NCBI GenBank assembly: GCA_017445925.1 | Contig: JAFSRW010000049.1 | Span: 6,384 to 70,383, forward strand | Direction: 5' to 3' | DNA: 64,000 nucleotides | Origin: Bacteroidaceae bacterium | Lineage (GTDB): Bacteria; Bacteroidota; Bacteroidia; Bacteroidales; Bacteroidaceae | In this document: positions 1-64,000 of the stretch, piece after piece | How the letters are laid out: the number at the start of each line of letters is the position of its first letter | How positions within the stretch are numbered: the first letter of the stretch is position 1 | Made by a program: the position numbers and the translations under genes | Notes under the pieces: generated by a model | The model's database searches: none | What the model was told of the DNA's origin: nothing | What the model saw: only the letters and a program-made list of their open reading frames with translations

Positions 1-133
1 GCCAATTGTTACGTGAGGGCGGACTTTTTGTCCTTGAACACGGAAAGAAACAGGATTTCTCGCAGCATCCACGCATCGTGGATCATCGTGCCTACGGAAG
101 CGTAAACTTCTCTTTCTTTAAGTAAACGGGGGG

Positions 134-3100
134 TTAGAATCTTCCACCGCCGCCACCACCGACGACGACGACGCGACCACCGCCTCCACCGAAGCCGCCA
201 CGTCCGCCTCCCCAGCCACCGCCGCCGTTAAAGCCAGCCTGACGAGCCTCCTTGTTACCCAACAGGTTCAGGCGGTAGATAAAGTGTACCATTACGTAGC
301 TGTTAATGGCATTGGTCCATGTGTTGGTACGCATGGTGGCATTGATGTTACGGCTGATGTTGCTGCGCTCTTTCAGGATATCATACCACTGTACGCTGAT
401 GGTGGCTGCTCTTCCCTTCAGGAAACTCTGGCTAAGCTGAGCATTCCATATCAGTTCATTGGTGTTCATGTTGGCATCTTCATAACCACGACGGCATTGC
501 TCGCCGATATCTGTACTCAGAGCCATTCCCCAGGGGAAGTTCAGGATAATGTTTCCTCCGTAGTTAAATGTCCATGTGTCCAGATTGGCATTACTCTGGA
601 TAGAGTTTCTGTCGTGACGGTAAGCACCGCTACCGTTTACACCAATTTCGTAGCTTCCGGTGGCACCTATCTCACCACGAACATTAAAACGGAGCGTTTC
701 GCGTACATTCAGCGTCTTGGTAGTAGACTTCTTCAGCAGATCGTTATCATACGCATAGCTGAACAGTCCGTTCATATCTACTCCGCCGTCGGGAGCGCTG
801 GTCAGGAACTTACGGGCAGTATCGTCGATGTCGCTGCTGATATATCCTACATTGTGGTTGTAGTCAATATTAGTATTGGTGGAGAAGTTCCACATCTTCT
901 TTTTGTCAATGGCTGTGTTGAACATCAACCATGTACCAATGTTCCAGTCGCCGTCAATGTTCATGGGTCGGGTGTAGCGGGCACCAGTCTGCTCATCATA
1001 AATGGTGCTGGATTCTATGGTTCTTCGGCTGATGTTACCATTCAGGTTGGCTGACCATCCACGCTGTGCCTCTGTGTTGTACCCGTTATAGAAGAGGTTG
1101 AAGTTATCGGTCCACGAGCTCTTCAAACCAGCATTACCCGTAGTGATGTTCAAGGGGTCGCTGCTGTCCACCGTTTCTATCAGGTCGGTCATCGAAGGCT
1201 GGCTCATACGACCGTTGTAGCGCAGACGCAACTGACTGCTGTTGCTGATTTTCCAACGAATATCAATACGTGGAGCCCAGTTCTGGGTTGTTCTTACAAT
1301 AGTGGTATCGATATAGCCTTTCTGGTAGTCCATGTGGGTGTTCTGGGGCTGATAGCTGACACCCGCATTGAAGCGCAGCTCCTGTTCATTCTCGAATTTA
1401 GCCGTGTAGCGGTACATCAGGTTGGCATTGTGGTTCCACTCTTTATATGTTGCATACTGGCTGTTAACCTTGTCCAGAACCAGATGGTCCAGGTCTATGC
1501 CGTATTCGCCCAGGTCATGAATGATTCCGTCTATTTCTACCTGACCGGTATATAGGTTGTAGGCAGTTATTCTGCCAAGCTCAGCATGATTATCGAGTGC
1601 TGCCTGAATTTCTTCCGAAAGCGTGGGTTGTGACAGCATAGTGCGATCGCGGTCCTGGAATCGGCGCTGTATCTGGTAGCTTACCTGCAGGTTACCTCCT
1701 GTCAGCAAGGGCTCGCTGTAGCTCAGTCTTCCCTGATACCTATAGGTGGTAGAGGGAGCAAAGGTGTTCTGGTATGTAGCCGTCAAAGGCTGACGAGCTG
1801 ATTCTTGGAAATACCTCACCATAGAGCGGCTGTATGAGTTGCTCTCGCTGGTCTGATATTCTCCACCAATGTTCAGCGTGATGTTACGTCCTGGCTTAAA
1901 CAACTGGCGGTTCACTTGCAGTTCGGCATCCACGCTGGTGTTCTTGGAATCTCCAAAGTTGTAGCGTTCGTTATGGTTTACTACAATGTCAGATTTCCCT
2001 GTTTCCTTATCTATCAGTTCCTCGTATTGTTCCAATGGGTTCACCAGACCTGCCTTGTAGGGACTGCTGTTAAATGTCACACTCTCGCTGTTCCCGAAGT
2101 TGTCGCTTTTCGAATAGGAGAAGTTGGGACGGAACAGGATGTTCGTCAGCGAGTCCGGCATCCACTCGAAGCGGAAGTTGGCATTCACGTTGTAGTTGTT
2201 GTTCTCGTTGTGATTCTTGTTGTTGTTGAAGGTACTCTTTGATTCAGAAAGGAAGGTCTCGCTGTTGGATTGCGAATCAGATATGCTGTTACGCTGCGAA
2301 TAGCGCACATTACCACCCAGCTTGATAAGACCAGCCGAATAGTCTGGCTTTCCGTTCTCCCAAGCAAAGTTTATACCTGCCATTGTGCTGGTGGTGATGC
2401 CTCCGCCACCCCCCCAGCCGCCCCAGCCGCGACCGCCGCCAGGGAATCCAGCATCGTTAATGTTGTTACGGCTGTAAATGACAGAGAACTGCGAATGGTC
2501 CAGAAAGCGGTTCACATTCAGTCTTATTGAATAAAGGTCGCTGGGAAGGGCTGTATAGGTGGGGTTAAAGCCTTCTTCTGCAATACTTTCATCCGTTGGT
2601 GTTCCGTAGGAAAGGTCCACATTAGTAACCCATCCTTCTTTCATACCTTTCTGTACGGTAAGGTCCAGCACGGTCTCTTCTTCTCCGTCGTCAATACCAG
2701 TAATTCGGCTGTAGTCGCTCTTGCGTTCGTAGGCCTTCAGTTTCTTAATCATCTTGCTGGGAAGGTTCTTCATAGCCATCTTGGTATCGTTCTGGAAGAA
2801 CTCCTTGCCCTCCATCATAATCTTGGTGATGCTCTTACCGTTGATCTTTATGTTTCCTTCATCGTCCACCTCGGCACCGGGCAGTTTCTTCACCAGCTCC
2901 TCTAAGGCAGACCCCTCAGGCAGTCGGAAAGCATCGGCGTTATAAACAAAGGTGTCCTCCTTCATTTCCACCTGTGCCAGTCTGGCTACTACCTCAGTCT
3001 CCTTCAGCATCTTGCTGTCTTCCTGCAGGGTGAAGGTTCCTACGTTAATGTCTTTGTTGGCTTTGTTCAGGGTCAGATTCTTGTATTGTGTCAGATAGCC

Positions 3101-3346
3101 CACGTATGAAATACGCATAATGTAGCTTCCTGCCTTCACAGCCGGAAGGGTAAACTTTCCGTCTTCTTTCGAGAGGGCTCCTGAAGCCTGCGTGCTATCT
3201 TTGGGTTGAAGCAACACGATGGTTGCGCCAGGCATTGTCTCGTTGGTTGAGCCGTCCATAATCAATCCGCTAACTGTTATCTTCTGACCCATCACCATCA
3301 ATGGGAAAATTATGGTCACCAACAAATATAATAAGGTACGTTTCAT
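134..3346 (-). CDS. outer-membrane beta-barrel protein with N-terminal carboxypeptidase-regulatory-like domain (TonB-dependent-receptor-like family)
   Basis: 1070-aa ORF. Signal peptide MKRTLLYLLVTIIFPLMVMG. CarbopepD_reg-like motif ITVSGLIMDGSTNETMPGATIVLL. Long strand-rich body ending in an aromatic residue (..GGRF). Gly-rich internal tract (GGGRGWGGWGGGGG) and Gly-rich C-terminal tract. Confidence 0.75.
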   Translation of the reverse strand: MKRTLLYLLVTIIFPLMVMGQKITVSGLIMDGSTNETMPGATIVLLQPKDSTQASGALSKEDGKFTLPAVKAGSYIMRISYVGYLTQYKNLTLNKANKDINVGTFTLQEDSKMLKETEVVARLAQVEMKEDTFVYNADAFRLPEGSALEELVKKLPGAEVDDEGNIKINGKSITKIMMEGKEFFQNDTKMAMKNLPSKMIKKLKAYERKSDYSRITGIDDGEEETVLDLTVQKGMKEGWVTNVDLSYGTPTDESIAEEGFNPTYTALPSDLYSIRLNVNRFLDHSQFSVIYSRNNINDAGFPGGGRGWGGWGGGGGITTSTMAGINFAWENGKPDYSAGLIKLGGNVRYSQRNSISDSQSNSETFLSESKSTFNNNKNHNENNNYNVNANFRFEWMPDSLTNILFRPNFSYSKSDNFGNSESVTFNSSPYKAGLVNPLEQYEELIDKETGKSDIVVNHNERYNFGDSKNTSVDAELQVNRQLFKPGRNITLNIGGEYQTSESNSYSRSMVRYFQESARQPLTATYQNTFAPSTTYRYQGRLSYSEPLLTGGNLQVSYQIQRRFQDRDRTMLSQPTLSEEIQAALDNHAELGRITAYNLYTGQVEIDGIIHDLGEYGIDLDHLVLDKVNSQYATYKEWNHNANLMYRYTAKFENEQELRFNAGVSYQPQNTHMDYQKGYIDTTIVRTTQNWAPRIDIRWKISNSSQLRLRYNGRMSQPSMTDLIETVDSSDPLNITTGNAGLKSSWTDNFNLFYNGYNTEAQRGWSANLNGNISRRTIESSTIYDEQTGARYTRPMNIDGDWNIGTWLMFNTAIDKKKMWNFSTNTNIDYNHNVGYISSDIDDTARKFLTSAPDGGVDMNGLFSYAYDNDLLKKSTTKTLNVRETLRFNVRGEIGATGSYEIGVNGSGAYRHDRNSIQSNANLDTWTFNYGGNIILNFPWGMALSTDIGEQCRRGYEDANMNTNELIWNAQLSQSFLKGRAATISVQWYDILKERSNISRNINATMRTNTWTNAINSYVMVHFIYRLNLLGNKEARQAGFNGGGGWGGGRGGFGGGGGRVVVVGGGGGGRF

Positions 3347-3494
3347 TAATGAAAAATCAAAATTTATAAATTCAAAATATGGCTACATTCGTTATTTCGA
3401 CACTTTTGCGGCCACAACACTTTTAAGACCACCTCCGTCACCTATGGTTTAATTAATCGGCGGCAAAGTTAGCATTTTTTTTACTTTTTTGACA

Positions 3495-3529
3495 CAATGT
3501 TCAATGTTCAATGTTCAATGTTCAATGTT
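3495..3529. repeat. (CAATGTT)5 heptanucleotide array (family A, TTGAACA on minus strand)
   Basis: Five perfect tandem 7-nt units read directly. Lies in the divergent region between the OMP gene and aroB. Confidence 0.95.
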
Positions 3530-3534
3530 TTTTG

Positions 3535-3542
3535 TAATTTTG
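3535..3542 (+). promoter_or_regulatory. Bacteroidota -7 promoter box TAatTTTG upstream of aroB
   Basis: Matches the TAnnTTTG consensus, 24 nt upstream of the ATG at 3566. Confidence 0.45.
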
Positions 3543-3565
3543 CCCCCAAATTACAAAAAACAAAG

Positions 3566-4624
3566 ATGAAGCAAGACGTTGTTATTAGCCAAAACCTGCA
3601 GGCAGATTTGCAGCAAGCCATTAGTCGCTGTCCGCACGATAAACTTTTTGTCCTTACCGATACCACCACGCTGCGCCTCTGCTGGCCCGTGATAAAGGAT
3701 TTTCCTTATCTGAAAGAAGTGCAGATGATAACCATTGGTGCTACCGATGAGAATAAGACTCTGCAGACGCTCGCTTCCGTTTGGGAAGCCTTGCAGCAGG
3801 GAGGTGCTACGCGTCACAGCCTGCTCATCTGCTTGGGAGGCGGAATGGTAACAGACCTTGGGGGATTTGCTGCCAGCACCTTCAAGCGAGGCATTCAGTA
3901 CATCAATATTCCCACTACCTTATTAAGTATGGTAGACGCCAGCGTGGGAGGCAAGACGGGCATTAACTTTGGCGGCTTGAAGAACGAGATTGGTGTCTTC
4001 AACTGCGCCAGCACCGTTATACTCTGTGCCGAGTTCCTTCGCACCTTGGACGATTACAACATCCGTTCCGGCTATGCCGAGATGCTTAAGCACGGCATCA
4101 TCAGCAATACGGAGAATTGGGCAGAGCTTATCACCTTCGACTTGGATAACATCGACTATGCCCACCTTCAGCAGATGGTTGCCAAGAGTGTTGCCATCAA
4201 GGAACGCATTGTAGAGGAAGACCCTACGGAGAAGGGCATCCGTAAGGCCTTGAACTTAGGCCATACAGCTGGTCACGCCTTAGAGAGTTTGGCTTTAGCC
4301 GAGAACCGCACCGTTCTGCACGGATATGCGGTTGCCTGGGGCTTGGTTTGCGAGTTGTACCTGAGTGCCAAGCGTCTCAATTTCCCAAAGGACAAACTCA
4401 GCCAGACCCTTCAGTTCATAAAGGAAACTTACGGGGTGTTTACCTTCAACTGCAAGCAGTACGACCGCCTGTATCAGTTTATGCAACACGACAAGAAGAA
4501 CCAGTCGGGCGTCATCAACTTCACTCTTATGGCGGATATTGGCGACATCCGCATCAACCAAACCGCTACGCAGGAAGAAATCCAGGACATGTTGGATTTC
4601 TATCGCGAAAGTATGGGTTGTTAA
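3566..4624 (+). CDS. aroB: 3-dehydroquinate synthase
   Basis: Motifs LGGGMVTDLGGFAASTFKRGI, VGGKTGINF and LNLGHTAGHALE. The track ORF starts at 3497 inside the heptamer array. ATG at 3566 (MKQDVV..) lies downstream of the -7 box and is preferred. Confidence 0.9.
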   Translation: MKQDVVISQNLQADLQQAISRCPHDKLFVLTDTTTLRLCWPVIKDFPYLKEVQMITIGATDENKTLQTLASVWEALQQGGATRHSLLICLGGGMVTDLGGFAASTFKRGIQYINIPTTLLSMVDASVGGKTGINFGGLKNEIGVFNCASTVILCAEFLRTLDDYNIRSGYAEMLKHGIISNTENWAELITFDLDNIDYAHLQQMVAKSVAIKERIVEEDPTEKGIRKALNLGHTAGHALESLALAENRTVLHGYAVAWGLVCELYLSAKRLNFPKDKLSQTLQFIKETYGVFTFNCKQYDRLYQFMQHDKKNQSGVINFTLMADIGDIRINQTATQEEIQDMLDFYRESMGC

Positions 4625-4686
4625 CAAATCATAAAAATCCGCACCTTAAACATAACATACCATTTCTTTGTGCGTTGTAAGAGCAG

Positions 4687-5181
4687 ATGACACAGATAGA
4701 ATTTGAACATACGCTGCTTATGACTCGCACAAAGATGCTGCGTGTTGCCACAGACTTCTTCCGTAACGATGAGGATGCTGAGGATATAGTGCAGGAGGTC
4801 TACGAGCGTATGCTCCGCCGAGGATGGCAAGAGGGCGACGATCTGGAAGCCCTCCTTATCCGAGCTACCAAGAATCTGTGTGTGAGTGTGTGGCGACGCC
4901 AGAAGCTCCGAGCCACAGAACCATTGGCCTGTGTGCCTGAACCAGAAGAACGGCATTCTGCCGATGCCTCTCTCATAGAGCGTGAAACGAGCATAAAACT
5001 TGAAAGTGCTATCCGGCAATTACCTCCCTCAGAGCAAAGGCTCATCCGACTGAAAAGCGACGAACTGAGCATAGAGGAGATTTCACAGCAGACAGGCATT
5101 CCCAAACGTACCGCCAGCGCTATGCTCAGCACAGCAAAAAGGCGATTATTAAACATCTTAAAGACGAAAGCAAATGATTGA
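4687..5181 (+). CDS. ECF-type RNA polymerase sigma-70 family factor (cassette 1)
   Basis: Region 2-like DAEDIVQEVYERMLRR. Region 4 HTH LPPSEQRLIRLKSDELSIEEISQQTGIPKRTASAMLSTAKRRL. 164 aa. Confidence 0.8.
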   Translation: MTQIEFEHTLLMTRTKMLRVATDFFRNDEDAEDIVQEVYERMLRRGWQEGDDLEALLIRATKNLCVSVWRRQKLRATEPLACVPEPEERHSADASLIERETSIKLESAIRQLPPSEQRLIRLKSDELSIEEISQQTGIPKRTASAMLSTAKRRLLNILKTKAND

Positions 5182-5734
5182 CAAAGAACTGATACACCAA
5201 GCCGCAGAGGATATTGATATCTTTCAGGCCGACCTGACAGAGGAGTACGACCAGTTGATGGAAGCAAGAAAGAAGCCTCGTCGCCGCCTTCGCCTCTGGC
5301 CCCTTGCCGCAGCTGCTTGTGTGGCTGGCATCATCGCCATTTTCCTTGCTCCGCCCAGAACGTCAGAGGAACAACCGCCCCTCGCTTTGGAAGAGCCAAG
5401 AGTCGAGAGTCAAGAGCCAATAACCGAGAGTCAAGAGCCAAGGGTCGAGAGTCAAGAGCCAATAACCGAGAGTCAAGAGCCAAGAGTCGAGAGCCAAAAG
5501 ATAACTGTCACCTCTCGAAGGCCAAAAGCTAAAAGCCAACAGCCAACAGCCAACAGCCAAGAGCCGATAGAAGAGCCGATGCTGGCAGAGGCGGAGGTCG
5601 GGAGAGGGGCTCATCCTGAAATGGAGGACCCACTCCTTGCTGTGGCGGCTCAGATTCAAGACATTCGTTCGCGAGGGGAACGTTTAGGACGAGAGATAGC
5701 ACAATTAACGGATAATAAAATAAAATATCAATAA
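5174..5734 (+). CDS. single-pass membrane protein, putative anti-sigma factor (cassette 1)
   Basis: Overlaps the sigma gene by 8 nt. One TM segment LWPLAAAACVAGIIAIFLAPP. Low-complexity ESQEPRV/ESQEPIT linker. Conserved C-terminal helix MEDPLLAVAAQIQDIRSRGERL. The anti-sigma role is inferred from position only. Confidence 0.55.
   Translation: MIDKELIHQAAEDIDIFQADLTEEYDQLMEARKKPRRRLRLWPLAAAACVAGIIAIFLAPPRTSEEQPPLALEEPRVESQEPITESQEPRVESQEPITESQEPRVESQKITVTSRRPKAKSQQPTANSQEPIEEPMLAEAEVGRGAHPEMEDPLLAVAAQIQDIRSRGERLGREIAQLTDNKIKYQ
5393..5568 (+). repeat. coding period-7 DNA repeat (GAGCCAA/GAGTCGA/GAGTCAA, then AGCCAAC) encoding the ESQEPRV-type linker
   Basis: Tandem 7-nt units read directly (5393-5497 and 5534-5568). 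The 21-nt super-period gives 7-aa peptide repeats. Confidence 0.9.
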
Positions 5735-5735
5735 C

Positions 5736-6908
5736 ATGAAACGAATATTTGCAATCATTTTCTTGGCAGCATTTGCCGTTGTAGCGTTCTGCCAGGAACC
5801 CAATAAGCAACTTCGCCAATTGGAGAAATACCTGAACGAGCAGGGGTACGAGGTAAAACACAGTCAGAGTAACGCAGGAGGGAAAATCGCGCATGTTTGG
5901 ACTTCGTGGCAAAGCTTTGGCTATCTTACTCTTCCTGAGGGATGGTCAGTTGGTGAAGAAAGGTCGCGTGTCCAAAATGTTGGCGTTCATCGTGTAAAAC
6001 AGGAAAAGATGATAGAGATGCTTGATACCGCCAGACATGCTTTTTCCACATTGAGTAAGGAGGCTTCTGAGAGCTATTGCTATGAGTATCACAAGAAAGG
6101 AAAGGATACTATTAAATATGCTATGGCAACTTGTAATGATGTGGATACGCTTTCTTCTTTTTCGCACGAAGGGACAAAGTATTTCTTTAATGCACAGGAA
6201 ACGGCTAATTTTGATTACACAAGTAGGACATTTGAGAATGAAATCAAAGGCTTGGAAGACAGCGAGAACAAGAAAACCCACACACTCGATGCAAGCGGTT
6301 TCTACCAGCATTATTACTCAATACCCAGCGAGTTCGGTTGGGATGATATGCAGCCTTTTGATACCACAGCTTTTAAGGCACTTATTAAGCCTGTTCTTAA
6401 AAAAGTGTTGAAACTGAAGGGCGCAAAGTCCAGTTCCGTATATTGGCGACACGATGAGGGATGTACGGCAGATGGTCTTTGGCGTCAGTCTTTTGTAGTG
6501 CCATATGGTCTGACTACGGGTACAATGTATTATATTCCTGCGGAACATGCGGCAGAGGTCGATTTGCTATGTCGTGAGTTGGATTCGTTGGCATACCATT
6601 ATGTGAACAGTCATCCTGAGCAACCCTACGAATACACATATTACGACAGACCAATTCGTCAGCCCGAGGAAGGTAACCATGGTACGTTTTCATTTGATAT
6701 AGTTAATGGAGTTTCCTATAAAGGAGGTAACGAATACTACCTGATGTGCGGGTCTGATGCCAGTGGCTTCTACATCCTATCCCTTATAAGCAGAGGTGCG
6801 ATTTGGATTCCATACGATTGGCTAAGACTAAAGAGCTGGATCAACGGCGAAAAGGTTTACCTGAAAGGAAGGGAGCCGAAGGAAGATAAAAATGGTTTTA
6901 AAATTTAA
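5736..6908 (+). CDS. secreted protein of unknown function, cassette paralog P1
   Basis: Signal peptide MKRIFAIIFLAAFAVVAFCQ. Paralogous to 8342-9544 and 15955-17133 (shared QEPNKQLRQLEKYL, HPEQPYEY, GFYILSL..IWIP, KSWINGEKVYLKG). No family recognised. Confidence 0.75.
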   Translation: MKRIFAIIFLAAFAVVAFCQEPNKQLRQLEKYLNEQGYEVKHSQSNAGGKIAHVWTSWQSFGYLTLPEGWSVGEERSRVQNVGVHRVKQEKMIEMLDTARHAFSTLSKEASESYCYEYHKKGKDTIKYAMATCNDVDTLSSFSHEGTKYFFNAQETANFDYTSRTFENEIKGLEDSENKKTHTLDASGFYQHYYSIPSEFGWDDMQPFDTTAFKALIKPVLKKVLKLKGAKSSSVYWRHDEGCTADGLWRQSFVVPYGLTTGTMYYIPAEHAAEVDLLCRELDSLAYHYVNSHPEQPYEYTYYDRPIRQPEEGNHGTFSFDIVNGVSYKGGNEYYLMCGSDASGFYILSLISRGAIWIPYDWLRLKSWINGEKVYLKGREPKEDKNGFKI

Positions 6909-6940
6909 CAATAAAGTTAAAAATATTGGCGCCTAACAAG

Positions 6941-6970
6941 CTCCTGCGTTGCGAAACGTGGGAGTTTTTC
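6941..6970 (+). terminator. intrinsic terminator, copy 1 of a conserved element
   Basis: CTCCTGCGTT-GCGA-AACGTGGGAG forms a 10-bp stem (two G-U pairs) with a GNRA loop, followed by TTTTTC. Preceded by the conserved TGGCGCCTAA box. Confidence 0.65.
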
Positions 6971-7084
6971 TTTAGAGAAAAATCGATTTTGCGAGGGATA
7001 AAAGACGGGAAAATGAAAAAAAGTTGGGCTCCGTTGCAATAATTTTCCGTTTTCCGTGTATATATAGGTAGAGAACAGTAAAAA

Positions 7085-7624
7085 ATGGAGAAGGAAACAA
7101 ACACGTTGATTCAAGACTTGCAGCACCAGAAGCCCGCTGCCTGCCAGAAGCTACTTTCGGACTACGGTCCGGCTGTCTTCCGAATGGTGCAGCGCATCAT
7201 CACCCAGCGTGAGGATGCCGAGGAGGTTTATCAGGATGTGTTTGTTAAGGCACTACGGGGCATCCAGAACTATAACCCCAAGCAAGCGTCGCTCGGTACT
7301 TGGCTCAGCAGGATTGCTTATAACGAGTCGCTCAACTTCCTGCGCAGCCGAAAGCCTAACATTATATATATAGACGACCGCGAGCTGGGCTCCGATTCCT
7401 TTGAAGTTCCTGATGATGCACCACAAGACGAGCACACCATAGCACTTCTGGAGCAGGCCTTATCCTTACTGCCGCCTCATGAACAGGCCATTATAAGCAT
7501 GTTCTACTACGAAGAAAAGAGCCTTGCCGATATTGCCTATATCACAGGCTCCATTCCCTCTACCGTCGGCTCCCAGTTGAGTCGCATACGCAAGAAACTA
7601 TACAGAATCATTAAAACTCTCTGA
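7085..7624 (+). CDS. ECF-type RNA polymerase sigma-70 family factor (cassette 2)
   Basis: DAEEVYQDVFVKALRGIQNYNP..LGTWLSRIAYNESLNFLRSRK (regions 2.1-2.4). LPPHEQAIISMFYYEEKSLADIAYITGSIPSTVGSQLSRIRKKL (region 4). Confidence 0.85.
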   Translation: MEKETNTLIQDLQHQKPAACQKLLSDYGPAVFRMVQRIITQREDAEEVYQDVFVKALRGIQNYNPKQASLGTWLSRIAYNESLNFLRSRKPNIIYIDDRELGSDSFEVPDDAPQDEHTIALLEQALSLLPPHEQAIISMFYYEEKSLADIAYITGSIPSTVGSQLSRIRKKLYRIIKTL

Positions 7625-7627
7625 GCT

Positions 7628-8329
7628 ATGAACGATATTAAGAACGACATCAACCTTAAGGAAGCTGTCAGCAGGCGTGAGCAACAACTGCCACCCATGC
7701 CTGAAGGGTTGAATGAAAAGGTAATGGGAAGCCTCGAAGAGTACGATTGTCTTAAGAAGAAAACTCCCCTCCATAGAGGGAGGGGATGGAGGTGGGTCTT
7801 TTTAGCTGCCGCTTGTGTCGCAGGCTTCGTTGTCATCTTCTTGGCACCGCCAAAATCGGCAGAGAAGCAACCGCCCCTCGCTTTAGAAAAGCCAAGAGTT
7901 GAGAGTCAAGAGCCAATAGCAGACTCTCAATTCAGCACTCCCCTAAAGGGGCGACTGGGGTCTTTAGAGTTGCCACTGAATGTGGCTACGGCCCCACAAA
8001 GGGGAGCGAATCCCCATTCGCGACGGAGGGCAAGGATGGAGGGGGCCTCTCAACAGCCTGCTGTTGTAAAGCCTAAAAGGACTCCTAAGCGAAAGCGAGT
8101 CGTTCCCCAAGAACCTCAGGAAGAGCCTTTGCTGGCAGAAGCAGAAACCGTTGAAGAGTTTCCTACAGAAGCAGCTTATCAAGAGTTTCTTGATAAAATG
8201 AGGAAACCTTCTACTTCTTCTTATGCTACCCAAACACAGGAAATCCGTGAGCGAGGCGAGCAGGTGACACAATATGTGGCAATGCTTAATCAGCAAATTA
8301 AAACAGAACAACAATATGTAGAATACTAA
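7628..8329 (+). CDS. single-pass membrane protein, putative anti-sigma factor (cassette 2)
   Basis: Starts 3 nt after the sigma stop. TM segment WVFLAAACVAGFVVIFLAPP. EKQPPLALEKPRVESQEP is shared with cassette 1. Contains several GC-rich family B segments (PLHRGRGW, STPLKGRLG, PQRGANP). Confidence 0.55.
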   Translation: MNDIKNDINLKEAVSRREQQLPPMPEGLNEKVMGSLEEYDCLKKKTPLHRGRGWRWVFLAAACVAGFVVIFLAPPKSAEKQPPLALEKPRVESQEPIADSQFSTPLKGRLGSLELPLNVATAPQRGANPHSRRRARMEGASQQPAVVKPKRTPKRKRVVPQEPQEEPLLAEAETVEEFPTEAAYQEFLDKMRKPSTSSYATQTQEIRERGEQVTQYVAMLNQQIKTEQQYVEY

Positions 8330-8341
8330 ACAGAAGAAAAT

Positions 8342-9544
8342 ATGAAACGTTTTATCATTATATCGTTACTGACCGTCAATTTGATGAATGTGTCTGCCCA
8401 GAATGCAGGAATACTTGATGACATGTTCAGAAATCTGGAAGCCGTCATGCCTAATCAAGTCAGAAAAATTCGGGCGAATTATGGCAAGCATCAGACAGAA
8501 ACCATCGTGTACGCAAACGCGGGAACTAACGACTTTTGTTCCAAAAGAGCCTGCGGTTGGGAACATGATTACACAGATTCATTATGGAACGCTCTCTCTG
8601 CAGTTCCTGAGGTGGTGACTGGAATGTTGAATTATGAGAAAAAAGAACGTCTGCTGTATTGTGTCCATCACGCTCTCGATTCCATCTCAACCTTGCCCAG
8701 TACAGTAGAGAGTTATCATTTCGAGAAGCATCAGTTAGGCATAGATACTGTCCGCTATTCCATTTGCCTGAATCGAGGACCGGAACATCGTATAACGTAT
8801 GATAGCCTTCAGGATTGTCAGGTTTATAGCCGTGAACTCGGCCCAGAGACCATTACCTTCAATTACGAAACTCATCAAAAGTTTTGCGGCAAACATTTTG
8901 AGGGGTGGGGACATATCGAATATTCAAAGGTAGAGCCTCTGCCTGCATCCTTGGTGCCCGCAACCGCTAAGAAGTATGAACCTGTGTGCTTCGACTGGGA
9001 TCTATACCAGCAAAGCATCATGCCTATTCTTAGTCAGAAGGGAATCAGTCAGCGAAAGTTTAAATGGTCGCAAGATGAAGACTTTGCAAGGAAAGCACGA
9101 GGTTCAAATATAGATGATTATTCCATTATATACTATAATAAATTCGATGCGCTTGCAGTAGGCGAGACTAATGGCACTCTCTTCTTCATTCCTTCTGACC
9201 AAAAATCCTTTGCAGAACAGGTACTTAAGGATGTTGATGCCGCTACTCTGAAATATGTTCTCCTTCATCCCGAGCAGACGTATGAATATAAGTATAACAC
9301 TTTTTTCAACTCCCCAAACTATTGGCCTCGTTACGATCAGGAGATGATTAGGTCAACAACATTGAACAAGGATGGGATTCAGAACTTCGTTTACATTGGA
9401 GCAGATGAAAAGGGTTATTACTTCCTCCTCCTCAATACCAAAGGTAACTTGTTCTTCCCTAAGGAATTCTCTTCCCTTAAGTCTTTCGTTAACGGAGAAA
9501 AAACTTACTATAAAGGTATGGAGCCGAAGAAGGAAAAGAAATAA
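8342..9544 (+). CDS. secreted protein of unknown function, cassette paralog P2
   Basis: Signal peptide MKRFIIISLLTVNLMNVSAQ. Divergent paralog of P1/P3 (HPEQTYEYKYN, GYYFLLLNTKGNLFFP, KSFVNGEKTYYKGMEPKK). Confidence 0.75.
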   Translation: MKRFIIISLLTVNLMNVSAQNAGILDDMFRNLEAVMPNQVRKIRANYGKHQTETIVYANAGTNDFCSKRACGWEHDYTDSLWNALSAVPEVVTGMLNYEKKERLLYCVHHALDSISTLPSTVESYHFEKHQLGIDTVRYSICLNRGPEHRITYDSLQDCQVYSRELGPETITFNYETHQKFCGKHFEGWGHIEYSKVEPLPASLVPATAKKYEPVCFDWDLYQQSIMPILSQKGISQRKFKWSQDEDFARKARGSNIDDYSIIYYNKFDALAVGETNGTLFFIPSDQKSFAEQVLKDVDAATLKYVLLHPEQTYEYKYNTFFNSPNYWPRYDQEMIRSTTLNKDGIQNFVYIGADEKGYYFLLLNTKGNLFFPKEFSSLKSFVNGEKTYYKGMEPKKEKK

Positions 9545-9583
9545 AGGGTTTTAGATTCAATAATAAAGTTATTGGCGCCTATA

Positions 9584-9617
9584 AGCTCCTGCGTTGCGAA
9601 AACGTGGGAGCTTTTTT
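9584..9617 (+). terminator. intrinsic terminator, copy 2 of the conserved element
   Basis: AGCTCCTGCGTT-GCGAA-AACGTGGGAGCT followed by TTTTT. Preceded by TGGCGCCTAT. Confidence 0.65.
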
Positions 9618-9804
9618 ATGTTCGGCTTACTAAAAGGCAGGCGTTGCCGAAGGAAAAGTATTTTGTGCTCGGACAAAACTGTTTTTCTTCGGCAAAACAT
9701 TTTTTCTCACGCTGCGAGAATAAATTATCACACTGAAAGAATATATTTTCACACTGTGAGAAATTAATCTCTCAACGAGAGAAATTTATTTCCAAGGTTT
9801 TTTG

Positions 9805-9812
9805 TATCTTTG
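9805..9812 (+). promoter_or_regulatory. -7 promoter box TAtcTTTG upstream of the HU-like gene
   Basis: TAnnTTTG match, 65 nt upstream of the ATG at 9877. Confidence 0.4.
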
Positions 9813-9876
9813 CACCATCGAGAAAAGAATTTATCATCAAGGCAAAGCAATTATGTTGTCTAAATAAAGTAATTAT

Positions 9877-10509
9877 ATGGCACGTTATATTAAAAAGGAG
9901 ATTGTAGACCTGAAGGGATCGGGCTCTACAAAGGCTTATTACAAGTTGAAGGCCTGGCGCAGAATGGACTTCGACGATTTTGTGGAATGCTGTCATGCGC
10001 ACAACGGGGCATTCAGCAAGGCGCTATTAAAGGGTGTGATGACGGCTGTCTGCGAGGAACTGGCCTATCAGATTTCGAACGGATACAGCGTGAAGATCGA
10101 TGGGATGGGAACGTTCTCTGCCAAACTGGGCGTTCGCAAGGACAAGGAGATGGACAATTTCCAGGAAGGTGAAGCCAAGCGAAATGCGCAAAGCATCGAG
10201 GTGACGGGCGTTTCGTTCAAGGTGGAAAAGGAGCTGGTAAGCGTAATAAACCGTGAGTGCGACCTGGAACGAGGTGGCGAGGAGCGACTAAAACGCTCGA
10301 AATACTCGAAGGAGGAGCGCATAGAGCGTGCCCGTCAGTTCATCAGAAAGAACTCTTATATGCGTGTTCAGGAATATGCCTCGCTTACGGGGATGGCTTA
10401 CTCTACCGCTGCCCGCGAACTGTGCAGTATTGCCTCGGATCCCACATCGGGTATCAGAAGCGAGGGGGCAAAGAGCGGCAAACTCTACTTGCTGGCAAAG
10501 GAAGAATAA
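9877..10509 (+). CDS. HU-family-like DNA-binding protein with C-terminal winged-helix-like extension
   Basis: N-terminus resembles Bacteroidota HU-like proteins (AYYKLKAWRRMDFDDF..LLKGVMTAVCEELAYQISNGYSVKIDGMGTFSAKLG). C-terminal segment YMRVQEYASLTGMAYSTAARELCSI is HTH-like. Confidence 0.55.
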   Translation: MARYIKKEIVDLKGSGSTKAYYKLKAWRRMDFDDFVECCHAHNGAFSKALLKGVMTAVCEELAYQISNGYSVKIDGMGTFSAKLGVRKDKEMDNFQEGEAKRNAQSIEVTGVSFKVEKELVSVINRECDLERGGEERLKRSKYSKEERIERARQFIRKNSYMRVQEYASLTGMAYSTAARELCSIASDPTSGIRSEGAKSGKLYLLAKEE

Positions 10510-10584
10510 AAACTGATGTCTTGTCTAAAGTATCCATCTTATTCAATATTATTCGTCCCTGCAATAGTGTGTTCTCGTTGCCTC

Positions 10585-10761
10585 TTACTTCTCAAGGAAA
10601 TGGAATTCTTTGTCAAGCTCGCTAAATAACTCCTCGCTGGTGATATAGTTTCCTTTGGCAAACTGCTCTTCACTCTCAGCGACGCGGGCGTAGAGCTCTT
10701 CTATCGTGTCGAAGTTGTTAAGCTGTGAGTCCATTTTCATAGTCATTGGTACTTGCTCCAT
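10585..10761 (-). CDS. small hypothetical protein (58 aa)
   Basis: Internal ATG (MEQVPMTMKMD..) chosen because the longer track ORF overlaps the upstream XRE gene by 83 nt. Acidic helical sequence, no family recognised. Confidence 0.35.
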   Translation of the reverse strand: MEQVPMTMKMDSQLNNFDTIEELYARVAESEEQFAKGNYITSEELFSELDKEFHFLEK

Positions 10762-10831
10762 AGATAAAACACTGAAAAGTTCGTTTTTGTGTATATTTTC
10801 TACACTTTTTCTAACTTTCTGATGTATATCA

Positions 10832-11161
10832 TCACAGTACCGTAAGCGAAATACGCTTTCCAAGTCCTGAGAATATGCGGAAGAGCGTAGAGAGTTGCAC
10901 ATCAGCATGACCATTCTCTATCTTTGAGATATAGCTCTTCTTGGTACCAATCTTGGCAGCCAGCTGTTCCTGGGTTAAGCCTGCCAGACGACGCTGTTCC
11001 TTTAAGCATTCTGCCAAACAGAACGCCTCAGCTTCTGTCTCAAAATTCTCACGAGCCTCTGTTCCGCGCTTGCCATACTCTGCATCAAGCAGCTCATCGA
11101 AACTCGTACACTCCATAATTGCTTCTTTCTTCTTTGCGTCCATTGTGCGAATTTTATTCAT
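10832..11161 (-). CDS. XRE-family helix-turn-helix transcriptional regulator (HigA-like antitoxin architecture)
   Basis: LKEQRRLAGLTQEQLAAKIGTKKSYISKIENGHADVQLSTLFRIFSGLG is a classic Cro/C1 HTH. Confidence 0.75.
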   Translation of the reverse strand: MNKIRTMDAKKKEAIMECTSFDELLDAEYGKRGTEARENFETEAEAFCLAECLKEQRRLAGLTQEQLAAKIGTKKSYISKIENGHADVQLSTLFRIFSGLGKRISLTVL

Positions 11162-11181
11162 CTCTCATTACTTTGATGCGA

Positions 11182-11189
11182 CAAAGTTA
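11182..11189 (-). promoter_or_regulatory. -7 promoter box (TAACTTTG on minus strand) for the XRE gene
   Basis: Plus strand reads CAAAGTTA, 21 nt upstream of the ATG at 11161. Confidence 0.4.
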
Positions 11190-11278
11190 ACCAATTAATG
11201 AACATTCGCCAAATTTCTATTGTGTTTTTATGTACATTTATATCAAAGCTGTTACTTTTGTTGTAAAAAGAGGAAAAA

Positions 11279-11325
11279 TGGCGCCTAATAAGCTCCTGGG
11301 TTGCAAAAACGTGGGAGCTTTAAGA
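11279..11325 (+). repeat. orphan third copy of the TGGCGCCTAA..AGCTCC..GGGAGCT terminator-like element
   Basis: TGGCGCCTAATAAGCTCCTGGGTTGCAAAAACGTGGGAGCTTT aligns with 6929-6970 and 9573-9617. It does not follow any cassette gene. Confidence 0.7.
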
Positions 11326-11402
11326 AGATTTAACGTCTCAGCACTTATTTTTTTCCTACCTCAAACGTTATAAATAAAAATAAGTTAATACAAAAACAGA
11401 AT

Positions 11403-13193
11403 ATGAAGAGAACAATCATCGCCATCCTGCTCTCCCTCATCGCTGTGGCTGGGAATGCAAAGAACAAAGCCATCGTTTGGGAAGAGACGTCAATGGTTTT
11501 CACATCTAATCGCTACTTTCAGATAAAGAAGGTAGAACTGACGAAACAAGAGACGAAGCTCTATGCACGCTACTATTACATGCCCAGCTATTGGTTCAGC
11601 ATCGCTAAGGGAAGCTACTTGCAGTCGGGCGGAAAGACTTATCCCATCGTCAGCGCTGATAGCATAACGCTTGGCGAAAGGTTTACCTTAGGCGACAAAG
11701 GAGAACAAGAGTTCGTGCTCCACTTCGAACCTCTGCCCATGAAGACGAAAGAGTTTGACTTCATTGAAGGCTTGAAAGACAACAACTTCAAGGTCTTTGG
11801 CGTTCACGACAAGAACGTTCCCTTGCCTGCAACTCCAGTGCCTGCCGAGTATCGTGCCGACTATACAGAAGAAGACCTGCTACCTGAACTTCAATACGGA
11901 AGTGAGCCTGCCACGATTCGCTTCAAGACGATAAACCTCCGTAAAGGTATGAAGCAAGAGATAAAGATGCGGTATATTGACCTGAAGAACCTCAACCTGA
12001 ATACCCCGACAAGAGAGACGACTAAAGTCCTTCATTTGGATGAGGCAGGCGAAGCAGAGATAAGTCTGCCTTTAGGCTTCCCGCAGGATGTGAATATCGA
12101 ACTTTCCAGCGGCTATTGGTTTTCTACAGGTCATCTGTTCCTTGCTCCAGGCAAAGAAGTTACGGTACTCATCGACATGATGCGCGACGACACGGAGCGT
12201 AGGGACAGTAAGTTCGTGGGCTTCAAAGGTTACATGGCAAGGCTCGACAAGGAATACACCAAGGCATATCAGGACTCGCAAAAGGAGACACCATACACCT
12301 TCCGGAAGCAAACCGACATCAAGGACATGCCTTCGCTCGTGAACTATCTTGAAGGACGGAAAGCCCACATGGAAGGATGGAAGAAGAGCGCTCCTTTCAT
12401 GGAGATAACCAAGGAAGTGCTTCAGCAGAAAGTTAATATGCCCATATTCATGTCAACCCCCGAATTGGATTCGCTGACGAAGACAGAAACATTTCGCGAT
12501 TACCTGCTTCGTCAGCACAGAGAGCCTTTGCAAAACTCCAAGAGGTTCCTCGATGATTACTTTGTCTATGCCAGCCGTTATTATGCAATGGACAAGGAAG
12601 CTCGTGGCATCAATGCCGACCTTGCACGCTATTGCTATTATCTGCCCAAGGTGCTTGATGGGCAGAAAGTGGAAAAGCCTCTGATAGAAGACAAGTCGCT
12701 CTCTGCCCTTTACGACCAAGCTGTTGAGGAATACCGTAAGACCATTGCCGCCAATCAAAAAGAGTTGGCAGACAATGTGCATTATCTTGATATGACAGAC
12801 GTTGCTCCAGAAAACATCTTGCAGACCATTCTTGATGAATATAAGGGCAAAGCAGTCCTGATAGATCTTTGGGCAACGTGGTGCGGTCCATGCCGGAAGG
12901 GACATAAGGATATGGCTCCGCTAAAGGAACAACTGAAAGGCAAGAACATCCAGTTTGTCTATATCACCTCAACCTCATCGCCATACGAGGACTGGAAGCC
13001 GATGCTTGGCGATATCTCTGGCAACCACTATTACCTGACGAAAGGGCAATGGGATCACCTTCTTGAGTTATACCAATCCAACGGCATCCCAACCTATGCC
13101 ATCTACGATGCTGACGGCAATCTGACATATTCCACCATCGGCTTCCCAGGTTTAGACAAAATCAAAGAGGAAATAGAAAAGGTATTGAAATGA
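11403..13193 (+). CDS. TlpA-like thioredoxin-fold protein (thiol-disulfide oxidoreductase) with large N-terminal domain
   Basis: Signal peptide MKRTIIAILLSLIAVAGNA. C-terminal LIDLWATWCGPCRKGHKDMAPL carries a WCGPC active site. Confidence 0.75.
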   Translation: MKRTIIAILLSLIAVAGNAKNKAIVWEETSMVFTSNRYFQIKKVELTKQETKLYARYYYMPSYWFSIAKGSYLQSGGKTYPIVSADSITLGERFTLGDKGEQEFVLHFEPLPMKTKEFDFIEGLKDNNFKVFGVHDKNVPLPATPVPAEYRADYTEEDLLPELQYGSEPATIRFKTINLRKGMKQEIKMRYIDLKNLNLNTPTRETTKVLHLDEAGEAEISLPLGFPQDVNIELSSGYWFSTGHLFLAPGKEVTVLIDMMRDDTERRDSKFVGFKGYMARLDKEYTKAYQDSQKETPYTFRKQTDIKDMPSLVNYLEGRKAHMEGWKKSAPFMEITKEVLQQKVNMPIFMSTPELDSLTKTETFRDYLLRQHREPLQNSKRFLDDYFVYASRYYAMDKEARGINADLARYCYYLPKVLDGQKVEKPLIEDKSLSALYDQAVEEYRKTIAANQKELADNVHYLDMTDVAPENILQTILDEYKGKAVLIDLWATWCGPCRKGHKDMAPLKEQLKGKNIQFVYITSTSSPYEDWKPMLGDISGNHYYLTKGQWDHLLELYQSNGIPTYAIYDADGNLTYSTIGFPGLDKIKEEIEKVLK

Positions 13194-13272
13194 AAAAGCT
13201 GCTTTTTCCGTAAAACTTATAAGATTTTGCACAGAAAACAAGGAAAAACTTGGATTACTGTGCAAGAATTTA

Positions 13273-13280
13273 TAACTTTG
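13273..13280 (+). promoter_or_regulatory. -7 promoter box TAacTTTG upstream of the abiEi-like gene
   Basis: TAnnTTTG match, 21 nt upstream of the ATG at 13301. Confidence 0.4.
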
Positions 13281-13300
13281 CCCCCAGAAAATAAGATTTC

Positions 13301-13933
13301 ATGAGGGGAAATCCATTAATACAATTGGGTAATGTTCCTGTAAATGCAGGAACTATTGCTGCATGCTTCGAACACCTTTCTTCGCCCAGTGAAAAGATAC
13401 GAGCCTTGGAGAAGGATGGGCAGTTGATTCGCCTAAAGCGTGGTTTGTATGTGGTAGATGATAGGGTGAGTGGTAAGCCTATTAATGTCCGACTATGTGC
13501 CAACCATATTTATGGCCCGTCATACGTGTCGTTACAATGGGCTTTAAGGTGGTATGGGCTCATTCCTGAACGCGTGTTTACGATGACTTCCATCACCACC
13601 AAGCGAACTCGAATGTTTGAAAACTCCTTCGGACGTTTTACCTATTATCAGGTTAAACCAGACTATTTTCACATTGGAATCAGGAGCGTAGAAGAAAATG
13701 GATTAAATTGTCTTATGGCCAGTCCCGAAAAGGCTCTTTGTGACATGATTCTTTACGATTCCTATTTGCCTCCGCAATCTATAAAAGGTTTGGAACAATA
13801 CTTAGAAGAAGATATTCGCTTTGATACTGATGCCTTGAATGATTTTGATGTCGGTATCATAGAAGCATGTGCCCAAACGGGCAGAAAGGAACAGATATTG
13901 AATAACCTGATTAAAATTATCAAGAAAAGATGA
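13301..13933 (+). CDS. type IV toxin-antitoxin system AbiEi-family antitoxin-like protein
   Basis: GQLIRLKRGLYVV...LCANHIYGPSYVSLQWALRWYGLIPERVF resembles the AbiEi_4 domain. 4-nt ATGA overlap with the downstream nucleotidyltransferase gene. Confidence 0.65.
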   Translation: MRGNPLIQLGNVPVNAGTIAACFEHLSSPSEKIRALEKDGQLIRLKRGLYVVDDRVSGKPINVRLCANHIYGPSYVSLQWALRWYGLIPERVFTMTSITTKRTRMFENSFGRFTYYQVKPDYFHIGIRSVEENGLNCLMASPEKALCDMILYDSYLPPQSIKGLEQYLEEDIRFDTDALNDFDVGIIEACAQTGRKEQILNNLIKIIKKR

Positions 13934-14751
13934 GCATATATGATGATATGGTGACGGAATACGCCCAGAAGTTAGGCACATCTACGTCAAACGTTGAGCA
14001 AGAGGTAATGCAGCGTATAGCTCTTGCAGGATTACAGCGTGGGGGATTCTTTGATCACGCCGCCTTCTATGGCGGCACTTGTCTGCGAATCTTTCACGGA
14101 CTTCCTCGTTTTTCTGAGGATATGGATTTTTCCCTGATTGAGAAACGTGATGATATCCATTTGGAAAACTATTTCCCCGCTATCGTTGAAGAATTTAAGT
14201 TGGCAGGCCACGAAGTCAATATCGTAAAGAAGGATAAGAAGATATTTGGACGAGTAGAGTCGGCATTCCTCAAGGAAAATACCGAGGCATTCGATATCAA
14301 GTTCCAAACCAAGAAGACCGTTAAGGTAAAGATAGAACTCGACACCGACCCTCCCTTGGCCTTCGAGACGGAGCAGAAGCTTCTCATCCAACCCTATTCC
14401 TTTATGACTCGTTGCTTTACCTTACCATATTTATATGCTGGAAAGATGCACGCATTGGTCTATCGTGCTTGGCAACGAAGGGTCAAGGGGCGTGACTGGT
14501 ACGATTTCGAATGGTATGTTCGCCATCAGATTCCTTTAGATTACCAACATCTGAAGGAGAGAATCCGTGAGTTTAGTGGCGAAGTGGTGGAAAAGGAAAC
14601 ATTTATGCAGCTTCTCCGTAAAAAGCTTTCGTCAACGGACATAGAACTGGTTAAGCAGGATGTAATGGGGTTTGTCGACAACCCTCACGAACTTGATATT
14701 TGGTCTAACGACTACTTCTTGCAGTTGGCAGACATGATTGTGTTTAAGTGA
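13930..14751 (+). CDS. nucleotidyltransferase AbiEii/AbiGii-family toxin
   Basis: FYGGTCLRIFHGLPRFSEDMDFSL matches the GGTxLxxxxxxxRxSxDxDF signature of DUF1814/AbiEii. 273 aa. Confidence 0.75.
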   Translation: MSIYDDMVTEYAQKLGTSTSNVEQEVMQRIALAGLQRGGFFDHAAFYGGTCLRIFHGLPRFSEDMDFSLIEKRDDIHLENYFPAIVEEFKLAGHEVNIVKKDKKIFGRVESAFLKENTEAFDIKFQTKKTVKVKIELDTDPPLAFETEQKLLIQPYSFMTRCFTLPYLYAGKMHALVYRAWQRRVKGRDWYDFEWYVRHQIPLDYQHLKERIREFSGEVVEKETFMQLLRKKLSSTDIELVKQDVMGFVDNPHELDIWSNDYFLQLADMIVFK

Positions 14752-14809
14752 ATGTTAAAAACCTTTAATTTTACTTGACATTGTCCTTTCCGCTACGTTA
14801 TTAAAGTGT

Positions 14810-15322
14810 ATGGAACAGATAGAGTTCATAAGATTAGCACCCCAATTGCGAGGAAAGGCAATGGCCATAGGCCAGTCGTTCTTTGCCTCCGAGGAAGAGG
14901 CCGAGGATGTGGCGCAGGAGACGCTCATCCGACTGTGGAAAGCATGGGAAGGATTAACTTCGGCAGAAGAAGCCGAAAGACTGACCGTAAGGGTTGCTAA
15001 GTATGAGTGTATAAATGCTTGGCGCAGAGAGCAGAGCAGACCGCACACATCACTCAGTTCGGCACAGGAGGTAACGCATCCGATGACGCAGAACGGGCAA
15101 CCGATGGAAGGCGATGAACTCTCGGAAGCTATACGCAGGGCAGCCGGTACACTAACCAAGTCCGAAGCCCGTCTGTGGCGCCTGTTTGCCGAGGCAGGAA
15201 TGACGGCAGCAGAGATTTCTGCCATTACAGAGATAAATGTGCGGTCGGTCAGCACAATGCTCAGCCATGCCAGAAGCCATATTTACAAATTGTTGAAAGA
15301 AGGAGGATACATAGATGGATAA
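14810..15322 (+). CDS. ECF-type RNA polymerase sigma-70 family factor (cassette 3)
   Basis: EAEDVAQETLIRLWKAW (region 2). LTKSEARLWRLFAEAGMTAAEISAITEINVRSVSTMLSHARSHIYKLL (region 4). Closest to the cassette 1 sigma (shared MxQIEF start). Confidence 0.8.
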   Translation: MEQIEFIRLAPQLRGKAMAIGQSFFASEEEAEDVAQETLIRLWKAWEGLTSAEEAERLTVRVAKYECINAWRREQSRPHTSLSSAQEVTHPMTQNGQPMEGDELSEAIRRAAGTLTKSEARLWRLFAEAGMTAAEISAITEINVRSVSTMLSHARSHIYKLLKEGGYIDG

Positions 15323-15953
15323 GAAACAAATCATAGAGGATTACCTGCAAGGTCGTCACCCCATGGAGCAACAATCGTGGGAAATGCCCTCAGCCCAGGA
15401 ACTGGATAATGCCGAAGTAGAGTTCGACCGAATCAAAAAAAGCCTCACCCCCCGTCCTCTCCGAAAGGAGAGGGGGCTAAAGTTCTGGCCTTTAGCGATT
15501 GCTGCTTGTTTGGCAGGCTTCGTTGTCATATTCTTGGCACCGCCCAGAACGGCAGATGAACCGATAGCCAGCAGTCAAGAGCCAAGAGTCGAGAGTCAAG
15601 AGCCAATAGCCAGCAGCCAACTGTCAACTGTCAACTGTCAACTTTCAACTCACGAAGGCCCAGAGCCAAGGGTCGAGAGTCAAGAGCCAACAGCTAGCAG
15701 CCAAGAGCCAAGGGTCGAGAGCCCAGAGCCAAAAGCCAAGAGCCAACAGCCAACGGCCAAAAGCCAAGAGCCAATAGCGGAGCCTATGCAGGCAGAGGCG
15801 GAAGCTCCTGCAGAAGAAGTACGACCCATTCTTCCCGAAATGGAGGACCCGTTCCTTGCCATAGCAGAACAGATGCAGGACATCCGTTCGCGAGGCGAAC
15901 AGGTACGTCAGGAAGTAGCACAATTAATAGAAAATAAAGATAATCTTCAATAA
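15315..15953 (+). CDS. single-pass membrane protein, putative anti-sigma factor (cassette 3)
   Basis: 8-nt overlap with the sigma gene. TM segment FWPLAIAACLAGFVVIFLAPP. Long SQEPRVE/QLSTVNC heptad linker. Conserved C-terminus MEDPFLAIAEQMQDIRSRGEQV. Confidence 0.55.
   Translation: MDKKQIIEDYLQGRHPMEQQSWEMPSAQELDNAEVEFDRIKKSLTPRPLRKERGLKFWPLAIAACLAGFVVIFLAPPRTADEPIASSQEPRVESQEPIASSQLSTVNCQLSTHEGPEPRVESQEPTASSQEPRVESPEPKAKSQQPTAKSQEPIAEPMQAEAEAPAEEVRPILPEMEDPFLAIAEQMQDIRSRGEQVRQEVAQLIENKDNLQ
15565..15775 (+). repeat. coding period-7 repeat tract mixing GAGCCAA/GAGTCAA and CAACTGT/CAACTTT units
   Basis: Read directly. Contains CAACTGTCAACTGTCAACTGTCAACTTTCAACT, the complement of family A TTGA units, flanked by GAGCCAA-type units. 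Confidence 0.9.
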
Positions 15954-15954
15954 A

Positions 15955-17133
15955 ATGAAAAAAATATTCACAATCATCCTGCTGGCAGTCGTTTCTGCCG
16001 CAGCATTTAGCCAGGAACCCAACAAGCAGCTTCAGCAGTTGGAGAAATATCTGCAAGAACTGGACTTAGGTGTTTCCCACGAACAATCCAACTGTGGTGG
16101 CACTACTAATATTCGACATACATGGCGGAGCATGTTCTATGAATCCACACAAAAAATACTCGCTGATGAAAGCCTAAGCGAGGAAAAAAGAAAACAGTAT
16201 CAAGCCTATCATGACGAATTTATCGCCAAGAGATGGAAGAATCTTGAGCACGCAGTAGACTCTGTTCGGCTTGCTTTTGCACGTCTGAGTAAGGAAACTT
16301 CTAAAAGTTATCTCTTTGAAGATCACATGGATGGTACCGACACCATAAAATACGCACTGGCTTTTGCCCGTCCCGATGGTATGGCTCCTTTCCTTTATGA
16401 ACAAAAAAAATCTAATAGAGCGGAATTTTTTGGCGCCCGCGAGGCGGCAAGTTTTAATTTCGACAAGAACTTCGACAGCCAAGGCCAGTATTTCGTTGGG
16501 AAGGGCAGTTATGAACACGTCTATGAGATAGAAACAGGCCTAACGTGGGAAAATGATATGAAAAACTTTGACATTGAGGCTTTTCAGGCGCTTATCCAGC
16601 CCGTAATAAAGCCCCTTCTGTCCCTGAAAGGAGCAAAATCATATCCTGTATATTGGCGACATGACGTTGGCTATGAAGATGAAGTGGGGAAAAACGGCGG
16701 ACTAACTCACAAGACTACTTCTTATGGGAGCGATGCGTCAGGCCAAGGGCTTACTACGGGATCTTTCTGCTTTATTCCTGCCCAGTACGAGGCAGAAGCG
16801 AAGGCGCTTCACAAGCAGCTCGACTCGCTCTCTCTGGCCTATGTCAACCAGCATCCAGAGCAGCCATACATTTACAAGTATTCCAAGGACTATTCGTTCT
16901 TCAATATCGTGGAGATATTAAATGGGCACCGGCATCACGGTAGCGATGATTATAGCCTCAGGAGCTATTCTGACCCCGACGGCTTTTATATTCTTTCCCT
17001 TACCACAAAGGGCGATATCTGGATTCCCCGCGAATGGCCAAAGCTGAAAAGCTGGATCAATGGCGAAAAAGTCTATCTGAAAGGAAAAGCACCAAAAAGG
17101 ACCCCTAACCCCCTTAATGGGGGAATGAAATAG
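15955..17133 (+). CDS. secreted protein of unknown function, cassette paralog P3
   Basis: Signal peptide MKKIFTIILLAVVSAAAFSQ. Strongly similar to P1 at both ends (QEPNKQLQQLEKYL; GFYILSLTTKGDIWIP..KSWINGEKVYLKGK). Confidence 0.75.
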   Translation: MKKIFTIILLAVVSAAAFSQEPNKQLQQLEKYLQELDLGVSHEQSNCGGTTNIRHTWRSMFYESTQKILADESLSEEKRKQYQAYHDEFIAKRWKNLEHAVDSVRLAFARLSKETSKSYLFEDHMDGTDTIKYALAFARPDGMAPFLYEQKKSNRAEFFGAREAASFNFDKNFDSQGQYFVGKGSYEHVYEIETGLTWENDMKNFDIEAFQALIQPVIKPLLSLKGAKSYPVYWRHDVGYEDEVGKNGGLTHKTTSYGSDASGQGLTTGSFCFIPAQYEAEAKALHKQLDSLSLAYVNQHPEQPYIYKYSKDYSFFNIVEILNGHRHHGSDDYSLRSYSDPDGFYILSLTTKGDIWIPREWPKLKSWINGEKVYLKGKAPKRTPNPLNGGMK

Positions 17134-17276
17134 AGGGAGAAAGCGCAGACGCCCTCTATTTCGCGTTTTAAGGCCCCTCTACGCTCTTTTTAGTATTCTG
17201 GTGGTAGTCAGTCCACCTGATGGGGTTAGAGGGGCTTAGACGAAGTTTTTAGCAAGGGGCAGTCGTGAGTTGGCGC

Positions 17277-17384
17277 TATCACAGATCACAGTATCACAGT
17301 TTTTCAAAAAGTATCAGAAAGTGTTACTTAAGTAAAGGTAATTTCGACCTAAAATAGAAACTGTGATACTGTGATAACTGTGAT
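17277..17384. repeat. inverted pair of ATCACAG(T) micro-arrays (long hairpin potential)
   Basis: Left arm TATCACAGATCACAGTATCACAGT (17277-17300). Right arm ACTGTGATACTGTGATAACTGTGAT (17359-17384). Imperfect reverse complements separated by 58 nt. Confidence 0.85.
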
Positions 17385-17598
17385 TGACAAAAAGACAATA
17401 AATTGTCTAAAATAATCTTTACAACAGCTAATCACTTCTCTGAGGTAAAAAAGCTAAAATAAAGAGTAGATTTTTACTGCCACACTAGGCGGCAAAATTT
17501 TTCTAGTTAGGGAGTAAGTTTTCTCCAATTAGGCAGAAAAAGGAGAGCAGAAATGATGATCAGAAAATTATTTACATTCAAGAAAACCCAACAAAAGT

Positions 17599-20346
17599 CT
17601 AAAGTCTGTAAATTATTCTGTACGTTCCGCTTTGGAGCTGAATGGGATCGGTGGCAGGGGACTTCTCATTCTCAGGGGCATCTATGCGGTCGCGCTGATT
17701 CTCGTTGTAGATTAGGCCGTAACGCATAAGGCCGGAGGGCGGCATCTCTGCAACCTTAGCCTTAAGCGATGCTGGGCATTCAAGGGTGGCCGTCGTGCCT
17801 GGGGGAATGGTTAGGCGAACATCGAAGGTGGTCTTTGAGAGGTTCCACTCAACTTTGATATCGCCGTAAGGAGTGGGCTTCAGAGCACGGACGAAATTGA
17901 TGCCGTCGGCCATCTGAGGTCGGATAAAGAAGTGGCGGTAGGCTGGTGCGTCCTCATCGGGAACAATGCCGGCCAGCGCCTGATAGAACCAGGAGCCTAT
18001 GCCGTTGTAGCAGTTGTGGATTCGGCTCCTTCGGGCATTCCAATGCTCCCATGTGGTGGTGGCTCCGTTCTCTATCATATACAGATAGCCTGGGAAGCTG
18101 CGCTGCTTAAGCATATCGTACATCACCTGCGCCTCGCCCGCCTTGGTGAGCCATTGGGTAACAATAGGCACACCCACAAGGCCTGTGAACAGATGACCTT
18201 CCCAACGACCATAGATGTCTTTTTTGAGTTGGCCATTTACCTTATTTGTAAGGTTCTCTGGCGTTGCGCCCACAAAGAGGGGAAAGGCGGCATCTAACTG
18301 CAAGCCGCTGGCATAGGTTGCATCCTTCTTATTATAGAATTTCTGATGAATCTTGCTGTTGATGTCCTGCTGCTTCTGCTGGTATAGGGCAGCATCATCG
18401 GTCTTACCCAAAACAGCAGCAACTCGCGCCATAATGCCATACACCCAGCTCATGGAACAACTGTTCACATCGTCGATACTTTCTGTATGATGCTGATGCT
18501 CCTCGTTGGGCAGCGCCCAGTCGCCAAGGAACCAATGCTTGCGGAATGAGGTGGGCCAACGATGCTCCAGACTCAGCAACCCATCGGGCATATACTTCTC
18601 GGTGTACTGCAAGTAGCGCTGCATATTGGGATAGTAACGCTCCAGCATCCGCTTGTCGCCATACTGCAGATAGGTCTGCCAAGGAGCATTGGCTATGAAG
18701 GCGCACCAGAAGGGTCCTCCGCCACAAGTCCAGATGGCTGGAGCCACATGAGGCACTTCACCGTCCTCGCCCTGCGCATCGCCGTAAGCCTGCAGCCAGT
18801 TCTTGTAGAGTGGATACATATCATACATGGTCTGTGCAGCTAGGATAGAAGCATTACCGTCACCTCCGTAACCTTGGCGCTCATGATGGGGGCAATCCAC
18901 CATATATCCGCTCTGGGTAAGACACTTAAAGGTATAATGCACCATGTTGTGAATAGCGTTGATGTCGTCGTCGTTGCAGACGAAGGCCGACTTTTTCTCG
19001 TAGCCCGTATAAATGCTCAGGCCCTCAATGTCCGAGAGTGCAGGCTGGTGTCCCAAGCCTTGAATCTTGATGTAACGGTAGGCATGATAGCTGAATTTGT
19101 TGCAGAACGACTCCTCGCCCTCGCCGCTGGCAATGTATCGGTCGGTATAAACACCGTGCTCGAAGTCGCCGTCCAATCCTAACATATCTCCGTAGCTGAT
19201 AATGATCTGTTGTCCCTTATTCAGTTTGCCAAAGTTGAAGCGTGCCCAGCCGACGATACTCCGACCCATATCCACCATCCATTTGTCGTCTTGGAAGCGG
19301 GTAATCTTCTGTGCCTGAACAGCCTGCTGAACCTTGTTGGGTTCGCACATCATTGGGGAAGGCCCCCTCCCCGCTCCCCCTTTGGGTGAGGGCTCAACTG
19401 ATAATTCTGAATTAACAACGGCCAGTTGCCATTCTGTAGCCTGTAGAGAGGCGTGGGTGAGGTCTGGGAGGAGTTCTTCGGCTTTTACCAAGTCGCCGCC
19501 AAAGCCGTAGGGCTTCATGGAGCCATCGAAATAATAGCCGCTTGAGCGAGCCTTCCACGTTTCATCGGTCTTAACGATGCTATTCCAATTGTTGTTCTCC
19601 AGCAGGTCTATCTGCGCCATCACATACGGACCGCCTTCCTTCACACCAGGCAGACCAGCATCGTACCAACCCGTTCCTAGCCAGATAACCAAGTCGTTCT
19701 GACCTTCCTGTAACAGATTGGTCACATTGTACGTCATAGCCAAACTGCGCTTGGGGAATTCCACCATAGCAGGCACCAGCACATCGTCGGACACCTTCTG
19801 GCCGTTCAGATAGACCTCGTGATAGCCAAGCGTATTGATGTGTAGAAAAGCAGGCTTCCCCTTGCCGCTAAAACTGAATGTCTTCCAGAACATGGGCTGC
19901 ACCTTGGGATTCTCACGCTTCATGCCAATGTACTGACCCTTCCATAGACTATTATCCAGAATACCTACGCTAAAGTGAGCACCCTTGGCCCAACCGCCAA
20001 CCTTATCATTCTGGTCCCAAGCACGAACCTGCCAATAGACCACGCTACGCGAGGTCAGCGCCTTTCCTGCATACGGTATCCACAGACTTTCTGTACTCTT
20101 TACCTTGCCCGTATTCCACAGGTCGGCTTTCTCTTCCGTAAGTAATTCAGGACTGGAGGCAGCCAGAATCTGATAAGCCGTCTGGCAAAGACCATTCTCG
20201 CCGGGCGTTATCTTCCAACTCAGCGCAGGAGTGGTGTTATCTACACCCCAAGGCTGATGCAGGAATTCACACCTTAAGTCGTACAGCCCAATGGCAAGCA
20301 ACTGCAAAGGCAGCAGACATGCAAGTAAGGAGAGCGTTCTTTTCAT
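17599..20346 (-). CDS. alpha-L-rhamnosidase (GH78)
   Basis: N-terminal DLRCEFLHQPWGVDNTTPALSWK and QTAYQILAASS..VYWQVRAWD are typical of GH78. ATG at 20346 (MKRTLSLLACLL signal peptide) is preferred to the track start at 20358. Carries a 30-nt GC-rich insert at 19361-19390. Confidence 0.8.
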   Translation of the reverse strand: MKRTLSLLACLLPLQLLAIGLYDLRCEFLHQPWGVDNTTPALSWKITPGENGLCQTAYQILAASSPELLTEEKADLWNTGKVKSTESLWIPYAGKALTSRSVVYWQVRAWDQNDKVGGWAKGAHFSVGILDNSLWKGQYIGMKRENPKVQPMFWKTFSFSGKGKPAFLHINTLGYHEVYLNGQKVSDDVLVPAMVEFPKRSLAMTYNVTNLLQEGQNDLVIWLGTGWYDAGLPGVKEGGPYVMAQIDLLENNNWNSIVKTDETWKARSSGYYFDGSMKPYGFGGDLVKAEELLPDLTHASLQATEWQLAVVNSELSVEPSPKGGAGRGPSPMMCEPNKVQQAVQAQKITRFQDDKWMVDMGRSIVGWARFNFGKLNKGQQIIISYGDMLGLDGDFEHGVYTDRYIASGEGEESFCNKFSYHAYRYIKIQGLGHQPALSDIEGLSIYTGYEKKSAFVCNDDDINAIHNMVHYTFKCLTQSGYMVDCPHHERQGYGGDGNASILAAQTMYDMYPLYKNWLQAYGDAQGEDGEVPHVAPAIWTCGGGPFWCAFIANAPWQTYLQYGDKRMLERYYPNMQRYLQYTEKYMPDGLLSLEHRWPTSFRKHWFLGDWALPNEEHQHHTESIDDVNSCSMSWVYGIMARVAAVLGKTDDAALYQQKQQDINSKIHQKFYNKKDATYASGLQLDAAFPLFVGATPENLTNKVNGQLKKDIYGRWEGHLFTGLVGVPIVTQWLTKAGEAQVMYDMLKQRSFPGYLYMIENGATTTWEHWNARRSRIHNCYNGIGSWFYQALAGIVPDEDAPAYRHFFIRPQMADGINFVRALKPTPYGDIKVEWNLSKTTFDVRLTIPPGTTATLECPASLKAKVAEMPPSGLMRYGLIYNENQRDRIDAPENEKSPATDPIQLQSGTYRIIYRL

Positions 20347-20351
20347 GGATA

Positions 20352-22913
<2,562 letters not shown>

Positions 22914-22928
22914 CTTGTTAATTTGATA

Positions 22929-25900
22929 TTATCGAATAATCATTTTCTTATTGTCGGTGATAACGATACCCTTCTTTAGTGAAGAGTGAAGAGTGAAGAG
23001 TGAAGAATTAATCTTTCGACCAGAAAGGTCATAGACTTCTCCTCTCCCCATAAGGGGGGAGTCGGAGGGGGTCTTTATTCCATCATAAGTCTCATCCAAC
23101 CCCTCCAGCCACTTTGTCAGGTCTTGCAACATCTGCTTGTGATGGGCAAAGGTGGTTTTGAAGCCGAAACCGTGACCACCAGATGAGAATGTCTTACTTG
23201 TAACAGGAACGCCGGCATTCTTAAGCGCCTGCCTGTACTTCAGGCTGTTGGTAGGCTTAACGGTAGCGTCGTCGCTGGCCCAGCATATATATGCAGGAGG
23301 GGTTTCTGAGGTTACCTGCTTCTCGTTGCTGTACAGATTCACCAAATCCTTGCTGGGATTCTTGCCCAACAGGTTCTCACGGGAGCCGGCATGCGTATAG
23401 CTGGACTCCATACTGATTACTGGATAGTACAACACCTGGAAAGCGGGCAGTTCATCACCCGTGAGATGGGTAGCTATGGTGCTGGCTAGATGACCTCCGG
23501 CACTGAAACCCATCACACCCACTTGTTTAGGGTCTATCTGCAAATCTTCGGCATTCTCACGCAAATATTGCAAGGCAGCTTTTCCGTCGTTCAGAGGAAT
23601 TTCTGGGTTACCGCCTGGAAGGTTGTACCTGAGCACGGCAACAGTAAACCCCAAATCACGGTAAAAAGGGGCCCAGTCGGAACCCTCATAACTACCTGCT
23701 ACGTACGAATAGCCGCCACCAGGGATGATGATAACCGACTTACCGTTGTTATTCTCCTCCTCGGTCCGAAAAACGGTCAACGAAGCTCCCGTTGGCAGTT
23801 GTGCTTCAAATACAACGGGCTGCTTGGCTACATAATTGCTGATAATTTCCAGCGCCTCTGTTGGGTCGAAGTCGCCTTCCTCCTGGATAGCTGTCTGGTT
23901 ACCCGCATCATGCGGAGTATAAGTGTTGGCGCAGATACCGGTCTCTGTACTGCTGGCGCTATTGAACACATAGCCGTCCATTGTCAGGTAATAGGGATAA
24001 GCCTCGGGAGTTCCAGTAAAGTTAACCTTAATGGGTTGCAGGTATTCGTTTGAGCAGATGATGTTACTCCAGTCGCTACTGTACGAGATAGGGTCGCGAT
24101 ACATGAACGACTTATCTGCTACACTATACAAATAGGTATTCCCCTCGTAGGTAATGAAAGCAAACTCGCCCTTTGTGGCACCAATGCCTGTCTTAACGGT
24201 ACTGGTAAGCTTACCGTCCTTCACCCCCATATCGCCACGAGTGGTCTTCATGCTGTACTTCTTGTCGTTCTGTGGCTTAAAAACGTTCCACTCTGGTAAT
24301 GGATTCTTTACCTCTATGCCGTCGGCCTTAATGAGCTCCAACAAGCTATTTGCCCAAATCTCTGCCAAACGCTTGGCACCGTTCACGTTGGGATGAAGAT
24401 AGAAGTAGCCAGCATTTCCGCTCTCACGGGTAAAGAGGGCAAAGTTGTTCTCGAAGTATTCCCAAACATCGCGTTTGCCGGCATACACCTGATCGTACTC
24501 AGCTACAATGGCATCCAGCACGGGATAATAGCTGCGCAGACGATCCAGACCTTCTTGCAGGTACATAGCGCCGTTATAGGTGCTAGGGCTGTACCAGATG
24601 GGATAGTTCAGCAGAATCTTGCAGTCGGGAACGGTCTCAAAGAGCTTATCGATGATGGACCTGATGTTCTTGCCATATACATCCGGATTTACAGGAGCGC
24701 CCTCTGTACCAGAGCAAGCACTGTCATTGGTACCCAGCATAATGGAGATATAGATATTTCCTCCGTTCTGCTTTCTGAAAGCTTTAGCGTTGTTGACAAT
24801 ACGAGTAAAGTCGTCCCTACCTGGCAGATAGCCGAATGTGGTGATGCCTGAATGTCCCCCATTATATACATTGGTAGTAACGCCCGTTGCCTCTTCCACC
24901 AAAGCACGACATACAATAGGCGGCGCCTGCGTAGAAGCGTTGCCAAGTGTGGCTCCTGCTGTGATGCTGTTACCGATGAAGAGCAGGTTGATGTTTTCCT
25001 TGGGATCTACTGGCTCTTCCTTGCCCTCTACTGCACGATAAACCTGGAAGCGGCCCAGCGAAACGAAAGGATTGCCATTGGCATCATAGCGATTGCTCTT
25101 TCCTGCATTGACAGTCTTTTTTACGATAAAACGAATGTCCGTGTAAGCAGCGCCTAAATCAATATGAGGTGACTGATAACGGTCAGGTGTCCAACCAGTG
25201 AAATCGTTCTGCATATCAGTCAGATGAGCAACTTCTGTCCATTCGCCAGGCAAATTAGCTGCTTCAATTACCATCTCTACGGGCGTGTCATAAGTCTGAG
25301 TCCATGTGGAACCTATCATAGTAAAGATGATGTGCTGCTCGGCTTCGTTCAGGTGAACCTGCAAATAAGTATCGGTACCAGCAGGCAGAGGACCAGGATT
25401 GCTCCAGGATGAGTGCCAGATAATCTGATTAGTTCCTACACCTTCGCTCTCAGGGCGCAACAGATTGCTGGGCGGGAATCCGTTTTCCGAGTTGTTGGAT
25501 GTTATCTGTGAGCCGTTGGTCAGCAACGCTACATCTTTCTTCCAAGAAGGACCTTGCGGTTCAGGATCGGGTTCGCCTAGATATGCCTCATAAATCTGGA
25601 AACGGCCCAATGACAATAACAGACCGCCAGCCGACTGGTGACGATTCACGTAAGTCTTCTTTACCAGGAACTTCACATCAGTGTATTTTGCACCCAGGTC
25701 GATGTGAGGCGAAGTATAACGCTCAGGGGTGTAGGACGTGAAATCATCGTCCATATTCTTCAGGGTGGTGATGGTAGTCCATTCTCCGCTGGGGTTGTTA
25801 GTAGCCTGTATCACCACCTCGGTAGGTGTATCGTAAGTGGCGCTCCATGCAGAACCTATCATAGAGAAGATAATGTGCTGCTCAGCTTTCGGAAGGTGGA

Positions 25901-26165
25901 ATTGCAGGAAGGGATCTACATCGGCTGTTATCATGTTACTTCCACTCCATGCCGTATGGTAGATATACTGATTAGTGCCTACACCATCACTCTCAGGACG
26001 AATAAGATTAGCTGCAGCAAACTGATCACTTTCCGGGGCCGTGGCCTTAATCTGCGAAGCATCTGTAATCAGCGCATCGCCCTTTTTCCATACTTTATCC
26101 TGTCCTTGCACAGGTACGCACATCAATAGTGCCATACCTAACAAAAATAATATCTTATTTTTCAT
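22929..26165 (-). CDS. multidomain secreted carbohydrate esterase: 2x discoidin/CBM-like, SGNH hydrolase, alpha/beta-hydrolase esterase, T9SS C-terminal signal
   Basis: Signal peptide MKNKILFLLGMALLMCVPVQG (ATG 26165; the track start 26174 is a TTG inside the array). Two ~190-aa tandem paralogous domains (LIRPESDGVGTNQ..SLGRFQIYEA). SGNH blocks LLFIGNSITAG and MLGTNDS. Esterase motifs IIPGGGY, GFSAGGHLA, SGGHGF. C-terminus VYDLSGRKI..KKGIVITDNKKMIIR. Confidence 0.7.
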   Translation of the reverse strand: MKNKILFLLGMALLMCVPVQGQDKVWKKGDALITDASQIKATAPESDQFAAANLIRPESDGVGTNQYIYHTAWSGSNMITADVDPFLQFHLPKAEQHIIFSMIGSAWSATYDTPTEVVIQATNNPSGEWTTITTLKNMDDDFTSYTPERYTSPHIDLGAKYTDVKFLVKKTYVNRHQSAGGLLLSLGRFQIYEAYLGEPDPEPQGPSWKKDVALLTNGSQITSNNSENGFPPSNLLRPESEGVGTNQIIWHSSWSNPGPLPAGTDTYLQVHLNEAEQHIIFTMIGSTWTQTYDTPVEMVIEAANLPGEWTEVAHLTDMQNDFTGWTPDRYQSPHIDLGAAYTDIRFIVKKTVNAGKSNRYDANGNPFVSLGRFQVYRAVEGKEEPVDPKENINLLFIGNSITAGATLGNASTQAPPIVCRALVEEATGVTTNVYNGGHSGITTFGYLPGRDDFTRIVNNAKAFRKQNGGNIYISIMLGTNDSACSGTEGAPVNPDVYGKNIRSIIDKLFETVPDCKILLNYPIWYSPSTYNGAMYLQEGLDRLRSYYPVLDAIVAEYDQVYAGKRDVWEYFENNFALFTRESGNAGYFYLHPNVNGAKRLAEIWANSLLELIKADGIEVKNPLPEWNVFKPQNDKKYSMKTTRGDMGVKDGKLTSTVKTGIGATKGEFAFITYEGNTYLYSVADKSFMYRDPISYSSDWSNIICSNEYLQPIKVNFTGTPEAYPYYLTMDGYVFNSASSTETGICANTYTPHDAGNQTAIQEEGDFDPTEALEIISNYVAKQPVVFEAQLPTGASLTVFRTEEENNNGKSVIIIPGGGYSYVAGSYEGSDWAPFYRDLGFTVAVLRYNLPGGNPEIPLNDGKAALQYLRENAEDLQIDPKQVGVMGFSAGGHLASTIATHLTGDELPAFQVLYYPVISMESSYTHAGSRENLLGKNPSKDLVNLYSNEKQVTSETPPAYICWASDDATVKPTNSLKYRQALKNAGVPVTSKTFSSGGHGFGFKTTFAHHKQMLQDLTKWLEGLDETYDGIKTPSDSPLMGRGEVYDLSGRKINSSLFTLHSSLKKGIVITDNKKMIIR
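22978..23005. repeat. (AGTGAAG)4 heptamer array inside the esterase C-terminal signal
   Basis: Four perfect units. Encodes SSLFTLHSSL between GRKI and KKGIV. Confidence 0.9.
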
Positions 26166-26169
26166 AATC

Positions 26170-26204
26170 TTCAATTTTCAACTTTCAACTCTCAACTTTC
26201 AATT
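26170..26204. repeat. family A heptamer array between the GH20 stop and the esterase start
   Basis: TCAATTTTCAACTTTCAACTCTCAACTTTCAATTT. On the minus (sense) strand it reads TTGAAAG/TTGAGAG immediately after the GH20 TAA. Confidence 0.9.
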
Positions 26205-27901
26205 TACTCCACTTCGTTGCAATAAACAAGGCCCATTCTGTCGTAAAGCTTCTCCAACTGCGGCAGACGTTTCTTCCAGTTCTCGAAGTCCTTCTGCTCT
26301 GGATTGCACCACTGCACCTCACTCATGGCACCCAAACGGGGCAGCAACTGATAGAGGGCGTGCTCAGGATAAGCCACATGCTCCGTCCACAAGTTGGCTT
26401 GAACGCCAAGGATGCACTCGCCCTCCTCCTTGGTCAGCTCTTCTGGAACAAGGGGTTCGAAGGAGTACATCTTAGAGCAGGAAACAACGTAACTGTCTGT
26501 TGTGCGAGGTGACTTGCTGAGGTCCTTCAACTGAGGATGGTCGATGTAAGAAAAGACGTTGGGGCTCATGATGACACGATGCTTCTGCTTGGCAGCTGCA
26601 ACACCACCCTTGGTGCCACGCCAGGACATCACGATGGCATCCTCCGTCAATCCTCCGGCCAGAATCTCGTCCCAACCAATCATACTACGGCCGCGCGATG
26701 CCAGGAACTGCTCAATCTCGTGGTTGATATAGGACTGAAGTTTGTTCTCAGCGCTGCGTCCGTCCTGACTTCCTCTGCCACCGTCACCCTCAACCTTAAC
26801 ATTTTCGGTGGTCAAGCCCAGTTCCTTAATCTTTGCCTGACACTTCGGGCACTTCTGCCAACGCTCCTTCGGGCACTCGTCACCACCGATGTGGATGTAG
26901 GGAGAAGGGAACACGTCGCAAAGCTCGCCAAAGACCGTCTTCAGGAACTTCAGTGTCTCGGGATTGCCGCCACAAAGCACTTCGCGCATCACACCCCAAT
27001 GCGGAGCAACGGGGTACGGGCCGCCCGTGCAACCCAAGTTGGGGAATACGTGCAGGGCACTCTGCATGTGTCCGGGCATATCTATCTCGGGTACCACATT
27101 GATGTAACGCTCAGCAGCGTAGCGAACGATTTCGCGACACTCTTCCTGCGTATAGTAACCACCATAAGGAATATTGTCGTAGAGGCGCACTTTACTTGGG
27201 GCAATGATGCTCTTCTCGCGCACACTACCCTTCTTGGCCAGGTCGGGTAATGCCTTCACCTCGAAGCGCCAGCCCTGATCCTCTGTCAGATGCCAGTGGA
27301 ACTGGTTGCATCCGTGCAGAGCCATAGCATCCAAGAATTGCTTGATAAATTCAACGCTGAAGAAATGACGACCGCAATCCAACAGCACACCACGATAAGA
27401 GAAGCGGGGCTGGTCGGTAATCTGCACGTAGGGGAGTTCTACGCTTTGGCCCTTGGCTATTGGCAGGCTCTTGCGAAGCGTCTGGGCAGCGCGGAAAAGT
27501 CCTGCGGGTTCGTAAGCGCTAATCTGAACACCCTCCTTGTTAACCGTCAGCGTATAGCTTTCTTTCTGCTGAGCAGTCAACTCGACGGGTTGTTTGCTTT
27601 TCTTACTCTTCTTGGCAGGAGCAATCAAAGACAGACTGATGGGAGCTTTCTTGTCTGCTGCTGTCAACTGTAGCTCAACGCCAGTAGCCTGCTTCACCCA
27701 TTCCTGCAAGAATTGGGCAATACGTGTGCTTTCAGCATTTCCCTCATCGTAGGCAATGCCCATACCGTTAGCAAGCGTAAAGAACTGAGTAGTATCCGCC
27801 TTCACCTCCTTTGGCAGAGGAATAATGTTGTAACTGGCACGCTGCGCCCAAGCGGAGAAGACACACACGCACACCAAAATAAGTAATCCTAATCGTTTCA
27901 T
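26204..27901 (-). CDS. beta-N-acetylhexosaminidase (GH20)
   Basis: ITDQPRFSYRGVLLDCGRHFF, FHWHLTEDQGWRFE, IDMPGHMQSAL and the HIGGDECPK catalytic D-E pair. Signal peptide present. Confidence 0.9.
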   Translation of the reverse strand: MKRLGLLILVCVCVFSAWAQRASYNIIPLPKEVKADTTQFFTLANGMGIAYDEGNAESTRIAQFLQEWVKQATGVELQLTAADKKAPISLSLIAPAKKSKKSKQPVELTAQQKESYTLTVNKEGVQISAYEPAGLFRAAQTLRKSLPIAKGQSVELPYVQITDQPRFSYRGVLLDCGRHFFSVEFIKQFLDAMALHGCNQFHWHLTEDQGWRFEVKALPDLAKKGSVREKSIIAPSKVRLYDNIPYGGYYTQEECREIVRYAAERYINVVPEIDMPGHMQSALHVFPNLGCTGGPYPVAPHWGVMREVLCGGNPETLKFLKTVFGELCDVFPSPYIHIGGDECPKERWQKCPKCQAKIKELGLTTENVKVEGDGGRGSQDGRSAENKLQSYINHEIEQFLASRGRSMIGWDEILAGGLTEDAIVMSWRGTKGGVAAAKQKHRVIMSPNVFSYIDHPQLKDLSKSPRTTDSYVVSCSKMYSFEPLVPEELTKEEGECILGVQANLWTEHVAYPEHALYQLLPRLGAMSEVQWCNPEQKDFENWKKRLPQLEKLYDRMGLVYCNEVE

Positions 27902-27938
27902 AAGGCTATAAAGGTTTTAAAATTGTTAGTTTTGTGTG

Positions 27939-27946
27939 CAAAAATA
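27939..27946 (-). promoter_or_regulatory. -7 promoter box (TATTTTTG on minus strand) for the GH20-esterase-GH95-GH78 operon
   Basis: Plus strand reads CAAAAATA, 38 nt upstream of the ATG at 27901. Confidence 0.45.
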
Positions 27947-27991
27947 CAAATAAAAAACGTTTCCCAAAGATGATAAACCTCAAAAAAATAC

Positions 27992-27999
27992 TATCTTTG
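27992..27999 (+). promoter_or_regulatory. -7 promoter box TAtcTTTG for the GH2 gene
   Basis: TAnnTTTG match, 29 nt upstream of the ATG at 28028. Confidence 0.45.
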
Positions 28000-28027
28000 C
28001 AAAAAAATAACGTTGACTTTAACTTAT

Positions 28028-31000
28028 ATGAAAAAGATTCTTTCTCTTTGCATTGCCACAACTGTAATGCTGGCAGGCTATAGCAAGGTTCCAACGGGCA
28101 CCATCGGTAACTATCCTGGTAACCCCGCAGAGAATTTTATGCCTAAACTTGTTAAGGCTGGTTCTGAATACCGTAACCTGGCGCTCATGAGGGCAGGGCG
28201 GCAGTCGTCGTCCTTCGACGTGAACCAGGCTGTTCAACTTGTCACCGATGGGCTGATGGCCAGTGAGGCGGACTTCCGCAGCACTTGGAAGAGCGCCAGT
28301 GGGAAGGACGAATGGATAGAACTGGATTAGGGTGCTATATGTAAGATTGATAAGGTGGTCTTTCATTGGCTCAATGCCCCTGTGGCTGGAAAGCTCTGCG
28401 CCTCGGAAGATGGCAAGAACTGGAAGGAAGTTGCTTTAATTCAAAATTCAAAATTCAAAAATCAAGATTCAAACTCTCAACTGTCAACTTTCAACTTTCA
28501 ACTCACCAAGGCGCGCTACGTAAAAGCCTTGCTGGATGTTTCTGCCGACGGGCAACCCTTCGAACTGGAGGAATGGGAAGTCTGGGGGCGTGGCGGCGTC
28601 AAGGCACAGCCTGTAGCTGCTCCAGCACGCAAGGGAGCCGTTCAGGAACTGGCTGGCGGAAACTGGAAGCTGGTGCGTGCTTCGGCACTCAAAGATACGG
28701 TTCAGTTAGGCGAACGACTCTCTTCGGCCAACTTCGATGATGCCTCATGGATGGTGGCTACGGTACCTGGAACGGTATTCACATCGTACGTGGCAACGGG
28801 GGCCGTACTCGATCCACGCTATGCCGACAACCAGTTGTTCGCCTCAGACTCTTACTTCAAGAGCGATTTCTGGTACCGCAATACCTTCAAGGCACACCCC
28901 AACTCAGAGCGTCAGTTCCTGCACTTCGACGGCATCAACTACAAGGCGCGCATCTACCTTAACGGGAAATACGTGGGCGGCATTGAATCGGCCTTCGACG
29001 CAGCACGTTTCGATGTTACGGGCCTCCTGAAGGAGGGCACCAACTACCTGGCCATCAAAATCGTCCGCAATCCCAACTACGGCGAGGCGAAGGTGCAGGA
29101 TGCTTTCTGGCCTAACCTGAACGGTGGCATTCTGGGAGGCGACAACCCCACTATGCACGCCACCATCGGCTGGGACTGGATTCCATCGGTACGCGGACGT
29201 AATATCGGTATCTATGACAAAGTGTACCTTCGCTATACGGGCAACGTGACGGTGGATGAGCCCTTCGTTCGTACCGAGGTTCCCCTGCCGGATACCACCC
29301 GTGCTACCATCATCGCCAGCGCAAAACTGTGCAACCACTCACAGAAACCCGTAACAGGTGTGCTTAAGATGCACTTTGGAGAACTCACCCTGGAGGAGCC
29401 GGCACAGTTGCAAGCCGGTGAATCCCGATTGATTTCCTTCAGCCCGGCTACGCTTCAGCATCCACGTCTGTGGTGGCCCAACGGTTACGGTAAACAAGAA
29501 CTCTACCCTGTAAAGTTCGAGTTCACCCAGGGAGCACAGCTCTCAGACAGCGTGAACTTCCTCTCCGGCGTTCGTCAGTTCGACTATGTAATGGAGAAAT
29601 ACACCCCACAGAGCAAGAGCCACTTCACGGGTCGCAATAACAATCAGCGACTCAGCCTGTATGTCAATGGTCGTCGATTCGTGGGCTTCGGCGGCAACTG
29701 GGGCTATCCCGAACTGCTGCTGAACTATGGGAGCCGCGAGTACGACATAGCCGTTGGCTATCACGCTGCCCAGAACTTCACCATGATTCGTAACTGGGTG
29801 GGGATGACCGACAACAAGGCTTTCTACGAGGCTTGCGACCGTTACGGCATCCTAATATGGCAGGACTTCTGGCTGGCCAATCCAGCCGACGGACCAGATC
29901 CCTATAACGTAGAGCAATTCAAGAATGTGGCCCAACGCTATGTCCGCCGCATCCGCAACCATCCTTCCGTTGCCCTTTATGTAGCCCGTAACGAAGGATA
30001 TCCTCCCGAGGAGATTGACCAGTTCCTGGATAAGATGGTACCCGAGGAGCATCCTGGCTTATACTACATTCCCCATTCTGGAGCCGACGGTGTGAACGGC
30101 GGTGGTCCCTACAGTGCCCTTCCCGTCAAGGATTACTTCACCCTGCACGGACAGGACAAGATTCTGAGCGAGCGCGGTATGCCCTGCGTAATGAACTTCG
30201 AGAATATGGCACGTGCCTTTGGCGCTGAGAATGTTAATCCGGTGAATACCGACGAGCATCCCAATCTCATATACGGATTGCACGACTACTGTCTGGGCGT
30301 GAGCGACAAATGGTCGGCCCAGGTGACACGTTCCTTCAACCAGATGCTAGCCAAGGCCTTTGGCGAGCCTGCCGATGCCAAGGAGTTCGGCTACCTGGCA
30401 CAGTGGATTAACTACGACGGCTATCGTGCCATCTTCGAAGCCCGTAGTGTGTACCGTCGCGGTCTGTTGCTTTGGATGAGTCATCCCACTTGGCCCTCTA
30501 TGGTGTGGCAGACCTACGACTACTTCTTTGAGCCCACCGGAGCCTTCTTCGGTTGCAAGAAAGCCTGTGAACCTGTTCATATCATGGTAAATCCGATACA
30601 AGACAGCGTAACGGTGGTGAACTACCACGCTGGCGACCTGAAGGACGTTACTGCTACGGTGCGCATCCTGGATATGTATGGAAAAGAGGTGAAAAAGCAG
30701 AGCAAGACCTTCAGCATCAACGAGGACCAAACCATCGGTTGCTTCCCACTACAGGTACCACAGGATATCACCGACGTGTACTTTGTGAAACTATCGCTCG
30801 CAAAGACCGATGGCACAGTGCTCTCCGAGAACTTCTATTGGAGGGGACGCGAGGAAGGCAACCTGCGCGCACTCCGAACCCTGGGCGAGACGCAGCTTAG
30901 CATGAAGACCCAGAGCCTTGGAAACAATCGCTACAAGGTGGAGGCAAGGAACATAGGCTCCGTGCCCGCCCTGATGATACGCCTAAAGGCTATGGATAGC

Positions 31001-31147
31001 GCCACGGGTGACCTCATCCTGCCCGTATGGTATTCCGACAACTACTTCTTCCTCATGCCCGGCGAGAGCAAGGAGGTGGTAATATCCACCACCGGCCAGC
31101 AGGGAAGCGTAATCATCAAAGCGGAAGGACTAAACACATCTAATTAA
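28028..31147 (+). pseudogene. GH2 family glycoside hydrolase (beta-mannosidase/exo-glucosaminidase-like) with N-terminal discoidin domain, interrupted by one in-frame TAG
   Basis: Track ORFs 28013-28330 and 28355-31147 are in the same frame and separated only by TAG at 28328-28330. The read-through sequence WIELD*GAICKIDKVVFHW matches the discoidin W..DLG....I core. Downstream GH2 motifs: FLHFDGINYKARIYLNGKYVGG, FDVTGLL..GTNYLAIKI, NWVGMTDNKAFYEACDRYGILIWQDFW. Lipoprotein-like signal MKKILSLCIATTVMLAGYS. Confidence 0.6.
28438..28504. repeat. family A heptamer array inside the GH2 discoidin domain
   Basis: AATTCAA x2-3, then CTCAACT/GTCAACT/TTCAACT units. Encodes IQNSKFKNQDSNSQLSTFNFQL. Confidence 0.9.
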
Positions 31148-31164
31148 ACTAACCAAACACAAGA

Positions 31165-31208
31165 AAAGCCAAACATCCGAAAGTAAACTTTCTTTTGTCT
31201 GGCTTTTC
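31165..31208 (+). terminator. putative intrinsic terminator after GH2
   Basis: AAAAGCCAAACA..GAAAGTAAACTTTC..TGTCTGGCTTTT forms a nested imperfect hairpin followed by a T-rich tail. Confidence 0.4.
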
Positions 31209-31216
31209 TTCTGGTG

Positions 31217-31289
31217 TAGCCCGCTTGGGGTTCGAACCCAAGACCCCAACATTAAAAGTGTTGTGCTCTACCAACTGAGCTAGCGGACC
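31217..31289 (-). tRNA. tRNA-Lys (anticodon TTT)
   Basis: The reverse complement folds by hand: acceptor GGTCCGC/GCGGGCT (two G-U pairs), D arm GCTC-AGTTGGTA-GAGC, anticodon arm CAACA-CTTTTAA-TGTTG, T arm TTGGG-TTCGAAC-CCCAA. CCA is not encoded. Confidence 0.85.
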
Positions 31290-31350
31290 GACCTAAAACC
31301 CACTTTCGTGGGCACGATTTTGAAAAATGCGGTGCAAAGGTACATGTTTT

Positions 31351-31375
31351 AATTCAAAATTCAAAATTCAAAATT
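31351..31375. repeat. (AATTCAA)3.5 heptamer array directly after the AI-2E transporter stop
   Basis: Read directly. The minus (sense) strand reads TTGAATT units starting next to the TAA at 31376-31378. Confidence 0.9.
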
Positions 31376-32500
31376 TTACTTTTCCCTTGCTTTTTTTGTT
31401 TTTTCCGGCTCTATTTCCTCTTCTTGCTCTACTTCCTTGAGGATAAATCTTCTGTAATAGGACAACAGCAGGGTGGTGAGCGGAAGGGCTATGATAAAGC
31501 CAATGATTCCCATCAGACTGCCCCATACCGAAAGGCTGAGCAGGATAATGGCAGGATTCAGTCCCATTACATGCCCCATGATACGAGGGGTAAGGTACAT
31601 ATCCTGAATGGTTTGTACCACAGCAAAGACGGCTAAGGCACAAAGCATGATTATCCAGAAACTCTCGCCCGTCTCGGCTGCTTTAAGGATGGCAAGCAGA
31701 ATGGTGGGGATGAAGCCAAATAGCTGCATGTAAGGAACCAAGTTGAGGAAACCAATAAACAAACCCAGACCAATGGCCAACGGGAAGTCGATGATAAGGA
31801 AGCCTATACTGAACAGGATACCTACGATGAGGGCGATAAGAGACTGACCACGGAAATAAGCGTTCATGCCGTTCTGCACATCCTGTACCACCATAGAGGC
31901 AAACCCTCGCTTACCGGCAGGAATAAGGTTCACCCAGCCCTGACAAATCTTCTCGTAGTCGATAAGGATGAAGAACATATAAAGCAGTACAATGAACATA
32001 CCCAATACACTAAGGGCGACGTTCACAGTTCCGGATACCAGGCTCCAGGTTTGAATCATAACGGTCTGCATCGCATCAACAAAGGAACTCTGCTGCATGA
32101 GGCCGACAAGGGTGTTCTTGTTGCTGAGATAGTTGACAATATTCTGAATGTATGACGCCATATTGGTCTGGGTCATTACATCATTGAAATAAAAAGTAGT
32201 GAGTTCTGCAAGGTGTGCCATCTCCTTTACGATGGGAGGAATTATCAGTGCTATGATACCCGTGAGTACGGCTATCAACAGCAGCAACGCCACTATGATA
32301 CTGAGTATGCGGTTACGCACCTTCACACGGTACTGAATGAAATGTACAAAGGGGTATAGCAGATATGCCAGTAGCCAGGCTATAAAGAAGGGAAGCAGAA
32401 CACCTGAGAGGGTATTAAGCAACCATACGGCTCCTGCTGCAATGCAGAGGATGGTGACAGCACGGATAAAACTATCGAAAGTAATTTTTTGTTCAAACAT
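31376..32500 (-). CDS. AI-2E family transporter (PerM/UPF0118-like permease)
   Basis: 375 aa with about 8 hydrophobic segments. N-terminus LLPFFIAWLLAYLLYPFV is typical of the family. ATG at 32500 (MFEQKITF..) is preferred, because the track ORF extends 66 codons upstream through a repeat array. Confidence 0.7.
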   Translation of the reverse strand: MFEQKITFDSFIRAVTILCIAAGAVWLLNTLSGVLLPFFIAWLLAYLLYPFVHFIQYRVKVRNRILSIIVALLLLIAVLTGIIALIIPPIVKEMAHLAELTTFYFNDVMTQTNMASYIQNIVNYLSNKNTLVGLMQQSSFVDAMQTVMIQTWSLVSGTVNVALSVLGMFIVLLYMFFILIDYEKICQGWVNLIPAGKRGFASMVVQDVQNGMNAYFRGQSLIALIVGILFSIGFLIIDFPLAIGLGLFIGFLNLVPYMQLFGFIPTILLAILKAAETGESFWIIMLCALAVFAVVQTIQDMYLTPRIMGHVMGLNPAIILLSLSVWGSLMGIIGFIIALPLTTLLLSYYRRFILKEVEQEEEIEPEKTKKAREK

Positions 32501-32509
32501 ATTTTTTTT

Positions 32510-32546
32510 AGTTGACAAGTTGACGAGTTGACAAGTTGATTCAATT
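32510..32546. repeat. period-8 AGTTGACA/AGTTGACG array
   Basis: AGTTGACAAGTTGACGAGTTGACAAGTTGATT read directly. Lies in the divergent region between the AI-2E gene and rsmI. Confidence 0.9.
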
Positions 32547-32688
32547 CGTGGACGCAAATATATACATTCTGTCTGAATTAGCCCCATAAAGGGGCTTAAA
32601 AATGTTGAAATAATCAAAATAATTCGGTCTGTTTGACCACAATACCGTTTTTTATGTATACATTTGTCCCCAAATAGACGCATCAAAA

Positions 32689-33363
32689 ATGGGAACATTG
32701 TACTTGGTACCTACTCCGGTAGGGAATTTGGAGGACATAACGTTCAGAGCCTTGAAGGTGCTAAAGGAGGCTGACCTGATTCTGGCTGAGGACACCAGAA
32801 CCAGCGGTGTGCTGCTGAAACACTTCGAGATTAAGAACGCCATGTTATCTTACCACAAGTTCAATGAGCACCAAACCGTAGATCGTGTGGTGGAACGTTT
32901 GAAAGGCGGTGAGACGGTGGCTGTGGTGAGCGATGCCGGCACACCAGGCATCAGCGACCCAGGCTTCCTGGTGGCTCGTGAAGCCATAAAAGCAGGCATA
33001 GAGGTAATAACACTGCCTGGAGCAACAGCCTTTGTTCCTGCCTTGGTAAGCAGCGGATTGCCTTGCGACAAGTTTTGCTTTGAGGGCTTCCTGCCTCAGA
33101 AGAAAGGTAGGCAGACCCGCCTGAATGCCTTAGCCGAGGAACCTCGCACCATCATCTTCTACGAATCGCCCCATCGTATAGTAAAAACGCTGGAGCAGTT
33201 CAAGGAGGTCTTCGGAGCGGAAAGACCCGTTAGTGTGTGTCGTGAGATTAGTAAGATTCATGAAGAAAGTGTTCGCGGTACCATGGAAGAGGTATTGGAG
33301 CACTTTAAGAAGAATGAACCCAGAGGAGAGTTCGTGATTGTAGTAGGAGGCTACAATAATTGA
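32689..33363 (+). CDS. rsmI: 16S rRNA (cytidine1402-2'-O)-methyltransferase
   Basis: GTLYLVPTPVGNLEDITFRALKVLKEADLILAEDTR and the AVVSDAGTPGISDPG tetrapyrrole-methylase-fold motifs. The stop TGA is the first TTGA of the downstream array. Confidence 0.9.
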   Translation: MGTLYLVPTPVGNLEDITFRALKVLKEADLILAEDTRTSGVLLKHFEIKNAMLSYHKFNEHQTVDRVVERLKGGETVAVVSDAGTPGISDPGFLVAREAIKAGIEVITLPGATAFVPALVSSGLPCDKFCFEGFLPQKKGRQTRLNALAEEPRTIIFYESPHRIVKTLEQFKEVFGAERPVSVCREISKIHEESVRGTMEEVLEHFKKNEPRGEFVIVVGGYNN

Positions 33364-33418
33364 AAGTTGAGAGTTGAAAGTTGAGAGTTGAAAGTTGAAA
33401 ATTGAGAGTTGAAAATTC
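33359..33418. repeat. family A heptamer array (TTGAAAG/TTGAGAG/TTGAAAA, about 8 units)
   Basis: Read directly. Begins at the rsmI stop codon. Confidence 0.95.
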
Positions 33419-33432
33419 AAAAACAAAAAGAT

Positions 33433-34287
33433 ATGAAAAAGTTTGGATTTGTAACAGTAGTGACTTTGTTATTGGCCTCATGCGGCCAAGGTCAGCAAGC
33501 AATTGAGAATGCCGCTGAGCAGGAACGTGATTCGCTTCAGCGAATTATCAACGAGAAGGATATAGAGTTGAATGATATCATGAGTACTTTTGACGAGGTA
33601 CAGGAGGGTATCAGACGTATAAATGAAGCCGAAGGACGTGTAACCGTTGCTGATGCAAGCCCTGAAAGCGCCAGCAACAAGGAGGTGATACGTGAGAATA
33701 TGCAGTTCATCAAGAATGCTATGCAGCAGAACCGCGAAATGATAGCTCAGCTGAAGGAAAAGTTGCGCAAGAGTTCCTTCAATGCAGAGAATCTGAAGAA
33801 GACGGTTGAGAACCTGCAGGCTCAGATTGATTCGCAGAGCACGCGTATCCAGGAACTGGAAGCTTCGCTGGCAGAAAAGGATGCTCAGCTGGTTGCACAG
33901 AGCGAGCAGATTAACACCCTGACAGAGAGTGTAACATCGCTGACTGAGGAGAACAAACAGAAGGCTGCTACCGTTGCCTCTCAGGAGAAGCAACTGAATG
34001 CCGCGTGGTTTGTGTTCGGTACTAAGAACGAGTTGAAGGAAGAGAAGATTCTGCAAAACGGCGATGTGCTGCGCGACGATAGCTTCAACAAGGATTACTT
34101 TACACAGATTGATATCCGCTACGATAAGATAATCAAGTTCTACAGCAAGACCGCTACCATCCTTACCAACCATCCTTCAGGAAGCTATCAGATGGTGAAG
34201 GACAGCAAGGGGCTGTATGAGTTACACATCGTTGACCCCGTAAAGTTCTGGAGTACCGGAAGATACTTGGTAGTACAGGTTAAATAG
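33433..34287 (+). CDS. coiled-coil lipoprotein of unknown function
   Basis: Lipobox MKKFGFVTVVTLLLASCGQ (ATG 33433; the track start 33409 is a TTG inside the array). Long heptad-rich helical region (QAQIDSQSTRIQELEASLAEKDAQLVAQSEQINTL). Confidence 0.7.
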   Translation: MKKFGFVTVVTLLLASCGQGQQAIENAAEQERDSLQRIINEKDIELNDIMSTFDEVQEGIRRINEAEGRVTVADASPESASNKEVIRENMQFIKNAMQQNREMIAQLKEKLRKSSFNAENLKKTVENLQAQIDSQSTRIQELEASLAEKDAQLVAQSEQINTLTESVTSLTEENKQKAATVASQEKQLNAAWFVFGTKNELKEEKILQNGDVLRDDSFNKDYFTQIDIRYDKIIKFYSKTATILTNHPSGSYQMVKDSKGLYELHIVDPVKFWSTGRYLVVQVK

Positions 34288-34329
34288 AGTTGATAGTTGA
34301 GAGTTGACAGTTGAGAGTTGAAAGTTGAG
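34288..34329. repeat. family A heptamer array (AGTTGAT/G/C/G/A/G, 6 units)
   Basis: Read directly. Starts 1 nt after the lipoprotein TAA. Confidence 0.95.
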
Positions 34330-34387
34330 AACATCAAGAAGTAAACATTATAATTCGAGCAGGTCGTCATTACCTTTTGAAGACGGG

Positions 34388-35650
34388 ATGTCGGGCGTGA
34401 AGTTCCACAATGTGGTGGAGACGCGTCCTGAGAAGGCTATATTGGTGGGTCTGATTACCTCCGACCAGAATGAGCGAAAGACAAAGGAGTATCTGGACGA
34501 ACTGGAGTTCCTTGCCGAAACAGCAGGAGCGGAGACAGTAAAACGTTTTACCCAGCGTATGAATGGCCCCAGCAGCGTAACCTATTTAGGTATAGGAAAA
34601 CTGCAGGAGATAAGGGCTTACATAGAAGCAGAGGAAGATGCAGAGCGCGAGGTGGATATGGTCATCTTTGATGATGAACTCTCTGCCAAGCAGTTGCGTA
34701 ACATAGAAAACGAACTGAAAGTAAAGGTGCTGGACCGTACGAGTCTGATTCTGGACATCTTTGCTATGCGAGCCCAGACAGCCAATGCCAAGACGCAGGT
34801 GGAATTGGCTCAGTACCGTTATATGCTGCCCCGTCTGCAACGCTTATGGACTCACCTTGAACGTCAGGGTGGTGGTTCCGGAAGCGGAGGCGGAAAAGGT
34901 TCGGTAGGTCTGCGTGGACCAGGTGAAACACAGTTGGAGATGGACCGCCGAATCATTCTGAATCGTATGAGTCTGCTTAAACAGCGTTTGGCCGACATCG
35001 ACCGCCAAAAGACTACCCAACGTGGAAATCGCGGTCGTATGATACGTGTGGCCCTTGTGGGTTACACCAATGTGGGCAAGAGCACGCTGATGAATCTGCT
35101 CTCCAAGAGCGAGGTGTTTGCCGAGAACAAACTCTTTGCCACACTGGACACTACGGTGCGCAAGGTGATTGTGGACAATCTGCCCTTCCTGCTCTCTGAT
35201 ACAGTAGGATTCATCCGAAAACTGCCTACCGACTTGGTGGATTCCTTCAAGAGCACACTGGATGAGGTACGCGAGGCAGACTTCCTATTGCACGTGGTGG
35301 ATATCAGCCATCCCGATTTTGAAGACCAAATTAAGGTGGTTGAGAAGACACTTTCCGACCTTGGCTGTGCCGACAAGCCCTCGATGGTTATCTTCAACAA
35401 GATAGATGCCTATACATGGGAGGAGAAAGATGCTGACGACCTGACTCCAGCTACTGCCAAGAACGTGTCGCTGGACGAGTTGACCCACACCTGGATGTCG
35501 CGCCTCAACGGTGACTGCCTCTTTATCTCGGCTCAGGAAAAGACCAATTTAGAGACCATGAAGCAAGTCCTTTATAATAAGGTTAGGGAACTGCATGTAC
35601 AGAAGTACCCGTACAATGACTTCCTTTTCCAACATTACGAGGAGAGTTAG
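34388..35650 (+). CDS. hflX: GTPase HflX
   Basis: HflX N-domain (ELEFLAETAGAE, LDRTSLILDIFAMRAQT, AQYRYMLPRL). G1 GYTNVGKST, G3 DTVGF, G4 NKID. ATG at 34388 preferred over the track start in the array. Confidence 0.9.
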   Translation: MSGVKFHNVVETRPEKAILVGLITSDQNERKTKEYLDELEFLAETAGAETVKRFTQRMNGPSSVTYLGIGKLQEIRAYIEAEEDAEREVDMVIFDDELSAKQLRNIENELKVKVLDRTSLILDIFAMRAQTANAKTQVELAQYRYMLPRLQRLWTHLERQGGGSGSGGGKGSVGLRGPGETQLEMDRRIILNRMSLLKQRLADIDRQKTTQRGNRGRMIRVALVGYTNVGKSTLMNLLSKSEVFAENKLFATLDTTVRKVIVDNLPFLLSDTVGFIRKLPTDLVDSFKSTLDEVREADFLLHVVDISHPDFEDQIKVVEKTLSDLGCADKPSMVIFNKIDAYTWEEKDADDLTPATAKNVSLDELTHTWMSRLNGDCLFISAQEKTNLETMKQVLYNKVRELHVQKYPYNDFLFQHYEES

Positions 35651-35714
35651 ACTTTAGACGTTTTGAATTTTGAATTAAACTAATATAAACTGCCCAAGAC
35701 CCTGCATTGCAGTT

Positions 35715-35749
35715 CCTCCCCATAGAGGGGGAGGTTAGGAGAGGGTCCC
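35715..35749 (+). repeat. family B GC-rich hairpin element
   Basis: CCTCCCC-ATAGA-GGGGGAGG-TTA-GGAGAGGG-TCCC, 5 nt upstream of the fumarase ATG. Confidence 0.85.
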
Positions 35750-35753
35750 ATAT

Positions 35754-37394
35754 ATGGCTGATTTTAAGTATGCCCCAATGTTCCAGATGGGCGAGGACAA
35801 GACCGAATATCGCCTCCTGACAAAGGAGGGAGTAAGCGTAAGCGAATTTGAGGGTCACAAGATCCTGAAGGTTAGCAAGGAGGCGCTGACCCTGCTGGCT
35901 CAACAGTGCTTCCACGATGTGGAGTTCATGCTACGCCGTGAGCACAACCTGCAGGTAGCCAAAGTACTGACCGACCCCGAGGCAAGTGAGAACGACAAGT
36001 ATGTGGCTCTGCAGTTCCTGCGCAATGCCGATGTGGCAGCCAAGGGCGTGCTGCCCTTCTGTCAGGACACAGGTACAGCTATCATTCATGGCGAAAAGGG
36101 CCAGCAGGTTTGGACAGGCTTCGAGGATGAGGAGGCACTCTCTCGTGGTGTCTTCAACACCTTCACGCAGGACAATCTGCGCTACTCTCAGAATGCACCC
36201 CTGAATATGTATGATGAGGTAAACACCAAGTGCAACCTCCCTGCCCAGATTGACATCGAGGCCGTAGAAGGTGCCGAGTATCGTTTCGTCTGCGTAGCCA
36301 AGGGTGGCGGCTCTGCCAACAAGACCTACTTCTATCCCATGACAAAGGCACTCATCCAGAACGAGAAGACCTTATTGCCCTGGTTGGTAGAGGAGATGAA
36401 ACACTTAGGCACAGCAGCTTGTCCTCCTTATCACATCTGCTTCGTAATTGGTGGTACCAGTGCCGAGAAGAATCTGCTGACCGTAAAGTTGGGCTCTATC
36501 AAGTACTACGACAATCTGCCAACCACAGGCGATGAGACGGGTCGTGCTTTCCGTGATATCGACCTGGAAGAGAAACTCCTGAAGGAGGCTCAGAAGATAG
36601 GCCTCGGTGCTCAGTTCGGTGGTAAATATTTGGCTCACGACATTCGCGTGATTCGTCTGCCTCGCCACGGTGCTTCCCTGCCCGTAGGTATGGGTGTAAG
36701 TTGCTCTGCCGACCGTAACATCAAGGCAAAGATTAACGAGGACGGTATCTGGATTGAGAAGATGGACTGCAACCCAACAGAGCTGATTCCTGAGGAACTG
36801 CGCAATCCGGGTGAAGGCCCCAAGGGTATAGAGATAGACCTGAACAAGGGCATTGATGCCGTTCGTGCCGAACTGACCAAATATCCCGTCAGCACTCGCG
36901 TAAACTTGAAGGGTACTATTATTGTGGCTCGTGATATTGCTCACGCCAAGCTGAAGGCTCGTCTGGATGCTGGTGAGGGTATGCCTCAGTACTTTAAGGA
37001 TTATCCCGTGCTGTATGCAGGTCCTGCCAAGACTCCAGAAGGTTATCCCTGCGGTTCTATGGGCCCCACCACAGCCAACCGTATGGACCCCTACGTAGAT
37101 GAGTTCCAGGCTAATGGTGCCTCTTTGGTGATGATTGCCAAGGGCAACCGCACCCAGCAGGTAACCGATGCTTGTAAGAAGCACGGTGGTTTCTACTTGG
37201 GAACCATCGGTGGTGTAGCTGCCGTACTGAGTCAGAGCAGCATCAAGAGCATTGAGTGCGTAGAATATCCCGAGTTGGGTATGGAAGCTATCTGGAAGAT
37301 TGACGTAGAAGACTTCCCCGCCTTCATCCTTGTAGATGATAAGGGCAACGACTTCTTCCAGCAACTGAAGCCCTGGTGTCCCAGTTGTAAGTAA
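35754..37394 (+). CDS. class I (Fe-S dependent) fumarate hydratase, fused alpha/beta type
   Basis: 546 aa. Motifs [25 protein letters not shown] and GPTTANRMD. Typical Bacteroidota single-chain fumarase. Confidence 0.9.
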
Positions 37395-37432
37395 AAGCCC
37401 CCCTAATAACCCACTTTAGGGGGAATGAAAAA

Positions 37433-37457
37433 GAGGCAGGGTGTTTAGTCCTGCCTC
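37433..37457. terminator. bidirectional hairpin terminator between convergent genes
   Basis: GAGGCAGG-GTGTTTAGT-CCTGCCTC with T-rich flanks. Lies between the fumarase stop (37394) and the stop of the 436-aa gene (37467). Confidence 0.6.
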
Positions 37458-37466
37458 TCTTCGGTT

Positions 37467-38777
37467 TTAAAAACCATCAGCAAACATCTTTTTACCGTTA
37501 ACAACAAATATTCCTTTCTTTTGTTTACCGTTTACCGTTGACGGTTTATGGTTTATACTTGAACTTTTAAACCCTTGAACTCTTCGGCCAGCGAGGTCAT
37601 ACACGGCATCAACTGAATGTTCTATGTTCAATGTTGAATGTTCAATATAAATTGAGCCGATTCCCACACCGCCGTATGGGTTGCCGTTCTCGTCCAACAG
37701 GCGTATTTCCACGATATCAGGCAGATTAATGGGCTCAGCATACCGACGTGCACTGAAGGGAACATAAGGACCTGTGTAAGAGAGATAGCATCGCAGGGGC
37801 AGAATGTAGTCGCCATCAGAGAAACGGACAAACTCTCGCTTGATGTTGTCATCGGGATTTCTGGCCGAGAAACCATAGTCGGTACTCTCATCGGTCCAGA
37901 CCAGTTTCTGGTAAGTACCTCGGAAAGTCCACCCGTTCTTACTGCCCGGATCTACGACTTCGGTCTTCAGCATTACGGGCTGGCCATTAAAGTCAAAGAC
38001 CAATTGCTCATCAGAGGGGAGGAAGAGATATGGCAAGTTAGCCTTCAGCTCATTTACCTTAGTCATGGTAGCAACCCATTTTTCATTCTCCCGAATAACA
38101 TCGGTAAACTTAAAGAACGAGCCACCGGTAAAGTTTGTTGAACTGTTAATGTCAAATGGAAGGATAACAGCTGCATACTGGTTAGGTACGAAATAGCGGT
38201 CATACTCTACGCTGTCTACATCAAACGACTCAGGTATGCTGATTGTTTCCTCGCTGGTGCCATCGAATACAGCTATACGCTTGCCCTCGGAATACTTGAC
38301 AGTGATGCCCGTAAAGGAAGGCAGTGGCGTGAGGTCGAGGACGTATGGCGACTGCGGCGAGCCAAGCACCCCATTGAATGTGTAGGTTATACCACGGTCG
38401 GCCTCTATAATCTCTCCATTTACGAACACCTTGAAGGTAAGATGCTCCCCCGTTTTGTTTCCGTAGACCGTCAGATACGTCACGCCTGGGTTCGTGGAGT
38501 CCTCGGGACGGCCCTTGCCACGTATCTGGTCATCGGCATAAACTGCCACAATGACATCCTGCGTAAGCACCTCCTTGTTTAGCACCGTCTTCACGGATAT
38601 AATCATGCTGCCATAGAAGGTGTTGGGACTGACATCAGGAAAGGGGTCAGTAACCTGAGCCATAAGGCTGGTACTCCCCATGAGAAGGAGAAGAAGACCG
38701 CTCCCAAGAAGACCCATTCCTGCCCCCTCCCGTAAAAGGAGGGGAGGGGATAGCCATTTTATTATTCTACGAATCAT
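37467..38777 (-). CDS. secreted protein of unknown function with T9SS-type C-terminal signal
   Basis: 4-nt ATGA overlap with the giant gene. Hydrophobic leader GLLGSGLLLLLMGSTSLMAQV (the alternative ATG at 38717 would leave the GC element intergenic). C-terminus IEHSTLNIEHSVDAVYDLAGRRV..KKGIFVVNGKKMF. Confidence 0.7.
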   Translation of the reverse strand: MIRRIIKWLSPPLLLREGAGMGLLGSGLLLLLMGSTSLMAQVTDPFPDVSPNTFYGSMIISVKTVLNKEVLTQDVIVAVYADDQIRGKGRPEDSTNPGVTYLTVYGNKTGEHLTFKVFVNGEIIEADRGITYTFNGVLGSPQSPYVLDLTPLPSFTGITVKYSEGKRIAVFDGTSEETISIPESFDVDSVEYDRYFVPNQYAAVILPFDINSSTNFTGGSFFKFTDVIRENEKWVATMTKVNELKANLPYLFLPSDEQLVFDFNGQPVMLKTEVVDPGSKNGWTFRGTYQKLVWTDESTDYGFSARNPDDNIKREFVRFSDGDYILPLRCYLSYTGPYVPFSARRYAEPINLPDIVEIRLLDENGNPYGGVGIGSIYIEHSTLNIEHSVDAVYDLAGRRVQGFKSSSINHKPSTVNGKQKKGIFVVNGKKMFADGF

Positions 38778-41700
38778 TTTACAGCCTTCTTTTGTCCGTT
38801 GATGATGTAAACGCCACTCTTCAGTTGAGAGTTGACAGGTGACAGTTGAGAGTTGACAGGTGACAGTTGAGAGTTATATTTGCGTCCACTGAGGTCATAA
38901 ACTGAATGTTCAATGTTCAATGTTGAATGTTCAATGATTGATGTAGCTTCATCCAAGTCGATGACAAGTGGATTCATAGGTGTTCCGTAGATGCCATCCG
39001 TCTGGAAGTTGACAGTTGTGGTAGCATCAATAACCTGATTGTCGACAACAACCTTGAAGGTGAGCACAGCTTCTTCCTCGCCAGGAATGGTCAGGTAAGC
39101 CATACCCTCCTTATCGGTTATGGTTGCTGTGCGACATTCCTCATCGGCAAAGACGCCCAGTTCCGTATTGGTCAACGGACTTCCTGCTGCTACAATCCTG
39201 ACAGCCATGATGGCATTACCTGAGTAGGCATGACGATCTACAGGCTGGAAGACACCCAGTTTCTCCTGTTGCAGCGCCCTTACATTCTGGCGTGGATAAC
39301 CAAAGTCGCGGTTGGTGCTCACATTCATCACATAACCTAAGCCTGGCTCCATCATTACCAGCGTACCGTTCCACTCGTAGTTATTGAAGTAGGTTACGCC
39401 GCTCTGTCCCTTTACGATGTCGCCGTTCTCTGGATTCATATTTGCCAAGGCATCGGCCACAGAGGCAACATTCCGTCCGTAGTAGCCTACCCAGTTCCAA
39501 CCAGCTTTCAGTTCAATGGGGCATTTTGCAGGATCTACCGGCTCGCCTACAATGTGCAGCTTACCGTTATTCTTCATCTGTACGGCATACATCTGTCCGT
39601 TCTCCAGATCGCCTGTCAGGTTACCCTTCCATGTGCCGTGCTCGTGATACATATATCCGTCCTCGAAACTCTTGATGGCAAGCACATCATCCATCAAATT
39701 ATCGAACAGAGCAGAAACTTTCATATCATCGGCCTTAACGTAGAACGATACCCAGTTCCAACCAGCCTTAAGATTAGTTGACTGCTCTATCTTGTCGAGT
39801 GCGTTGAGCACGACGGGCGTTTCGTACCTGCCTTCCAATAACATTGGGGTAAAGGTGATGGTGCGATCGGGCTGCACGGCAGGATAAAGTGTACCTGTGG
39901 ATGCATCATAGGCGCGGAAGGTTACCTCCTTGTCTGCGTCATCGTCGCCGTAGATATCCATTGTAACAAAGTAGCTGTCGTAACGCTCCATGTAGGCAGG
40001 ATGTGCCACGCCTCTGCATTCGCCATCAATGAATGCTGCCACTATGTCATCCTCGTCGGTTACGGGTACGCCCAGAATCTCCACTCTGCCTATAACGCTC
40101 ATAGAGTTCTCGTAGTCATTGGGATTGATGTTCCAATAAGGAATCTGTCCGGTTACGTTGATGCTGAGTGTCAATGGCGTCTCTATGCCGTTGTTGCCCT
40201 TCAGATATATGGTCTCCTCGTACTTGCCGATGGGTGTGGCAGAACTGATGGTAAAGGTAACCATTGTTTCGTCCAACGGGTTAGTTGTACCATATTCGTC
40301 AGTAGCCGTGAGCCATGAAGGCATTCCCGAAAGTGTCCACATCTGCTGCTGGCCGCTCTTGTTGATAACGGTGGCGGTGACGCTGCTTTCGGTCTTTACC
40401 TGCTTTGTCAGAGTCAGTTCATCCTTGTCCCAAGCCAACTCGTTCCTGTTGACAAAGGCACTCCAGATGGCAGGAACGGAGTAGTTGCCGTTCTCGTCGC
40501 GAACATCTCGAACCGTGAAGTTCAGGGTACAGCCTTCTATGATGGCAGGATCTTCGTCGATGTTGATAACCACCTTCTCGTTGCTGGCCACATAGGTAAA
40601 GCTGACGTTGGTCTCTGTTGGCTTTGTGCGTAAGGCAGGAGCGTTATCTACATAGTTGAGAGTTGAAAGTTGAGAGTTGAGAGTTAAGACTTCTGCCTGA
40701 TGCCCGCTGCCCGTAAGGTCTGTTGCATCGCCGACGGTAACGACCTGATTACCTGAGTCGAGCGTCTTCTTCTCGAAGGGATAGTAAGCTACCAAACCAT
40801 CCTCTGAACCAGTGAGACGTACCTTGCGGTTCTTGCTCAGCAAGTCGGCGTTCAGTGTGGCGTTCCATACGCGTACCTCATCTAATTGTCCCTTGAAGCC
40901 ATGATCGTAAGCGTAGGTGCCGAAGTCCTGAGATACGGTGGTGCGATGAGCACCCAGAATCAGGTTATTGGTGGCGATACTGCCCACGTTTGCTGAGGCT
41001 GTGCTCAAGCAACGCTTACCATCCACATAAACAGCGGCGGCTCCCTGACGCAGCACATTCAGTGCAACGTGATGCCAAACGTTATCTGTAATTGAAAGTT
41101 GAGAGTTGAAAGTTGAGAGTTGAGAGCCGTCTGGGAGATAGGCATCCTTTCCTGTGAGCTGGAGGTTACCCTCGGCAGTGAGGGAGAGTGCTACGTCTCC
41201 CATCTGAAGCAGCTGGGCCTCACCGGTCTGCTCTCCACCACGCATCCAGAACTCCAAGGCATAGTCATCGTCCACACAGGTGGGCAACTCCGAGGTATTG
41301 ATGCTCACGTAGCTTTGTCCGTCCAGGTTGATGGCCTTGTTCTCGTTGTTCAGGTACCACGTCTCTTCTGGCATCGTCATGTGACGGTTGCGAGCGTAGT
41401 CGCGGATGGTAGTGCCCTCACCCTCGTTCATCTTCCAGTAACCTATGAGGTGACGGGTTGAGGGGTTCTTGGTCTTGCTACGGTCGAGTAGGGCGGTGGT
41501 CATATCGTGAGCCTCGTCCCAGAGCAGCAGCTCGTGCATCGCGGTGGTGGTGTTACAGCCTACTTGCACGGGTCCGTTTCCTTCGTAGCTGTCAGCTGCC
41601 TCGTTCTTGAAGAGCGTAGTCTCATTGGCATCGTCGGCCACGGTAGCATTCAGTATTCCATCTGCTGTGAGGCTGAGGCTAAGGAATGCCCACTTACCTG

Positions 41701-44700
41701 TGGGAACCGAGTTCTGGGATGTATAGGTCTTGTTTCCGATGTTCACCAGCAACTTGCCTGCGTCATCAGTTCCTATCGTCAGTTTAATATCGCCGTTGCC
41801 GTGACTCAGTAGCGTACCAGCCCCTTGTGCCAGATTTACCCACATATCAAAGGCGAAGTCCTTGCCTGCCAGGTTTATCTTGGCGTCGGTGGTGGCTGAT
41901 CCGTTGAGGGCGCTCTCGTGGTCAATCTCTGCACCGTTCAGTACGCCGGTGACCTTGAAGTTCGCCTCCTTGGTAAGCTCGCCCTTCAGGATGGTCTCGT
42001 TGAAGGTCACGCTCAACTCGTCACCTATGTCCAGTATGCCGTCAGTGGGTTCCGGAACGCCCATCGGTGTGGGGCGCTGCATGTCCTTAGCCAGCGCTAT
42101 TTCCTCAGACATCCTTGTTACTTCGTCGGTTCCGTAGGTGCTGGCAGAGACAATGCGGAAGAGGTAGTCGCCATCCGACCACGAGCTCATGGGCAGCGTG
42201 TAGCTGACACTGGCTCCCGTGGCGGGTAACAGCTCGTTGCTGGAAGTTTTATCTGCCTCGTTGAGCACATATTCCTTAATCTGTGTCCAGTCTGTAGCCC
42301 CCTGCTTCTTGTACTGCATCCGGAAGGCCTTCAGACCGCGATAGGTGCGGTCGAAGTCCTTCATGGTGAGCACCAGGTCGGTGCCCGTCTGTGTGTTCAT
42401 AGTTGTATTGGATAGGGCCAGCGTTACTGGCGATGATGACGGAACAAAGTGGGCAGAGATGAAAGCCGTGTCGGCAATAACGTCCCACGTGTAAGTCGGA
42501 TAGTACTGCGAAGATGATGCAAACACAATACCTATGCGATCGTAGTCGAGGATGCTCTGGTCGCTCTGCTTCAGAAGCAGCGTCTTGGTAACTGTCTGGT
42601 GCGGCTCAATCAGTATGGTACGTACGTCAGTAACAGGTGCGCCGTCGATGAAGAGCATGGCACCGTTGGGGTTGGTGTCCTCTGCCAAGCCTAAGCGGTA
42701 GTACAGCAACTCTTTGGTCTCCGAGGCGTTGCTCAGGCGCAGTGTGTAAGTGGCGGTGGAGCCAGAAGGAATGTCGGTAACGACGGGAACATCCACGTCA
42801 ATCTGCGGTACCTCTATCTGCATAGTCGGTTCCATAATGGTGGTGCCCGGCTTGTAATACTTGGTGACAACCTTCCCTTCATACGGAGCACTGGTCTGAC
42901 CGCCAAGCGTGCGGAAGATGGGACCATATTCACCATAGTCATACACGTCAACCGTCAAGGCATTGTCGTCGCCTTCTTCTGCGAGGGTGTAATTGAACAC
43001 GGTCTTATCCGTCATGGAGTAGTTGTAGTCGAACTCGAAGCCGGGGGCAACGTCAAAGCCAAGGTTGAGAAGAAAGCCAAAATCATCATTGGCGGTAAAT
43101 CCTGTTAAATAGCTAAAATGGAATCGGATGTTGACGTCGACGTTAAAGTGCATGGCGCTGGAGTATCTCTGTTTCTCGTAGCTCTTGTTCACGGTGCTTC
43201 CAGCGTCGAAGGAGTAGTTCTCGCATTTGACACTGTCCTTGTTATCGCGATTGTTGTTGGCGGAGACTTTCTCTGCTTCGTTAAATCTCAGGTAGCCCTC
43301 CCAGGCTTTGATTTGGTCGTTGCACCAGGCAACGCTGTCTTGGTAGCCGTCCTTCTTAGATGTTTTGGGAACAAACCAGGTATAGGTGCTGTCTTGTCCG
43401 AACATCGGATCGTCGGGAGCAAGTTCGGTAAGATAGACACAGTGGTCACTATTGTTGACATATTCGTTGATGGTTGCCTTGTCGACCGTCTTCAACATGG
43501 AGTTGCGCATCAGTTCCAGGTTTGGCATCAGCATATTCTCGATATAATTCTGCGTGTAGCTGAACATGGTGCTGAACTCCATTCCCGTGGAGATGCTCTC
43601 CTTGACGTCAAGAGTCACTTCGTTGCTGCTGCCCACGCGGTGGAATCCGACGTTATTGGCTGCACCGATAATGACGTTGGTGGCCGTGCCGACGAAGATG
43701 TCACCGGGGGCACCGTCGTACTCGATGTCGTCACTGGTACTGATGGTTTTGGTATTCTCAATGGTAGTGGAATAGGTGCGGTCACCGTGGAAGTCTACAC
43801 GTCCATCGAGCCCTAATTCAATATCATGTTTTGAAGACGTATTGGTGACGAGATAAACCGTAAGACCTTCAGCCGATTTTATATTAAGGCCCAATTTGAT
43901 AGTTCCCGTAGCGAAGGCACCAGCGCTTAAGGTGCCGGCGTAATTGTACACTTCGTTCTTGATTGTACCAGAAGCCCATTCTGCCTTAGACTTGGAGCCA
44001 GGAGGGTCGCGGAGGATCATTTGCAACATATCGGGACCGGCTGTGACGAAGTTGTTGCCAGTTGGCATGTCACCCAGCACGATACCAGTGATGCCTCCAT
44101 CGTTCCATACATAGGTGCGGTCATCGATGTCATAGCTAATGGCAATGGTACGGGTATAGGGTGAGGCGATGTTAGGCAGACCTGCCATCCATTTGTAGCA
44201 GGCGCAGCCGAGGCTGTCAAGGCGCAACTGGTTGCTCTTGAGCTGTACGACCTCACCGGCAGAATAGCTGACGCTGTCGACGGTGGTCTCCTCGCCGGCT
44301 ACAGCCTGTTCAGCGGACAGTGCATTGTCGATGGTTACAACCAAACCCTGCAATGGCACCCGGAAGTTGACTGGCTGCTTGGCATCGCTGTTAACGTACT
44401 CCTCGTAGGCTTTGATGTTAAAGGTGTAGTTATCGTACATCTCGAATACTGCGCCACCGTATTTATATTCGGGCTTGCCGTTGTCGCCTATCCGATAGAT
44501 GTCATTAATCTTTAGCTCACCTTGCTCATCCTTCAGCGTGTAGCTGCTGATACCGAAGGCACCGTCATCATGGTTTGCGTCTGTGACGAGGAAGGTTGGC
44601 GTACTGTGGTAGGTCTGCATCAGCTTGGTGTGGTAGGAGTAGGATTCTTCGGGGCTGCTTTCCTGGCGCAGGGTATCGCCGCGAACCATCAGGGGGTTGG

Positions 44701-47700
44701 AGAGGTCGATGGTGGTGGACTCGCCTACCTCCAGTCCCGTCTTTACCACCTTCATGCTGGCAATCTTATACTCCAACGGGGGCAGCATGGCAGAGAACTC
44801 GCCGGTCAGGGAGTCGGTGCGGATAAAGATCTTGCGGCAATCGTCAGCGCCTGCTCCACGCCATGATTTACTGGCAATCTTGTTGCTGGCAGAGGAGATG
44901 CCTACCGTGTCGGGGTTCGTCTCGTAGCTGTAGGTGGTTTCTGTGACCTCCTTCACTACGTTCATGCGCGGAATCTCGTTCAGAGGGGTGAGGATAAGCT
45001 CGGTAATGCCGATGTTGTTCTGGCTCAGCCCGAAGCCCAAGTCTTTCTTGCCCTCGATGTCGCCGCCAACGACGCGGCCAGTGAAGTTGACCATCGTGGA
45101 ATCGTAGAACTCGAGGTTCTTGATTTCGCGGTCGAAGGTGTGCTTCACGCCCACGTTGTTCGGGTCGACGGGATAGCGACCGCCGTCGGTGAAGACGTGG
45201 CCGTTCTTCTCCACCGTAATAAAGTGGTCGCCAATGGGTACACTGATGGTGAACTCGCCCTGCTCGTTGGTCTCAACGATTTTACCGTCCTTAGAGCAAA
45301 TGATGCCATCGACGTAGAGGTAGGCACCTTCCAGTGGATAGTCTGTGCCGGCGTAGAATACCTTGCCGCTGACGGGGAACGAGGAGACATCGTTGAAGTC
45401 CACGCCGCTGTGGGTAAGCGAAGACATGCTGACGAAGCGCGACTGCTGTGCGGGCTGGAACTCGTGGATGCCCAGGGTGGGAATGACGCTGTAGCTGGTT
45501 CCTTCGCCCGAGAAGGGTACGCCACGAACCTCGTAGTAGCCGTCTGTGTCGGTATAAGACATCAGGCTCATCATATCCTCGTCGGGCAGTTTGGTGGAGC
45601 TGTTGGCGGGAACCAGCGTGTTGGCGTGTCTGCCGTTGCTGATGCCATTTTTCTTGGAGAAGTCGTAGGCTACGCCTTGCTTTGCCAAGCCCTCGTCGAA
45701 GGGATAGTAGATGGCCAGTCCCGATTCGCTGCCCGAAAGCGGGTGGTTGTAGTTGCGCTCTATATCCTTCTTGGTCAGTGCCTTGGTCCAGAAGCGGAAC
45801 TCATCCATGTAGCCGTTGTAATACATTTCTCCCTGGAGGGAGGCTTCGTTACCGATGCTAATGCACTTGTCGTCGTCCCTGATGGTGGGGGAGACGGCTA
45901 AGGGGCTTTGATTAACATAGACTATACCACCCTCTACTCCATCTGCACCTATGGTATAGATGCCAGTTTGATGGTTGCTGGAATTATGAATACAGGCAAC
46001 GTGTGTCCAACTGTCCGCAGCTATAAAGTATGATGTATCATAGTTTATACCGCCTACATATACCCCTAATTTGTACTTCTTTTTGGTATTATCGTAGCGC
46101 ATATACAGCGTGAAGGCCTTGTACACATCGAACAGCAGGTAGCGAGAGTTATGATCTGCCATGATGGTGGTGTCGGGGTTGATGTACATCTGGATGGAGA
46201 AGTCGCCGGCGAAGAGTTTGCGCAACTCCTCAGGACTGCTGTCGTACTTGAAGCCTGCCCCGAAGCCTGACATCTTCACCGAGCGCAGACCGCTGGCAAT
46301 GTCGCCGTCGGCATTCTGCTGCTTCAGCATTACCTTGGCTCCCTCCACGGCGGTGCCGGTTCCGTAGGCAATGTTGCCGCTGATGATACCCGTGGCTACG
46401 CTGAAGCCGTCGGTGGTTTGCATGTCCGATATGGACTGCTCCTGGCCGTCCTGCGTCCAGAGCACAATCTTGTAGTCATTGAAGCTGCCAGGCAGGGCCG
46501 TCACGTCGTCGTAGCTGTAGGTGGCCTGCGTGCCTGAGGTGGTGTATATGCTCATCCAGTCGTCCTCTTCTTCGCTGCTGCCCAAGGGACGGCGGTAGAT
46601 GATAAAGTTAGATGTTGTGGCGCCCACCTGGTCCACCGTCCACGAGAGCTTCACCATGTTGCTGTAGTTGCCGCGCGAGGCTGTGAAGTCTGTAATCTTG
46701 GAGCCGCCCAACTTGGCGGAAACCACCTCGCTCAACTGGTCTTTTTTGAAGATGTTTACCTTTAGGCGGTAATTATAAGAGGTATTGGACTCCAGGTTGT
46801 TGCCGGCATCGGTGTAGCTGCCTGAGATGGTATCCTTGTTCTCGATGCTGATTTTGGCTATGTTCTCCCAATTCAACTGGTCTGAGTTTTTGGAGCGCTG
46901 TATATATAATGTATAGGGGTTGCTGCCCGATGCATCCTCAATGGCCTGATGGCTCCACTTCAGGCTGATGCCCTCTGGGACTTCTTTTGCCGTAACCGCT
47001 CCGAAGGACCACGTGGGCACAATGGAGGCTCCGATGGTCTGGCTCAGCCCCTCTGCAATATCCCTTGGATCTTTGGGGACGAAGCTGACTTGTATCTCTT
47101 CCTCCCTGTTGTATTCGCCTAATGTTATATTCCTGCTGGTTTTGTCTTGGGAGAGGCCGGTGGCCAGGTCTTTATCGGTTGTGTTGTTCCTGATGGTCCA
47201 CGTTCCCGCCTTGCTGAGCTTATTGCCGTCCGCGTCCTTCTCCAAAGGATTCCAGCTGATAGTACACTCCTTATTCCATTGGTTAAAGGTCTCCGCTTTT
47301 AATCCCGTCGGGCGGGTGAAGCCTGGCACGGGCACCGTAACCCAGTTGTAAACGATGCATTTCTGTAATATTTTGTGCTTGTTCGCAAAGTCTTTAATCT
47401 CTATCGTGGCGCTGTATTGCACGGGCAGCGAATCCACGTCGGTATAAGTGGTGCGTATCATATTGCCGGAGAGGTCGCTGAATTTTGTGGTGCTACTGCC
47501 GTATTTCTTTGAACAAGCGAACATTCTCTGGTCCTCCAAATACTCCGAGGGTGCTTTTGCCGATTGCGTGTAAGCGCCAACGGTGGTGCCGAGGGAATCA
47601 GGCAGAGTGCCGCTCAGGCTCACTTCCTCATAGCCGGACATGCTGGCGGTCGGCTTCTCCCATGGGTCTTTAAGGACCTTGGTAGTCCAGGTCATCTCCT

Positions 47701-48235
47701 CGTTGTCATTGGAGATGTTGTTAATCTTCCATTTTCCGCACACCTTTACTGTGTGCTTTTCTCCCACCTTCCATTCTTTCAGGAAGATGTACATGTTCAC
47801 CCTTATGTAGTAACCGTCGTCGTATTTTTTGTTGGTTGACTTGTGTTCCGTCCGGTAGGGATTCCAGAAGCGGATGGTACACGTCTCGTCACCATAGGTG
47901 CTGCCCCACCATTGATCGTTCTTACGCTCGCTATCCAGGTCGGAGTAGTTACCCGTATTCTTCCATCCGGGCCAAGCTAACTCCCAGTCGGGCGAGCAGA
48001 TGTACCTGCCATCCACATACACCGCAGGACCATCGTGACCGTCGGTCTTGTCGTGGGTAAAGAAACTGTCCTTGTAGTAGTTGTCGTAGATTAGTAGGTT
48101 AATCACTATCCACGGCTCTTTGACTGAAGGATTATGGCTGATCCATGTCATGTTTGGGTCATCGAAGCGGGTGTCAGCCTGTGCGCTCCCTGCAAATGTG
48201 CAGAGCAGGGCGAGGAGGAGTAATAGTCGTTTCAT
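38774..48235 (-). CDS. giant (3153 aa) secreted multidomain protein: Fn3-like, CarboxypepD_reg-like and at least three LamG/concanavalin-like modules, with T9SS-type C-terminal signal
   Basis: Uninterrupted 9.46-kb ORF. Signal peptide MKRLLLLLALLCTFAGSAQA. LamG_3-type endings YMDEFRFWTKALTKKDIERNY..GLAIYYPFDEG, MHELLLWDEAHD..LIGYWKMNEGEG and QLDEVRVWNATLNADLL..GLVAYYPFEK. CarboxypepD_reg-like VSGKVFYAGTDYPLEGAYLYVDG..NEQGEFTISVPIGDH. C-terminus VYDLSGRKY..KSGVYIINGQKKAVK. Confidence 0.85.
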   Translation of the reverse strand: MKRLLLLLALLCTFAGSAQADTRFDDPNMTWISHNPSVKEPWIVINLLIYDNYYKDSFFTHDKTDGHDGPAVYVDGRYICSPDWELAWPGWKNTGNYSDLDSERKNDQWWGSTYGDETCTIRFWNPYRTEHKSTNKKYDDGYYIRVNMYIFLKEWKVGEKHTVKVCGKWKINNISNDNEEMTWTTKVLKDPWEKPTASMSGYEEVSLSGTLPDSLGTTVGAYTQSAKAPSEYLEDQRMFACSKKYGSSTTKFSDLSGNMIRTTYTDVDSLPVQYSATIEIKDFANKHKILQKCIVYNWVTVPVPGFTRPTGLKAETFNQWNKECTISWNPLEKDADGNKLSKAGTWTIRNNTTDKDLATGLSQDKTSRNITLGEYNREEEIQVSFVPKDPRDIAEGLSQTIGASIVPTWSFGAVTAKEVPEGISLKWSHQAIEDASGSNPYTLYIQRSKNSDQLNWENIAKISIENKDTISGSYTDAGNNLESNTSYNYRLKVNIFKKDQLSEVVSAKLGGSKITDFTASRGNYSNMVKLSWTVDQVGATTSNFIIYRRPLGSSEEEDDWMSIYTTSGTQATYSYDDVTALPGSFNDYKIVLWTQDGQEQSISDMQTTDGFSVATGIISGNIAYGTGTAVEGAKVMLKQQNADGDIASGLRSVKMSGFGAGFKYDSSPEELRKLFAGDFSIQMYINPDTTIMADHNSRYLLFDVYKAFTLYMRYDNTKKKYKLGVYVGGINYDTSYFIAADSWTHVACIHNSSNHQTGIYTIGADGVEGGIVYVNQSPLAVSPTIRDDDKCISIGNEASLQGEMYYNGYMDEFRFWTKALTKKDIERNYNHPLSGSESGLAIYYPFDEGLAKQGVAYDFSKKNGISNGRHANTLVPANSSTKLPDEDMMSLMSYTDTDGYYEVRGVPFSGEGTSYSVIPTLGIHEFQPAQQSRFVSMSSLTHSGVDFNDVSSFPVSGKVFYAGTDYPLEGAYLYVDGIICSKDGKIVETNEQGEFTISVPIGDHFITVEKNGHVFTDGGRYPVDPNNVGVKHTFDREIKNLEFYDSTMVNFTGRVVGGDIEGKKDLGFGLSQNNIGITELILTPLNEIPRMNVVKEVTETTYSYETNPDTVGISSASNKIASKSWRGAGADDCRKIFIRTDSLTGEFSAMLPPLEYKIASMKVVKTGLEVGESTTIDLSNPLMVRGDTLRQESSPEESYSYHTKLMQTYHSTPTFLVTDANHDDGAFGISSYTLKDEQGELKINDIYRIGDNGKPEYKYGGAVFEMYDNYTFNIKAYEEYVNSDAKQPVNFRVPLQGLVVTIDNALSAEQAVAGEETTVDSVSYSAGEVVQLKSNQLRLDSLGCACYKWMAGLPNIASPYTRTIAISYDIDDRTYVWNDGGITGIVLGDMPTGNNFVTAGPDMLQMILRDPPGSKSKAEWASGTIKNEVYNYAGTLSAGAFATGTIKLGLNIKSAEGLTVYLVTNTSSKHDIELGLDGRVDFHGDRTYSTTIENTKTISTSDDIEYDGAPGDIFVGTATNVIIGAANNVGFHRVGSSNEVTLDVKESISTGMEFSTMFSYTQNYIENMLMPNLELMRNSMLKTVDKATINEYVNNSDHCVYLTELAPDDPMFGQDSTYTWFVPKTSKKDGYQDSVAWCNDQIKAWEGYLRFNEAEKVSANNNRDNKDSVKCENYSFDAGSTVNKSYEKQRYSSAMHFNVDVNIRFHFSYLTGFTANDDFGFLLNLGFDVAPGFEFDYNYSMTDKTVFNYTLAEEGDDNALTVDVYDYGEYGPIFRTLGGQTSAPYEGKVVTKYYKPGTTIMEPTMQIEVPQIDVDVPVVTDIPSGSTATYTLRLSNASETKELLYYRLGLAEDTNPNGAMLFIDGAPVTDVRTILIEPHQTVTKTLLLKQSDQSILDYDRIGIVFASSSQYYPTYTWDVIADTAFISAHFVPSSSPVTLALSNTTMNTQTGTDLVLTMKDFDRTYRGLKAFRMQYKKQGATDWTQIKEYVLNEADKTSSNELLPATGASVSYTLPMSSWSDGDYLFRIVSASTYGTDEVTRMSEEIALAKDMQRPTPMGVPEPTDGILDIGDELSVTFNETILKGELTKEANFKVTGVLNGAEIDHESALNGSATTDAKINLAGKDFAFDMWVNLAQGAGTLLSHGNGDIKLTIGTDDAGKLLVNIGNKTYTSQNSVPTGKWAFLSLSLTADGILNATVADDANETTLFKNEAADSYEGNGPVQVGCNTTTAMHELLLWDEAHDMTTALLDRSKTKNPSTRHLIGYWKMNEGEGTTIRDYARNRHMTMPEETWYLNNENKAINLDGQSYVSINTSELPTCVDDDYALEFWMRGGEQTGEAQLLQMGDVALSLTAEGNLQLTGKDAYLPDGSQLSTFNSQLSITDNVWHHVALNVLRQGAAAVYVDGKRCLSTASANVGSIATNNLILGAHRTTVSQDFGTYAYDHGFKGQLDEVRVWNATLNADLLSKNRKVRLTGSEDGLVAYYPFEKKTLDSGNQVVTVGDATDLTGSGHQAEVLTLNSQLSTLNYVDNAPALRTKPTETNVSFTYVASNEKVVINIDEDPAIIEGCTLNFTVRDVRDENGNYSVPAIWSAFVNRNELAWDKDELTLTKQVKTESSVTATVINKSGQQQMWTLSGMPSWLTATDEYGTTNPLDETMVTFTISSATPIGKYEETIYLKGNNGIETPLTLSINVTGQIPYWNINPNDYENSMSVIGRVEILGVPVTDEDDIVAAFIDGECRGVAHPAYMERYDSYFVTMDIYGDDDADKEVTFRAYDASTGTLYPAVQPDRTITFTPMLLEGRYETPVVLNALDKIEQSTNLKAGWNWVSFYVKADDMKVSALFDNLMDDVLAIKSFEDGYMYHEHGTWKGNLTGDLENGQMYAVQMKNNGKLHIVGEPVDPAKCPIELKAGWNWVGYYGRNVASVADALANMNPENGDIVKGQSGVTYFNNYEWNGTLVMMEPGLGYVMNVSTNRDFGYPRQNVRALQQEKLGVFQPVDRHAYSGNAIMAVRIVAAGSPLTNTELGVFADEECRTATITDKEGMAYLTIPGEEEAVLTFKVVVDNQVIDATTTVNFQTDGIYGTPMNPLVIDLDEATSIIEHSTLNIEHSVYDLSGRKYNSQLSPVNSQLSPVNSQLKSGVYIINGQKKAVK
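38822..38939. repeat. two arrays inside the giant protein C-terminal signal: 21-nt (CAGTTGAGAGTTGACAGGTGA)2.5 and a GAATGTT/CAATGTT array
   Basis: 38822-38875 encodes NSQLSPVNSQLSPVNSQL. 38904-38939 encodes IIEHSTLNIEHS. Confidence 0.9.
40654..40688. repeat. family A heptamer array inside the giant protein (LTLNSQLSTLNY)
   Basis: AGTTGAGAGTTGAAAGTTGAGAGTTGAGAGTTAAG read directly. Confidence 0.9.
41090..41126. repeat. family A heptamer array inside LamG module 3 of the giant protein (SQLSTFNSQLSI)
   Basis: AATTGAAAGTTGAGAGTTGAAAGTTGAGAGTTGAGAG read directly. Confidence 0.9.
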
Positions 48236-48332
48236 GTTTTCTTGAATTAAGAATTAAGAGAGAAGAAAGAAGAATTAAACTCTTGAACTCTTCGTTTTTC
48301 TGCCCCAAAATAAATAAAACCTTATGGAATAA

Positions 48333-48386
48333 GGTGTAAAAAAACTGCACTTGGTGTAAAAAAAACAAGCATTAGGTGTGAAAAAA
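48333..48386 (-). promoter_or_regulatory. three direct GGTGTRAAAAAA boxes upstream of the giant gene (candidate operator)
   Basis: Boxes start at 48333, 48353 and 48375 (spacing 20 and 22 bp), 98-150 nt upstream of the ATG at 48235. A homologous two-box copy lies at 51370-51401. Confidence 0.4.
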
Positions 48387-48410
48387 CCGCGGTTTTTTCA
48401 CACCTAATGC
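48369..48410 (-). terminator. intrinsic terminator after the arylsulfotransferase-like gene (perfect 42-bp palindrome)
   Basis: GCATTAGGTGTGAAAAAACCG/CGGTTTTTTCACACCTAATGC forms perfect 21-nt arms. On the minus strand it is followed by TTGTTTTTTTT. Begins 20 nt after the stop at 48430. Confidence 0.7.
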
Positions 48411-48429
48411 CTCTTGTTGCTTCACAATA

Positions 48430-49878
48430 TTAATATTTCACGCAGCGATAGGAGGGATTAACGGAGTTGGGAAGGCTGTCTTCAGCACTGCGACGCAGAC
48501 CGAAGATTTCCCGCCCGCTGGCATCGTGCTCTGTGACCAGGCGGGTATTGTTTCCCCCTTCCGTGCTCCAGCCCCAGCCCACGGTGAGGCGCTCGCCAAA
48601 GAGTTGCACGGCGCCGCAGGCCTGTGAGAAGTAGTCGCCGCCCGGGTTCAGCAAATTGCCGCCGCCGGTCACCTTGCCGGTCTGCTCGTTCACCTGGAGA
48701 CGGAGTACGCGAGTGAGCTGCGGGCTGTGGCCGTTGCCGTTGTCGAAGAGCGTCAGCGTGCCGTCGGCGTTCAGCGTGGCGTAGTGCTGTCCGCAGAAGT
48801 TCTGTTCCTCAGGCAGGGCCTCGCCGCTGATGCGCCACAGGATGTCGCCCGTTTCGCCTGCGCGGTCAATCTTCACAATGGAAGAGAGGTGGCGGAAGGA
48901 GCAGAGCCAGTTGCCGTCGGGCAGCACCTGGATGGCGTTGAAGTGAACGTAGTCATAACTGGTGTCGAAGGTGGGGCTTTCCCAGTCCTCCATTTCGGGA
49001 TGGTCGCTGCTCCACCAGTCGAAGACCACCTCGCCGTCCTGTACTTCCTGAAGGTACGCTACCGCCAGTTTCCGTTCACCCACCTGACGGTCGATGTATG
49101 CCGAGAGGATGTAGTGAGTGGGTGAGAAGAAGTAGAAGTCGTGCCCGTCGATGGGCTCGCCGTCAGGCAGATAGCCGTCCAGACTAGCAAGGGCGTGGAT
49201 GGTGTCGATGGGCGTGTAGTGCTCGTCCAGCAGGATGCGCATGCCGGGGTTGTAGCCGGTAAAGGCGCGGCTGCTGTAGGCATAGTCGGGCGCGTGGTAG
49301 CTGTAATAGGTACGACCATCCAGCGTGTGCTTCTTGAAGTCCCAAAAGCCTTGCTCATTGAAGTTGCCGGCCTTCTCCGTCGGGTCGTACCGGTAGTAGA
49401 GGATGTGCCCGTCGTTGTTGTACTTCATGACGAGGCGCTGGTAGATGAACGACAGGTAGAAGTCGCCCGGGATGACACCCTTGCCCGTGGCTTCGATGAC
49501 GGGGATGCCGGTGTGCAGCGTGTTCAACTGCACGGTACCGCTCTGGTCGCCGGTGGTGTAGGTGATGGAGATTTGCTTGTCCTTGGCAATCTCGCCTATT
49601 GCGAGTGTGCATTTGCCGCTACGGGCATCGGTGCCGCCTACGCTGAGTTGCTGAAAGTCGGATGCATTGCTGATGCCGATGTCCGCCGCTGCCTCGGTGC
49701 TCAGCGTCCTGAGGTTTATTGCTTCCTTGGCGGGCAGCGCTATGCGGTACTGCTCGCCGTTGACGGTGAGGCACAGTTCCGTGGCAGGCACTTCGGTGTT
49801 AATGTCATCCGAGCAGGCTGTCAATCCCGCTAATGCCAGCATTGCCGCTATGCCTTGGTAGAACTTTCTCTGTTTCAT
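48430..49878 (-). CDS. arylsulfotransferase (ASST)-like beta-propeller lipoprotein
   Basis: Lipobox MKQRKFYQGIAAMLALAGLTACS (ATG 49878). C-terminal half resembles the ASST family (HDFYFFSPTHYILSAY, DYVHFNAIQVLPDGNWLCSFRHLSSIVKIDR, LFDNGNGH). Family assignment is from memory only. Confidence 0.55.
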   Translation of the reverse strand: MKQRKFYQGIAAMLALAGLTACSDDINTEVPATELCLTVNGEQYRIALPAKEAINLRTLSTEAAADIGISNASDFQQLSVGGTDARSGKCTLAIGEIAKDKQISITYTTGDQSGTVQLNTLHTGIPVIEATGKGVIPGDFYLSFIYQRLVMKYNNDGHILYYRYDPTEKAGNFNEQGFWDFKKHTLDGRTYYSYHAPDYAYSSRAFTGYNPGMRILLDEHYTPIDTIHALASLDGYLPDGEPIDGHDFYFFSPTHYILSAYIDRQVGERKLAVAYLQEVQDGEVVFDWWSSDHPEMEDWESPTFDTSYDYVHFNAIQVLPDGNWLCSFRHLSSIVKIDRAGETGDILWRISGEALPEEQNFCGQHYATLNADGTLTLFDNGNGHSPQLTRVLRLQVNEQTGKVTGGGNLLNPGGDYFSQACGAVQLFGERLTVGWGWSTEGGNNTRLVTEHDASGREIFGLRRSAEDSLPNSVNPSYRCVKY

Positions 49879-49885
49879 GTTTGAA

Positions 49886-49932
49886 CCCTCCCCCATCCCC
49901 CTCCCTCTATGGAGGGGAGCTGGAGGTATGGG
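49886..49932 (-). repeat. family B GC-rich hairpin element (inverted orientation)
   Basis: CCCTCCCCCATCCCCCTCCCTCTATGGAGGGGAGCTGGAGG. The reverse complement reads CTCCCCTCC-ATAGA-GGGAGGGGG-AT-GGGGGAGGG. Confidence 0.85.
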
Positions 49933-49967
49933 ATTTTGTCTATTTGTTATTAATCATATTATTATCA

Positions 49968-50027
49968 AGCCAAGAGCCAACAGCCAAAGTATTTAACTCC
50001 TTTAACTTCCTTAACTTCTTTAACTCC
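49968..50027. repeat. short-period arrays (AGCCAAG/AGCCAAC, then TTAACTYC-type 8-10-nt units) after the C1 peptidase stop
   Basis: Read directly. The minus (sense) strand carries repeated TAA triplets. Confidence 0.8.
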
Positions 50028-51185
50028 TCATAGTTCTTTCCTGAGCTTCTTCGGCAGGGCGTGGCGGTTAAGGAAGATGTAGGTGGTGTTCAGCGCCATG
50101 TAGTCGCGCGACATGTACCAGATGCCTGCGTAGTTTCCCATTATGCCCCAAGTATTCTTGACCATGTAGAAGGGACGGCCCGACTGGTCGGTAGCCTTGC
50201 CGTAGATGAGCATCACGTGGTCGTAGGTGAAGCGCCAGTCGTCCCACTGCTCCTGACGGAGCTGCTGCGTGGGCTGCACGCCGCTGGGCAACTCTGCCAA
50301 GCCCGTGCGGGTGAAGTCGCCCGATACATCGCCGCCCCATGCCACGGTGTAGCCCGCATCGATGGCATCGTCGATGACCTGCATCAACTCCTCGATGGGG
50401 ATGTTATAGCTGGGTTTGAGGCGCCACTTGTAGGGAGCCTCTATCACAAACCACTCACGGAAAGGGTGGTGCGTGTAGCTGGTGAGGCTTATGTAGTCGT
50501 CGAGGTTCAGACCCAAGCTCTGGGCAAACGTCTGCGGGGTGTAGTTCTTGCCCTGATAGGTGAAGGACTGGGGACAGCGGCCCAGGTTGCGGTCGAGGAC
50601 TGCCTGCACGCTGTCCTGCCAGAAGGCTCGGGGTGCGGCGCCGTGGGTAGTAGCGACTGTCTGGGCTTTGGCAAGGTCGGCGGCGACAGAATCGTCGGGA
50701 ACGATGGTGCGGCGTACGGTGGCCTCGAACTCAGGGTAGAACCGCGTGAAGTTGGCGAGCGAGTCACCCACTAAGGAGCCGGGGGCCGCCATGGCGTCCT
50801 CGGGGCAGATGCCGTAGCGGCGGATGACGTCCACCACGTCGTCGCACGAGCCGCCCTGGGAGATTTGGCTGAAGCCGTGCATACGGACGAAGTGCGTGGC
50901 GTTCTCCATGTAGTCCTTATTTACCACGAACATCTCGCAGAGGTCGTATGTGCGACCCGTCTGCCTGAGTATCTCGCTCTCGATGTATCCCAGCGTTCCG
51001 TAGGCCCAGCATGTGCCGCTTCGCCACTGGTTCTTGATGCTGGTGATGGGCAGTTCCTTCACGGTGGTGAATGTCTTCTGTTCCTTCGAGGCTTGCGCCT
51101 GGCGTTGCAAGTTCTCCTGTGCCGTCGTCGTCAAAGCAGAGGCGCTACACAAGGCAACTGCTATCGATGTAAGAATCTTCTTCAT
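50028..51185 (-). CDS. C1 (papain) family cysteine peptidase, aminopeptidase C-like
   Basis: Signal peptide MKKILTSIAVALCSASALTTTAQ (ATG 51185). Catalytic Cys context NQWRSGTCWAYGTLGY. His/Asn region YDHVMLIYG..YMVKNTWG. Confidence 0.7.
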   Translation of the reverse strand: MKKILTSIAVALCSASALTTTAQENLQRQAQASKEQKTFTTVKELPITSIKNQWRSGTCWAYGTLGYIESEILRQTGRTYDLCEMFVVNKDYMENATHFVRMHGFSQISQGGSCDDVVDVIRRYGICPEDAMAAPGSLVGDSLANFTRFYPEFEATVRRTIVPDDSVAADLAKAQTVATTHGAAPRAFWQDSVQAVLDRNLGRCPQSFTYQGKNYTPQTFAQSLGLNLDDYISLTSYTHHPFREWFVIEAPYKWRLKPSYNIPIEELMQVIDDAIDAGYTVAWGGDVSGDFTRTGLAELPSGVQPTQQLRQEQWDDWRFTYDHVMLIYGKATDQSGRPFYMVKNTWGIMGNYAGIWYMSRDYMALNTTYIFLNRHALPKKLRKEL

Positions 51186-51369
51186 ATCCGGTTTGTTATT
51201 TTTTCTTTCTGTTGTTCCATACAAAGTAAATGATGTAAGCAATCAGCCCCAGGTAGACAACTACCAGGGGAATGGTGAACCAGAGCGGTTGCGAAAGGAA
51301 GTCTTGTAAGTTCTTGCTCATGATAATTTTGTTTTCTGGTTACAAAATACGGAAATAATCATGAAAAAA

Positions 51370-51417
51370 GGTGTATAAAAACTACACTTGGTGTAAAAAA
51401 ACCGCGGTTTTTTCACA
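51370..51417 (-). promoter_or_regulatory. second copy of the GGTGTRAAAAAA box element with CCGCGG-centred palindrome, in the peptidase/AraC divergent region
   Basis: GGTGTATAAAAACTACACTTGGTGTAAAAAAACCGCGGTTTTTTCACA aligns with 48333-48403 minus a 22-nt unit. No upstream gene ends here, so it is not explained as a terminator. Confidence 0.4.
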
Positions 51418-51467
51418 TTTCCCCCTTAGGAAACGACATATTTACATTATTTTTGACGTTCTGTCAT

Positions 51468-51504
51468 TAACTTTCAACTTTCAATTTTCAATTTTCAATT
51501 AATT
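51468..51504. repeat. family A heptamer array (TTCAACT/TTCAATT) upstream of the AraC gene
   Basis: TAACTTTCAACTTTCAATTTTCAATTTTCAATTAATT read directly. Confidence 0.9.
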
Positions 51505-51520
51505 ATCGTACCTTAGCGGC

Positions 51521-52657
51521 ATGATTACCATTGGAGAGATGCAAATAAGCGGCATGCTGACAATGCTGATGCTATCGGTAATGCTAATGCTTTGTGTACC
51601 CCATCGCTCGAAGCGCAGAAGCAGTTTTGCCCGCGCCAGATGGTTAATGGCGGTAGGCACTGGACTGATAAGCCTTCAGTTTCTGCTACAGTACATCTTC
51701 GGATTCCGCCAGATGGGCGTTACGCAGGCCGTGTTCTGCAACCTGCTGCTGTTTACGCCCGCCTCGCTGCTCTGCGGCATGTCAATCCTGTACGTACAGC
51801 GCCAGGGAATCATCCGCAGGAAGGAATGGATGGTGGCGTGTGGCATCTGCGCGGCATCGATGCTGATACTCTTAGGCACCATCTCGCTGGATGGCATCCC
51901 GTTCCGGCAAGGCTCGCCGGCGATGCGGATAGCCGAATACGTGGTGGCGCTGCTCTACGTGGTGATGCAGACCTACATCTTTATCATGCAATACAAGGCG
52001 TACATTCAAGTGAAGATGGCTGTGCGCGAGTACTTCGACCGCGAACGCCACGACCTCTTCGGCTGGATGGGCCTGAGCATGCGAGTCATGGCGATGTTAG
52101 CTTTCTTTGTGCCGCTGGTAATCTTTACGGAAGGCAAGGCTCTTGTGCTATTCTCCATCGCCTACTTCTTCTGCATTGCCTACAGCACCATCAGCCTGTA
52201 CACCTACGGCGTGAGCGAGAACATCATCCGCGTGGAGGAGGCGGAAGAAGACCCCCTCCCTGCTCCCCCTTTGGGTGAGTGCTCCCAAGCAGAGAACGAC
52301 AATAAAGTCTCACCCAAAGGGGGAGATTCAGAGGGGGCCTTTATCTCTGCTTCACTTGAAAGCTGGATTTCCGACGGCTACTACCGTCAGCATAACCTGA
52401 CGCTGAGCGTGGTAGCAAAACAGATGAAACTGACGCGTAGGCAACTGCAGGAGTGGCTCCGGCAGTCGGAATACAAGAATCTGGCGGGATTGGTGACTCA
52501 GCTGCGCATAGAGGAGGCCAAGCGTGTGCTGAAGGAGAAACCGGAATGGTCGGTGGAAACAATTGCGGACTACTGCGGATTCAGCAGCCGCGAGTACTTC
52601 CATCGTTCCTTCCGCGAATACACAGGCATGACGCCCGCTAAGTTCCAGAATAGCTAA
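51521..52657 (+). CDS. membrane-anchored AraC-family transcriptional regulator
   Basis: N-terminal ~230 aa has about 6 hydrophobic segments. C-terminal AraC HTH LSVVAKQMKLTRRQLQEWL..IEEAKRVLKE..ETIADYCGFSSREYFHRSFREYTGMTPAKFQ. A 90-nt GC-rich insert lies in the linker. Confidence 0.8.
   Translation: MITIGEMQISGMLTMLMLSVMLMLCVPHRSKRRSSFARARWLMAVGTGLISLQFLLQYIFGFRQMGVTQAVFCNLLLFTPASLLCGMSILYVQRQGIIRRKEWMVACGICAASMLILLGTISLDGIPFRQGSPAMRIAEYVVALLYVVMQTYIFIMQYKAYIQVKMAVREYFDRERHDLFGWMGLSMRVMAMLAFFVPLVIFTEGKALVLFSIAYFFCIAYSTISLYTYGVSENIIRVEEAEEDPLPAPPLGECSQAENDNKVSPKGGDSEGAFISASLESWISDGYYRQHNLTLSVVAKQMKLTRRQLQEWLRQSEYKNLAGLVTQLRIEEAKRVLKEKPEWSVETIADYCGFSSREYFHRSFREYTGMTPAKFQNS
52250..52339 (+). 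mobile_element. MITE-like 90-nt element inserted in frame in the AraC linker
   Basis: 30/31-nt terminal inverted repeats: GACCCCCTCCCTGCTCCCCCTTTGGGTGAG (52250-52279) and CTCACCCAAAGGGGGAGATTCAGAGGGGGCC (52309-52339). The inner 17 nt are identical. Total length 90 nt = 30 codons. A 28/30-identical solo arm lies at 19361-19390 in GH78. Confidence 0.6.
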
Positions 52658-54123
52658 AAAACCACCTTCTTGCCATTGGTTAAGTAAATGCCCTTCTTAG
52701 TTAATGCATTTACCTTACGGCCGCTGAGGTCATAGGACTTATGAGTCTTATGGGTCTCATGGGGCTTATGAGCCTTATCAATCCCATCCTCCAGATCCTG
52801 CGTTCTGGGAATGCCAAAATAAGCATCCATCTCGAGGAAGCGATCGACGTACCACTGCTCTATGAAGGAAATTTCACGGGCAAGGTCCTGAACATACTTG
52901 GGGCGTGACCTCTCCTTGTCGTAGTGGTCGGTCATACGCTGCCAGGCACCGCTTTTAATAAAGAGGTCACGGTATTTCTCAAGTTTGCTGAAAACGGCAG
53001 GAATGGAGAAGGCGCCTTGGCGGCCCTCGATCCATCGCTGCTTGAGGATCTTATTGTATTCAGCATCATTAACGATGGGCGAAATAGGGAAGGGCGCATT
53101 ATTGGAAAGAACATTCACAGGCCATTCGGTATAATTGCCGTCATAATACGCGCCATCAAAACTGCCGCCGAAGCTGGTGTCCAAATCCCAGGGGGTTATG
53201 ACGAACCTGCGGCGGTCCGCCTCGGTGGGGTCGGCGTCGTTGATGTTTTTGGTGATGTTTCGTACACTAAGGAACCTGTTCTTGTTGCCCCAGTTGTCAG
53301 CAATGCAGAGTGCCATGATAAGGAGGTGGTAATCGGCCAGATTCTCTAAGAAGAAGTACTTCTTGACGTATTCTTTGCTATGGCCGTTCAGGATGGCATC
53401 CTGCAAGGGTTTCCACGCCTGCTGACCTCCATATTCATCGGGATATTTGAGTTCCCAGGCATCGTGCCAGGCAATGACGCAAGCTGAGGAGTCCTCGCTA
53501 TAACCCGGATTGTTCTGATTGAGAATGTCCTGCGTGCCACTCTTGTACAGCGCTCCGCGGATAACCACACTGCCATCCTCATTCTCTTGCACCTTCTTTA
53601 AATTAAGCAACTTGCGGTTAATGCGGTCCATGAGGTGGTAGATGCCGAAGTACTTGTCGTTGATATAAAATTCCACGAAGCGACCTTCAGAGCCGTTTCG
53701 ACCGCCGAACTGTGTATCATAGGGAAGGTGAGAGAACTCGTTCCAAACATCGAAAGCTACGCGGTTACGCATACAGATGCGGTCGATGGCCATGGCATCC
53801 AGAATCCACGACGAGCAGGAACGCATACCCAATAGTGCAGAGTCTGCCTCCTCGGTGTAATCCGGAGTACGTAACTTCATGTTCAGAGAGGGTTTATACA
53901 AATACTGTCTGGCTGTGGCACCGCGCGTCCTGAACTTGGCAGGAAGCTTCACCAAACTACCATCAGTTTCGGTTAGCGTCATGGTGCCGTTAACATACGG
54001 CATATCTGCCGTTATATCCCCTTCGAAATAAACTTTCATGATGGGAAGCTTGTCTGTTTCGGCTCCGAAAGAAACAAGATTCAGAAGCCCAGAGAGAAGC
54101 AGGAAACAGATAAGTTTTCTCAT
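52654..54123 (-). CDS. CotH-family (kinase-like) secreted protein with T9SS-type C-terminal signal
   Basis: CotH-like segments SWILDAMAIDRICMRNRVAFDVWNEF, GRFVEFYINDKYFGIYHLMDRI and ITPWDLDTSFGGS. C-terminus YDLSGRKVNALTKKGIYLTNGKKVVF. Signal peptide present. Confidence 0.6.
   Translation of the reverse strand: MRKLICFLLLSGLLNLVSFGAETDKLPIMKVYFEGDITADMPYVNGTMTLTETDGSLVKLPAKFRTRGATARQYLYKPSLNMKLRTPDYTEEADSALLGMRSCSSWILDAMAIDRICMRNRVAFDVWNEFSHLPYDTQFGGRNGSEGRFVEFYINDKYFGIYHLMDRINRKLLNLKKVQENEDGSVVIRGALYKSGTQDILNQNNPGYSEDSSACVIAWHDAWELKYPDEYGGQQAWKPLQDAILNGHSKEYVKKYFFLENLADYHLLIMALCIADNWGNKNRFLSVRNITKNINDADPTEADRRRFVITPWDLDTSFGGSFDGAYYDGNYTEWPVNVLSNNAPFPISPIVNDAEYNKILKQRWIEGRQGAFSIPAVFSKLEKYRDLFIKSGAWQRMTDHYDKERSRPKYVQDLAREISFIEQWYVDRFLEMDAYFGIPRTQDLEDGIDKAHKPHETHKTHKSYDLSGRKVNALTKKGIYLTNGKKVVF
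52737..52779. repeat. period-9 in-frame repeat (CTTATGAGT-type) encoding HKPHETHKTHK
   Basis: GACTTATGAGTCTTATGGGTCTCATGGGGCTTATGAGCCTTAT read directly, just upstream of the CotH C-terminal signal. Confidence 0.85.
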
Positions 54124-54127
54124 AACC

Positions 54128-54970
54128 TTATAATAAGATAAAGTAAACGGTTACTGCAGGAATAGCGAGCAGGCTGCTGTCGAAACGATCCAGCAAACCT
54201 CCGTGACCGGGAAGAATGTGACTACTGTCCTTGATGCCTAGCTGACGTTTGAGATGACTCTCAACCAAATCGCCAAACGTACCGCTCACCACCACTACAG
54301 CAGCAAAGCCCAACCACTGCAAGAGGCTAAGCGTTCCGGGCTGTACATACCAGACGGCAATCGCAGCCAAAAGGGTAAAGATGCAACCGCCTATGCTGCC
54401 AATCCACGTCTTCTTGGGCGATACGCTGGGGAAAAGCTTGCAAGGGAAGATTCCGTGCAAGGTAAGACCTGAGAGATAGGCAAACGTATCGTTTACCCAA
54501 AGGAAAATGAAAAGGGCAAGCGGATAAATCCATGTATAGACCATACGGCCAGCAGCCTCGTCGGTATTGATGCTGAGCAAAGGCAGCAACGAAAAAGGCA
54601 AAGCTACATAAAGCTGTGAGGCCAGGGAAAGGCTCCAGTTGCGAATGGAATCCTGACTACCCCTGTACAATTCGCTTATCATTATATATAATATGAGCAG
54701 AGCCCATACAGCCATCACACGGGGAGCGGTGTCGCTGCCAATACAGAATAGCCAGACGGCAGCCACCAAAATGAAGCCTGCCAATGCATTAATGGCGCGG
54801 GGCAAACTGGCTCCGGCATGGTGATTCATTACGGTCCCGAACTCGAAGAGAGTGGCGGCAGCGACAAGCCCGAAGAAGAAAAAGGCAGTTACAGGGCTGC
54901 ATACCGTGCAGCCAACCAGTAACACAACATATATCAGACCGGTGAGTGTGCGAGTGATGAGATTTTTCAT
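54128..54970 (-). CDS. cdsA: phosphatidate cytidylyltransferase
   Basis: Signature SHLKRQLGIKDSSHILPGHGGLLDRFDS. Polytopic membrane protein of 280 aa. Confidence 0.9.
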   Translation of the reverse strand: MKNLITRTLTGLIYVVLLVGCTVCSPVTAFFFFGLVAAATLFEFGTVMNHHAGASLPRAINALAGFILVAAVWLFCIGSDTAPRVMAVWALLILYIMISELYRGSQDSIRNWSLSLASQLYVALPFSLLPLLSINTDEAAGRMVYTWIYPLALFIFLWVNDTFAYLSGLTLHGIFPCKLFPSVSPKKTWIGSIGGCIFTLLAAIAVWYVQPGTLSLLQWLGFAAVVVVSGTFGDLVESHLKRQLGIKDSSHILPGHGGLLDRFDSSLLAIPAVTVYFILL

Positions 54971-55023
54971 TGAAGAAACTATTATTTCGTTATTTCGATT
55001 GGGCCGCTTTCGTTATAACGTTA

Positions 55024-57033
55024 TTACGATATTACGTTATCTTGGGCGGCCCCGTCTGAGGGCTCTGAGTTCCCCTCGCCCTCGGGAGAGGGGTTGGGGG
55101 TGAGGCCGTTTCCCTCAGCCAGCAACTCCTCTGTCCTGCTGCTCCAGGGGCGAGGACCAAAGATGCGCTCAACATCCTCGGCAAAAATTACCTCACGCTC
55201 CACCAAGAGCTGAGCCAACTGGGCATGCCCCTCGGTATGCTGACTGAGAATATCTTTAGCACGCTGGTACTGCTCGGCTATCATCTTCTGCGTTTCCTGG
55301 TCGATGAGCTGAGCCGTAGCCTCGCTGTAGGGACGCTGGAAGTTATATTCCTGATTATTGTAATAGCAGATGTTAGGCAACTCGTCAGCCATTCCCATGT
55401 AAGCTATCATGCTATAAGCCTGCTTGGTGACACGCTCCAGATCGTTCATGGCGCCACTACTGATATGCCCCGTAAAGAGTTCCTCTGCAGCACGACCACC
55501 CAGGGTGGCACACATCTCGTCGAGCATCTGCTCACGAGTGGTTATCTGACGCTCCTCGGGCAAGTACCAGGCAGCACCCAAGGCACGACCACGCGGAACA
55601 ATCGTAACCTTAACCAGCGGATTGGCATACTGAAGCAACCAACTGATAGTGGCATGACCGGCCTCGTGAAGGGCAATGGTACGCTTCTCCTCAGCTGTCA
55701 TAACCTTGGTCTTCTTCTCCAAACCTCCAATGATACGGTCTACGGCAGCTAAGAAATCATCCTTACCAACCACCGTCTTGCTATTACGGGCTGCAATCAG
55801 AGCTGCCTCGTTGCAGACGTTGGCAATATCGGCACCACTGAAACCGGGAGTCTGACGTGCCAGGAAATCGATATCCAAACTATTGTCGGTCTTCACAGGA
55901 CGCAGGTGCACCTGGAAAATTTCCTTACGTTCGTTTACATCGGGTAGGTCGACGTGAATCTGACGGTCAAAACGTCCTGCACGAAGCAAGGCTTTGTCCA
56001 GAATATCAGCACGATTGGTAGCGGCCAAGATGATTACACCGCTGTTGGTTCCAAAGCCGTCCATCTCTGTAAGTAACTGGTTCAGGGTACTCTCACGCTC
56101 ATCGTTGGCACCCATCTGAAGGCCTCTGCTACGGGCACGACCCACGGCATCTATCTCGTCGATGAAGATGATACAAGGCGCTTTCTCCTTAGCCTGACGG
56201 AAGAGATCACGTACACGACTGGCACCAACGCCCACAAACATCTCTACAAAGTCGCTACCCGACATAGAGAAGAAAGGTACGTCGGCCTCGCCAGCCACAG
56301 CCTTTGCCAAAAGGGTCTTACCTGTTCCCGGAGGACCAACCAGCAAAGCGCCCTTGGGTATCTTTCCACCCAAATCGGTATATTTATCAGGATTCTTCAA
56401 GAACTCTACAATCTCCTGCACCTCCTGCTTGGCACCAGCTTGGCCGGCCACATCCTTGAAGGTAACCTTGCTTGCCTCCTCTTTATCCACCAACTGAGCA
56501 CGACTTCGGCCAACATTGAAGATTCCCATAGGACCTCCGCCGCTACTGCTTCCACCACCGCCCATACGGCGCATGATGAAAATCCAGAAGAGGGCAATAA
56601 GGATAAGGGGACCAAAGCTCCACAGAAAGTTGGAAATGGCATCGCTACTGTTCTCATATTTAACATCACCGCTGAAATGTCCCGCCTCCTGCTCCTGCTC
56701 CATAAAATCTTCCAACTTATCAGCAGAAGGGTATTGCGACTGCACAATGCTCGTAGCTCCGGGCTTTATCTTGGTCGTGGGGAATACATCACGCAGATGC
56801 GACGGCTCCACATACATTATCAGGGTTCCTTCCTTCTTGTTTACTACGACTTTACTGGCATACCCTTTTTTTACGTACTCCTTGAACTGGCTGTAGGTCA
56901 CCTCCTTGGAGCCGCCATCCAACAATGAGCCGTTGCCGCCATTGAGAATGAGAAATCCGAGTACAATGGCAATTATCAAGTACAACCAAGTAAGGCTGAA
57001 CTGCGGATATTTGGGTTTCTTCTGCTTACTCAT
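55024..57033 (-). CDS. ftsH: ATP-dependent zinc metalloprotease FtsH
   Basis: Walker [19 protein letters not shown], second region of homology [20 protein letters not shown], zinc site HEAGHA. The C-terminal tail contains a family B-like GC-rich segment ([13 protein letters not shown], 55071-55107). Confidence 0.95.
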
Positions 57034-57053
57034 AGAATCTAATTATCATTATA

Positions 57054-57416
57054 TTAGTCCAAATCGGGCACCTCGGTCAACTGAGCGTCGGCCCATAAGT
57101 GCTCTATATCATAGAAGGCACGCTCTTCTGGCAACAGGATGTGGACAATGACCTCGGCAAAATCCATAGCCACCCACTGGGAGTAACGCAAGCCGTCTAC
57201 TGCTTGCGGCTTCTGGTGTGCCAACTCAAGAGCCTTGTCGCTTACGCTGCGAGTCAAAGCCTGTATCTGTGAGGGTGAACCGCCAGTGGCAATCACGAAA
57301 TAACCACAAATGGTATCCGGAATCTCAGTCAGGTCCACCACAACAATGTTTCTACCTTTCTTATCTTGCATTCCCTGCACTATTGCTTCTACCAGGGGAT
57401 TCTTTTCTTTTTTCAA
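57054..57416 (-). CDS. rsfS: ribosome silencing factor RsfS (IojAP family)
   Basis: DKKGRNIVVVDL..ICGYFVIATGGSPSQIQAL..WVAMDFAEVIVHILLPEERAFYDIEHLW. The longest ORF start (TTG 57443) lies inside the -7 box, so the in-frame TTG at 57416 (MKKEKNPLVEAIV) is proposed. The start is uncertain. Confidence 0.75.
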   Translation of the reverse strand: MKKEKNPLVEAIVQGMQDKKGRNIVVVDLTEIPDTICGYFVIATGGSPSQIQALTRSVSDKALELAHQKPQAVDGLRYSQWVAMDFAEVIVHILLPEERAFYDIEHLWADAQLTEVPDLD

Positions 57417-57440
57417 CTTCTTTATTATTATAATTGGCCA

Positions 57441-57448
57441 CAAAGGTA
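57441..57448 (-). promoter_or_regulatory. -7 promoter box (TACCTTTG on minus strand) for rsfS-ftsH-cdsA
   Basis: Plus strand reads CAAAGGTA. Confidence 0.45.
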
Positions 57449-57521
57449 CAGAGAGTTGGGCGATAATGCAAATTTTTTTTATTTTTTTGGCATAAAGTTT
57501 TGTCAGTTCGGAAAAAGTCCC

Positions 57522-57529
57522 TACCTTTG
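57522..57529 (+). promoter_or_regulatory. -7 promoter box TAccTTTG for tRNA-Gln
   Basis: 31 nt upstream of the tRNA 5' end. A TTTG sits about 20 nt further upstream. Confidence 0.5.
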
Positions 57530-57559
57530 CACCGCAAAACGAGTTAATCTCGTTGTTAT

Positions 57560-57633
57560 TGGGCTATGGTGTAATGGTAACACTGCAGATTCTGGTCCTG
57601 CCTTTCCTGGTTCGAGTCCGGGTAGCCCAACCA
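57560..57633 (+). tRNA. tRNA-Gln (anticodon CTG)
   Basis: Acceptor TGGGCTA/TAGCCCA, D arm GTG-TAATGGTAA-CAC, anticodon loop TTCTGGT, T arm CTGG-TTCGAGT-CCGG. CCA is encoded. Confidence 0.85.
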
Positions 57634-57754
57634 AAGAAGAGTTTCACACCTTGTGAGGCTCTTTTTTTATTCCACGAAGTTGTCTTTAGTAATAATTCAT
57701 GCTTCCAAACGGAAAATCTTTTTTCAATCTGTTTACTTAATCAAATTTTTGCAT

Positions 57755-57762
57755 TACCTTTG
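57755..57762 (+). promoter_or_regulatory. -7 promoter box TAccTTTG for pyrE
   Basis: 40 nt upstream of the ATG at 57802. Confidence 0.45.
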
Positions 57763-57801
57763 CACCTCGAAAGAATACATTATATAAATTAGAATACGAA
57801 T

Positions 57802-58434
57802 ATGAATACATTGGAGTCAATTTTTGCAGAGAAACTGCTGAATGTTAAAGCTATAAAGTTGCAGCCCAGCAATCCTTTTACTTGGGCAAGTGGTTGGAAG
57901 AGTCCATTCTATTGCGACAACCGTAAGACACTTTCTTACACCGACCTCCGCTCTTTCGTTAAGATTGAGCTTACACGCACTATTTTGGAGAACTTTCAGG
58001 ATGTTGATGCTATCGCTGGTGTTGCTACAGGTGCTATTGCACAGGGCGCTTTGGTAGCCGATGCATTGAACCTGCCCTTTGTCTATGTTCGTAGCAAACC
58101 AAAGGATCACGGACTGGAAAACCTGATTGAAGGCGAGCTAAAGCCTGGCATGAAGGTAGTGGTTGTTGAGGACCTTATCAGCACAGGCGGTAGCAGTTTG
58201 AAAGCTGTAGAGGCAATCCGCAATAACGGTTGCGAGGTGGTTGGTATGGTGGCCAGCTACACTTACGGTTTCCCCGTTGCAGCAAAGGCTTTTGCGGATG
58301 CCAAGGTGAAACTTATCACGTTAACCAATTACGAAGCTGTTGTGGCTCAGGCTGTTAAGACTGGCTACATTACTGAAGATGAAGTAGAAGTACTACACGA
58401 GTGGCGCAAGGATCCCGCTCATTGGAACGGATAA
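57802..58434 (+). CDS. pyrE: orotate phosphoribosyltransferase
   Basis: PRPP-binding loop KVVVVEDLISTGGSSL. N-terminal FTWASGWKSPFYCDNR. Confidence 0.9.
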   Translation: MNTLESIFAEKLLNVKAIKLQPSNPFTWASGWKSPFYCDNRKTLSYTDLRSFVKIELTRTILENFQDVDAIAGVATGAIAQGALVADALNLPFVYVRSKPKDHGLENLIEGELKPGMKVVVVEDLISTGGSSLKAVEAIRNNGCEVVGMVASYTYGFPVAAKAFADAKVKLITLTNYEAVVAQAVKTGYITEDEVEVLHEWRKDPAHWNG

Positions 58435-58436
58435 AG

Positions 58437-58475
58437 ACCCTCTCCCCATACCCTCCCCCTCTATGGGGAGGGGGA
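58437..58475 (-). repeat. family B GC-rich hairpin element after pyrE (possible terminator)
   Basis: GACCCTCTCCCCATACCCTCCCCCTCTATGGGGAGGGGG. The reverse complement reads CCCCTCCCC-ATAGAG-GGGGAGGG-TAT-GGGGAGAGGG-TC. Confidence 0.85.
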
Positions 58476-58508
58476 AATTATAATTTTATAAATTTTGAAT
58501 TTATATAG

Positions 58509-58988
58509 ATGGCAGAATATAAAAGTGACGTTAAGAAGATTTACTACCCCGTAGAACGGGTGTATGAACGTCTTTCCGACCTGAACAACTTGACAGTTAT
58601 TCAGCAGAATCTCGACAATCCCATGATTCGCGAAAAGATGCTGGAGCAGGCAGGCGATAAGGCATCGCCTGAACAGTTGGACAGCGTTCTGGAGAAACTG
58701 CGTGAACTGAAGTTCGACAGCGATAGTGTTTCTGGCTCCTCACCCATGGGCAACATTACGCTGCGCATCATTGAGCGCGAGGAGAACAAAACCATCAAGT
58801 TCGCTTTGGAGGGTGCTCCCATTCTGGCCAACATGTGGATACAGTTGCTACCTGCAACAGATCAGGAGTGCGCTATGAAACTGACAGTAAAGGCCGACCT
58901 GAATTTCTTCATCAAGCAGGTGATTGGCAACAAACTGCAGCAGGGGGTAGATGGGTTGGCACAGATGTTGGCTAGTATTCCTTATTGA
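58509..58988 (+). CDS. SRPBCC-like small protein of unknown function
   Basis: 159 aa with mixed alpha/beta composition. Lies in the pyrE-argH position. The family call is tentative. Confidence 0.4.
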   Translation: MAEYKSDVKKIYYPVERVYERLSDLNNLTVIQQNLDNPMIREKMLEQAGDKASPEQLDSVLEKLRELKFDSDSVSGSSPMGNITLRIIEREENKTIKFALEGAPILANMWIQLLPATDQECAMKLTVKADLNFFIKQVIGNKLQQGVDGLAQMLASIPY

Positions 58989-59018
58989 TAGTTGACAGTT
59001 GATAGTTGAGAGTCAGTT
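58984..59018. repeat. family A heptamer array (ATTGATA/GTTGACA..)
   Basis: ATTGATAGTTGACAGTTGATAGTTGAGAGTCAGTT. The gene's stop TGA (58986-58988) lies inside the first unit. Confidence 0.9.
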
Positions 59019-59119
59019 TAAAAAGTGGATAGTAGAAGGCTGCGATTGAGCGAGAGGAGAAGAAACCATAAACACTAACTTTTAATTCTTAACCCTTAAT
59101 TCTTTCTTAATCAAAATAA

Positions 59120-60463
59120 ATGGCAATGGCAAAGCTTTGGGATAAAGGATTTGAGATTCAAGACAAGATAGAAAGGTTTACTATTGGTCGTGACCGCGAG
59201 ATGGACCTCTATCTGGCAGAAGCCGATGTACTGGGTTCTATGGCTCACATCACTATGCTGGAGAGTATTGGTCTGCTGCAGGCCGACGAGTTGAAGCACC
59301 TCTTGGCTGAACTCAGGAACATTCACGCCCAGATTAAGAGAGGCGAGTTCGTAATTGAAGAAGGTATAGAGGATGTACACTCTCAGGTTGAATTGATGCT
59401 TACCCGCAAGTTGGGCGATATAGGTAAGAAAATTCATTCGGGTCGTAGTCGTAACGACCAGGTATTGGTAGACCTAAAACTCTTTATTCGTCGACAGTTG
59501 AAGGATATTGCCTCTGATGTTATGGAACTCTTCAAGGAGTTGCAGTCGCAGAGCGAACACTACAAGAATGTGCTGATGCCAGGCTATACGCATCTCCAAG
59601 TGGCTATGCCCAGTAGTTTTGGGCTTTGGTTTGGTGCCTACGCCGAGAGTCTGGTGGATGATATGATGTTCCTACAGGCAGCCTTCCGAATGACCAACCG
59701 CAACCCCTTAGGCTCTGCTGCCGGATATGGTAGCAGTTTCCCCTTGAACCGCACCATGACAACAGAACTGCTTGGGTTCGACTCTATGAACTACAACGTG
59801 GTTTATGCGCAGATGGGACGTGGAAAAACAGAGCGTAACGTGGCTTTTGCCCTTGCCAGCATAGCCGGCACCATTAGTAAGTTGGCCTTTGATGCCTGTA
59901 TGTTCAGCAGCCAAAACTTTGCCTTTGTGAAGCTGCCTAACGACTGCACCACAGGTTCCAGTATCATGCCACATAAGAAGAACCCTGATGTTTTTGAGCT
60001 TACTCGCGCCAAGTGCAACAAGTTGCAAGGCCTGCCCCAACAGATTACCCTCATTATGAACAATCTGCCCAGCGGCTATTTTCGCGACTTGCAAATCATA
60101 AAGGAAGTCTTTCTGCCTGCTTTCCAGGAGTTGCGCGACTGCCTGCAGATGACCACATACATTATTAATAAGATAAAGGTGAACGAGGATATCCTGTCTG
60201 ATTCGCGTTACGACCTTATTTTCTCCGTTGAAGAGGTGAATCGCCTGGTTACTGAAGGGATGCCTTTCAGAGACGCTTATAAGAAGGTGGGCTTGGATAT
60301 CGAGGCTGGCAAATTTACACCTTGCAAGGAGGTCCACCATACCCACGAGGGTTCTATCGGCAATCTCTGCACAGAGCAGATTGCTACCCTGATGGATAGT
60401 GTGTGGAAAGGTTTCAACTTTGAGAAGATGGAGAAGGCGGAGAGGGTGCTCATTGAACATTGA
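59120..60463 (+). CDS. argH: argininosuccinate lyase
   Basis: Motifs GRSRNDQV, GYTHLQVAMP and signature GSSIMPHKKNPD. Confidence 0.95.
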   Translation: MAMAKLWDKGFEIQDKIERFTIGRDREMDLYLAEADVLGSMAHITMLESIGLLQADELKHLLAELRNIHAQIKRGEFVIEEGIEDVHSQVELMLTRKLGDIGKKIHSGRSRNDQVLVDLKLFIRRQLKDIASDVMELFKELQSQSEHYKNVLMPGYTHLQVAMPSSFGLWFGAYAESLVDDMMFLQAAFRMTNRNPLGSAAGYGSSFPLNRTMTTELLGFDSMNYNVVYAQMGRGKTERNVAFALASIAGTISKLAFDACMFSSQNFAFVKLPNDCTTGSSIMPHKKNPDVFELTRAKCNKLQGLPQQITLIMNNLPSGYFRDLQIIKEVFLPAFQELRDCLQMTTYIINKIKVNEDILSDSRYDLIFSVEEVNRLVTEGMPFRDAYKKVGLDIEAGKFTPCKEVHHTHEGSIGNLCTEQIATLMDSVWKGFNFEKMEKAERVLIEH

Positions 60464-60538
60464 GCATTGAGCATTGAACATTGAGCATTGAAGATTGAGC
60501 ATTGATCATTGAGCATTTAACATTGAGCATTGAACATT
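60451..60538. repeat. family A heptamer array, about 12.5 units (CATTGAA/CATTGAG variants), the largest in the window
   Basis: Read directly. The argH stop (60461-60463) is the TGA of the second unit. Confidence 0.95.
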
Positions 60539-60542
60539 AGTT

Positions 60543-61091
60543 ATGATGGTGAAACGAATTATTCTTTTATGCTGCCTGTTAGCGGTTTTTGGTTGTCAAG
60601 ATACCGACTACACGTATTGCAATCTACCTGCCAAGTTTATATTTGAGAATACTTACCAGGCGCCTGCCCTCTATACTGCTTGTAATAGTATGGGCGAGTT
60701 CTGTACCATCACTTATTCTAAAGACGGTAAGCAATTTGTTTTCAAAGGTTCGGCCAAGGAACCTTCATACGTTAATCTGACTGCCATTGCCGGCTATACA
60801 GGTTTCCATCTGGGACTTAGCGGACTTATAGTAGGTCTGCCCAATATTCCAGAGATAGGTCAGACGGAGAGCAAGGTGGTATGTTTCGACCTTGCCTGCT
60901 CTAACTGCTATCAGGATTATAATATTACCAAGCCGCTTGTCGTTCAAGAAGGAACTGCTACTTGCAATAGTTGCAAACGCACCTACGACCTCAACAATAC
61001 TGGCTTTATTACTAAGGGCGAAGCAGGCAAGCCTCTTTTCCGTTATCGGGTCAGTTATGTAAACAATACTCTTGTGGTAAGTAACAGATAA
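60543..61091 (+). CDS. lipoprotein of unknown function with C-terminal CxxC..CxxC pair
   Basis: Lipobox MMVKRIILLCCLLAVFGCQD. CSNC..(26 aa)..CNSC suggests a zinc-ribbon-like knuckle. Confidence 0.6.
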   Translation: MMVKRIILLCCLLAVFGCQDTDYTYCNLPAKFIFENTYQAPALYTACNSMGEFCTITYSKDGKQFVFKGSAKEPSYVNLTAIAGYTGFHLGLSGLIVGLPNIPEIGQTESKVVCFDLACSNCYQDYNITKPLVVQEGTATCNSCKRTYDLNNTGFITKGEAGKPLFRYRVSYVNNTLVVSNR

Positions 61092-61157
61092 GTGACATTT
61101 TCTGCGCTTTTTCTGAAAATTTTTCACTTTTCATTTTTCTCTTTTCACTTTTTGCGC

Positions 61158-61165
61158 TATCTTTG
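61158..61165 (+). promoter_or_regulatory. -7 promoter box TAtcTTTG for tRNA-Leu
   Basis: 16 nt upstream of the tRNA 5' end. Confidence 0.45.
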
Positions 61166-61180
61166 CACCCACTTAAGGCT

Positions 61181-61265
61181 GCCCAGATGGTGGAATTGGT
61201 AGACACGAGGGACTTAAAATCCCTTGACCATTGCGGTCGTACGGGTTCGAGTCCCGTTCCGGGCA
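61181..61265 (+). tRNA. tRNA-Leu (anticodon TAA), long variable arm
   Basis: GCCCAGA-TG-GTGG-AATTGGTAGA-CAC. Anticodon arm GGGA-CTTAAAA-TCCC. Variable arm TTGACCATTGCGGTCGT. T arm ACGGG-TTCGAGT-CCCGT. 85 nt, CCA not encoded. Confidence 0.85.
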
Positions 61266-61316
61266 CATTTATTTTAAACTAACACCCCCCATTTATCCGT
61301 TCTTTTTTATTAACCA

Positions 61317-63557
61317 ATGAGAAAGATTCTTATTATAGCCACCATATTCCTTGGTGTCCTATCAGGCCAAGCTCAGGAAAAGGTCATGAATGTTCTTAAG
61401 ACGGATGGTACTACTACCCAGACCCGTGTGGCAGACCTGAAGGAAATCAGCATCCTTTCTGTGGACAAAACCACAATGATTATGAAGACCACTAATGGGG
61501 CTGCCGTTCGTGTCGAAGCGAACGAGGTAGAAGATATAACATTCTCCGATACGTTGTACAACCTCAACAGTACAGGTTACCGCATACTCGAAGCCAACGA
61601 ACTCTGTTGGCCTGAGGACCGCTTGTTGCCCTGCTTTCTCCCACCACAAAGTTCTGTCAGGTCGTTGGATATGAGCGCCGCCAAGCTTAGCGATGAAGAG
61701 CGCGTCATGTTCTGCACGCTGCAGGGCATCATCAATCGCACCCGCCCTCGTATCCTCCTCTACAACCACAACGAGGAGCCGCAAAGTACATGGCCATCGG
61801 CACACAACCTTAAGACCGTTGCCATCCCCACCTCCACGCCCTATGCCCTTGTGAAGCTGTTTAAGGAAGAAATCAATGGCTTAGTGCTCTACAGCAACGA
61901 TCTGTGCAACCATTATTCCAATCTTGCCGTTACCATCGCCGGACTGGACCGCCTGCTTCCTGTGACTGCCGAGGTCAGGGCTAAACTCGTAGCCAATGGT
62001 ATGGACTTCCCCGTTGTGGAAGACCTCACTCCGCTTACGATGTCCACCGCGTATGCTGTTTACAACTATCTCTACAACCACTACTGGAGCCGTTGTAACC
62101 ATCGTCTGCTCATCAGCGAGCGCCCAAACATACCATACGTTCACGATATTGGTGCCGCTTGTGGTTCAGCATGTGTATGGCTCGATCCTCGTAACTCAAG
62201 CGAACGCGTGCTGCTTGACAAAATGCTTAAGGATATGACACCCGGTCGTGACATCGTCCTGGGCTGGTATCCCGAGGAACGCTCCGGCGTAGGCGAAGCT
62301 ACTAAGTACGGCCTTTCAACCGTGCCAGCCGACTTTTTTGAGAATACCACAGTTTACACGGCAGTCAACAAGCCCGTAAAGATACCCCCTGTACCCAAAC
62401 GTCCAAAACTGGAGAACAAGGTATATGCTGCCGTCTATATCAGCGACGGTGACAATATCCAGTACTGCCAGCACGCAATGGCCAAAATCTTCGAGCAGAG
62501 CGGTCGCGGCAAGATGCCCATGAACTGGACCGTAAGCCCAGCCCTGGCCGACTTTTCGCCCATGATGCTGAATTACTATTACCGCAAGGCTACAACCAAC
62601 GACTGCTTCGTTAGCGGTCCCTCTGGCCTGGGTTATGCCATGCCTTACGATGCACACAACACAGTCTATTATGCCAATGCCAATAATAGCAAGTTGATTA
62701 CTCCCTACGCCCAGCTTACCCAGCGTTTCCTTGAGAAGTCCGGACTGCGTGTTATTACCATTTGGGACGACATCAGCGCTATACAACGCAAGGTCTATGC
62801 AGAAAACTGCCCTTATCTCTACGGGCTCACCATTAACGACTGGGAACGACAGTCTGGCCGACTGACTACTAAGGTACAGTCGAACTGGCTGCCCATCACA
62901 GTCCAATATCCTTGTTATGCCAACGGTGTAGATGTCATCACCGACTTCTTCAATCGAGATATCAAGAACTTCAAGGGGAAAGAGCCGATGTTCGTCACAG
63001 GTCAGGCTACCGTGTGGGATGTAGGCCCTGACAAGCTTATCGGCTTGAAGGAAAAACTCGATGCACTCTCGCCAGGCAATATTAAGATAGTTCGTGCTGA
63101 CCACTGGTTCAGCTACTATAATGAGGCTCATCATTTACCTTTCAATATTACCCTGTTGCAGGATATGGAGATAACCTCGTCTCCGACCAAGACAAATGTA
63201 AAGTACGCTGCTAACGGATCGCCATCCGAGGGGTATGTGTGGATTTCCCAAACAACCGACGGAACGGGTTGGGTACAACTGGACTTCAAGGAATCCTATC
63301 AGATTAGCCGTTACGTAGTGCGTCATGCCGAGGCATCTGGCTTGGATCCTCAGCTCAATAGTCGCAACTTCACAGTCGAAACCAGTCTGGACGGCGAGAC
63401 ATGGACTACGGCAGGAACTTACGTTGACAATACAGCACCTGTGACCGAAGCCACCATTACCCCCATCGAGGCACGATACGTGCGAGTGAATGTTACCAAT
63501 GGTGGTGCCGACGGCTACGTCCGCATTGGAGACATCGAGGTATATGGTGCACATTAA
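61317..63557 (+). CDS. secreted GxGYxYP-family putative glycoside hydrolase with C-terminal discoidin (F5/8 type C) domain
   Basis: Signal peptide MRKILIIATIFLGVLSGQAQ. SGPSGLGYAMPYD fits the GxGYxYP motif. The C-terminal ~140 aa is discoidin-like (GWVQLDFKESYQISRYVVRH..ARYVRVNVTNG..IGDIEVYG). Confidence 0.6.
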   Translation: MRKILIIATIFLGVLSGQAQEKVMNVLKTDGTTTQTRVADLKEISILSVDKTTMIMKTTNGAAVRVEANEVEDITFSDTLYNLNSTGYRILEANELCWPEDRLLPCFLPPQSSVRSLDMSAAKLSDEERVMFCTLQGIINRTRPRILLYNHNEEPQSTWPSAHNLKTVAIPTSTPYALVKLFKEEINGLVLYSNDLCNHYSNLAVTIAGLDRLLPVTAEVRAKLVANGMDFPVVEDLTPLTMSTAYAVYNYLYNHYWSRCNHRLLISERPNIPYVHDIGAACGSACVWLDPRNSSERVLLDKMLKDMTPGRDIVLGWYPEERSGVGEATKYGLSTVPADFFENTTVYTAVNKPVKIPPVPKRPKLENKVYAAVYISDGDNIQYCQHAMAKIFEQSGRGKMPMNWTVSPALADFSPMMLNYYYRKATTNDCFVSGPSGLGYAMPYDAHNTVYYANANNSKLITPYAQLTQRFLEKSGLRVITIWDDISAIQRKVYAENCPYLYGLTINDWERQSGRLTTKVQSNWLPITVQYPCYANGVDVITDFFNRDIKNFKGKEPMFVTGQATVWDVGPDKLIGLKEKLDALSPGNIKIVRADHWFSYYNEAHHLPFNITLLQDMEITSSPTKTNVKYAANGSPSEGYVWISQTTDGTGWVQLDFKESYQISRYVVRHAEASGLDPQLNSRNFTVETSLDGETWTTAGTYVDNTAPVTEATITPIEARYVRVNVTNGGADGYVRIGDIEVYGAH

Positions 63558-63580
63558 CTTCAGTCGTGCATATAAGAATT

Positions 63581-63625
63581 CCCCCTCAGTTTCACTTTGA
63601 GATGACTGAGGGGGATTTTTATTTT
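63581..63625 (+). terminator. intrinsic terminator
   Basis: CCCCCTCAGT-(14 nt)-ACTGAGGGGG forms a 10-bp perfect stem followed by ATTTTTATTTT. Confidence 0.75.
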
Positions 63626-63685
63626 GTATAGGGAAACCCCTATCACATTTTCCAGATTCCCCTTTGCAACCCCTAAAACATCATG

Positions 63686-63693
63686 TATCTTTG
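63686..63693 (+). promoter_or_regulatory. -7 promoter box TAtcTTTG for the last gene
   Basis: 47 nt upstream of the ATG at 63740. Confidence 0.45.
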
Positions 63694-63739
63694 CAGCAGA
63701 AAATAGTTCAAAAATTACTAACCCATAAACTCAACAAAT

Positions 63740-64000
63740 ATGAAGCGCATACATTACTTCCTAACGGCTATCAGCATAATGGCATCTGCAGGGATGCTCT
63801 CATCTTGCCAGTATATAGAAGATGACAAGCAGTCTATGGTTCTTTCAGGCGAATGGAGAGGTGATTTCGGCATGTACTACACCTACGTCGACAGATACGG
63901 TTACGAGTACACCTTCGATTGCTACGACTCCTACCTGACTTTTGTTCCTGCCTATTCTCATGCTCATCACGGCACAGGAACGCAAGTCGATTACTACAAC
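63740..64000 (+). CDS. lipoprotein of unknown function, 5' partial (runs off the window)
   Basis: ATG at 63740. Lipobox MKRIHYFLTAISIMASAGMLSSCQ. The frame is open for all 87 codons to the window end. Not in the ORF track because it is truncated. Confidence 0.55.
   Translation, partial: MKRIHYFLTAISIMASAGMLSSCQYIEDDKQSMVLSGEWRGDFGMYYTYVDRYGYEYTFDCYDSYLTFVPAYSHAHHGTGTQVDYYN

Follow-up and report, generated by a model that had tools for sequence, protein, structure and literature searches.

The window analysed here is a 64,000-nt stretch of a Bacteroidaceae genome (contig JAFSRW010000049.1, positions 6,384 to 70,383) that carries 27 tandem arrays of period 7, non-TTGA units included. The initial annotation had listed at least 16 loci built of tandem TTGA-containing units, and TRF together with direct reading placed a tandem array at all 16 coordinates, including the one at 32510-32546 whose unit is indeed 8 nt long. 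The pattern TTGANNNTTGANNNTTGA, in which TTGA occurs three times at 7-nt spacing, gave 43 matches, spread over about 15 loci, where dinucleotide-preserving shuffles predict 0.01. Perfect runs of at least three units numbered eight for period 7 and zero for periods 4-6 and 8-12, and the enrichment in the window is thus confined to period 7. Arrays with non-TTGA units lie at 5391-5565, 15566-15778, 22978-23006, 37523-37548, 37616-37646, 38905-38941, 48244-48278, 49968-49987, 59082-59104, and 61121-61152. The TTGA strand is generally closed in all three frames, as had been proposed, except that the 2.3 units at 35661-35676 close only two; the complementary strand is open apart from the complement of 60451-60538, which has stops in two frames.

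Seven arrays lie directly 3' of genes, and rereading of positions and stops confirmed that all seven carry TTGA on the sense strand of that gene (two-sided binomial p = 0.016). The gene's own stop codon is supplied by the array in three of them. The first unit of the rsmI array, (TTGARAG)8 at 33359-33418 on the + strand, contains the rsmI stop TGA (33361-33363), and the array ends 14 nt before the lipoprotein gene if its ATG is at 33433 or 41 nt before the called start at 33460. Likewise, the first unit of (TTGAYAG)4 at 58984-59018 (+) provides the stop TGA (58986-58988) of a 159-residue SRPBCC-like gene upstream of argH, and the second unit of (CATTGAR)12.6 at 60451-60538 (+) provides that of argH (TGA, 60461-60463). 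The argH array stops 4 nt short of the next ATG (60543), so that the spacer is essentially all array. On the - strand, (TTGARAG)5 at 26170-26204 meets the GH20 stop TAA (26204-26206) and occupies the entire 38-nt spacer between this stop and the esterase ATG (26165), while (TTGAATT)3.6 at 31351-31375 adjoins the stop TAA (31376-31378) of the AI-2E transporter gene, also on the - strand. The lipoprotein array (AGTTGANAG)6 at 34288-34329 (+) directly follows the stop TAG (34285-34287) and extends to the hflX start region. Because the lipoprotein C-terminus ...QVK-stop is kept in 12 orthologues, this native stop is older than the array. The weak hflX array (TTTTGAA)2.3 at 35661-35676 (+) begins 10 nt downstream of the stop TAG (35648-35650).

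Within genes the orientation is reversed: all seven arrays claimed to lie in coding sequence (two in GH95, one in GH2, three in the giant protein, and one in an anti-sigma-like ORF) have TCAA on the sense strand, and their verified translations are SQLSTLNSQL-type peptides. The GH95 gene, on the - strand, holds (AGTTGAC/G)4 at 20572-20600 (+), encoding YQLSTVNCQL (residues 771-780) between the catalytic and C-terminal domains, where homologues have from zero repeats up to several NSQLSTLNSQL-type units. Its catalytic domain holds (AGTTGAG)n with AGTC inserts at 21277-21373 (+), an 18-nt super-unit translated as LSTFNPQPST(DSQLST)3LNSQL (residues 513-545). This is a loop insertion: homologues show the short loop STKDMGVEGPEY as the ancestral form, copy number varies among those of 84-93% identity in whole-codon blocks only, and this very loop holds different 7-residue repeats in other lineages. 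The GH2 gene (+) contains TTGAATT-type followed by TTGARAG-type units read on the - strand (28438-28504), which encode LIQNSKFKNQDSNSQLSTFNFQL in an N-terminal discoidin-like domain. In the giant protein gene (-), (CAGTTGAGAGTTGACAGGTGA)2.6 at 38822-38875 (+), a 21-nt super-unit in which TTGA units alternate with GTGA units, encodes NSQLSPVNSQLSPVNSQL in a loop of the T9SS-like C-terminal domain, and (AGTTGAR)5 at 40654-40688 (+) and (TTGARAG)5 at 41090-41126 (+) encode VLTLNSQLSTLNY and GSQLSTFNSQLSI, respectively. The composite array of the anti-sigma-like ORF (15315-15953, +) lies at 15566-15778 (-), with units GCCAAGA, AAGAGTC, and, at 15618-15650, CAACTGT; its open strand is the sense strand and encodes an EPRVESQ / QLSTVNCQLST linker. 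A non-TTGA array, (AGTGAAG)4 at 22978-23006 with TGA on the + strand, encodes SSLFTLHSSL near the C terminus of the esterase (gene on -). Super-periods of the in-gene arrays are 18, 21, or 42 nt. Judged from sequence comparison, the in-gene arrays are frame-preserving loop insertions.

Across about 70 kb of strain contigs of 99.7-100% identity, only three real indels were found outside the N-filled gap of one contig. Two are whole-unit array changes, namely one added unit (+7 nt) at 31351-31375 and the loss of two units (-14 nt) at 60451-60538 in contig L001; the third, at 6054, is a deletion of 3 nt. Because the array indels between near-identical strains are only +7 and -14 nt, the arrays are slippage-prone microsatellites and not artefacts. 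Such slips within genes could shift the frame and toggle surface proteins by phase variation. The arrays would allow this, being open in all three frames and placed in the T9SS-like C-terminal domain of the giant surface protein; two further proteins have them in similar C-terminal motifs. However, the 7- and 14-nt slips occur in intergenic arrays, whereas the in-gene arrays show no difference between any of the near-identical strain contigs, the GH95 homologues differ by whole codons, and frameshifted alleles were seen in neither set; phase variation is therefore highly improbable. An assembly artefact, to which the break of contig L002 inside the argH array might point, deserves practically no credence. 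The arrays of the window recur in independent metagenome assemblies from many samples, which excludes it; they translate in frame and match repeats in homologous proteins of other assemblies, and isolate genomes such as Bacteroides salyersiae DSM 18765 carry such arrays.

The arrays are restricted to particular lineages and have a rapid turnover. Among 80 orthologous hflX loci (710 kb), only 51 period-7 arrays were present, concentrated in the closest relatives. At orthologous junctions, most relatives have no array, and close relatives have different units or none; at the rsmI-lipoprotein junction, relatives carry other heptamers. Absence in most relatives and unit replacement in close ones argue against an indispensable site-specific function. 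The occurrence of arrays with unrelated units at the same junctions in several lineages could reflect selective maintenance instead of repeated birth and counts against a pure translational filter.

We tallied orientation relative to neighboring genes at 117 independent loci in other genomes, with genes taken as inferred ORFs of at least 100 codons and not from curated annotation. Such an ORF had its end at the edge of the array in 70 cases on the TTGA strand and in 6 on the opposite strand (p = 6e-15). This excess persists at 70:14 when open-strand read-through ORFs that end within 30 codons are scored as 3'-end cases, and at 34:5 when the count is restricted to stops that begin ahead of the array; ORF definition alone thus does not account for the orientation behind genes. 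On the open strand, long ORFs enclose an additional 17 arrays and run through 8 more, ending after a short tail. The stop-side polarity amounts to 31:1 in Bacteroidota, 18:3 in Cyanobacteria, and 21:2 in other phyla, and to 8:1 for non-TTGA units. This likeness across units and phyla points to a generic constraint and not to a lineage-specific factor. The strand rule of the initial annotation is true but covers half the picture: a long-ORF ATG follows within 25 nt of the array in 35 TCAA-sense versus 9 TTGA-sense cases, with offsets peaking at 0-8 nt, so that TCAA-sense arrays are preferred before a downstream ATG. Intergenic arrays are not all TTGA-sense, as those between co-directional genes of Bacteroidota divide into 20-21 TCAA-sense and 19 TTGA-sense. 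A pure filter leaves unexplained why array edges fall sharply and precisely at stop codons, at ATGs, and at promoter boxes. On the gene side, the flanking sequence does not represent a decayed unit (in-register identity of 1.87/7 versus 2.03/7 in controls).

Three of the listed loci are located neither behind nor inside a gene, which the initial annotation had not stated; all three occupy divergent spacers, upstream of genes. A perfect (AACATTG)5 read on the - strand (3495-3529; CAATGTT, with TCAA, on +) separates an outer-membrane protein gene (-, start 3298) from the DHQ synthase gene (+, ATG 3566); it has stops in no frame on + and in three on -, and the promoter-like box TAATTTTG starts 5 nt past it on +. 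The period-8 array (AGTTGACA)3.8 at 32510-32546 (+) lies between the AI-2E gene (-, start 32422) and rsmI (+, start 32704). The third, (TTGAAAR)5 read on - at 51468-51504 with open TCAA on +, ends 16 nt before the ATG of an AraC-family gene (51521).

Promoter boxes also adjoin arrays at tRNA genes. The box TACCTTTG preceding tRNA-Lys lies 8 nt past the end of 31351-31375, which by direct reading puts TTTG 19 nt upstream of it, and the box TATCTTTG preceding tRNA-Leu (61181) lies 5 nt past the end of (TTTTCAC)4.6 at 61121-61152, open on +. Overall, the Bacteroidota -7 box TAnnTTTG, mostly 5-9 nt past the array edge, adjoins 26 of 416 array sides compared with 1.1% expected. The sigma-70 -35 hexamer TTGACA is part of the TTGACAG units. 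The arrays might accordingly form an upstream part of Bacteroidota promoters, or serve a DNA- or RNA-binding protein as repeated binding sites, with which the few unit families per genome would agree. We regard both as distinctly unlikely: arrays flank -7 boxes in both orientations and with unrelated units, most arrays of the window are located in coding sequence or in the spacers of operons, the analysis identified no candidate binding protein, and stop content instead of a specific motif explains the polarity, as the non-TTGA units indicate. That few unit families occupy many unrelated loci of one genome counts against a pure filter.

The best reading, which we consider reasonably probable, is that these arrays are heptanucleotide microsatellites and that translation filters where they lie. 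It builds on what was demonstrated directly: the periodicity, the polymorphism in whole units, the statistics of position and orientation, the insertion into loops, the restriction to certain lineages, and the rapid turnover. From these we infer that slippage generates the arrays and that their polarity arises from purifying selection on translation rather than from a dedicated function. Heptamer or STRR-type repeats would gain and lose whole units through slipped-strand mispairing, and would have proliferated in this rumen Bacteroidales lineage, whose nearest named protein homologues carry the annotation 'Bacteroidaceae bacterium', until arrays made up much of its spare intergenic DNA and invaded protein surface loops that tolerate insertions. 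The strand rule would then be the imprint of translation on where arrays can persist. The TTGA strand, which stops ribosomes in every frame and carries UUG starts, could not persist as the sense strand within coding sequence; outside it, such arrays would directly adjoin the upstream stop codon and supply it in about half of cases. The TCAA strand, which lacks stop codons as well as ATG, GTG, and TTG, has commonest units devoid of G, and shows no predicted folding, would be the only translatable orientation (QLSTLNS-type loops) and would be preferred immediately 5' of start codons. As a side effect, several intercistronic spacers of the window are unstructured, stop-saturated arrays whose length shifts by 7 or 14 nt.

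The initial annotation knew of no described function for such arrays. The kind of element and its basic logic are already published. MacGregor (2015; PMC4679880) described TAACTGA heptamer repeats that have stops in all frames in one direction and overlap upstream stop codons, that are translatable inside ORFs when reversed, and for which a translational role was proposed. Their stop/ORF logic is identical to that of the TTGA arrays, whereas their start-side polarity is opposite. Over-representation of heptamer simple sequence repeats and a polymerase-slippage hypothesis are given in PMC4692102 (citing Mrazek 2007), and cyanobacterial heptamer repeats have long been known (bioRxiv 10.1101/2022.06.06.494920). 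We found no published account of the strength and generality of the polarity.

Selection for translational punctuation offers a further explanation. That TTGA-sense arrays are kept as all-frame stops behind genes and as unstructured intercistronic spacers is possible but rather unlikely; that selection retains TCAA-sense arrays as leaders free of structure for initiation without Shine-Dalgarno sequences, with slippage adjusting how strongly the downstream gene is expressed, seems to us similarly doubtful. The 34:5 polarity despite an intact native stop, open arrays ending 0-8 nt before ATGs, the whole spacers filled at 26170-26204 and 60451-60538 by arrays that stop 4 nt short of the following ATG, the recurrence of different units at one junction, and array RNA that does not fold all speak for such selection. 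So do the low-structure leaders and the lack of Shine-Dalgarno-based initiation that PMC3155529 reports for Bacteroidetes, the altered reporter expression caused by heptamer repeats near the recF and recO start codons of Nostoc (bioRxiv 10.1101/2022.06.06.494920), and MacGregor's own proposal (PMC4679880). However, the same junctions are array-free in most relatives, the array at 35661-35676 is missing in a 96%-identical strain contig (L124), the polarity is also seen in phyla that use Shine-Dalgarno sequences, and the opposite start-side polarity of TAACTGA repeats leaves no single leader rule. Arrays following an intact native stop, as in the lipoprotein case, remain stop-bearing on the sense strand where a pure filter would expect neutrality.

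No RNA structure was predicted for single arrays, including 26170-26204, 33359-33418, and 51468-51504, and none matched an Rfam family. The functions first suggested (stop insulation, a binding platform, or punctuation) are conjectural. Complementary inverted pairs could form the arms of long hairpins that serve as terminator substitutes, RNase III sites, or attenuators, single arrays being half-elements. At the comparison loci, 32 of 113 adjacent array pairs are inverted and complementary versus 7 direct, with predicted stems of -22 to -98 kcal/mol and one fixed polarity (10:0); the lipoprotein-hflX junction has inverted pairs in some lineages and, in L143 and L164, a GC hairpin followed by a T-run, and inverted heptamer pairs are reported in Xanthomonas (PMC4692102). 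We nonetheless judge this role very unlikely, as the window offers no complementary partner in the neighborhood of any of its TTGA-family arrays, the arrays do not fold singly, and 3' arms reach the ATG without a T-run. The inverted pairs have rare units in common and a single polarity, which a pure filter does not account for.

All 16 period-7 TTGA loci of the initial annotation were recovered as tandem arrays by TRF and direct reading, with 16 of 16 coordinates in agreement. Three TTGA motifs at 7-nt spacing occur 43 times in the window against 0.01 expected from dinucleotide-preserving shuffles, and perfect runs of at least three units number eight at period 7 and zero at periods 4–6 and 8–12. 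In total, the 64 kb hold 27 period-7 arrays (0.42 per kb), and the unit families across them are TTGANAG at 12 loci, TTGARCA at four, and TTGAATT at three or four. Further units, beyond those first listed, include GCCAAGA/AAGAGTC, AGTGAAG, AATGTTC, and TTTTCAC. Head-to-tail 7-nt repeats of at least three copies, specific to period 7 and far above chance, are the mark of a heptanucleotide SSR or STRR, as is the dispersal of a few common unit families over many loci of the window. The array at 32510–32546 has a period of 8, and TTGA and GTGA units alternate at 38822–38875. The proposed closure of the TTGA strand in all three frames holds as a rule, the exception being 35661–35676, where 2.3 units close two frames. 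About half of the window arrays lie in coding sequence; those of the comparison loci from other genomes are mostly intergenic. By Pfam, the ORFs of the window, whose G+C content is 44–55%, encode glycoside hydrolases (GH78, GH95, GH20, and GH2), ECF sigma factors with anti-sigma-like partners, a CarboxypepD_reg outer-membrane protein, and an HU-HIG protein, and its housekeeping genes are hflX, fumarase, FtsH, and argH.

Independent samples yielded ten contigs with 96 to 100% identity to the window; the near-identical ones originate in ruminant gut metagenomes. As the GH95 homologues that have a name are labelled "Bacteroidaceae bacterium", the source is taken to be a rumen Bacteroidales genome. 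Among contigs of 99.7 to 100% identity, there are three real indels, two of which fall within arrays: one additional AATTCAA unit (+7 nt) at 31351–31375 and the loss of two units (−14 nt) at 60451–60538. The remaining one, at 6054, is the loss of 3 nt. Copy-number change by whole units between close strains is characteristic of an SSR or STRR, and the whole-unit indels in the window arrays are microsatellite behavior. In addition, one near-identical contig has an N-filled gap and one ends inside an array; the arrays break short-read assemblies. An assembly artefact, which should leave the arrays absent from other assemblies, was ruled out because the same arrays recur in many independent assemblies, metagenomic ones among them, and in homologous proteins. 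The weak array behind hflX (35661–35676) is missing in a 96%-identical strain. At approximately 900–960 of the contig from that strain (L124), corresponding to 35650–35690 of the window, a C/G-rich inverted repeat, CCCCCTCT...AAGGGGAG, stands in its place, and the same contig carries a 14-nt insertion after the fumarase terminator region.

Gene boundaries in the window were taken from gene calls on the strain contigs. As first proposed, all seven arrays lying behind genes carry TTGA on the sense strand of the preceding gene. In rsmI, the SRPBCC-like gene, and argH, the array itself supplies the stop codon; in the GH20, AI-2E transporter, and lipoprotein genes, it starts at or directly after TAA or TAG, and behind hflX it starts 10 nt past the stop. 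The array makes up essentially the entire spacer in three cases, and the next ATG lies 4 nt beyond it in two (26170–26204, followed by ATG 26165, and 60451–60538, followed by ATG 60543); only two or three stop-bearing window arrays have an ATG 14 nt or less beyond their end. The listed arrays at 3495, 32510, and 51468 sit in divergent spacers, the last of them (51468–51504) being TCAA-sense and ending 16 nt ahead of the ATG of an AraC-family gene. A bias tied to the replication strand was set aside, since the arrays follow gene direction on both strands of the window. The strain-contig gene calls place the start of hflX at TTG 34325, inside the array at 34288–34329; the true start is uncertain, and arrays can therefore mislead start-codon prediction.

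A strand rule of this kind might be a tautology of ORF definition or might reflect kinship among the loci compared. A scan with (AGTTGAN)3AGTTGA over one genome per species gave at least 119 comparison loci; among those listed, going by record titles, about 42 are from Cyanobacteria, about 42 from Bacteroidota, and the remainder from many phyla, and the 119 listed loci form 117 sequence-independent clusters. A symmetric test was applied to both strands of 137 TTGA-family arrays with one closed and one open strand, with no use of gene calls. Across the listed loci, ORFs of 100 codons or more terminate at the 5′ edge of the array on the TTGA strand in 70 cases and on the TCAA strand in six (p = 6e-15), extending beyond the window the orientation initially described within it. 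The 70 stops comprise 34 TGA codons within the array, 13 overlapping its first bases, 21 wholly before it, and two TAG codons within it. Long ORFs contain 17 of the arrays on the open strand, where another eight are traversed by an ORF that stops no more than 30 codons further on, so that the fairest comparison of 3′ ends is 70:14. Counting only stops that start ahead of the array, the ratio among listed loci is 34:5. Because the bias survives in both comparisons, the orientation behind genes is real and not a by-product of how ORFs are defined. Kinship was likewise ruled out as its source, as counts per cluster keep both the stop-side bias (54:5) and the start-side bias (31:8). The stop-side polarity is also seen for stop-bearing units outside the TTGA family (8:1) and is present in each taxon group.

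On the start side, an ATG that begins an ORF of 100 codons or more is found no more than 25 nt past the array on the open strand in 35 cases and on the closed strand in nine (p = 1e-4), and array-to-ATG offsets among the listed loci are mostly 0 to 8 nt. The TTGA-sense orientation claimed for intergenic arrays thus stands at upstream stops but is not general: between codirectional genes in the listed Bacteroidota loci, TCAA-sense arrays are equally frequent (20–21 versus 19). In Bacteroidota, TTGA-sense arrays adjoin the upstream stop, at distances of −20 to +9 nt, and TCAA-sense arrays adjoin the downstream ATG. The stop-side and start-side biases reduce to one geometric rule, by which the strand with the stops runs out of the neighboring gene and into the spacer. 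With the 117-locus comparison, what had been an anecdotal strand rule becomes a quantified polarity with testable parts, namely the stop-bearing strand at stops, the open strand at starts, and a fixed polarity of inverted pairs.

Inside genes, all seven TTGA-family arrays have TCAA on the sense strand, as the initial annotation had it, and their translation gives SQLSTLNSQL-type peptides; the arrays in this way create repeat-encoded peptides in annotated proteins. The in-gene arrays are loop insertions. Alignment of 40 GH95 sequences gives STKDMGVEGPEY as the ancestral form of one loop, in place of which the window GH95 carries PLSTFNPQPST(DSQLST)3LNSQLDY. Homologues at 84 to 93% identity have fewer or otherwise phased units in this loop, and more distant GH95 lineages have different 7-residue repeats in the same loop (RPQTSDL and others). 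The second GH95 array site behaves in the same way in the homologue alignment. In the giant protein (3153 residues), arrays sit in a loop of a T9SS-like C-terminal domain, which scored 22.7 bits against TIGR04183, just under the cut-off of 23. The array-bearing C-terminal regions of an esterase and a 436-residue protein gave no family match. In these three proteins, all encoded on the minus strand, heptamer peptides occupy a common C-terminal loop between YDLSGRK and KKGIYI..GKK motifs (22929–23100, 37467–37700, and 38774–39000).

Contingency-locus SSRs of Haemophilus and Neisseria are tandem repeats, within genes or adjacent to them, that are prone to slippage. Unlike these, the in-gene arrays gave no frameshifted variant among the strain contigs and GH95 homologues; in a shallow sampling, they do not differ between strain contigs, and between homologues they differ by whole codons. 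The hallmark of phase-variable contingency SSRs is length variants that switch a gene by shifting its frame or promoter spacing, and the in-gene arrays gave none in the same shallow sampling.

Three gene triplets, each consisting of an ECF sigma factor, an anti-sigma-like protein, and a protein of 390 to 400 residues, lie at 4687–6908, 7085–9544, and 14810–17133. In two of the three, the anti-sigma-like protein has a long heptamer-derived linker (EPRVESQEPITESQ...), encoded at 5391–5565 and 15566–15778 by arrays with super-periods of 21 and 42 nt. The GH2 gene has an apparent start at ATG 28028, with a signal-peptide-like N terminus and a discoidin-like domain (28028–28354), and its frame is interrupted by a TAG at 28328–28330, within the motif WIELD*G; the start chosen by the ORF finder, GTG 28355, lies downstream of this TAG. 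This TAG could be the sign of a pseudogene, a sequencing error, or read-through.

Arrays at orthologous junctions turn over rapidly. The 80 orthologous hflX loci (76–97% protein identity, 710 kb) contain 51 period-7 arrays, mostly in the closest relatives, whose units differ from those of the window (AACTATG, AATTAAG, TAAATAG, AAGTGAA/TTTTCAC, and others); at the junctions themselves, the arrays are missing in most relatives and replaced by other units in close ones. At the lipoprotein–hflX junction, the C terminus ...QVK* is conserved in 12 orthologues, and the native lipoprotein stop therefore predates the array. Behind this stop, the window has (AGTTGANAG)6. In contigs of relatives, the same position holds a 16-nt repeat (L130, 4409–4500), an 8-nt repeat (L136), inverted heptamer pairs (L131 and L135), other heptamers (L133 and L196), or, in place of a tandem repeat, a plain GC hairpin with a T-run after it (L143 and L164). 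Seeding of the arrays by duplication of the last codons and stop of a gene is unsupported because the gene-side flanks are not decayed units: for arrays flush with a stop, the in-register identity of these flanking 7 nt is 1.87/7, versus 2.03/7 in shifted controls.

Among 113 adjacent array pairs in the comparison loci, 32 are inverted complementary and seven direct. The inverted complementary pairs follow the geometric rule without exception (10:0, or 17:0 with half-scored pairs). Their layout runs from the stop codon through (AGTTGAA)n, a loop, and (TTCAACT)n up to the ATG, with predicted stems of −22 to −98 kcal/mol and with rare unit types common to both arms; examples are L012 570–659, L046 6400–6488, L079 4141–4231, L108 1507–1590, L131 2438–2571, L135 4873–4980, and L194 1047–1149, among others. 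None of the TTGA-family arrays of the window is paired. The convergent spacer that precedes the GH78 gene contains, at 17277–17384, an inverted pair of 7/8-nt arrays, (TATCACAG)3 ... 58 nt ... (CTGTGATA)3. This pair is flush with neither gene, and its stop-bearing strands are directed outward, opposite to all other scored pairs. On both strands, the predicted folding of single window arrays is no stronger than that of shuffles (z-scores −1.7 to +0.9), and these arrays do not form the stable stem-loop with T-run of an intrinsic terminator or REP-like hairpin. Likewise, an Rfam 15 search of the window at the gathering score returned three tRNAs and no other family. Rho-dependent termination on C-rich antisense or leader RNA was set aside because the same polarity is seen in cyanobacteria, which to our knowledge lack Rho. 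In the Bacteroidota loci, a −7 box of the form TAnnTTTG, mostly 5 to 9 nt downstream of the array, was found at 26 of 416 array sides versus 1.1% expected. In the window, such boxes stand 5 to 8 nt past a heptamer array before tRNA-Lys (TACCTTTG, 31335–31342, minus strand) and before tRNA-Leu (TATCTTTG, 61158–61165, plus strand).

The best-supported reading treats the window arrays as heptanucleotide microsatellites, with translation as the filter on which of them survive. The strand that carries stops and UUG would persist as sense strand only in noncoding DNA, where it terminates an ORF or comes after one, and the opposite strand, which has neither stops nor starts, would be translatable and may be tolerated or favored right before AUG. 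This reading agrees with the occurrence of the polarity across phyla and kinds of unit, with the abundance of arrays in particular lineages, and with their rapid turnover. Filtering does not explain four facts: array edges are sharp and flush with boundaries, the bias persists where the native stop is intact, arrays recur at the same junctions, and each genome has few unit families. These leave room for a selected role as stop pad, leader, or paired hairpin, which we nonetheless consider unlikely. The stop insulation suggested initially comes near to such a role; the strand rule behind genes on which it was built is real, but translation-filtered microsatellites are the better-supported interpretation. 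It is also doubtful that the arrays are a polarity-coded punctuation of gene boundaries common to Bacteroidota, Cyanobacteria, and other phyla. By that account, the stop-bearing strand would always read from gene to spacer, and arrays would be kept at junctions while their units turn over. The arrays would act at the level of the mRNA: an array after a stop would be an all-frame termination pad, and one before an AUG would be a standby leader free of structure and start codons; both together would form a long hairpin coupling or uncoupling cistrons, and slippage would provide an inbuilt means of adjusting expression. If selection on translation is the source of the polarity, as filtering has it, the polarity would be a natural read-out of the cost of read-through and upstream starts in bacteria that do not use Shine–Dalgarno sequences; Bacteroidetes are without Shine–Dalgarno-based initiation (PMC3155529). 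If it reflects function, the arrays would be a widespread, tunable cis-element.

Dispersed heptamer repeats have been known for decades in cyanobacteria and noted in a few Bacteroidetes. TAACTGA repeats were reported in Beggiatoaceae, Cyanobacteria, and five Bacteroidetes, and a translational role was proposed for them (MacGregor 2015, PMC4679880). Their "forward" orientation has stops in all frames, with 13 sets overlapping an upstream ORF stop, whereas "reverse" sets within ORFs encode LSVISYQ in peripheral or variable protein parts; indels between strains come in 7-nt steps, and most sets are found a short distance ahead of a start codon, with the stop-bearing orientation (PMC4679880). The window arrays resemble them in having tandem 7-nt units at many loci with indels in 7-nt steps, and in showing the closed orientation outside or at the end of ORFs and the open one inside. 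However, the window units are TTGANNN (AGTTGAR, CATTGAR, TTGAATT) and others, TAACTGA not being among them, and the arrays are longer (up to 13 units), with about half inside genes. The polarity also differs: the TTGA family has its stop-bearing strand at stops (70:6) and its open strand at starts (35:9), and its ATG-flush arrays are mostly open rather than stop-bearing.

The arrays share with the cyanobacterial STRR or heptamer repeats the dispersal of tandem heptamers chiefly at gene boundaries but occur in a rumen Bacteroidales bacterium. In Nostoc PCC 7120, (TTTTGAA)3 lies near start codons and promoters, and deletion of heptamer repeats upstream of recO altered reporter output (bioRxiv 10.1101/2022.06.06.494920); TTTTGAA is a rotation of the TTGAATT unit at 28438, 31351, and 35661. 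Calothrix heptamer repeats are cited in PMC4692102, and the matches listed in our species-level scan include AGTTGAN arrays from Microcoleus, Chamaesiphon, Rivularia, Richelia, and Calothrix. Outside the cyanobacteria, isolates with AGTTGAN arrays include Bacteroides salyersiae DSM 18765, Bacteroides sp. 51, Parabacteroides sp. PM6-13, and Ruminococcus flavefaciens ND2009. Rehm et al. (2015, PMC4692102) described G-rich heptamer SSRs, GGGAATC and GGGGAYT, in Xanthomonas and Nostoc and summarized the bacterial heptamer SSR excess, a polymerase-slippage hypothesis, and inverted pairs; for the general excess, that paper cites Mrazek 2007. The G-rich SSRs have in common with the window arrays an intergenic period-7 excess, length variation between close relatives, and occasional inverted pairs. 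They can form quadruplexes, whereas the window units are A/T-rich, stop-bearing, and non-folding. Stop- and start-side polarity and the colonization of protein loops are not described in the accessible STRR or heptamer-repeat literature. Queries with the repeat strings and peptides (QLSTLNS, AGTTGAGAGTTGAG) and with "STRR" returned nothing relevant from the searchable literature, in which we found no account of the TTGA sequence family, its host, or the quantified two-sided polarity. In this gut and rumen Bacteroidales lineage, heptamers make up much of the intergenic DNA and are also present in enzyme loops and secretion-signal domains.

Two further features of the window were observed. Tandem repeats of 19 and 21 nt, not related to the heptamers, lie at 9669–9762, upstream of the HU-HIG gene (9877). 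An AbiEi-like/AbiEii toxin–antitoxin pair is encoded at 13301–14751, between a thioredoxin-like gene and the third ECF sigma module.

Follow-up and report, generated by a model that had tools for sequence, protein, structure and literature searches.

What kind of regulatory device is built when the genes of an ECF sigma factor (S), a membrane protein (M) and an exported protein (P) stand together three times over in one stretch of DNA? The window, by which we mean the whole stretch of 64,000 nt that was analysed, comes from a rumen Prevotella-like bacterium and contains three such S-M-P cassettes, and their open reading frames lie exactly at the coordinates that an earlier note had given for them.

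Three paralogous cassettes

Cassette 1 encodes S1 (164 aa, 4687..5181), M1 (186 aa, 5174..5734) and P1 (~390 aa, 5736..6908), cassette 2 encodes S2 (179 aa, 7085..7624), M2 (233 aa, 7628..8329) and P2 (400 aa, 8342..9544), and cassette 3 encodes S3 (170 aa, 14810..15322), M3 (212 aa, 15315..15953) and P3 (392 aa, 15955..17133), all on the plus strand. The tight coupling claimed for these genes is found as well: in cassettes 1 and 3 the S and M genes share 8 nt and P begins 1 nt after M, and in cassette 2 a gap of 3 nt separates S from M and one of 12 nt M from P. BLASTP relates S1 to S3 (E=5e-20, 32% identity), S1 to S2 (4e-9) and S2 to S3 (7e-5), M1 to M3 (9e-53, 58% identity), M1 to M2 (9e-31) and M2 to M3 (3e-26), and P1 to P3 (1e-93, 43% identity), P1 to P2 (7e-27) and P2 to P3 (1e-29), P2 being the most divergent of the three P paralogues; by these values the paralogy of the cassettes is far beyond chance. 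No additional copy of S, M or P was found elsewhere in the window, where the neighbours of the cassettes encode AroB, HU-HIG, a TlpA-like protein, AbiEii, GH78 and GH95.

S1, S2 and S3 all match Sigma70_r2 and Sigma70_r4_2 (3e-16 and 6e-11 for S2), the domains of an ECF (group IV) sigma-70 factor, and score 69, 100.3 and 60.7 bits, respectively, with TIGR02937, whose cut-off is 42.9. The closest named NCBIfam family of S1 and S3 is NF058625, sigma_PG0214 (GFO_1088 family), yet membership was rejected for all three proteins, which score 95.7 (S1), 93.4 (S3) and, lower still, 66.4 bits (S2), below the cut-off of 130.

The earlier note had held that a P family occurring mostly away from sigma genes would speak against the unit, and its proposed survey of co-occurrence was run. 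An ECF sigma gene lies within 1.3 kb upstream and on the same strand in 62 of 65 P genes (those from other genomes with sufficient upstream DNA), an M gene is detectable in 57 of them, and distant P relatives retain the association with sigma. Across 55 triads the distance between S and M is -8, -4 or +3 nt, which points to translational coupling in all of them. Judged from these comparisons, the cassettes are a conserved three-gene ECF unit that has been triplicated and has diverged.

The window also encodes a TlpA-like exported protein of thioredoxin fold (596 aa, 11403..13193, plus strand; WCGPC, Redoxin, Thioredoxin_8). Of 66 loci, 12 have such a gene directly 3' of P; orthologues of the window gene are the fourth gene of the operon in L009, L014 and L023, and follow P by 100 nt, with an ECF-like promoter, in L022, L031, L035 and L066. 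It is possible that the gene is a regulon member or was at one time the fourth gene of cassette 2. The association concerns about one fifth of the loci, proteins of this type are abundant in Bacteroidota, and the gene here is 1.9 kb from P2.

Putative promoters and terminators

A putative ECF-type promoter precedes each sigma gene on the plus strand. That of cassette 1 (4653..4677), TAACAT-N..-GCGTTG with AAC-N16-CGT spacing, has a conserved position and is identical in the orthologue L003. That of cassette 2 (7036..7060), TTGCAAT-N15-CGTGTATATA, emerged as a de novo bipartite motif, and that of cassette 3 (14776..14800), TTGACAT-N..-ACGTTATTA with GAC-N16-CGT, is conserved in its orthologues, being kept in L024, L046 and L059 though their sequence farther upstream diverges. 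The position is fixed, with the -35 element about 48 nt and the -10 element less than 25 nt ahead of the sigma ATG. Counted de novo, TGCAAT-N15-GTGTATA is present in 19 of the 56 upstream regions (no more than 6 in shuffled sequences), and a looser form of the cassette 2 pattern in 21 regions, all but one of the S2 clade and at equal distance. The AAC- or GAC-like -35 elements, the CGT-like -10 elements and the clade-specific motifs are those of an autoregulatory ECF promoter, and the use of each promoter by its own S is a putative autoregulation read from the DNA.

Downstream, P1 is followed by a predicted terminator hairpin with a 13-bp stem and a T run (6928..6967, plus strand), which is part of a repeated element; the hairpin after P2 (9574..9613, plus strand) is homologous to it, and a third copy of the element lies at 11280-11318, just upstream of the TlpA-like gene. 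The possible terminator after P3 (17130..17169, plus strand), an 8-bp stem ATAGAGGG/CCCTCTAT and then TTCGCGTTTT, is weaker than the other two.

The membrane proteins

The anatomy of M fits the single-pass, anti-sigma-like protein that the earlier note had seen in it: one TM segment, a short cytoplasmic N-terminus and a gene coupled to that of the sigma factor. M1 has a 40-aa cytoplasmic N-terminus, a TM segment at residues 41-59, a linker encoded by heptanucleotide repeats (nt 5391-5567) and the conserved C-terminal helix DPLLAVAAQIQDIRSRGERL, and its annotation as a putative anti-sigma factor draws on this TM segment, the repeats, the C-terminal consensus and the co-divergence described below. 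M2, with the N-terminal motif LKEAVSRREQQLPPMPEGLNEKVM, has its TM segment at residues 56-74; M3 has it at residues 52-70, followed by a repeat linker (nt 15566-15778) and the C-terminal helix DPFLAIAEQMQDIRSRGEQV. The cytoplasmic part measures 40-55 aa in the window (median 53 aa across the M family), and the TM segment is preceded by 4-7 Lys/Arg and followed by 1-2, an excess that predicts an N-in topology by the positive-inside rule.

As had been claimed, M1-M3 match neither FecR nor zf-HC2, nor any other Pfam or NCBIfam family: FecR (PF04773) and DUF4974 have no match at E≤1 in M1-M3 or in nine relatives, and no class I anti-sigma domain (zf-HC2/ASD, with the zinc motif H-x3-C-x2-C) is matched by M1-M3. 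The sub-threshold matches of M relatives are to anti-sigma families only (zf-HC2, E=0.025 and 0.26; NrsF, 0.018; DUF3379, 0.028; and another, faint DUF3379 match in L071), and some relatives carry an ASD-like N-terminus, L..KF.AGETS..EE..L. M, a putative anti-sigma factor, most likely keeps the sigma factor inactive.

Two motifs had been described as common to the three proteins. The TM core AAC[VL]AG[IF][IV][VA]IFLAPP is indeed present in all of them; the helix MEDP[LF]LA[VI]A.Q[IM]QDIRSRGE is restricted to cassettes 1 and 3, and M2 has the degenerate QEIRERGEQV in its place. The TM core does not define the family, because M proteins of other genomes carry different TM sequences; with a DNA identity of about 80% over this core among the window paralogues, its presence in M1-M3 is, by the sequence comparison, largely due to recombination or gene conversion between them. 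The C-terminal helix has the family consensus DPyL..AAQ.QDIRSRGERL..EVA.L, whose IRxRGE residues are conserved to 96-100% (54 of 55 M proteins); the linker shows no conservation.

The exported proteins

The HMM search proposed in the earlier note bears out that P belongs to no recognised family. P1-P3 match no Pfam or NCBIfam family, and across 37 P members no peptidase or hydrolase family is matched even weakly. The family is small, with 261 clusters among 1.84 billion representatives in a profile search, and the loci and named matches that were recovered belong to assemblies of rumen or gut Prevotellaceae/Bacteroidaceae. P1 was assigned to it by the family search, a predicted model and its signal peptide, P2 by BLASTP and the family alignment, and P3 by BLASTP and a confident model (see below). 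The motifs HPEQ[PT]Y.Y.Y, G[FY]Y[IF]L[SL]L and KS[WF][IV]NGEK.Y.KG recur in all three proteins, as noted earlier; QEPNKQL.QLEKYL, also thought to be common, is found in cassettes 1 and 3 only, the N-terminus of P2 being deviant. Among the invariant residues of the family are His53, Glu117, His119, Asp124, Asp209, His239/Asp240, His293, Lys366 and Ser367.

The signal peptide of P is predicted to be cleaved before the invariant Q20 (P1 numbering), in agreement with the Q-rule of Bacteroidetes (PMC5837995), and no T9SS sorting domain of the TIGR04183 type was matched among the NCBIfam models. Because its cleavage site carries an invariant Gln and a T9SS tail is missing, P, which had been called secreted, is better described as a probably periplasmic protein exported through signal peptidase I. 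A surface lipoprotein was considered and rejected, since the Cys preceding Q20 is not conserved (Ser in P3, Ala in P2).

The predicted model of P1 is an alpha+beta structure (pLDDT 83.9, pTM 0.80). The fold search of the PDB with the P models gave no convincing match, with TM-scores ≤0.25 and low probabilities; its top matches were 3kg9_A (E=2.6e-4, probability 0.44, TM 0.11-0.16) and 2fpn (probability 0.54, TM 0.21). With the P3 model, lipid-binding folds of the double-hotdog and START/Bet v 1 types came up repeatedly, though each time weakly; an assignment to these folds, which would call for a TM-score above about 0.5 at high probability, was rejected. The two halves of P, compared by hhalign, gave E=0.37.

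Co-divergence and rival explanations

The two ends of M have diverged with different partners. Divergence of the M N-terminus correlates with that of S (r=0.92) and divergence of the M C-terminus with that of P (r=0.64), against cross-terms of 0.25-0.33 and r=0.26 between S and P; P and the M C-terminus are also the better conserved parts, with median identities of 42% and 41%, S and the M N-terminus reaching 25% and 22%. By these correlations M is a chimera, the N-terminus of which tracks S and the periplasmic C-terminal helix of which tracks P. Linkage, together with recombination inside M, could yield such a pattern without any contact between the proteins.

Of the two roles first offered for P, sensor and regulated effector, the co-divergence would favour that of a sensor or partner. 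That P is instead the output of the system, a periplasmic stress-protection or repair protein that is only co-transcribed, with M alone serving as the sensor or being degraded, seems unlikely to us, although P lies in the S-M operon 3' of both genes and would be induced under autoregulation, has numerous invariant polar residues that suit a catalytic or ligand-binding effector, and recalls PG0214-0218 of Porphyromonas gingivalis, where an ECF sigma gene also precedes genes of co-regulated hypothetical proteins. In its periplasmic portion M has nothing conserved but one short helix, hardly a sensor by itself, whose divergence follows that of P and not that of S. Moreover, every paralogous cassette has kept its own P while S was swapped among very different sigma clades; P travels with the M C-terminus, as a generic effector need not, which argues against such a role.

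Quite improbable is an enzymatic role of P in the periplasm, such as that of a hydrolase or protease, either in a dedicated site-1-like processing of the C-terminal part of M or by modifying an envelope component that feeds back on M. Its invariant His, Asp, Glu, Lys and Ser residues, the many enzymes among hotdog-type folds and the invariant IRxRGE of the M helix, a possible recognition or cleavage site, would agree with this idea; the lack of any peptidase or hydrolase match among the 37 members and of any significant structural match to enzymes does not. We give still less credit to M as a membrane tether or chaperone of P, with S controlled otherwise, e.g. by transcription only. The very short cytoplasmic portion and the absence of anti-sigma model matches in M1-M3 could be read in this way, but the near-perfect correlation in divergence between S and the M N-terminus, the coupling of the two genes in all triads and the ASD-like N-termini and weak zf-HC2, NrsF and DUF3379 matches of some relatives all oppose it, and in CnrY a cytoplasmic domain of 45 aa is enough (PMC6851896).

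Proposed model

The model that we propose, and hold to be somewhat probable, makes each cassette a self-contained, positively autoregulated module of a sigma factor, an anti-sigma factor and a periplasmic sensor. It builds on the observed gene families, topology features, synteny, promoter motifs and co-divergence; what we infer is that M binds S and that P binds the M helix, as well as what the signal is and how S is released. In the output half, the 40-55-residue cytoplasmic N-terminus of M would keep S inactive at the membrane, M thereby acting as an anti-sigma factor of N-in topology. In the input half, the disordered, repeat-encoded linker of M, of about 90 residues, would end in the single conserved helix, to which P, exported via Sec and signal peptidase I and retained in the periplasm, would bind. 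A signal sensed by P, perhaps a hydrophobic or lipid-like molecule or a product of envelope damage, would alter this contact and lead either to the regulated proteolysis of M, as for RseB/RseA, or to a conformational change of M, as for CnrX/CnrY. The freed S would drive transcription of the operon that encodes it, starting at the ECF-type promoter directly upstream, and in some lineages probably also of the gene of the neighbouring TlpA-like periplasmic thiol-disulfide oxidoreductase. The hydrophobic or lipid-like signal is suggested by the hotdog/helix-grip-like halves of P, and this suggestion is a weak one because of the low TM-scores and probabilities of the structural matches.

As regards the P-M contact, the predicted structure of a fusion of P3 with the linker and helix of M3 is no more than suggestive: the helix reaches a pLDDT of 87-92 without alignment rows covering it, the P part about 90 and the linker <50. 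A long charged helix can score high by itself.

The cassettes would be old paralogues with distinct promoter specificities, and for this reason should be insulated from one another as channels. New cassettes would arise by recombining the conserved input half (M C-terminus and P) with varied output halves (S and M N-terminus), with the junction in the TM/linker region. More speculatively, and here we are doubtful, P and the M C-terminal helix could be a portable periplasmic input module of previously unseen fold, which rumen Prevotellaceae have repeatedly recombined onto unrelated ECF sigma/anti-sigma outputs by crossover in the TM segment and the heptanucleotide-repeat linker, giving insulated sensor families for rumen-specific hydrophobic or envelope-redox signals. 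If so, the repeat linker would be a recombination substrate that enables the exchange, and not a mere tolerated spacer.

Comparison with known systems

The earlier note had seen in the exported partner a different signalling logic. This was an overstatement, for a sigma factor, a single-pass anti-sigma factor and an exported partner make up an established design, that of RpoE-RseA-RseB (PMC4336711) and CnrH-CnrY-CnrX. On our best reading the cassettes resemble these systems in their working and are homologous to neither; what is new here is the undescribed P and M families within a well-known class of bacterial stress and signal sensors.

RpoE-RseA-RseB of E. coli and AlgU-MucA-MucB of Pseudomonas share with the cassettes the order sigma factor, N-in single-pass anti-sigma factor and periplasmic protein (PMC4336711, PMC8545111), and are autoregulated, as the promoter motifs suggest for the cassettes. 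RseB and MucB bind the periplasmic part of the anti-sigma factor, as P would bind M, and have a lipid-binding-type fold, to which the P models show weak matches (E=0.023, probability 0.09 and TM 0.10 for MucB, 6in9_A, in Foldseek). In contrast, neither RseA_N nor RseA_C is matched by M in Pfam, P has no match to MucB_RseB and no convincing one to a LolA-like fold, the cassettes lack an rseC equivalent, and proteolytic release as in RseA is our assumption for M.

In Cupriavidus metallidurans, CnrH-CnrY-CnrX likewise comprises an ECF sigma factor, a class II single-pass anti-sigma factor (CnrY) and a periplasmic sensor. The cytoplasmic sigma-binding part is short in both cases, 45 aa in CnrY (PMC6851896) versus 40-55 aa in M1-M3, and the C-terminal tail of CnrY docks in the separate periplasmic sensor CnrX (PMC6851896), as the M helix would in P. 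The Cnr operon is autoregulated, as the cassettes seem to be from their promoter motifs. Between the Cnr system and S-M-P no sequence similarity was detected. CnrX and P differ in build, the former being a metal-sensing four-helix bundle anchored in the membrane and the latter a soluble alpha+beta protein (about 370 residues) exported through signal peptidase I; M unlike CnrY has the repeat-encoded periplasmic linker, and the gene order is cnrYXH instead of S-M-P.

In the same phylum, FecI/FecR/SusC-like signalling (ECF240, former ECF10) also places an ECF sigma gene before that of a single-pass anti-sigma factor, with many paralogues per genome (PMC7826278); M differs in lacking FecR and DUF4974 and in being paired with a periplasmic protein. 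A SusC-like or TonB-dependent transducer was found neither within nor next to the cassettes, and none recurs in related loci; the only outer-membrane barrel of the window (134-3346, minus strand) is divergent, separated from them by aroB and not recurrent. The statement that ECF pairs of Bacteroidota are usually tied to SusC-like transducers was too broad, as many are not, such as ECF03 (PMC7826278) and the PG0214-PG0218 cluster (PMC11018363), which responds in studies of oxidative and NO stress.

A conserved and modular three-gene cassette

The cassette is a conserved, modular unit that combines an ECF sigma factor (S), a putative single-pass anti-sigma protein (M) and an exported periplasmic partner (P), and the finding is real, beyond chance. 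Three such cassettes lie on the plus strand of the window (4687-6908, 7085-9544 and 14810-17133), and the ORF list agrees exactly with the nine genes delimited in the earlier note, including their spacing: S and M overlap by 8 nt in cassettes 1 and 3 and are 3 nt apart in cassette 2, and P starts 1, 12 and 1 nt past M. The motifs quoted there are also present, but MEDP..QDIRSRGE and QEPNKQL.QLEKYL occur in cassettes 1 and 3 only. Pairwise identity is 22-32% among S1-S3 (E 7e-5 to 5e-20), 39-58% among M1-M3 (E 3e-26 to 9e-53) and 27-43% among P1-P3 (E 7e-27 to 1e-93); judged by their sequences, the cassettes are paralogues that duplicated long ago, not recently. Searched with HMMs of the three copies, the remaining 47 kb of the window revealed no further S, M or P gene. 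Likeness at the DNA level, about 80%, is confined to the transmembrane (TM) segment and the start of the linker of M (5309-5422, 7805-7918 and 15491-15610); since elsewhere the cassettes share only 22-58% identity at the protein level, this stretch indicates gene conversion or recombination among the paralogues in this genome.

A survey of one genome per species, covering 185,579 species, returned 69 P loci, of which 68 carry titles of Bacteroidales, Bacteroidaceae or Prevotellaceae assemblies, most of them naming ruminant gut samples; the one other locus is on a 2-kb contig assigned to a Selenomonas bin. Sixty-five P genes had at least 1.5 kb of upstream DNA. An ECF sigma gene stands on the same strand, at most 1.3 kb upstream, in 62 of these, which is at odds with the possibility considered in the earlier note that P occurs mostly without an adjacent sigma gene, and an HMM-detectable M gene is present in 57. 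The three sigma-less loci are explained by an insertion (L018) and by truncated P fragments (L055 and L064). In the 55 strictly parsed triads, the S-to-M distance ranges from -14 to +4 nt, mostly -8, -4 or +3, and the M-to-P distance is mostly 1-30 nt. Distant P relatives retain the context in varied forms, S-M-P-P in L071 and P-P-S-M-P in L074 and L069, and in several genomes the loci number two or three, frequently arranged in tandem.

The closest relatives of P1 are found in a sheep-rumen MAG (L001, 98% identity) and in a second MAG (L003, 88%). The array is rearranged between close strains, since the gap between cassettes 1 and 2 measures about 1.7 kb in both MAGs versus 176 nt in the window, and since the cassette 3 orthologue of the sheep-rumen MAG lies on a separate contig (L059). 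Within the gap of L001, a 440-aa minus-strand ORF (5355-6677) begins with MRIERDIINQFKAWKE.

The sigma factor and its putative membrane-bound partner

S1-S3 are ECF sigma factors, with Sigma70_r2 and Sigma70_r4_2 domains and TIGR02937 scores over its cut-off. The nearest NCBIfam family for S1 (96 bits) and S3 (93 bits) is NF058625, of the P. gingivalis PG0214 / GFO_1088 type, and both fall short of its cut-off of 130 bits; S2 is a more generic, RpoE-like ECF factor. PG0214 is encoded among co-regulated hypothetical proteins, in a cluster known from studies of oxidative and NO stress (PMC11018363). Among the phyla examined, Bacteroidota have the most ECF sigma factors per genome, with a mean of 22.5 (PMC7826278).

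The anatomy of M was drawn from the 55 M proteins of complete triads. Each has a single hydrophobic segment. The 15 residues ahead of it contain 4-7 Lys/Arg, against 1-2 behind it, a charge distribution that indicates an N-in, C-out topology. The predicted cytoplasmic N-terminus, with a median of only 53 aa and a range of 40-55 aa in the window, comes in several unrelated types. The M2 type reads L(R/K)EA..RREQ.LPPMP..LN.R(V/L)M, and a second type, L..KFMAGETSL.EE..L, looks like the initial helices of class I anti-sigma domains but lacks the zinc ligands. M1-M3 have no match in Pfam or NCBIfam, and nine further M relatives have no significant match in Pfam; several of the best sub-threshold Pfam hits of these relatives are anti-sigma families (zf-HC2, 0.025; NrsF, 0.018; DUF3379, 0.028-0.11), and the M of L071 has a faint precomputed match to DUF3379. 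That S and M form an ECF sigma plus anti-sigma pair is predicted with high confidence.

Conservation of the periplasmic part, 114-167 aa long, is limited to the last ~30 residues, with the consensus DPyLlaAAQaQDIRSRGERLhQEVAqLM, in which IRxRGE is conserved at 96-100% (54 of 55 sequences); the candidate P3-binding peptide is DPFLAIAEQMQDIRSRGEQVRQEVAQL. Between the TM segment and this helix, the linker is encoded in this genome by imperfect heptanucleotide tandem repeats (CAAGAGT, CAAGAGC, CGAGAGT) that translate into 7-aa repeats of the ESQEPRV type and undergo in-frame indels between close strains, such as the +63 nt of the M1 orthologue in L001. Phase variation by 7-nt slippage in the linker was considered and found no support: this strain difference keeps the frame, a short M in another genome (L002) is intact, and the M of L037 has one in-frame stop without a frameshift. 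The L002 gene belongs to a cassette 2 orthologue (3360-5150) and encodes 140 aa with a linker of FNFQLSTFNFQL repeats and a degenerate C-terminal motif, QEIKKKGERL.

The exported protein P

The statement of the earlier note that P matches no recognised family is borne out by HMM and structure searches, which gave no significant family and no convincing fold relative. P1-P3 match nothing in Pfam or NCBIfam, 37 aligned P members gave no match in Pfam, and the P profile found nothing among PDB sequences beyond a spurious match (E=0.17). In a word-indexed search of 5.8 billion proteins, the relatives of M and P are unnamed or 'hypothetical' only, and for the few that are named the source is a Prevotella or Bacteroidaceae assembly; an exhaustive search with a profile, over 1.84 billion cluster representatives, attributes just 261 clusters to the P family.

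Throughout the P family a signal peptide precedes an invariant Gln (Q20 in P1), and the Cys ahead of this Gln in P1 is not conserved. Gln at the signal-peptidase-I cleavage site is known in Bacteroidetes as the 'Q-rule' (PMC5837995). Because of the invariant Gln and the non-conserved Cys, P fits predicted cleavage by signal peptidase I and does not fit a lipoprotein; no T9SS tail model matches P either, and both lipoprotein and T9SS cargo were discarded as general descriptions of P. The three-sequence P HMM did not detect a P-like protein that follows the short M of L002; this protein has a signal of the lipoprotein type (SIASC), and some members of the family may be lipid-anchored.

The AlphaFold2 model of P1, computed from the 37-sequence alignment, is confident (pLDDT 83.9, pTM 0.80) and has two similar halves, each combining a short helix and a hairpin with a long helix (residues 76-107 in one half, 269-292 in the other) and an antiparallel sheet of 5-7 strands. 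One pattern of secondary structure is thereby repeated, but the N-terminal and C-terminal halves align by hhalign with E=0.37 only, and an internal duplication is unproven by sequence. Foldseek found no match with TM >0.2 for the P1 model in PDB and BFVD. The P3 model, of higher confidence, gave recurrent weak matches (TM <=0.25) to double-hotdog dehydratases/hydratases (for example 3kg9_A, E=2.6e-4, probability 0.44), to YwmB and to the START, Bet v 1 and Ups1 lipid-binding domains; since these are too weak and no relative is convincing, assignment to a fold family was dropped, and the modelled fold is describable only as a sheet-wrapped long helix that occurs twice. The invariant polar residues of the family (H53, E117, H119, D124, D209, D240, H293, Q296, K366, S367 and N370) point to a defined, predicted binding or catalytic site.

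Apparent exchange between an output and an input module

Over the 55 triads, P is better conserved, with a median identity of 42% versus 25% for S, and the pairwise distances of P and S correlate poorly (r=0.26). The two ends of M behave differently: divergence of its cytoplasmic N-terminus (median identity 22%) goes with that of S (r=0.92), and divergence of its last 42 residues (median identity 41%) with that of P (r=0.64), whereas the cross-correlations are 0.25-0.33. The window agrees with this pattern, M1/M3 and P1/P3 being the similar pairs, with a degenerate helix in M2 and a divergent P2. Some M proteins are hybrids with crossovers inside the TM segment, as in L021, where an N-terminus of the type found in L046 and L039 is joined to a second TM half of the window type, GFVVIFLAPP. 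On the basis of the co-divergence and of these hybrids, our conclusion is that S and the M N-terminus would constitute an output module, the M C-terminus and P an input module, and that the two have been shuffled.

The same correlations would also be expected from linkage and recombination inside M, even without physical contacts. Docking of M on P was considered through a model of its own, in which mature P3 and M3 residues 77-212, with the natural linker and the helix, form one chain. The alignment contained P homologues only; an unpaired alignment with M homologues was discarded, as MAFFT scattered them over the P region. In the resulting model, pLDDT is about 90 for the P part and below 50 for the linker, and the M helix (chain residues 476-508) reaches 87-92 with no alignment row covering it. 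These values are compatible with docking of the helix on P and are suggestive only. That P binds the M helix and acts as a sensor is predicted with moderate confidence, and the full mechanistic reading of the cassette is one towards which we lean.

Transcription signals and the TlpA-like neighbour

Gapped 4-mer pairs were counted de novo over the 100 nt that precede the sigma genes, and TGCAAT-N15-GTGTATA occurs in 19 of 56 such regions, versus at most 6 in shuffles. In the aligned regions each sigma clade has its own bipartite motif, with the -35 element about 48 nt and the -10 element less than 25 nt before the sigma ATG: ATAACAT..GCGTTG for the S1 clade (4653-4677), TTGCAAT..CGTGTATATA for the S2 clade (7036-7060), TTGACAT..ACGTTATTA for the S3 clade (14776-14800), and CTTAAC-N16-CGTAAT, TTGTTTAA..TCGTTATA and GTGACAT..GTGTCTATA for other clades. 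An AAC/GAC-N16-CGT geometry is classical for ECF promoters, and the motifs are unlike the TAnnTTTG element of Bacteroides housekeeping promoters. Because the motif type tracks the sigma clade, we read them as putative autoregulatory promoters; the three cassette promoters have no further specific matches in the window. Homologous terminator hairpins with a 13-bp stem follow P1 (6938-6967) and P2 (9583-9613), and the hairpin after P3 is weaker. The first two belong to a ~40-nt hairpin element, GGCGCCTA(A)nAAGCTCCTG.GTTGC.AAACGTGGGAGC, which has three copies in the window, at 6928-6967, 9574-9613 and 11280-11318. Rfam detected no RNA family over positions 3000-18000.

A large exported protein with a TlpA-like thioredoxin fold (WCGPC) is encoded on the same strand directly 3' of P; phmmer finds this arrangement in 12 of 66 loci, BLAST clustering in 18. 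It starts 20-35 nt past P in L009, L014 and L023, as the fourth gene of the operon, and 100 nt past P, behind a conserved ATAACAT-N15-GCGTTATATA, in L022, L031, L035 and L066. In the window its orthologue (11403-13193) is found 1.9 kb after P2, and the third copy of the P-terminator element just upstream suggests that the segment 9614-11279, which contains an HU-HIG DNA-binding protein gene (9877-10509) and minus-strand ORFs, was inserted between the two. Upstream of the HU-HIG gene, 19-nt and 21-nt tandem repeats (TCACACTGAGAGAATAAATTA x2.7) occupy 9669-9762. A universal fourth gene of the cassette was rejected, the TlpA-like gene alone recurring, in about a fifth of loci; BlaR1/BlaI-like neighbours accompany a minority. 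The recurrence of the TlpA-like gene, a possible regulon member, hints at a link of the module to envelope thiol-redox functions, with a role in homeostasis in strict anaerobes.

Relation to known systems

The S-M-P module appears functionally similar to CnrH-CnrY-CnrX, in which CnrY combines a 45-aa cytoplasmic anti-sigma domain with a C-terminal tail that docks in the periplasmic sensor (PMC6851896), and to RpoE-RseA-RseB (PMC4336711, PMC8545111). It lacks the membership features of the RseA/RseB family and equally those of the FecR/SusC type, the latter as the earlier note had held, and it probably stands outside the CnrY/CnrX family too: the short cytoplasmic part of M fits CnrY, but P is modelled as an alpha+beta protein and not as a four-helix bundle. 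What is new lies in the parts and in their apparent exchangeability, not in the design principle, and both the M C-terminal motif and the P family are undescribed.

Mechanistic knowledge of Bacteroidota ECF factors is almost all on the SusC/FecR-linked type, to which the module offers a compact and clearly delimited alternative of three genes with its own promoter and terminator. Its input half, P with a ~30-residue M helix, seems separable from the output part and has no described relatives. Should P bind the helix, the module would provide a new family of periplasmic sensors with a short transferable docking peptide, and naturally orthogonal sigma/promoter pairs for the engineering of rumen and gut Prevotella. 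The impact is moderate, the family being small and seemingly restricted to ruminant gut lineages, and the general design already known.

Other features of the window

Heptanucleotide tandem repeats with the core (A/C)(A/G)TTGA(A/G/C), or its complement, are scattered across the window: a stringent period-7 scan counts 16 arrays versus 0 in shuffles, and TRF more than 25. Examples lie at 3493-3531, 5391-5567, 15566-15778, 20571-20600, 21272-21374, 22976-23011, 28437-28504, 33358-33422, 38822-38936, 40654-40689, 41092-41126 and 60450-60538, both in intergenic DNA and in frame within coding sequences (the M1 and M3 linkers; 'SQLSTD' repeats in a GH95 gene). They resemble the STRR heptamer repeats of cyanobacteria; no paper on heptanucleotide repeats in Prevotella turned up in a literature search.

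An AbiEii-type type IV toxin-antitoxin pair lies between cassettes 2 and 3 (13301-14751), with an upstream 210-aa gene without Pfam match and a 273-aa AbiEii nucleotidyltransferase (E=5e-32). Between P3 and a GH78 gene, three direct copies of (T)ATCACAG (17277-17300) are followed about 60 nt away by three of CTGTGAT(A) (17359-17384), an inverted array that may bind a regulator or mark one end of a mobile element. On the minus strand, 134-3346 encodes a 1070-aa outer-membrane beta-barrel protein (CarboxypepD_reg and OMP_b-brl_3) with an unusual glycine-rich tail, GGGGWGGGRGGFGGGGGRVVVVGGGGGGRF. The longest ORF of the 3-dehydroquinate synthase gene starts within a CAATGTT x5 repeat (MFNVQCSMFNV..., 3497-3565), and the true start is probably the Met of MKQDVV, 23 codons downstream.

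What the first reader, a model, noticed from the sequence alone, without database searches (positions are those of the whole stretch)
37467..54123. Candidate surface-protein locus: a 3153-aa LamG-rich T9SS protein with a coupled partner, an ASST-like lipoprotein, a C1 peptidase, a membrane AraC regulator and a CotH-like T9SS protein
- The 9.46-kb ORF has a signal peptide, Fn3-like and CarboxypepD_reg-like modules and at least three LamG_3-type modules. It also has long stretches, including the N-terminal ~300 aa and roughly aa 1150-2150, in which I recognise no family.
- It overlaps by ATGA with a 436-aa protein bearing the same atypical C-terminal signal, which suggests co-translation and co-secretion.
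- Immediately upstream on the same strand are an arylsulfotransferase-like lipoprotein and a papain-family peptidase.
- A regulator with about 6 TM segments fused to an AraC HTH is divergent from the peptidase, and a CotH-kinase-like T9SS protein is convergent with the regulator.
- The combination is not a canonical PUL (no SusC/D), fimbrial or toxin locus that I recognise. It could be an adhesion, host-modification or contact-dependent system.
Basis: inference. Interest (0 to 1): 0.7.

Follow-up and report, generated by a model that had tools for sequence, protein, structure and literature searches.

The report
Regulated giant Prevotella surface-protein operon
The genes are real, but they are not a six-gene system: the conserved unit is a membrane-bound AraC regulator, its repeat-type promoter, an uncharacterised ~3150-residue secreted surface protein and a small partner, a module widespread in gut and rumen Prevotella relatives with no known function.

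Summary
All six ORFs and their domain assignments are confirmed. The 3153-aa protein is intact and identical to a hypothetical protein of a Bacteroidaceae (Prevotella-group) MAG.

The six-gene-locus reading fails on synteny:
- The closest relative with context (78% identity) has AraC, giant and partner but no peptidase or ASST.
- Another relative (65%) has a sulfatase and a radical-SAM enzyme in that slot.
- ASST homologues elsewhere sit alone among housekeeping genes.
- CotH follows FtsH-CdsA and is absent from the module in other genomic contexts.

What recurs:
- An AraC-HTH regulator lies within 1.5 kb upstream of 27 of 65 giants (2.3 expected).
- An operator of three ~21-bp-spaced direct repeats plus a TAnnTTTG box was found in 13 loci. 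It is present twice in this window.
- A small transmembrane ORF is often present.
- The giant follows.
- In 29 of 64 loci there is a partner, usually overlapping by 4 nt. Its N-terminal domain copies a C-terminal domain of the giant.

The "atypical" tail matches the short T9SS signal described in Prevotella intermedia. About two thirds of the giant has no Pfam or PDB relative. This includes a ~430-aa module of very long β-hairpins found only in this architecture (1837 clusters). Function is inferred: a regulated, T9SS-anchored lectin-like surface megaprotein.

The parts
51521..52657 (+). Membrane-embedded AraC-family regulator: about 7 hydrophobic segments followed by a C-terminal HTH_18. It is divergent from promoter P1.
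   Evidence: Pfam HTH_18 1.3e-17. Hydrophobic segments. Orthologues and analogues lie next to giants in L003-L007, L083 and L084. Enrichment is 27 of 65 against 2.3 expected.
51322..51425 (-). Operator/promoter P1: an inverted half-site, two direct TTTTTWYACACC boxes 20 nt apart and a TAnnTTTG-like box. It lies upstream of the small ORF, the peptidase and the ASST gene.
   Evidence: 6 boxes in the window against 0.07 expected, all at P1 or P2. The alignment shows that P1 lacks exactly one 22-nt unit.
51196..51321 (-). 41-aa single-pass transmembrane ORF (MSKNLQDFLSQPLWFTIPLVVVYLGLIAYIIYFVWNNRKKK). It is the first gene after P1.
   Evidence: Read. Conserved at protein level in L004, L083 and L064. 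Analogous small transmembrane ORFs occur in L061, L084, L009 and L026.
50028..51185 (-). Secreted papain-family (C1, aminopeptidase-C-like) peptidase. It is a lineage-specific insert in the regulated slot.
   Evidence: Pfam Peptidase_C1_2 3e-16. Signal peptide and GTCW motif. Absent from L083 and L004. Not recurrent among 126 upstream neighbours.
48430..49896 (-). ASST-like (arylsulfotransferase-fold) lipoprotein. It is a lineage-specific insert in the regulated slot.
   Evidence: Pfam Arylsulfotran_2 7e-17. Lipobox. Homologues at 62-71% identity stand alone elsewhere.
48354..48425 (-). 36-nt-arm palindrome after the ASST stop, followed by a T run. It looks like a terminator and overlaps the inverted half-site of P2.
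   Evidence: Inverted repeat I1; sequence.
48290..48412 (-). Operator/promoter P2: an inverted half-site, three direct TTTTTTYACACC boxes at 22- and 20-nt spacing and a near-consensus -7 box. It lies directly upstream of the giant gene.
   Evidence: The same two-promoter layout is present in L083.
38774..48235 (-). 3153-aa giant protein. Order of parts: signal peptide, unknown N-terminal domain, 3 Fn3-like modules, CarboxypepD_reg with an inserted LamG, β-sandwich array, long-β-hairpin module, Ig-like modules, 2 LamG, Ig-like modules, two partner-like domains flanking GWNW domains, short T9SS CTD.
42806..44128 (-). Central module of the giant (aa 1370-1810). It carries the invariant LRDPPG, two sheets of ~40-residue β-hairpins and two long helices.
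   Evidence: AF2 model with pLDDT 72.7 and pTM 0.63. Only weak secretin-like Foldseek hits, TM 0.08-0.13. The profile finds 1837 clusters, and the top 150 almost all have the same architecture.
40844..41323 (-). Best-scoring LamG (Laminin_G_3) module, aa 2305-2464. By reading, two more lie at about aa 655-830 and 2085-2250.
38777..38950 (-). C-terminal T9SS sorting signal of the giant (aa ~3096-3153). It is of the short-CTD type, with loops lengthened by heptamer-repeat-coded sequence.
   Evidence: TIGR04183 22.6 bits against a cutoff of 23. [quoted passage not shown]
37467..38777 (-). 436-aa partner. Its N-terminal ~105-aa domain is homologous to aa 2996-3100 of the giant. It also has a family-specific middle domain and a short-CTD-like tail.
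   Evidence: BLASTP 4e-10 for the domain and 8e-11 for the tail. Family alignment. A partner-type ORF lies downstream of 29 of 64 giants.

Best explanation
The conserved unit is a regulator-operator-cargo module, not a six-gene system.

Proposed mechanism
1. A one-component regulator, with about 6-7 transmembrane helices and a cytoplasmic AraC-type HTH, senses an unknown envelope or environmental cue. [inferred]
2. It binds an array of three ~12-nt boxes spaced about 21 bp apart, just upstream of a Bacteroidota-type TAnnTTTG promoter element. [The array is shown. Binding is inferred from adjacency, and from repeat sequences that differ between loci with different regulators.]
3. In this window the array is present twice. 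[shown]
   - P1 drives a 41-aa transmembrane peptide and two strain-specific passenger genes: a secreted C1 peptidase and an ASST-like lipoprotein.
   - P2 drives the 3153-aa protein and its overlapping partner.
4. The giant is exported by Sec and then by the type IX secretion system through a short-type C-terminal signal, and is probably anchored on the cell surface. [inferred from sequence motifs]
5. On the surface it displays three LamG lectin-like modules on a long string of β-sandwich domains, interrupted by a unique long-β-hairpin module. Its most likely role is regulated binding of a glycan or a surface, that is adhesion or substrate capture. [inferred]
6. The partner is made in step with the giant. 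Through the domain it shares with the giant's C-terminus it probably attaches to the giant. In relatives the other end of the partner is either the same secretion/anchor signal or a dockerin. [inferred]

CotH is a bystander that belongs to the neighbouring FtsH-CdsA-CotH run.
For: Family
- More than 120 full-length homologues of 3130-3500 aa at 44-86% identity, with many invariant residues along the whole length.
- At least 391 loci in species-representative genomes of Prevotella, Segatella copri, Hallella, Alloprevotella, Muribaculaceae and Paludibacteraceae.

Regulator link
- An AraC-HTH ORF lies within 1.5 kb upstream of 27 of 65 giants: 16 of the membrane type and 11 of a long TPR type.
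- The expected number is 2.3, binomial P 3e-22.
- HTH_18 is the only recurrent family among 126 upstream ORFs.

Operator
- The box TTTTTWYACACC occurs 6 times in the window, only at the two promoters, against 0.07 expected.
- The same array is found in L004 and L083.
- Arrays with different repeat sequence but the same ~21-nt period and a following TAnnTTTG are found in L005, L019, L020, L061, L064 and L084, and in L006, L016 and L034.

Partner
- Domain homology to the giant.
- Present downstream of 29 of 64 giants, 18 with a 4-nt overlap.
- Dockerin variants exist.

Secretion signal
- TIGR04183 at 22.6 bits against a cutoff of 23.
- Two homologues carry a canonical PF18962 tail at the same position.
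- Motif match to the short CTDs that support cleavage and glycosylation of cargo in Prevotella intermedia (PMC11969387).

Passenger status of the enzymes.
Against: - No experiment of any kind: binding of the regulator to the repeats, secretion, anchoring and ligand are all inferred.
- 38 of 65 giants have no AraC gene within 1.5 kb, and 35 of 64 have no partner, so neither is obligatory.
- For same-strand membrane-type regulators my repeat finder found no triple array.
- The tails of the partner and of CotH reach no T9SS HMM.
- T9SS machinery genes could not be checked, because only 64 kb of the genome is available.
- Conservation along the whole length, and the fixed size, are unusual for a simple adhesin.
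- The central hairpin module is unexplained by a lectin or adhesin role.
- The loci are not phylogenetically independent, so the P value overstates significance.
Confidence: 0.55

Rival explanations
1. All six genes (CotH, AraC, C1 peptidase, ASST, giant, partner) form one dedicated adhesion or host-modification system.
For: - Physical adjacency in this window.
- CotH, the giant and the partner end in similar YDLxGR...KGIY..NGKK tails.
- A CotH gene also lies near the giant in L001.
- The peptidase and ASST genes share the operator with the giant.
Against: - L083 (78% identity) has no peptidase and no ASST.
- L004 has a sulfatase and a radical-SAM enzyme instead.
- L084, L005, L003 and L007 have the module without CotH.
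- Only HTH_18 recurs among 126 upstream ORFs.
- ASST homologues stand alone elsewhere.
- CotH starts 4 nt after CdsA, on the FtsH-CdsA strand.
Confidence: 0.07
2. The giant is not an adhesin but an oligomeric machine. The central long-β-hairpin module would assemble into a large β-barrel (secretin-like or pore-forming-toxin-like) on the cell surface or in a target membrane. The LamG modules would act as targeting domains and the partner as an assembly or cap subunit.
For: - AF2 predicts two sheets of ~40-residue β-hairpins plus two long helices, with low-confidence, poorly conserved hairpin tips.
- The top Foldseek hits are all secretins (BfpB, InvG, GspD, PilQ, pIV), with E 4e-5 to 1e-2.
- Fixed length and strong conservation over 3150 aa suggest a machine.
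- An invariant LRDPPG contains an Asp-Pro bond of the kind cleaved in some self-processing proteins (own knowledge, untested).
Against: - TM-scores are only 0.08-0.13 with rmsd above 25 Å, so this is a local resemblance in shape, not a fold match.
- No Secretin, MACPF or aerolysin Pfam hit in 15 members and no PDB sequence hit.
- Monomer AF2 models of long hairpins are unreliable.
- No toxin or immunity genes recur nearby.
Confidence: 0.12
3. The module is a nutrient-capture device for sulfated or host-derived glycans or glycoproteins. The giant would bind the polymer, and the variable slot between regulator and giant would carry the matching enzymes.
For: - The slot holds sulfate-ester-related enzymes in two lineages: ASST-like here, and sulfatase plus radical-SAM maturase in L004.
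- It also holds a secreted peptidase here.
- LamG modules are lectin-like.
- A glycoside-hydrolase cluster (GH78, GH95, GH20, GH2) lies 6-20 kb away.
Against: - Most loci have an empty slot.
- No SusC/SusD pair adjoins the module.
- Two lineages are too few to establish a theme.
- ASST-fold proteins are not proven sulfotransferases.
Confidence: 0.15

Closest known systems
T9SS cargo with short C-terminal domains (Prevotella intermedia; Ye et al. 2025, PMC11969387)
   Same: [quoted passage not shown]
- There is an N-terminal Sec signal.
- Two family members carry the canonical long CTD in the same place.
   Different: - The spacings between motifs are intermediate between the short and long classes.
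- In this window they are further lengthened by heptamer-repeat-coded inserts.
- The HMM score lies just under the curated cutoff.
- Secretion has not been shown.
Giant T9SS-secreted surface adhesins of Bacteroidota such as SprB and RemA of Flavobacterium johnsoniae (own knowledge)
   Same: - Very large, β-rich, multi-domain cell-surface proteins exported by T9SS.
- Lectin-like modules.
- Small co-encoded partner proteins.
   Different: - No detectable sequence relationship.
- This family is not repetitive. It has a fixed length and strong conservation throughout.
- It has a unique central hairpin module.
- It occurs in non-gliding gut anaerobes and has a dedicated AraC regulator.
AraC/XylS activators that bind tandem direct repeats next to the promoter (for example RhaS, MelR, XylS; own knowledge)
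   Same: - A C-terminal double HTH (HTH_18).
- Direct-repeat boxes with a period of about 21 bp, placed just upstream of the core promoter.
- The regulator is divergent from, or immediately upstream of, its target operon.
   Different: - The sensor part is a ~280-aa polytopic membrane domain, or in other loci a TPR plus one transmembrane segment, instead of a soluble cupin.
- The promoter is of the Bacteroidota -7 TAnnTTTG type.
- There are three boxes plus an inverted half-site.
Secretins (GspD, InvG, PilQ, pIV)
   Same: Long antiparallel β-hairpins combined with helices. They are the best Foldseek matches of the central module.
   Different: - TM-scores of 0.08-0.13.
- No Secretin Pfam domain.
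- The module is embedded in the middle of a 3150-aa secreted protein.
- This is a resemblance only, not membership.
Cohesin-dockerin assemblies
   Same: Short partner variants in relatives (L001, L006, L010, L051, L054) end in a type I dockerin. This suggests that the partner bridges the giant to other proteins.
   Different: - The partner in this window has no dockerin.
- No cohesin was identified.
- The shared ~105-aa domain matches no known family.

Membership tests
T9SS cargo protein (type A / short CTD) | C-terminal sorting domain recognised by TIGR04183 or PF18962 | tested here: inconclusive
   - Giant: TIGR04183 22.6 bits against a cutoff of 23; PF18962 16.7 against 27.
- 2 of 15 homologues pass PF18962.
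- Partner and CotH: no hit.
T9SS cargo protein (type A / short CTD) | Cleavage motif (PT/GI), motif B (Y..G plus a basic residue), motif D (GxY-I), motif E (C-terminal basic residues) | tested here: met
   - Family tails compared with the definitions in PMC11969387.
- Window giant: ATSI...VYDLSGRK...SGVYII.NGQKKAVK.
- The partner and CotH carry motifs B, D and E by eye.
T9SS cargo protein (type A / short CTD) | N-terminal Sec signal peptide | tested here: met
   MKRLLLLLALLCTFAGSAQA/DT, read. No predictor was run.
T9SS cargo protein (type A / short CTD) | T9SS machinery (SprA, PorV, PorU and others) in the same genome, and secretion dependent on it | not testable with these tools
   Only a 64-kb window is available and there are no experiments.
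LamG / concanavalin-A-like lectin superfamily | Laminin_G_3 domain above Pfam's gathering score | tested here: met
   118.7 bits against 27.6, in 3 stretches. The PDB profile search hits 4qvs, 4dqa and 5hon.
AraC/XylS transcription factor | C-terminal HTH_18 / HTH_AraC domain above the gathering score | tested here: met
   HTH_18 64.3 bits against 33.6; HTH_AraC 43.6 against 26.6.
AraC/XylS transcription factor | Soluble N-terminal ligand-binding or dimerisation domain (cupin type) | tested here: not met
   No Pfam hit in aa 1-285. About 7 hydrophobic segments are found instead.
Polysaccharide utilisation locus (PUL) | Adjacent SusC-like and SusD-like pair | tested here: not met
   None among the locus genes. 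Not recurrent next to giants.
Secretin | Secretin domain (Pfam) or a fold match with a meaningful TM-score | tested here: not met
   No Pfam hit. Foldseek TM 0.08-0.13 and rmsd above 25 Å.
Papain-family (C1) peptidase | Peptidase_C1_2 above the gathering score and catalytic Cys, His and Asn motifs | tested here: met
   59.6 bits against 22. The motifs GTCWAYG, YDHVML and KNTWG are seen (by eye).
Arylsulfate sulfotransferase (ASST) | Arylsulfotran_2 / Arylsulfotrans domain above the gathering score | tested here: met
   62.2 bits against 27 and 45.3 against 24.2, but covering only aa 284-462. Catalytic residues and activity were not tested.
CotH kinase family | CotH domain above the gathering score | tested here: met
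   103.8 bits against 23.8.
Anti-phage defence systems | Any PADLOC model hit | tested here: not met
   0 hits for all six proteins.

The most novel reading that the evidence does not exclude
The giant family could be a previously unrecognised class of T9SS-exported surface machine. Its unique ~430-aa long-β-hairpin module, with the invariant LRDPPG, would oligomerise into a large secretin-like or pore-type β-barrel, possibly after self-cleavage at the Asp-Pro bond. The LamG modules would provide targeting and the domain-sharing partner would act as an assembly subunit. The whole device would be switched on by a dedicated membrane-embedded AraC sensor.
Probability: 0.1. Interest if true: 0.85.

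Novelty: new variant of a known kind. Interest (0 to 1): 0.55.

Why it matters
Prevotella and Segatella are among the most abundant gut and rumen bacteria, yet most of their surface biology is unknown.

- This module encodes one of their largest proteins. It is conserved over its whole ~3150 residues in hundreds of species, often in several copies per genome, and about two thirds of it matches nothing known.
- The module comes with a dedicated regulator and a clearly readable operator. That makes it experimentally tractable through reporter fusions, regulator deletion and DNA-binding assays.
- Working out its signal and ligand could reveal how these bacteria attach to food particles, mucus or other cells.
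- The variable slot behind the first promoter may be a general way of placing new secreted enzymes under the same control.

Tried and rejected
- NCBIfam on the whole proteins gave nothing for the giant, partner, ASST, peptidase or CotH.
- A PDB profile search with the 52-sequence family alignment found only LamG hits. The partner profile against the PDB and Pfam gave nothing significant.
- Foldseek of the 1070-aa model returned only generic β-sandwich arrays (alpha-2-macroglobulin, complement) at TM about 0.1. I rejected these as uninformative. No thioester motif was seen.
- Foldseek of the central module against viral structures gave nothing credible.
- PADLOC gave no hits.
- I considered and rejected a PUL (no SusC/D), a fimbrial locus, and a toxin-immunity system (no recurrent neighbours).
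- I considered the heptamer-coded peptide stretches as insertions into the giant. The two internal ones occupy variable loops without any length change relative to homologues, so I did not pursue them as mobile inserts.
- Literature searches found no description of this family or of membrane AraC regulators tied to T9SS cargo. The library is limited, so this is not proof of absence.


Full report
**1. Observation**

- The 3153-aa ORF has three Laminin_G_3 stretches (E 3e-34) and a weak CarboxypepD_reg hit.
- Its neighbours are an Arylsulfotran_2 protein with a lipobox, a Peptidase_C1_2 protein with a signal peptide, a protein with about 7 hydrophobic segments followed by HTH_18, and a CotH protein.
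- The giant and the 436-aa ORF overlap by ATGA.

Three details need correcting.
- The peptidase most likely starts at ATG 51185.
- A 41-aa transmembrane ORF (51196-51321, minus strand) lies just upstream of the peptidase.
- NCBI's annotation starts the partner at M21, downstream of a GC-rich hairpin that sits inside the 5' end of the long ORF.

The giant is identical to a hypothetical protein of a Bacteroidaceae (GTDB sense, Prevotella-group) MAG.

The flanks are housekeeping genes. HflX and fumarate hydratase lie on one side. FtsH and CdsA lie on the other, with CotH starting 4 nt after CdsA on the same strand.

**2. The giant belongs to a large, uniform, uncharacterised family**

- A protein search returned more than 120 full-length homologues of 3130-3500 aa at 44-86% identity, all covering 97-100% of the query.
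- A 52-sequence alignment has 49% mean column identity and invariant residues along the entire length. These include an LRDPPG motif at aa 1408-1413.
- A scan of one genome per species found at least 391 loci. They occur in Prevotella, Segatella copri, Hallella, Prevotellamassilia, Alloprevotella, Muribaculaceae and Paludibacteraceae, often with several copies per genome and sometimes in tandem.
- So the gene is not fragmented in relatives.
- Pfam on 15 diverse members finds only LamG (15 of 15), CarboxypepD_reg (15 of 15), a weak Fn3-like model (10 of 15) and Por_Secre_tail (2 of 15).
- A family profile against all PDB sequences finds only LamG domains.

**3. Structure of the unknown centre**

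- AlphaFold2 on aa 1016-2085 (pLDDT 73) gives a string of β-sandwich domains around an unusual module. Foldseek on this model returns only generic multi-Ig arrays at TM about 0.1.
- Modelled alone, the module (aa 1370-1810) reaches pLDDT 72.7 and pTM 0.63. It consists of two sheets of ~40-residue β-hairpins and two long helices.
- Its best PDB matches are all secretins (BfpB, InvG, GspD, PilQ, pIV). However, TM-scores are 0.08-0.13 and rmsd exceeds 25 Å. This is a resemblance of shape, not a fold assignment.
- The viral library gave nothing.
- A profile of the module, searched against 1.84 billion representatives, finds 1837 clusters (670 at E <= 1e-30). Nearly all of the top 150 are 3100-3500-aa proteins with the module at the same position.
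- The module is therefore specific to this architecture.

**4. The C-terminal signal**

- The last 110 residues of the giant score 22.6 bits on TIGR04183 against a cutoff of 23.
- The family consensus is TGI-x12-YDLxGRK-x9-KGVYIxNGQKxxVK.
[quoted passage not shown] Those domains were shown to support cleavage and glycosylation of cargo in Prevotella intermedia (PMC11969387).
- Two homologues carry a canonical Por_Secre_tail at the same place, which supports the assignment.
- In this window the loops between motifs are lengthened by peptide stretches (IEHSTLNIEHS, NSQLSPVNSQLSPVNSQL) encoded by period-7 DNA repeats.
- The partner and CotH carry motifs B, D and E by eye but reach no HMM.

**5. 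The partner**

- Residues 46-155 of the partner are homologous to aa 2996-3100 of the giant (30% identity, E 4e-10), and more weakly to aa 2682-2773. The tails also match.
- Partners in other loci share this N-terminal domain but differ downstream. Some have a ~200-aa domain plus a CTD-like tail. Short forms end in a type I dockerin.
- Of 64 giants with enough downstream sequence, 29 are followed directly by such an ORF, and 18 of these overlap by 4 nt.
- The partner family has no Pfam or PDB relative.

**6. Synteny test of the six-gene idea**

- L083, the closest relative with context (78% identity), has FtsH-CdsA-CotH, then the divergent AraC gene, then the 41-aa ORF, the giant and the partner. 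It has no peptidase and no ASST.
- L004 (65%) has the same frame but carries a sulfatase and a radical-SAM enzyme in that slot.
- L084 and L005 (61-62%) have AraC, a small or medium membrane ORF, the giant and the partner in unrelated chromosomal contexts without CotH.
- L003 and L007 (44-45%) have AraC immediately upstream on the same strand.
- L001 and L002 have no AraC nearby.
- Among 126 ORFs taken from the 4.5 kb upstream of giants, HTH_18 occurs 26 times and every other family 3 times or fewer.
- Among 122 downstream ORFs only Dockerin_1 (5, the short partners) stands out.
- ASST-like homologues at 62-71% identity sit alone among housekeeping genes.
- Conclusion: the peptidase and ASST genes are lineage-specific passengers, and CotH is a chromosomal neighbour.

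**7. The regulator and its operator**

Regulator association:
- An AraC-HTH ORF lies within 1.5 kb upstream of 27 of 65 evaluable giants.
- Sixteen are of the 355-395-aa polytopic membrane type and eleven are of a 570-655-aa TPR type.
- From the density of such ORFs in the rest of the fetched flanks, 2.3 would be expected (binomial P 3e-22; the loci are not independent).

Operator in this window:
- The 12-nt box TTTTTWYACACC occurs six times against 0.07 expected, and only in two places.
- P2 is upstream of the giant (48333-48404): three direct boxes 20-22 nt apart plus an inverted half-site.
- P1 is upstream of the 41-aa ORF (51370-51401).

Comparison with relatives:
- Alignment with L083 and L004 shows one conserved element followed by a TAnnTTTG-like box. 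P1 of the window lacks exactly one 22-nt unit.
- L083 has the same two-promoter layout with nothing but the small ORF and a hairpin between the promoters. The duplication therefore predates insertion of the enzymes.
- Loci with more distant regulators have three or four direct repeats of different sequence at the same ~21-nt period. Examples are GAATAGATACACC, GATTACACAC, TTTTGGACAC and AATAGAGACAC. For the long-type regulators the repeat is GAATTCGTCT. Each array is followed by TAnnTTTG.
- Repeat sequences that change together with the adjacent regulator are what a cognate operator would show.
- For same-strand membrane-type regulators my strict repeat finder found nothing.

**8. Interpretation**

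The best-supported picture is a regulator-operator-cargo module. A membrane-embedded AraC-type sensor activates, through a triple direct-repeat operator, an operon for a small transmembrane peptide, optional secreted enzymes, a T9SS-exported megaprotein rich in LamG modules, and a domain-sharing partner.
- Shown: the anatomy, the conservation and the associations.
- Inferred: DNA binding, export, surface anchoring, giant-partner contact and ligand binding.

Two observations keep a more exotic reading open (an oligomeric barrel-forming machine, about 0.1 probability): the uniform size and conservation of the giant, and the unexplained hairpin module. A nutrient-capture reading for sulfated polymers rests on only two lineages: ASST here, and sulfatase plus maturase in L004.

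**9. Novelty and score**

- The individual ingredients are known kinds: T9SS cargo, LamG, AraC activators with direct repeats.
- I found no description of the family, its central module, the partner or the regulator-operator pairing.
- I rate it a new variant of a known kind, with interest 0.55.
The core it noticed is real, widespread and experimentally approachable.

Noticed in passing
Whole window, e.g. 3495-3529, 5391-5565, 15566-15778, 21272-21374, 33358-33422, 34286-34330, 38822-38941, 40654-40689, 41092-41126, 51472-51500, 60451-60538: Imperfect period-7 tandem arrays (units such as AGTTGAG, TTGAAAG, AATGTTC, CATTGAG, AAGAGTC; 21-nt super-period) are scattered through intergenic regions, gene ends and coding sequence. 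Inside the giant and the partner they encode stretches such as SQLSTFNSQLS, LNSQLSTLN, NSQLSPVNSQLSPVNSQL and IEHSTLNIEHS, at positions that vary within the family. Their origin and role are unexplained.
   Followed up: partly
window 7766-7785, 38725-38744, 49898-49917: GC-rich hairpins of the form CCCCTCC-N6-GGAGGGG occur 5 times against 0.11 expected. One lies inside the first 20 codons of the long partner ORF (encoding SPPLLLREGAG), which may be why NCBI starts that gene at M21. Another lies just upstream of the ASST gene.
   Followed up: partly
window 51196-51321 (-); L004 6879-7004; L083 9624-9749; L064 1764-1892: A conserved 41-42-aa single-pass membrane ORF (..QDFLSQPLWFTIPL..) is the first gene after the operator. 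Other loci have unrelated small transmembrane ORFs (L061, L084, L009, L026), or a ~260-300-aa membrane protein resembling the regulator's membrane domain (L005, L019, L076), in the same position.
   Followed up: partly
window 49968-50039: The 131-nt spacer between the peptidase and ASST genes contains 9/18-nt and 7-nt tandem repeats, such as GAGTTAAAG and AGCCAAC. It could be a scar of the insertion or a regulatory element.
   Followed up: no
window 52738-52778 (inside CotH, just before its tail): A 9-nt tandem repeat (4.6 copies) encodes HKPHETHKTHK immediately upstream of the CTD-like motif of CotH.
   Followed up: no
window 17599-31147: A cluster of glycan-degrading genes: GH78 rhamnosidase, GH95 fucosidase, a GDSL/esterase fusion, GH20 hexosaminidase and a GH2 enzyme. 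A GxGYxYP/F5_F8 protein lies at 61317-63557. This cluster is unrelated to the module by synteny.
   Followed up: partly
L006, L010, L025, L029, L031, L034, L038, L045, L054, L070, L077: Two giant paralogues lie in tandem or within a few kb on the same contig. In some cases one AraC gene precedes the pair, or one lies between the two.
   Followed up: no
L083 21853-28381: In the closest relative, a WYL protein and a Cas12a (Cpf1)-Cas1-Cas2 locus follow the giant-partner pair, where this window has fumarate hydratase.
   Followed up: no
L005 20886-27867; L019 20269-23295: In the two loci with the ~260-aa membrane ORF, the partner is followed by further large ORFs of 1000 and 1325 aa (one with a weak Calx-beta hit). 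This may be an extended version of the operon.
   Followed up: no
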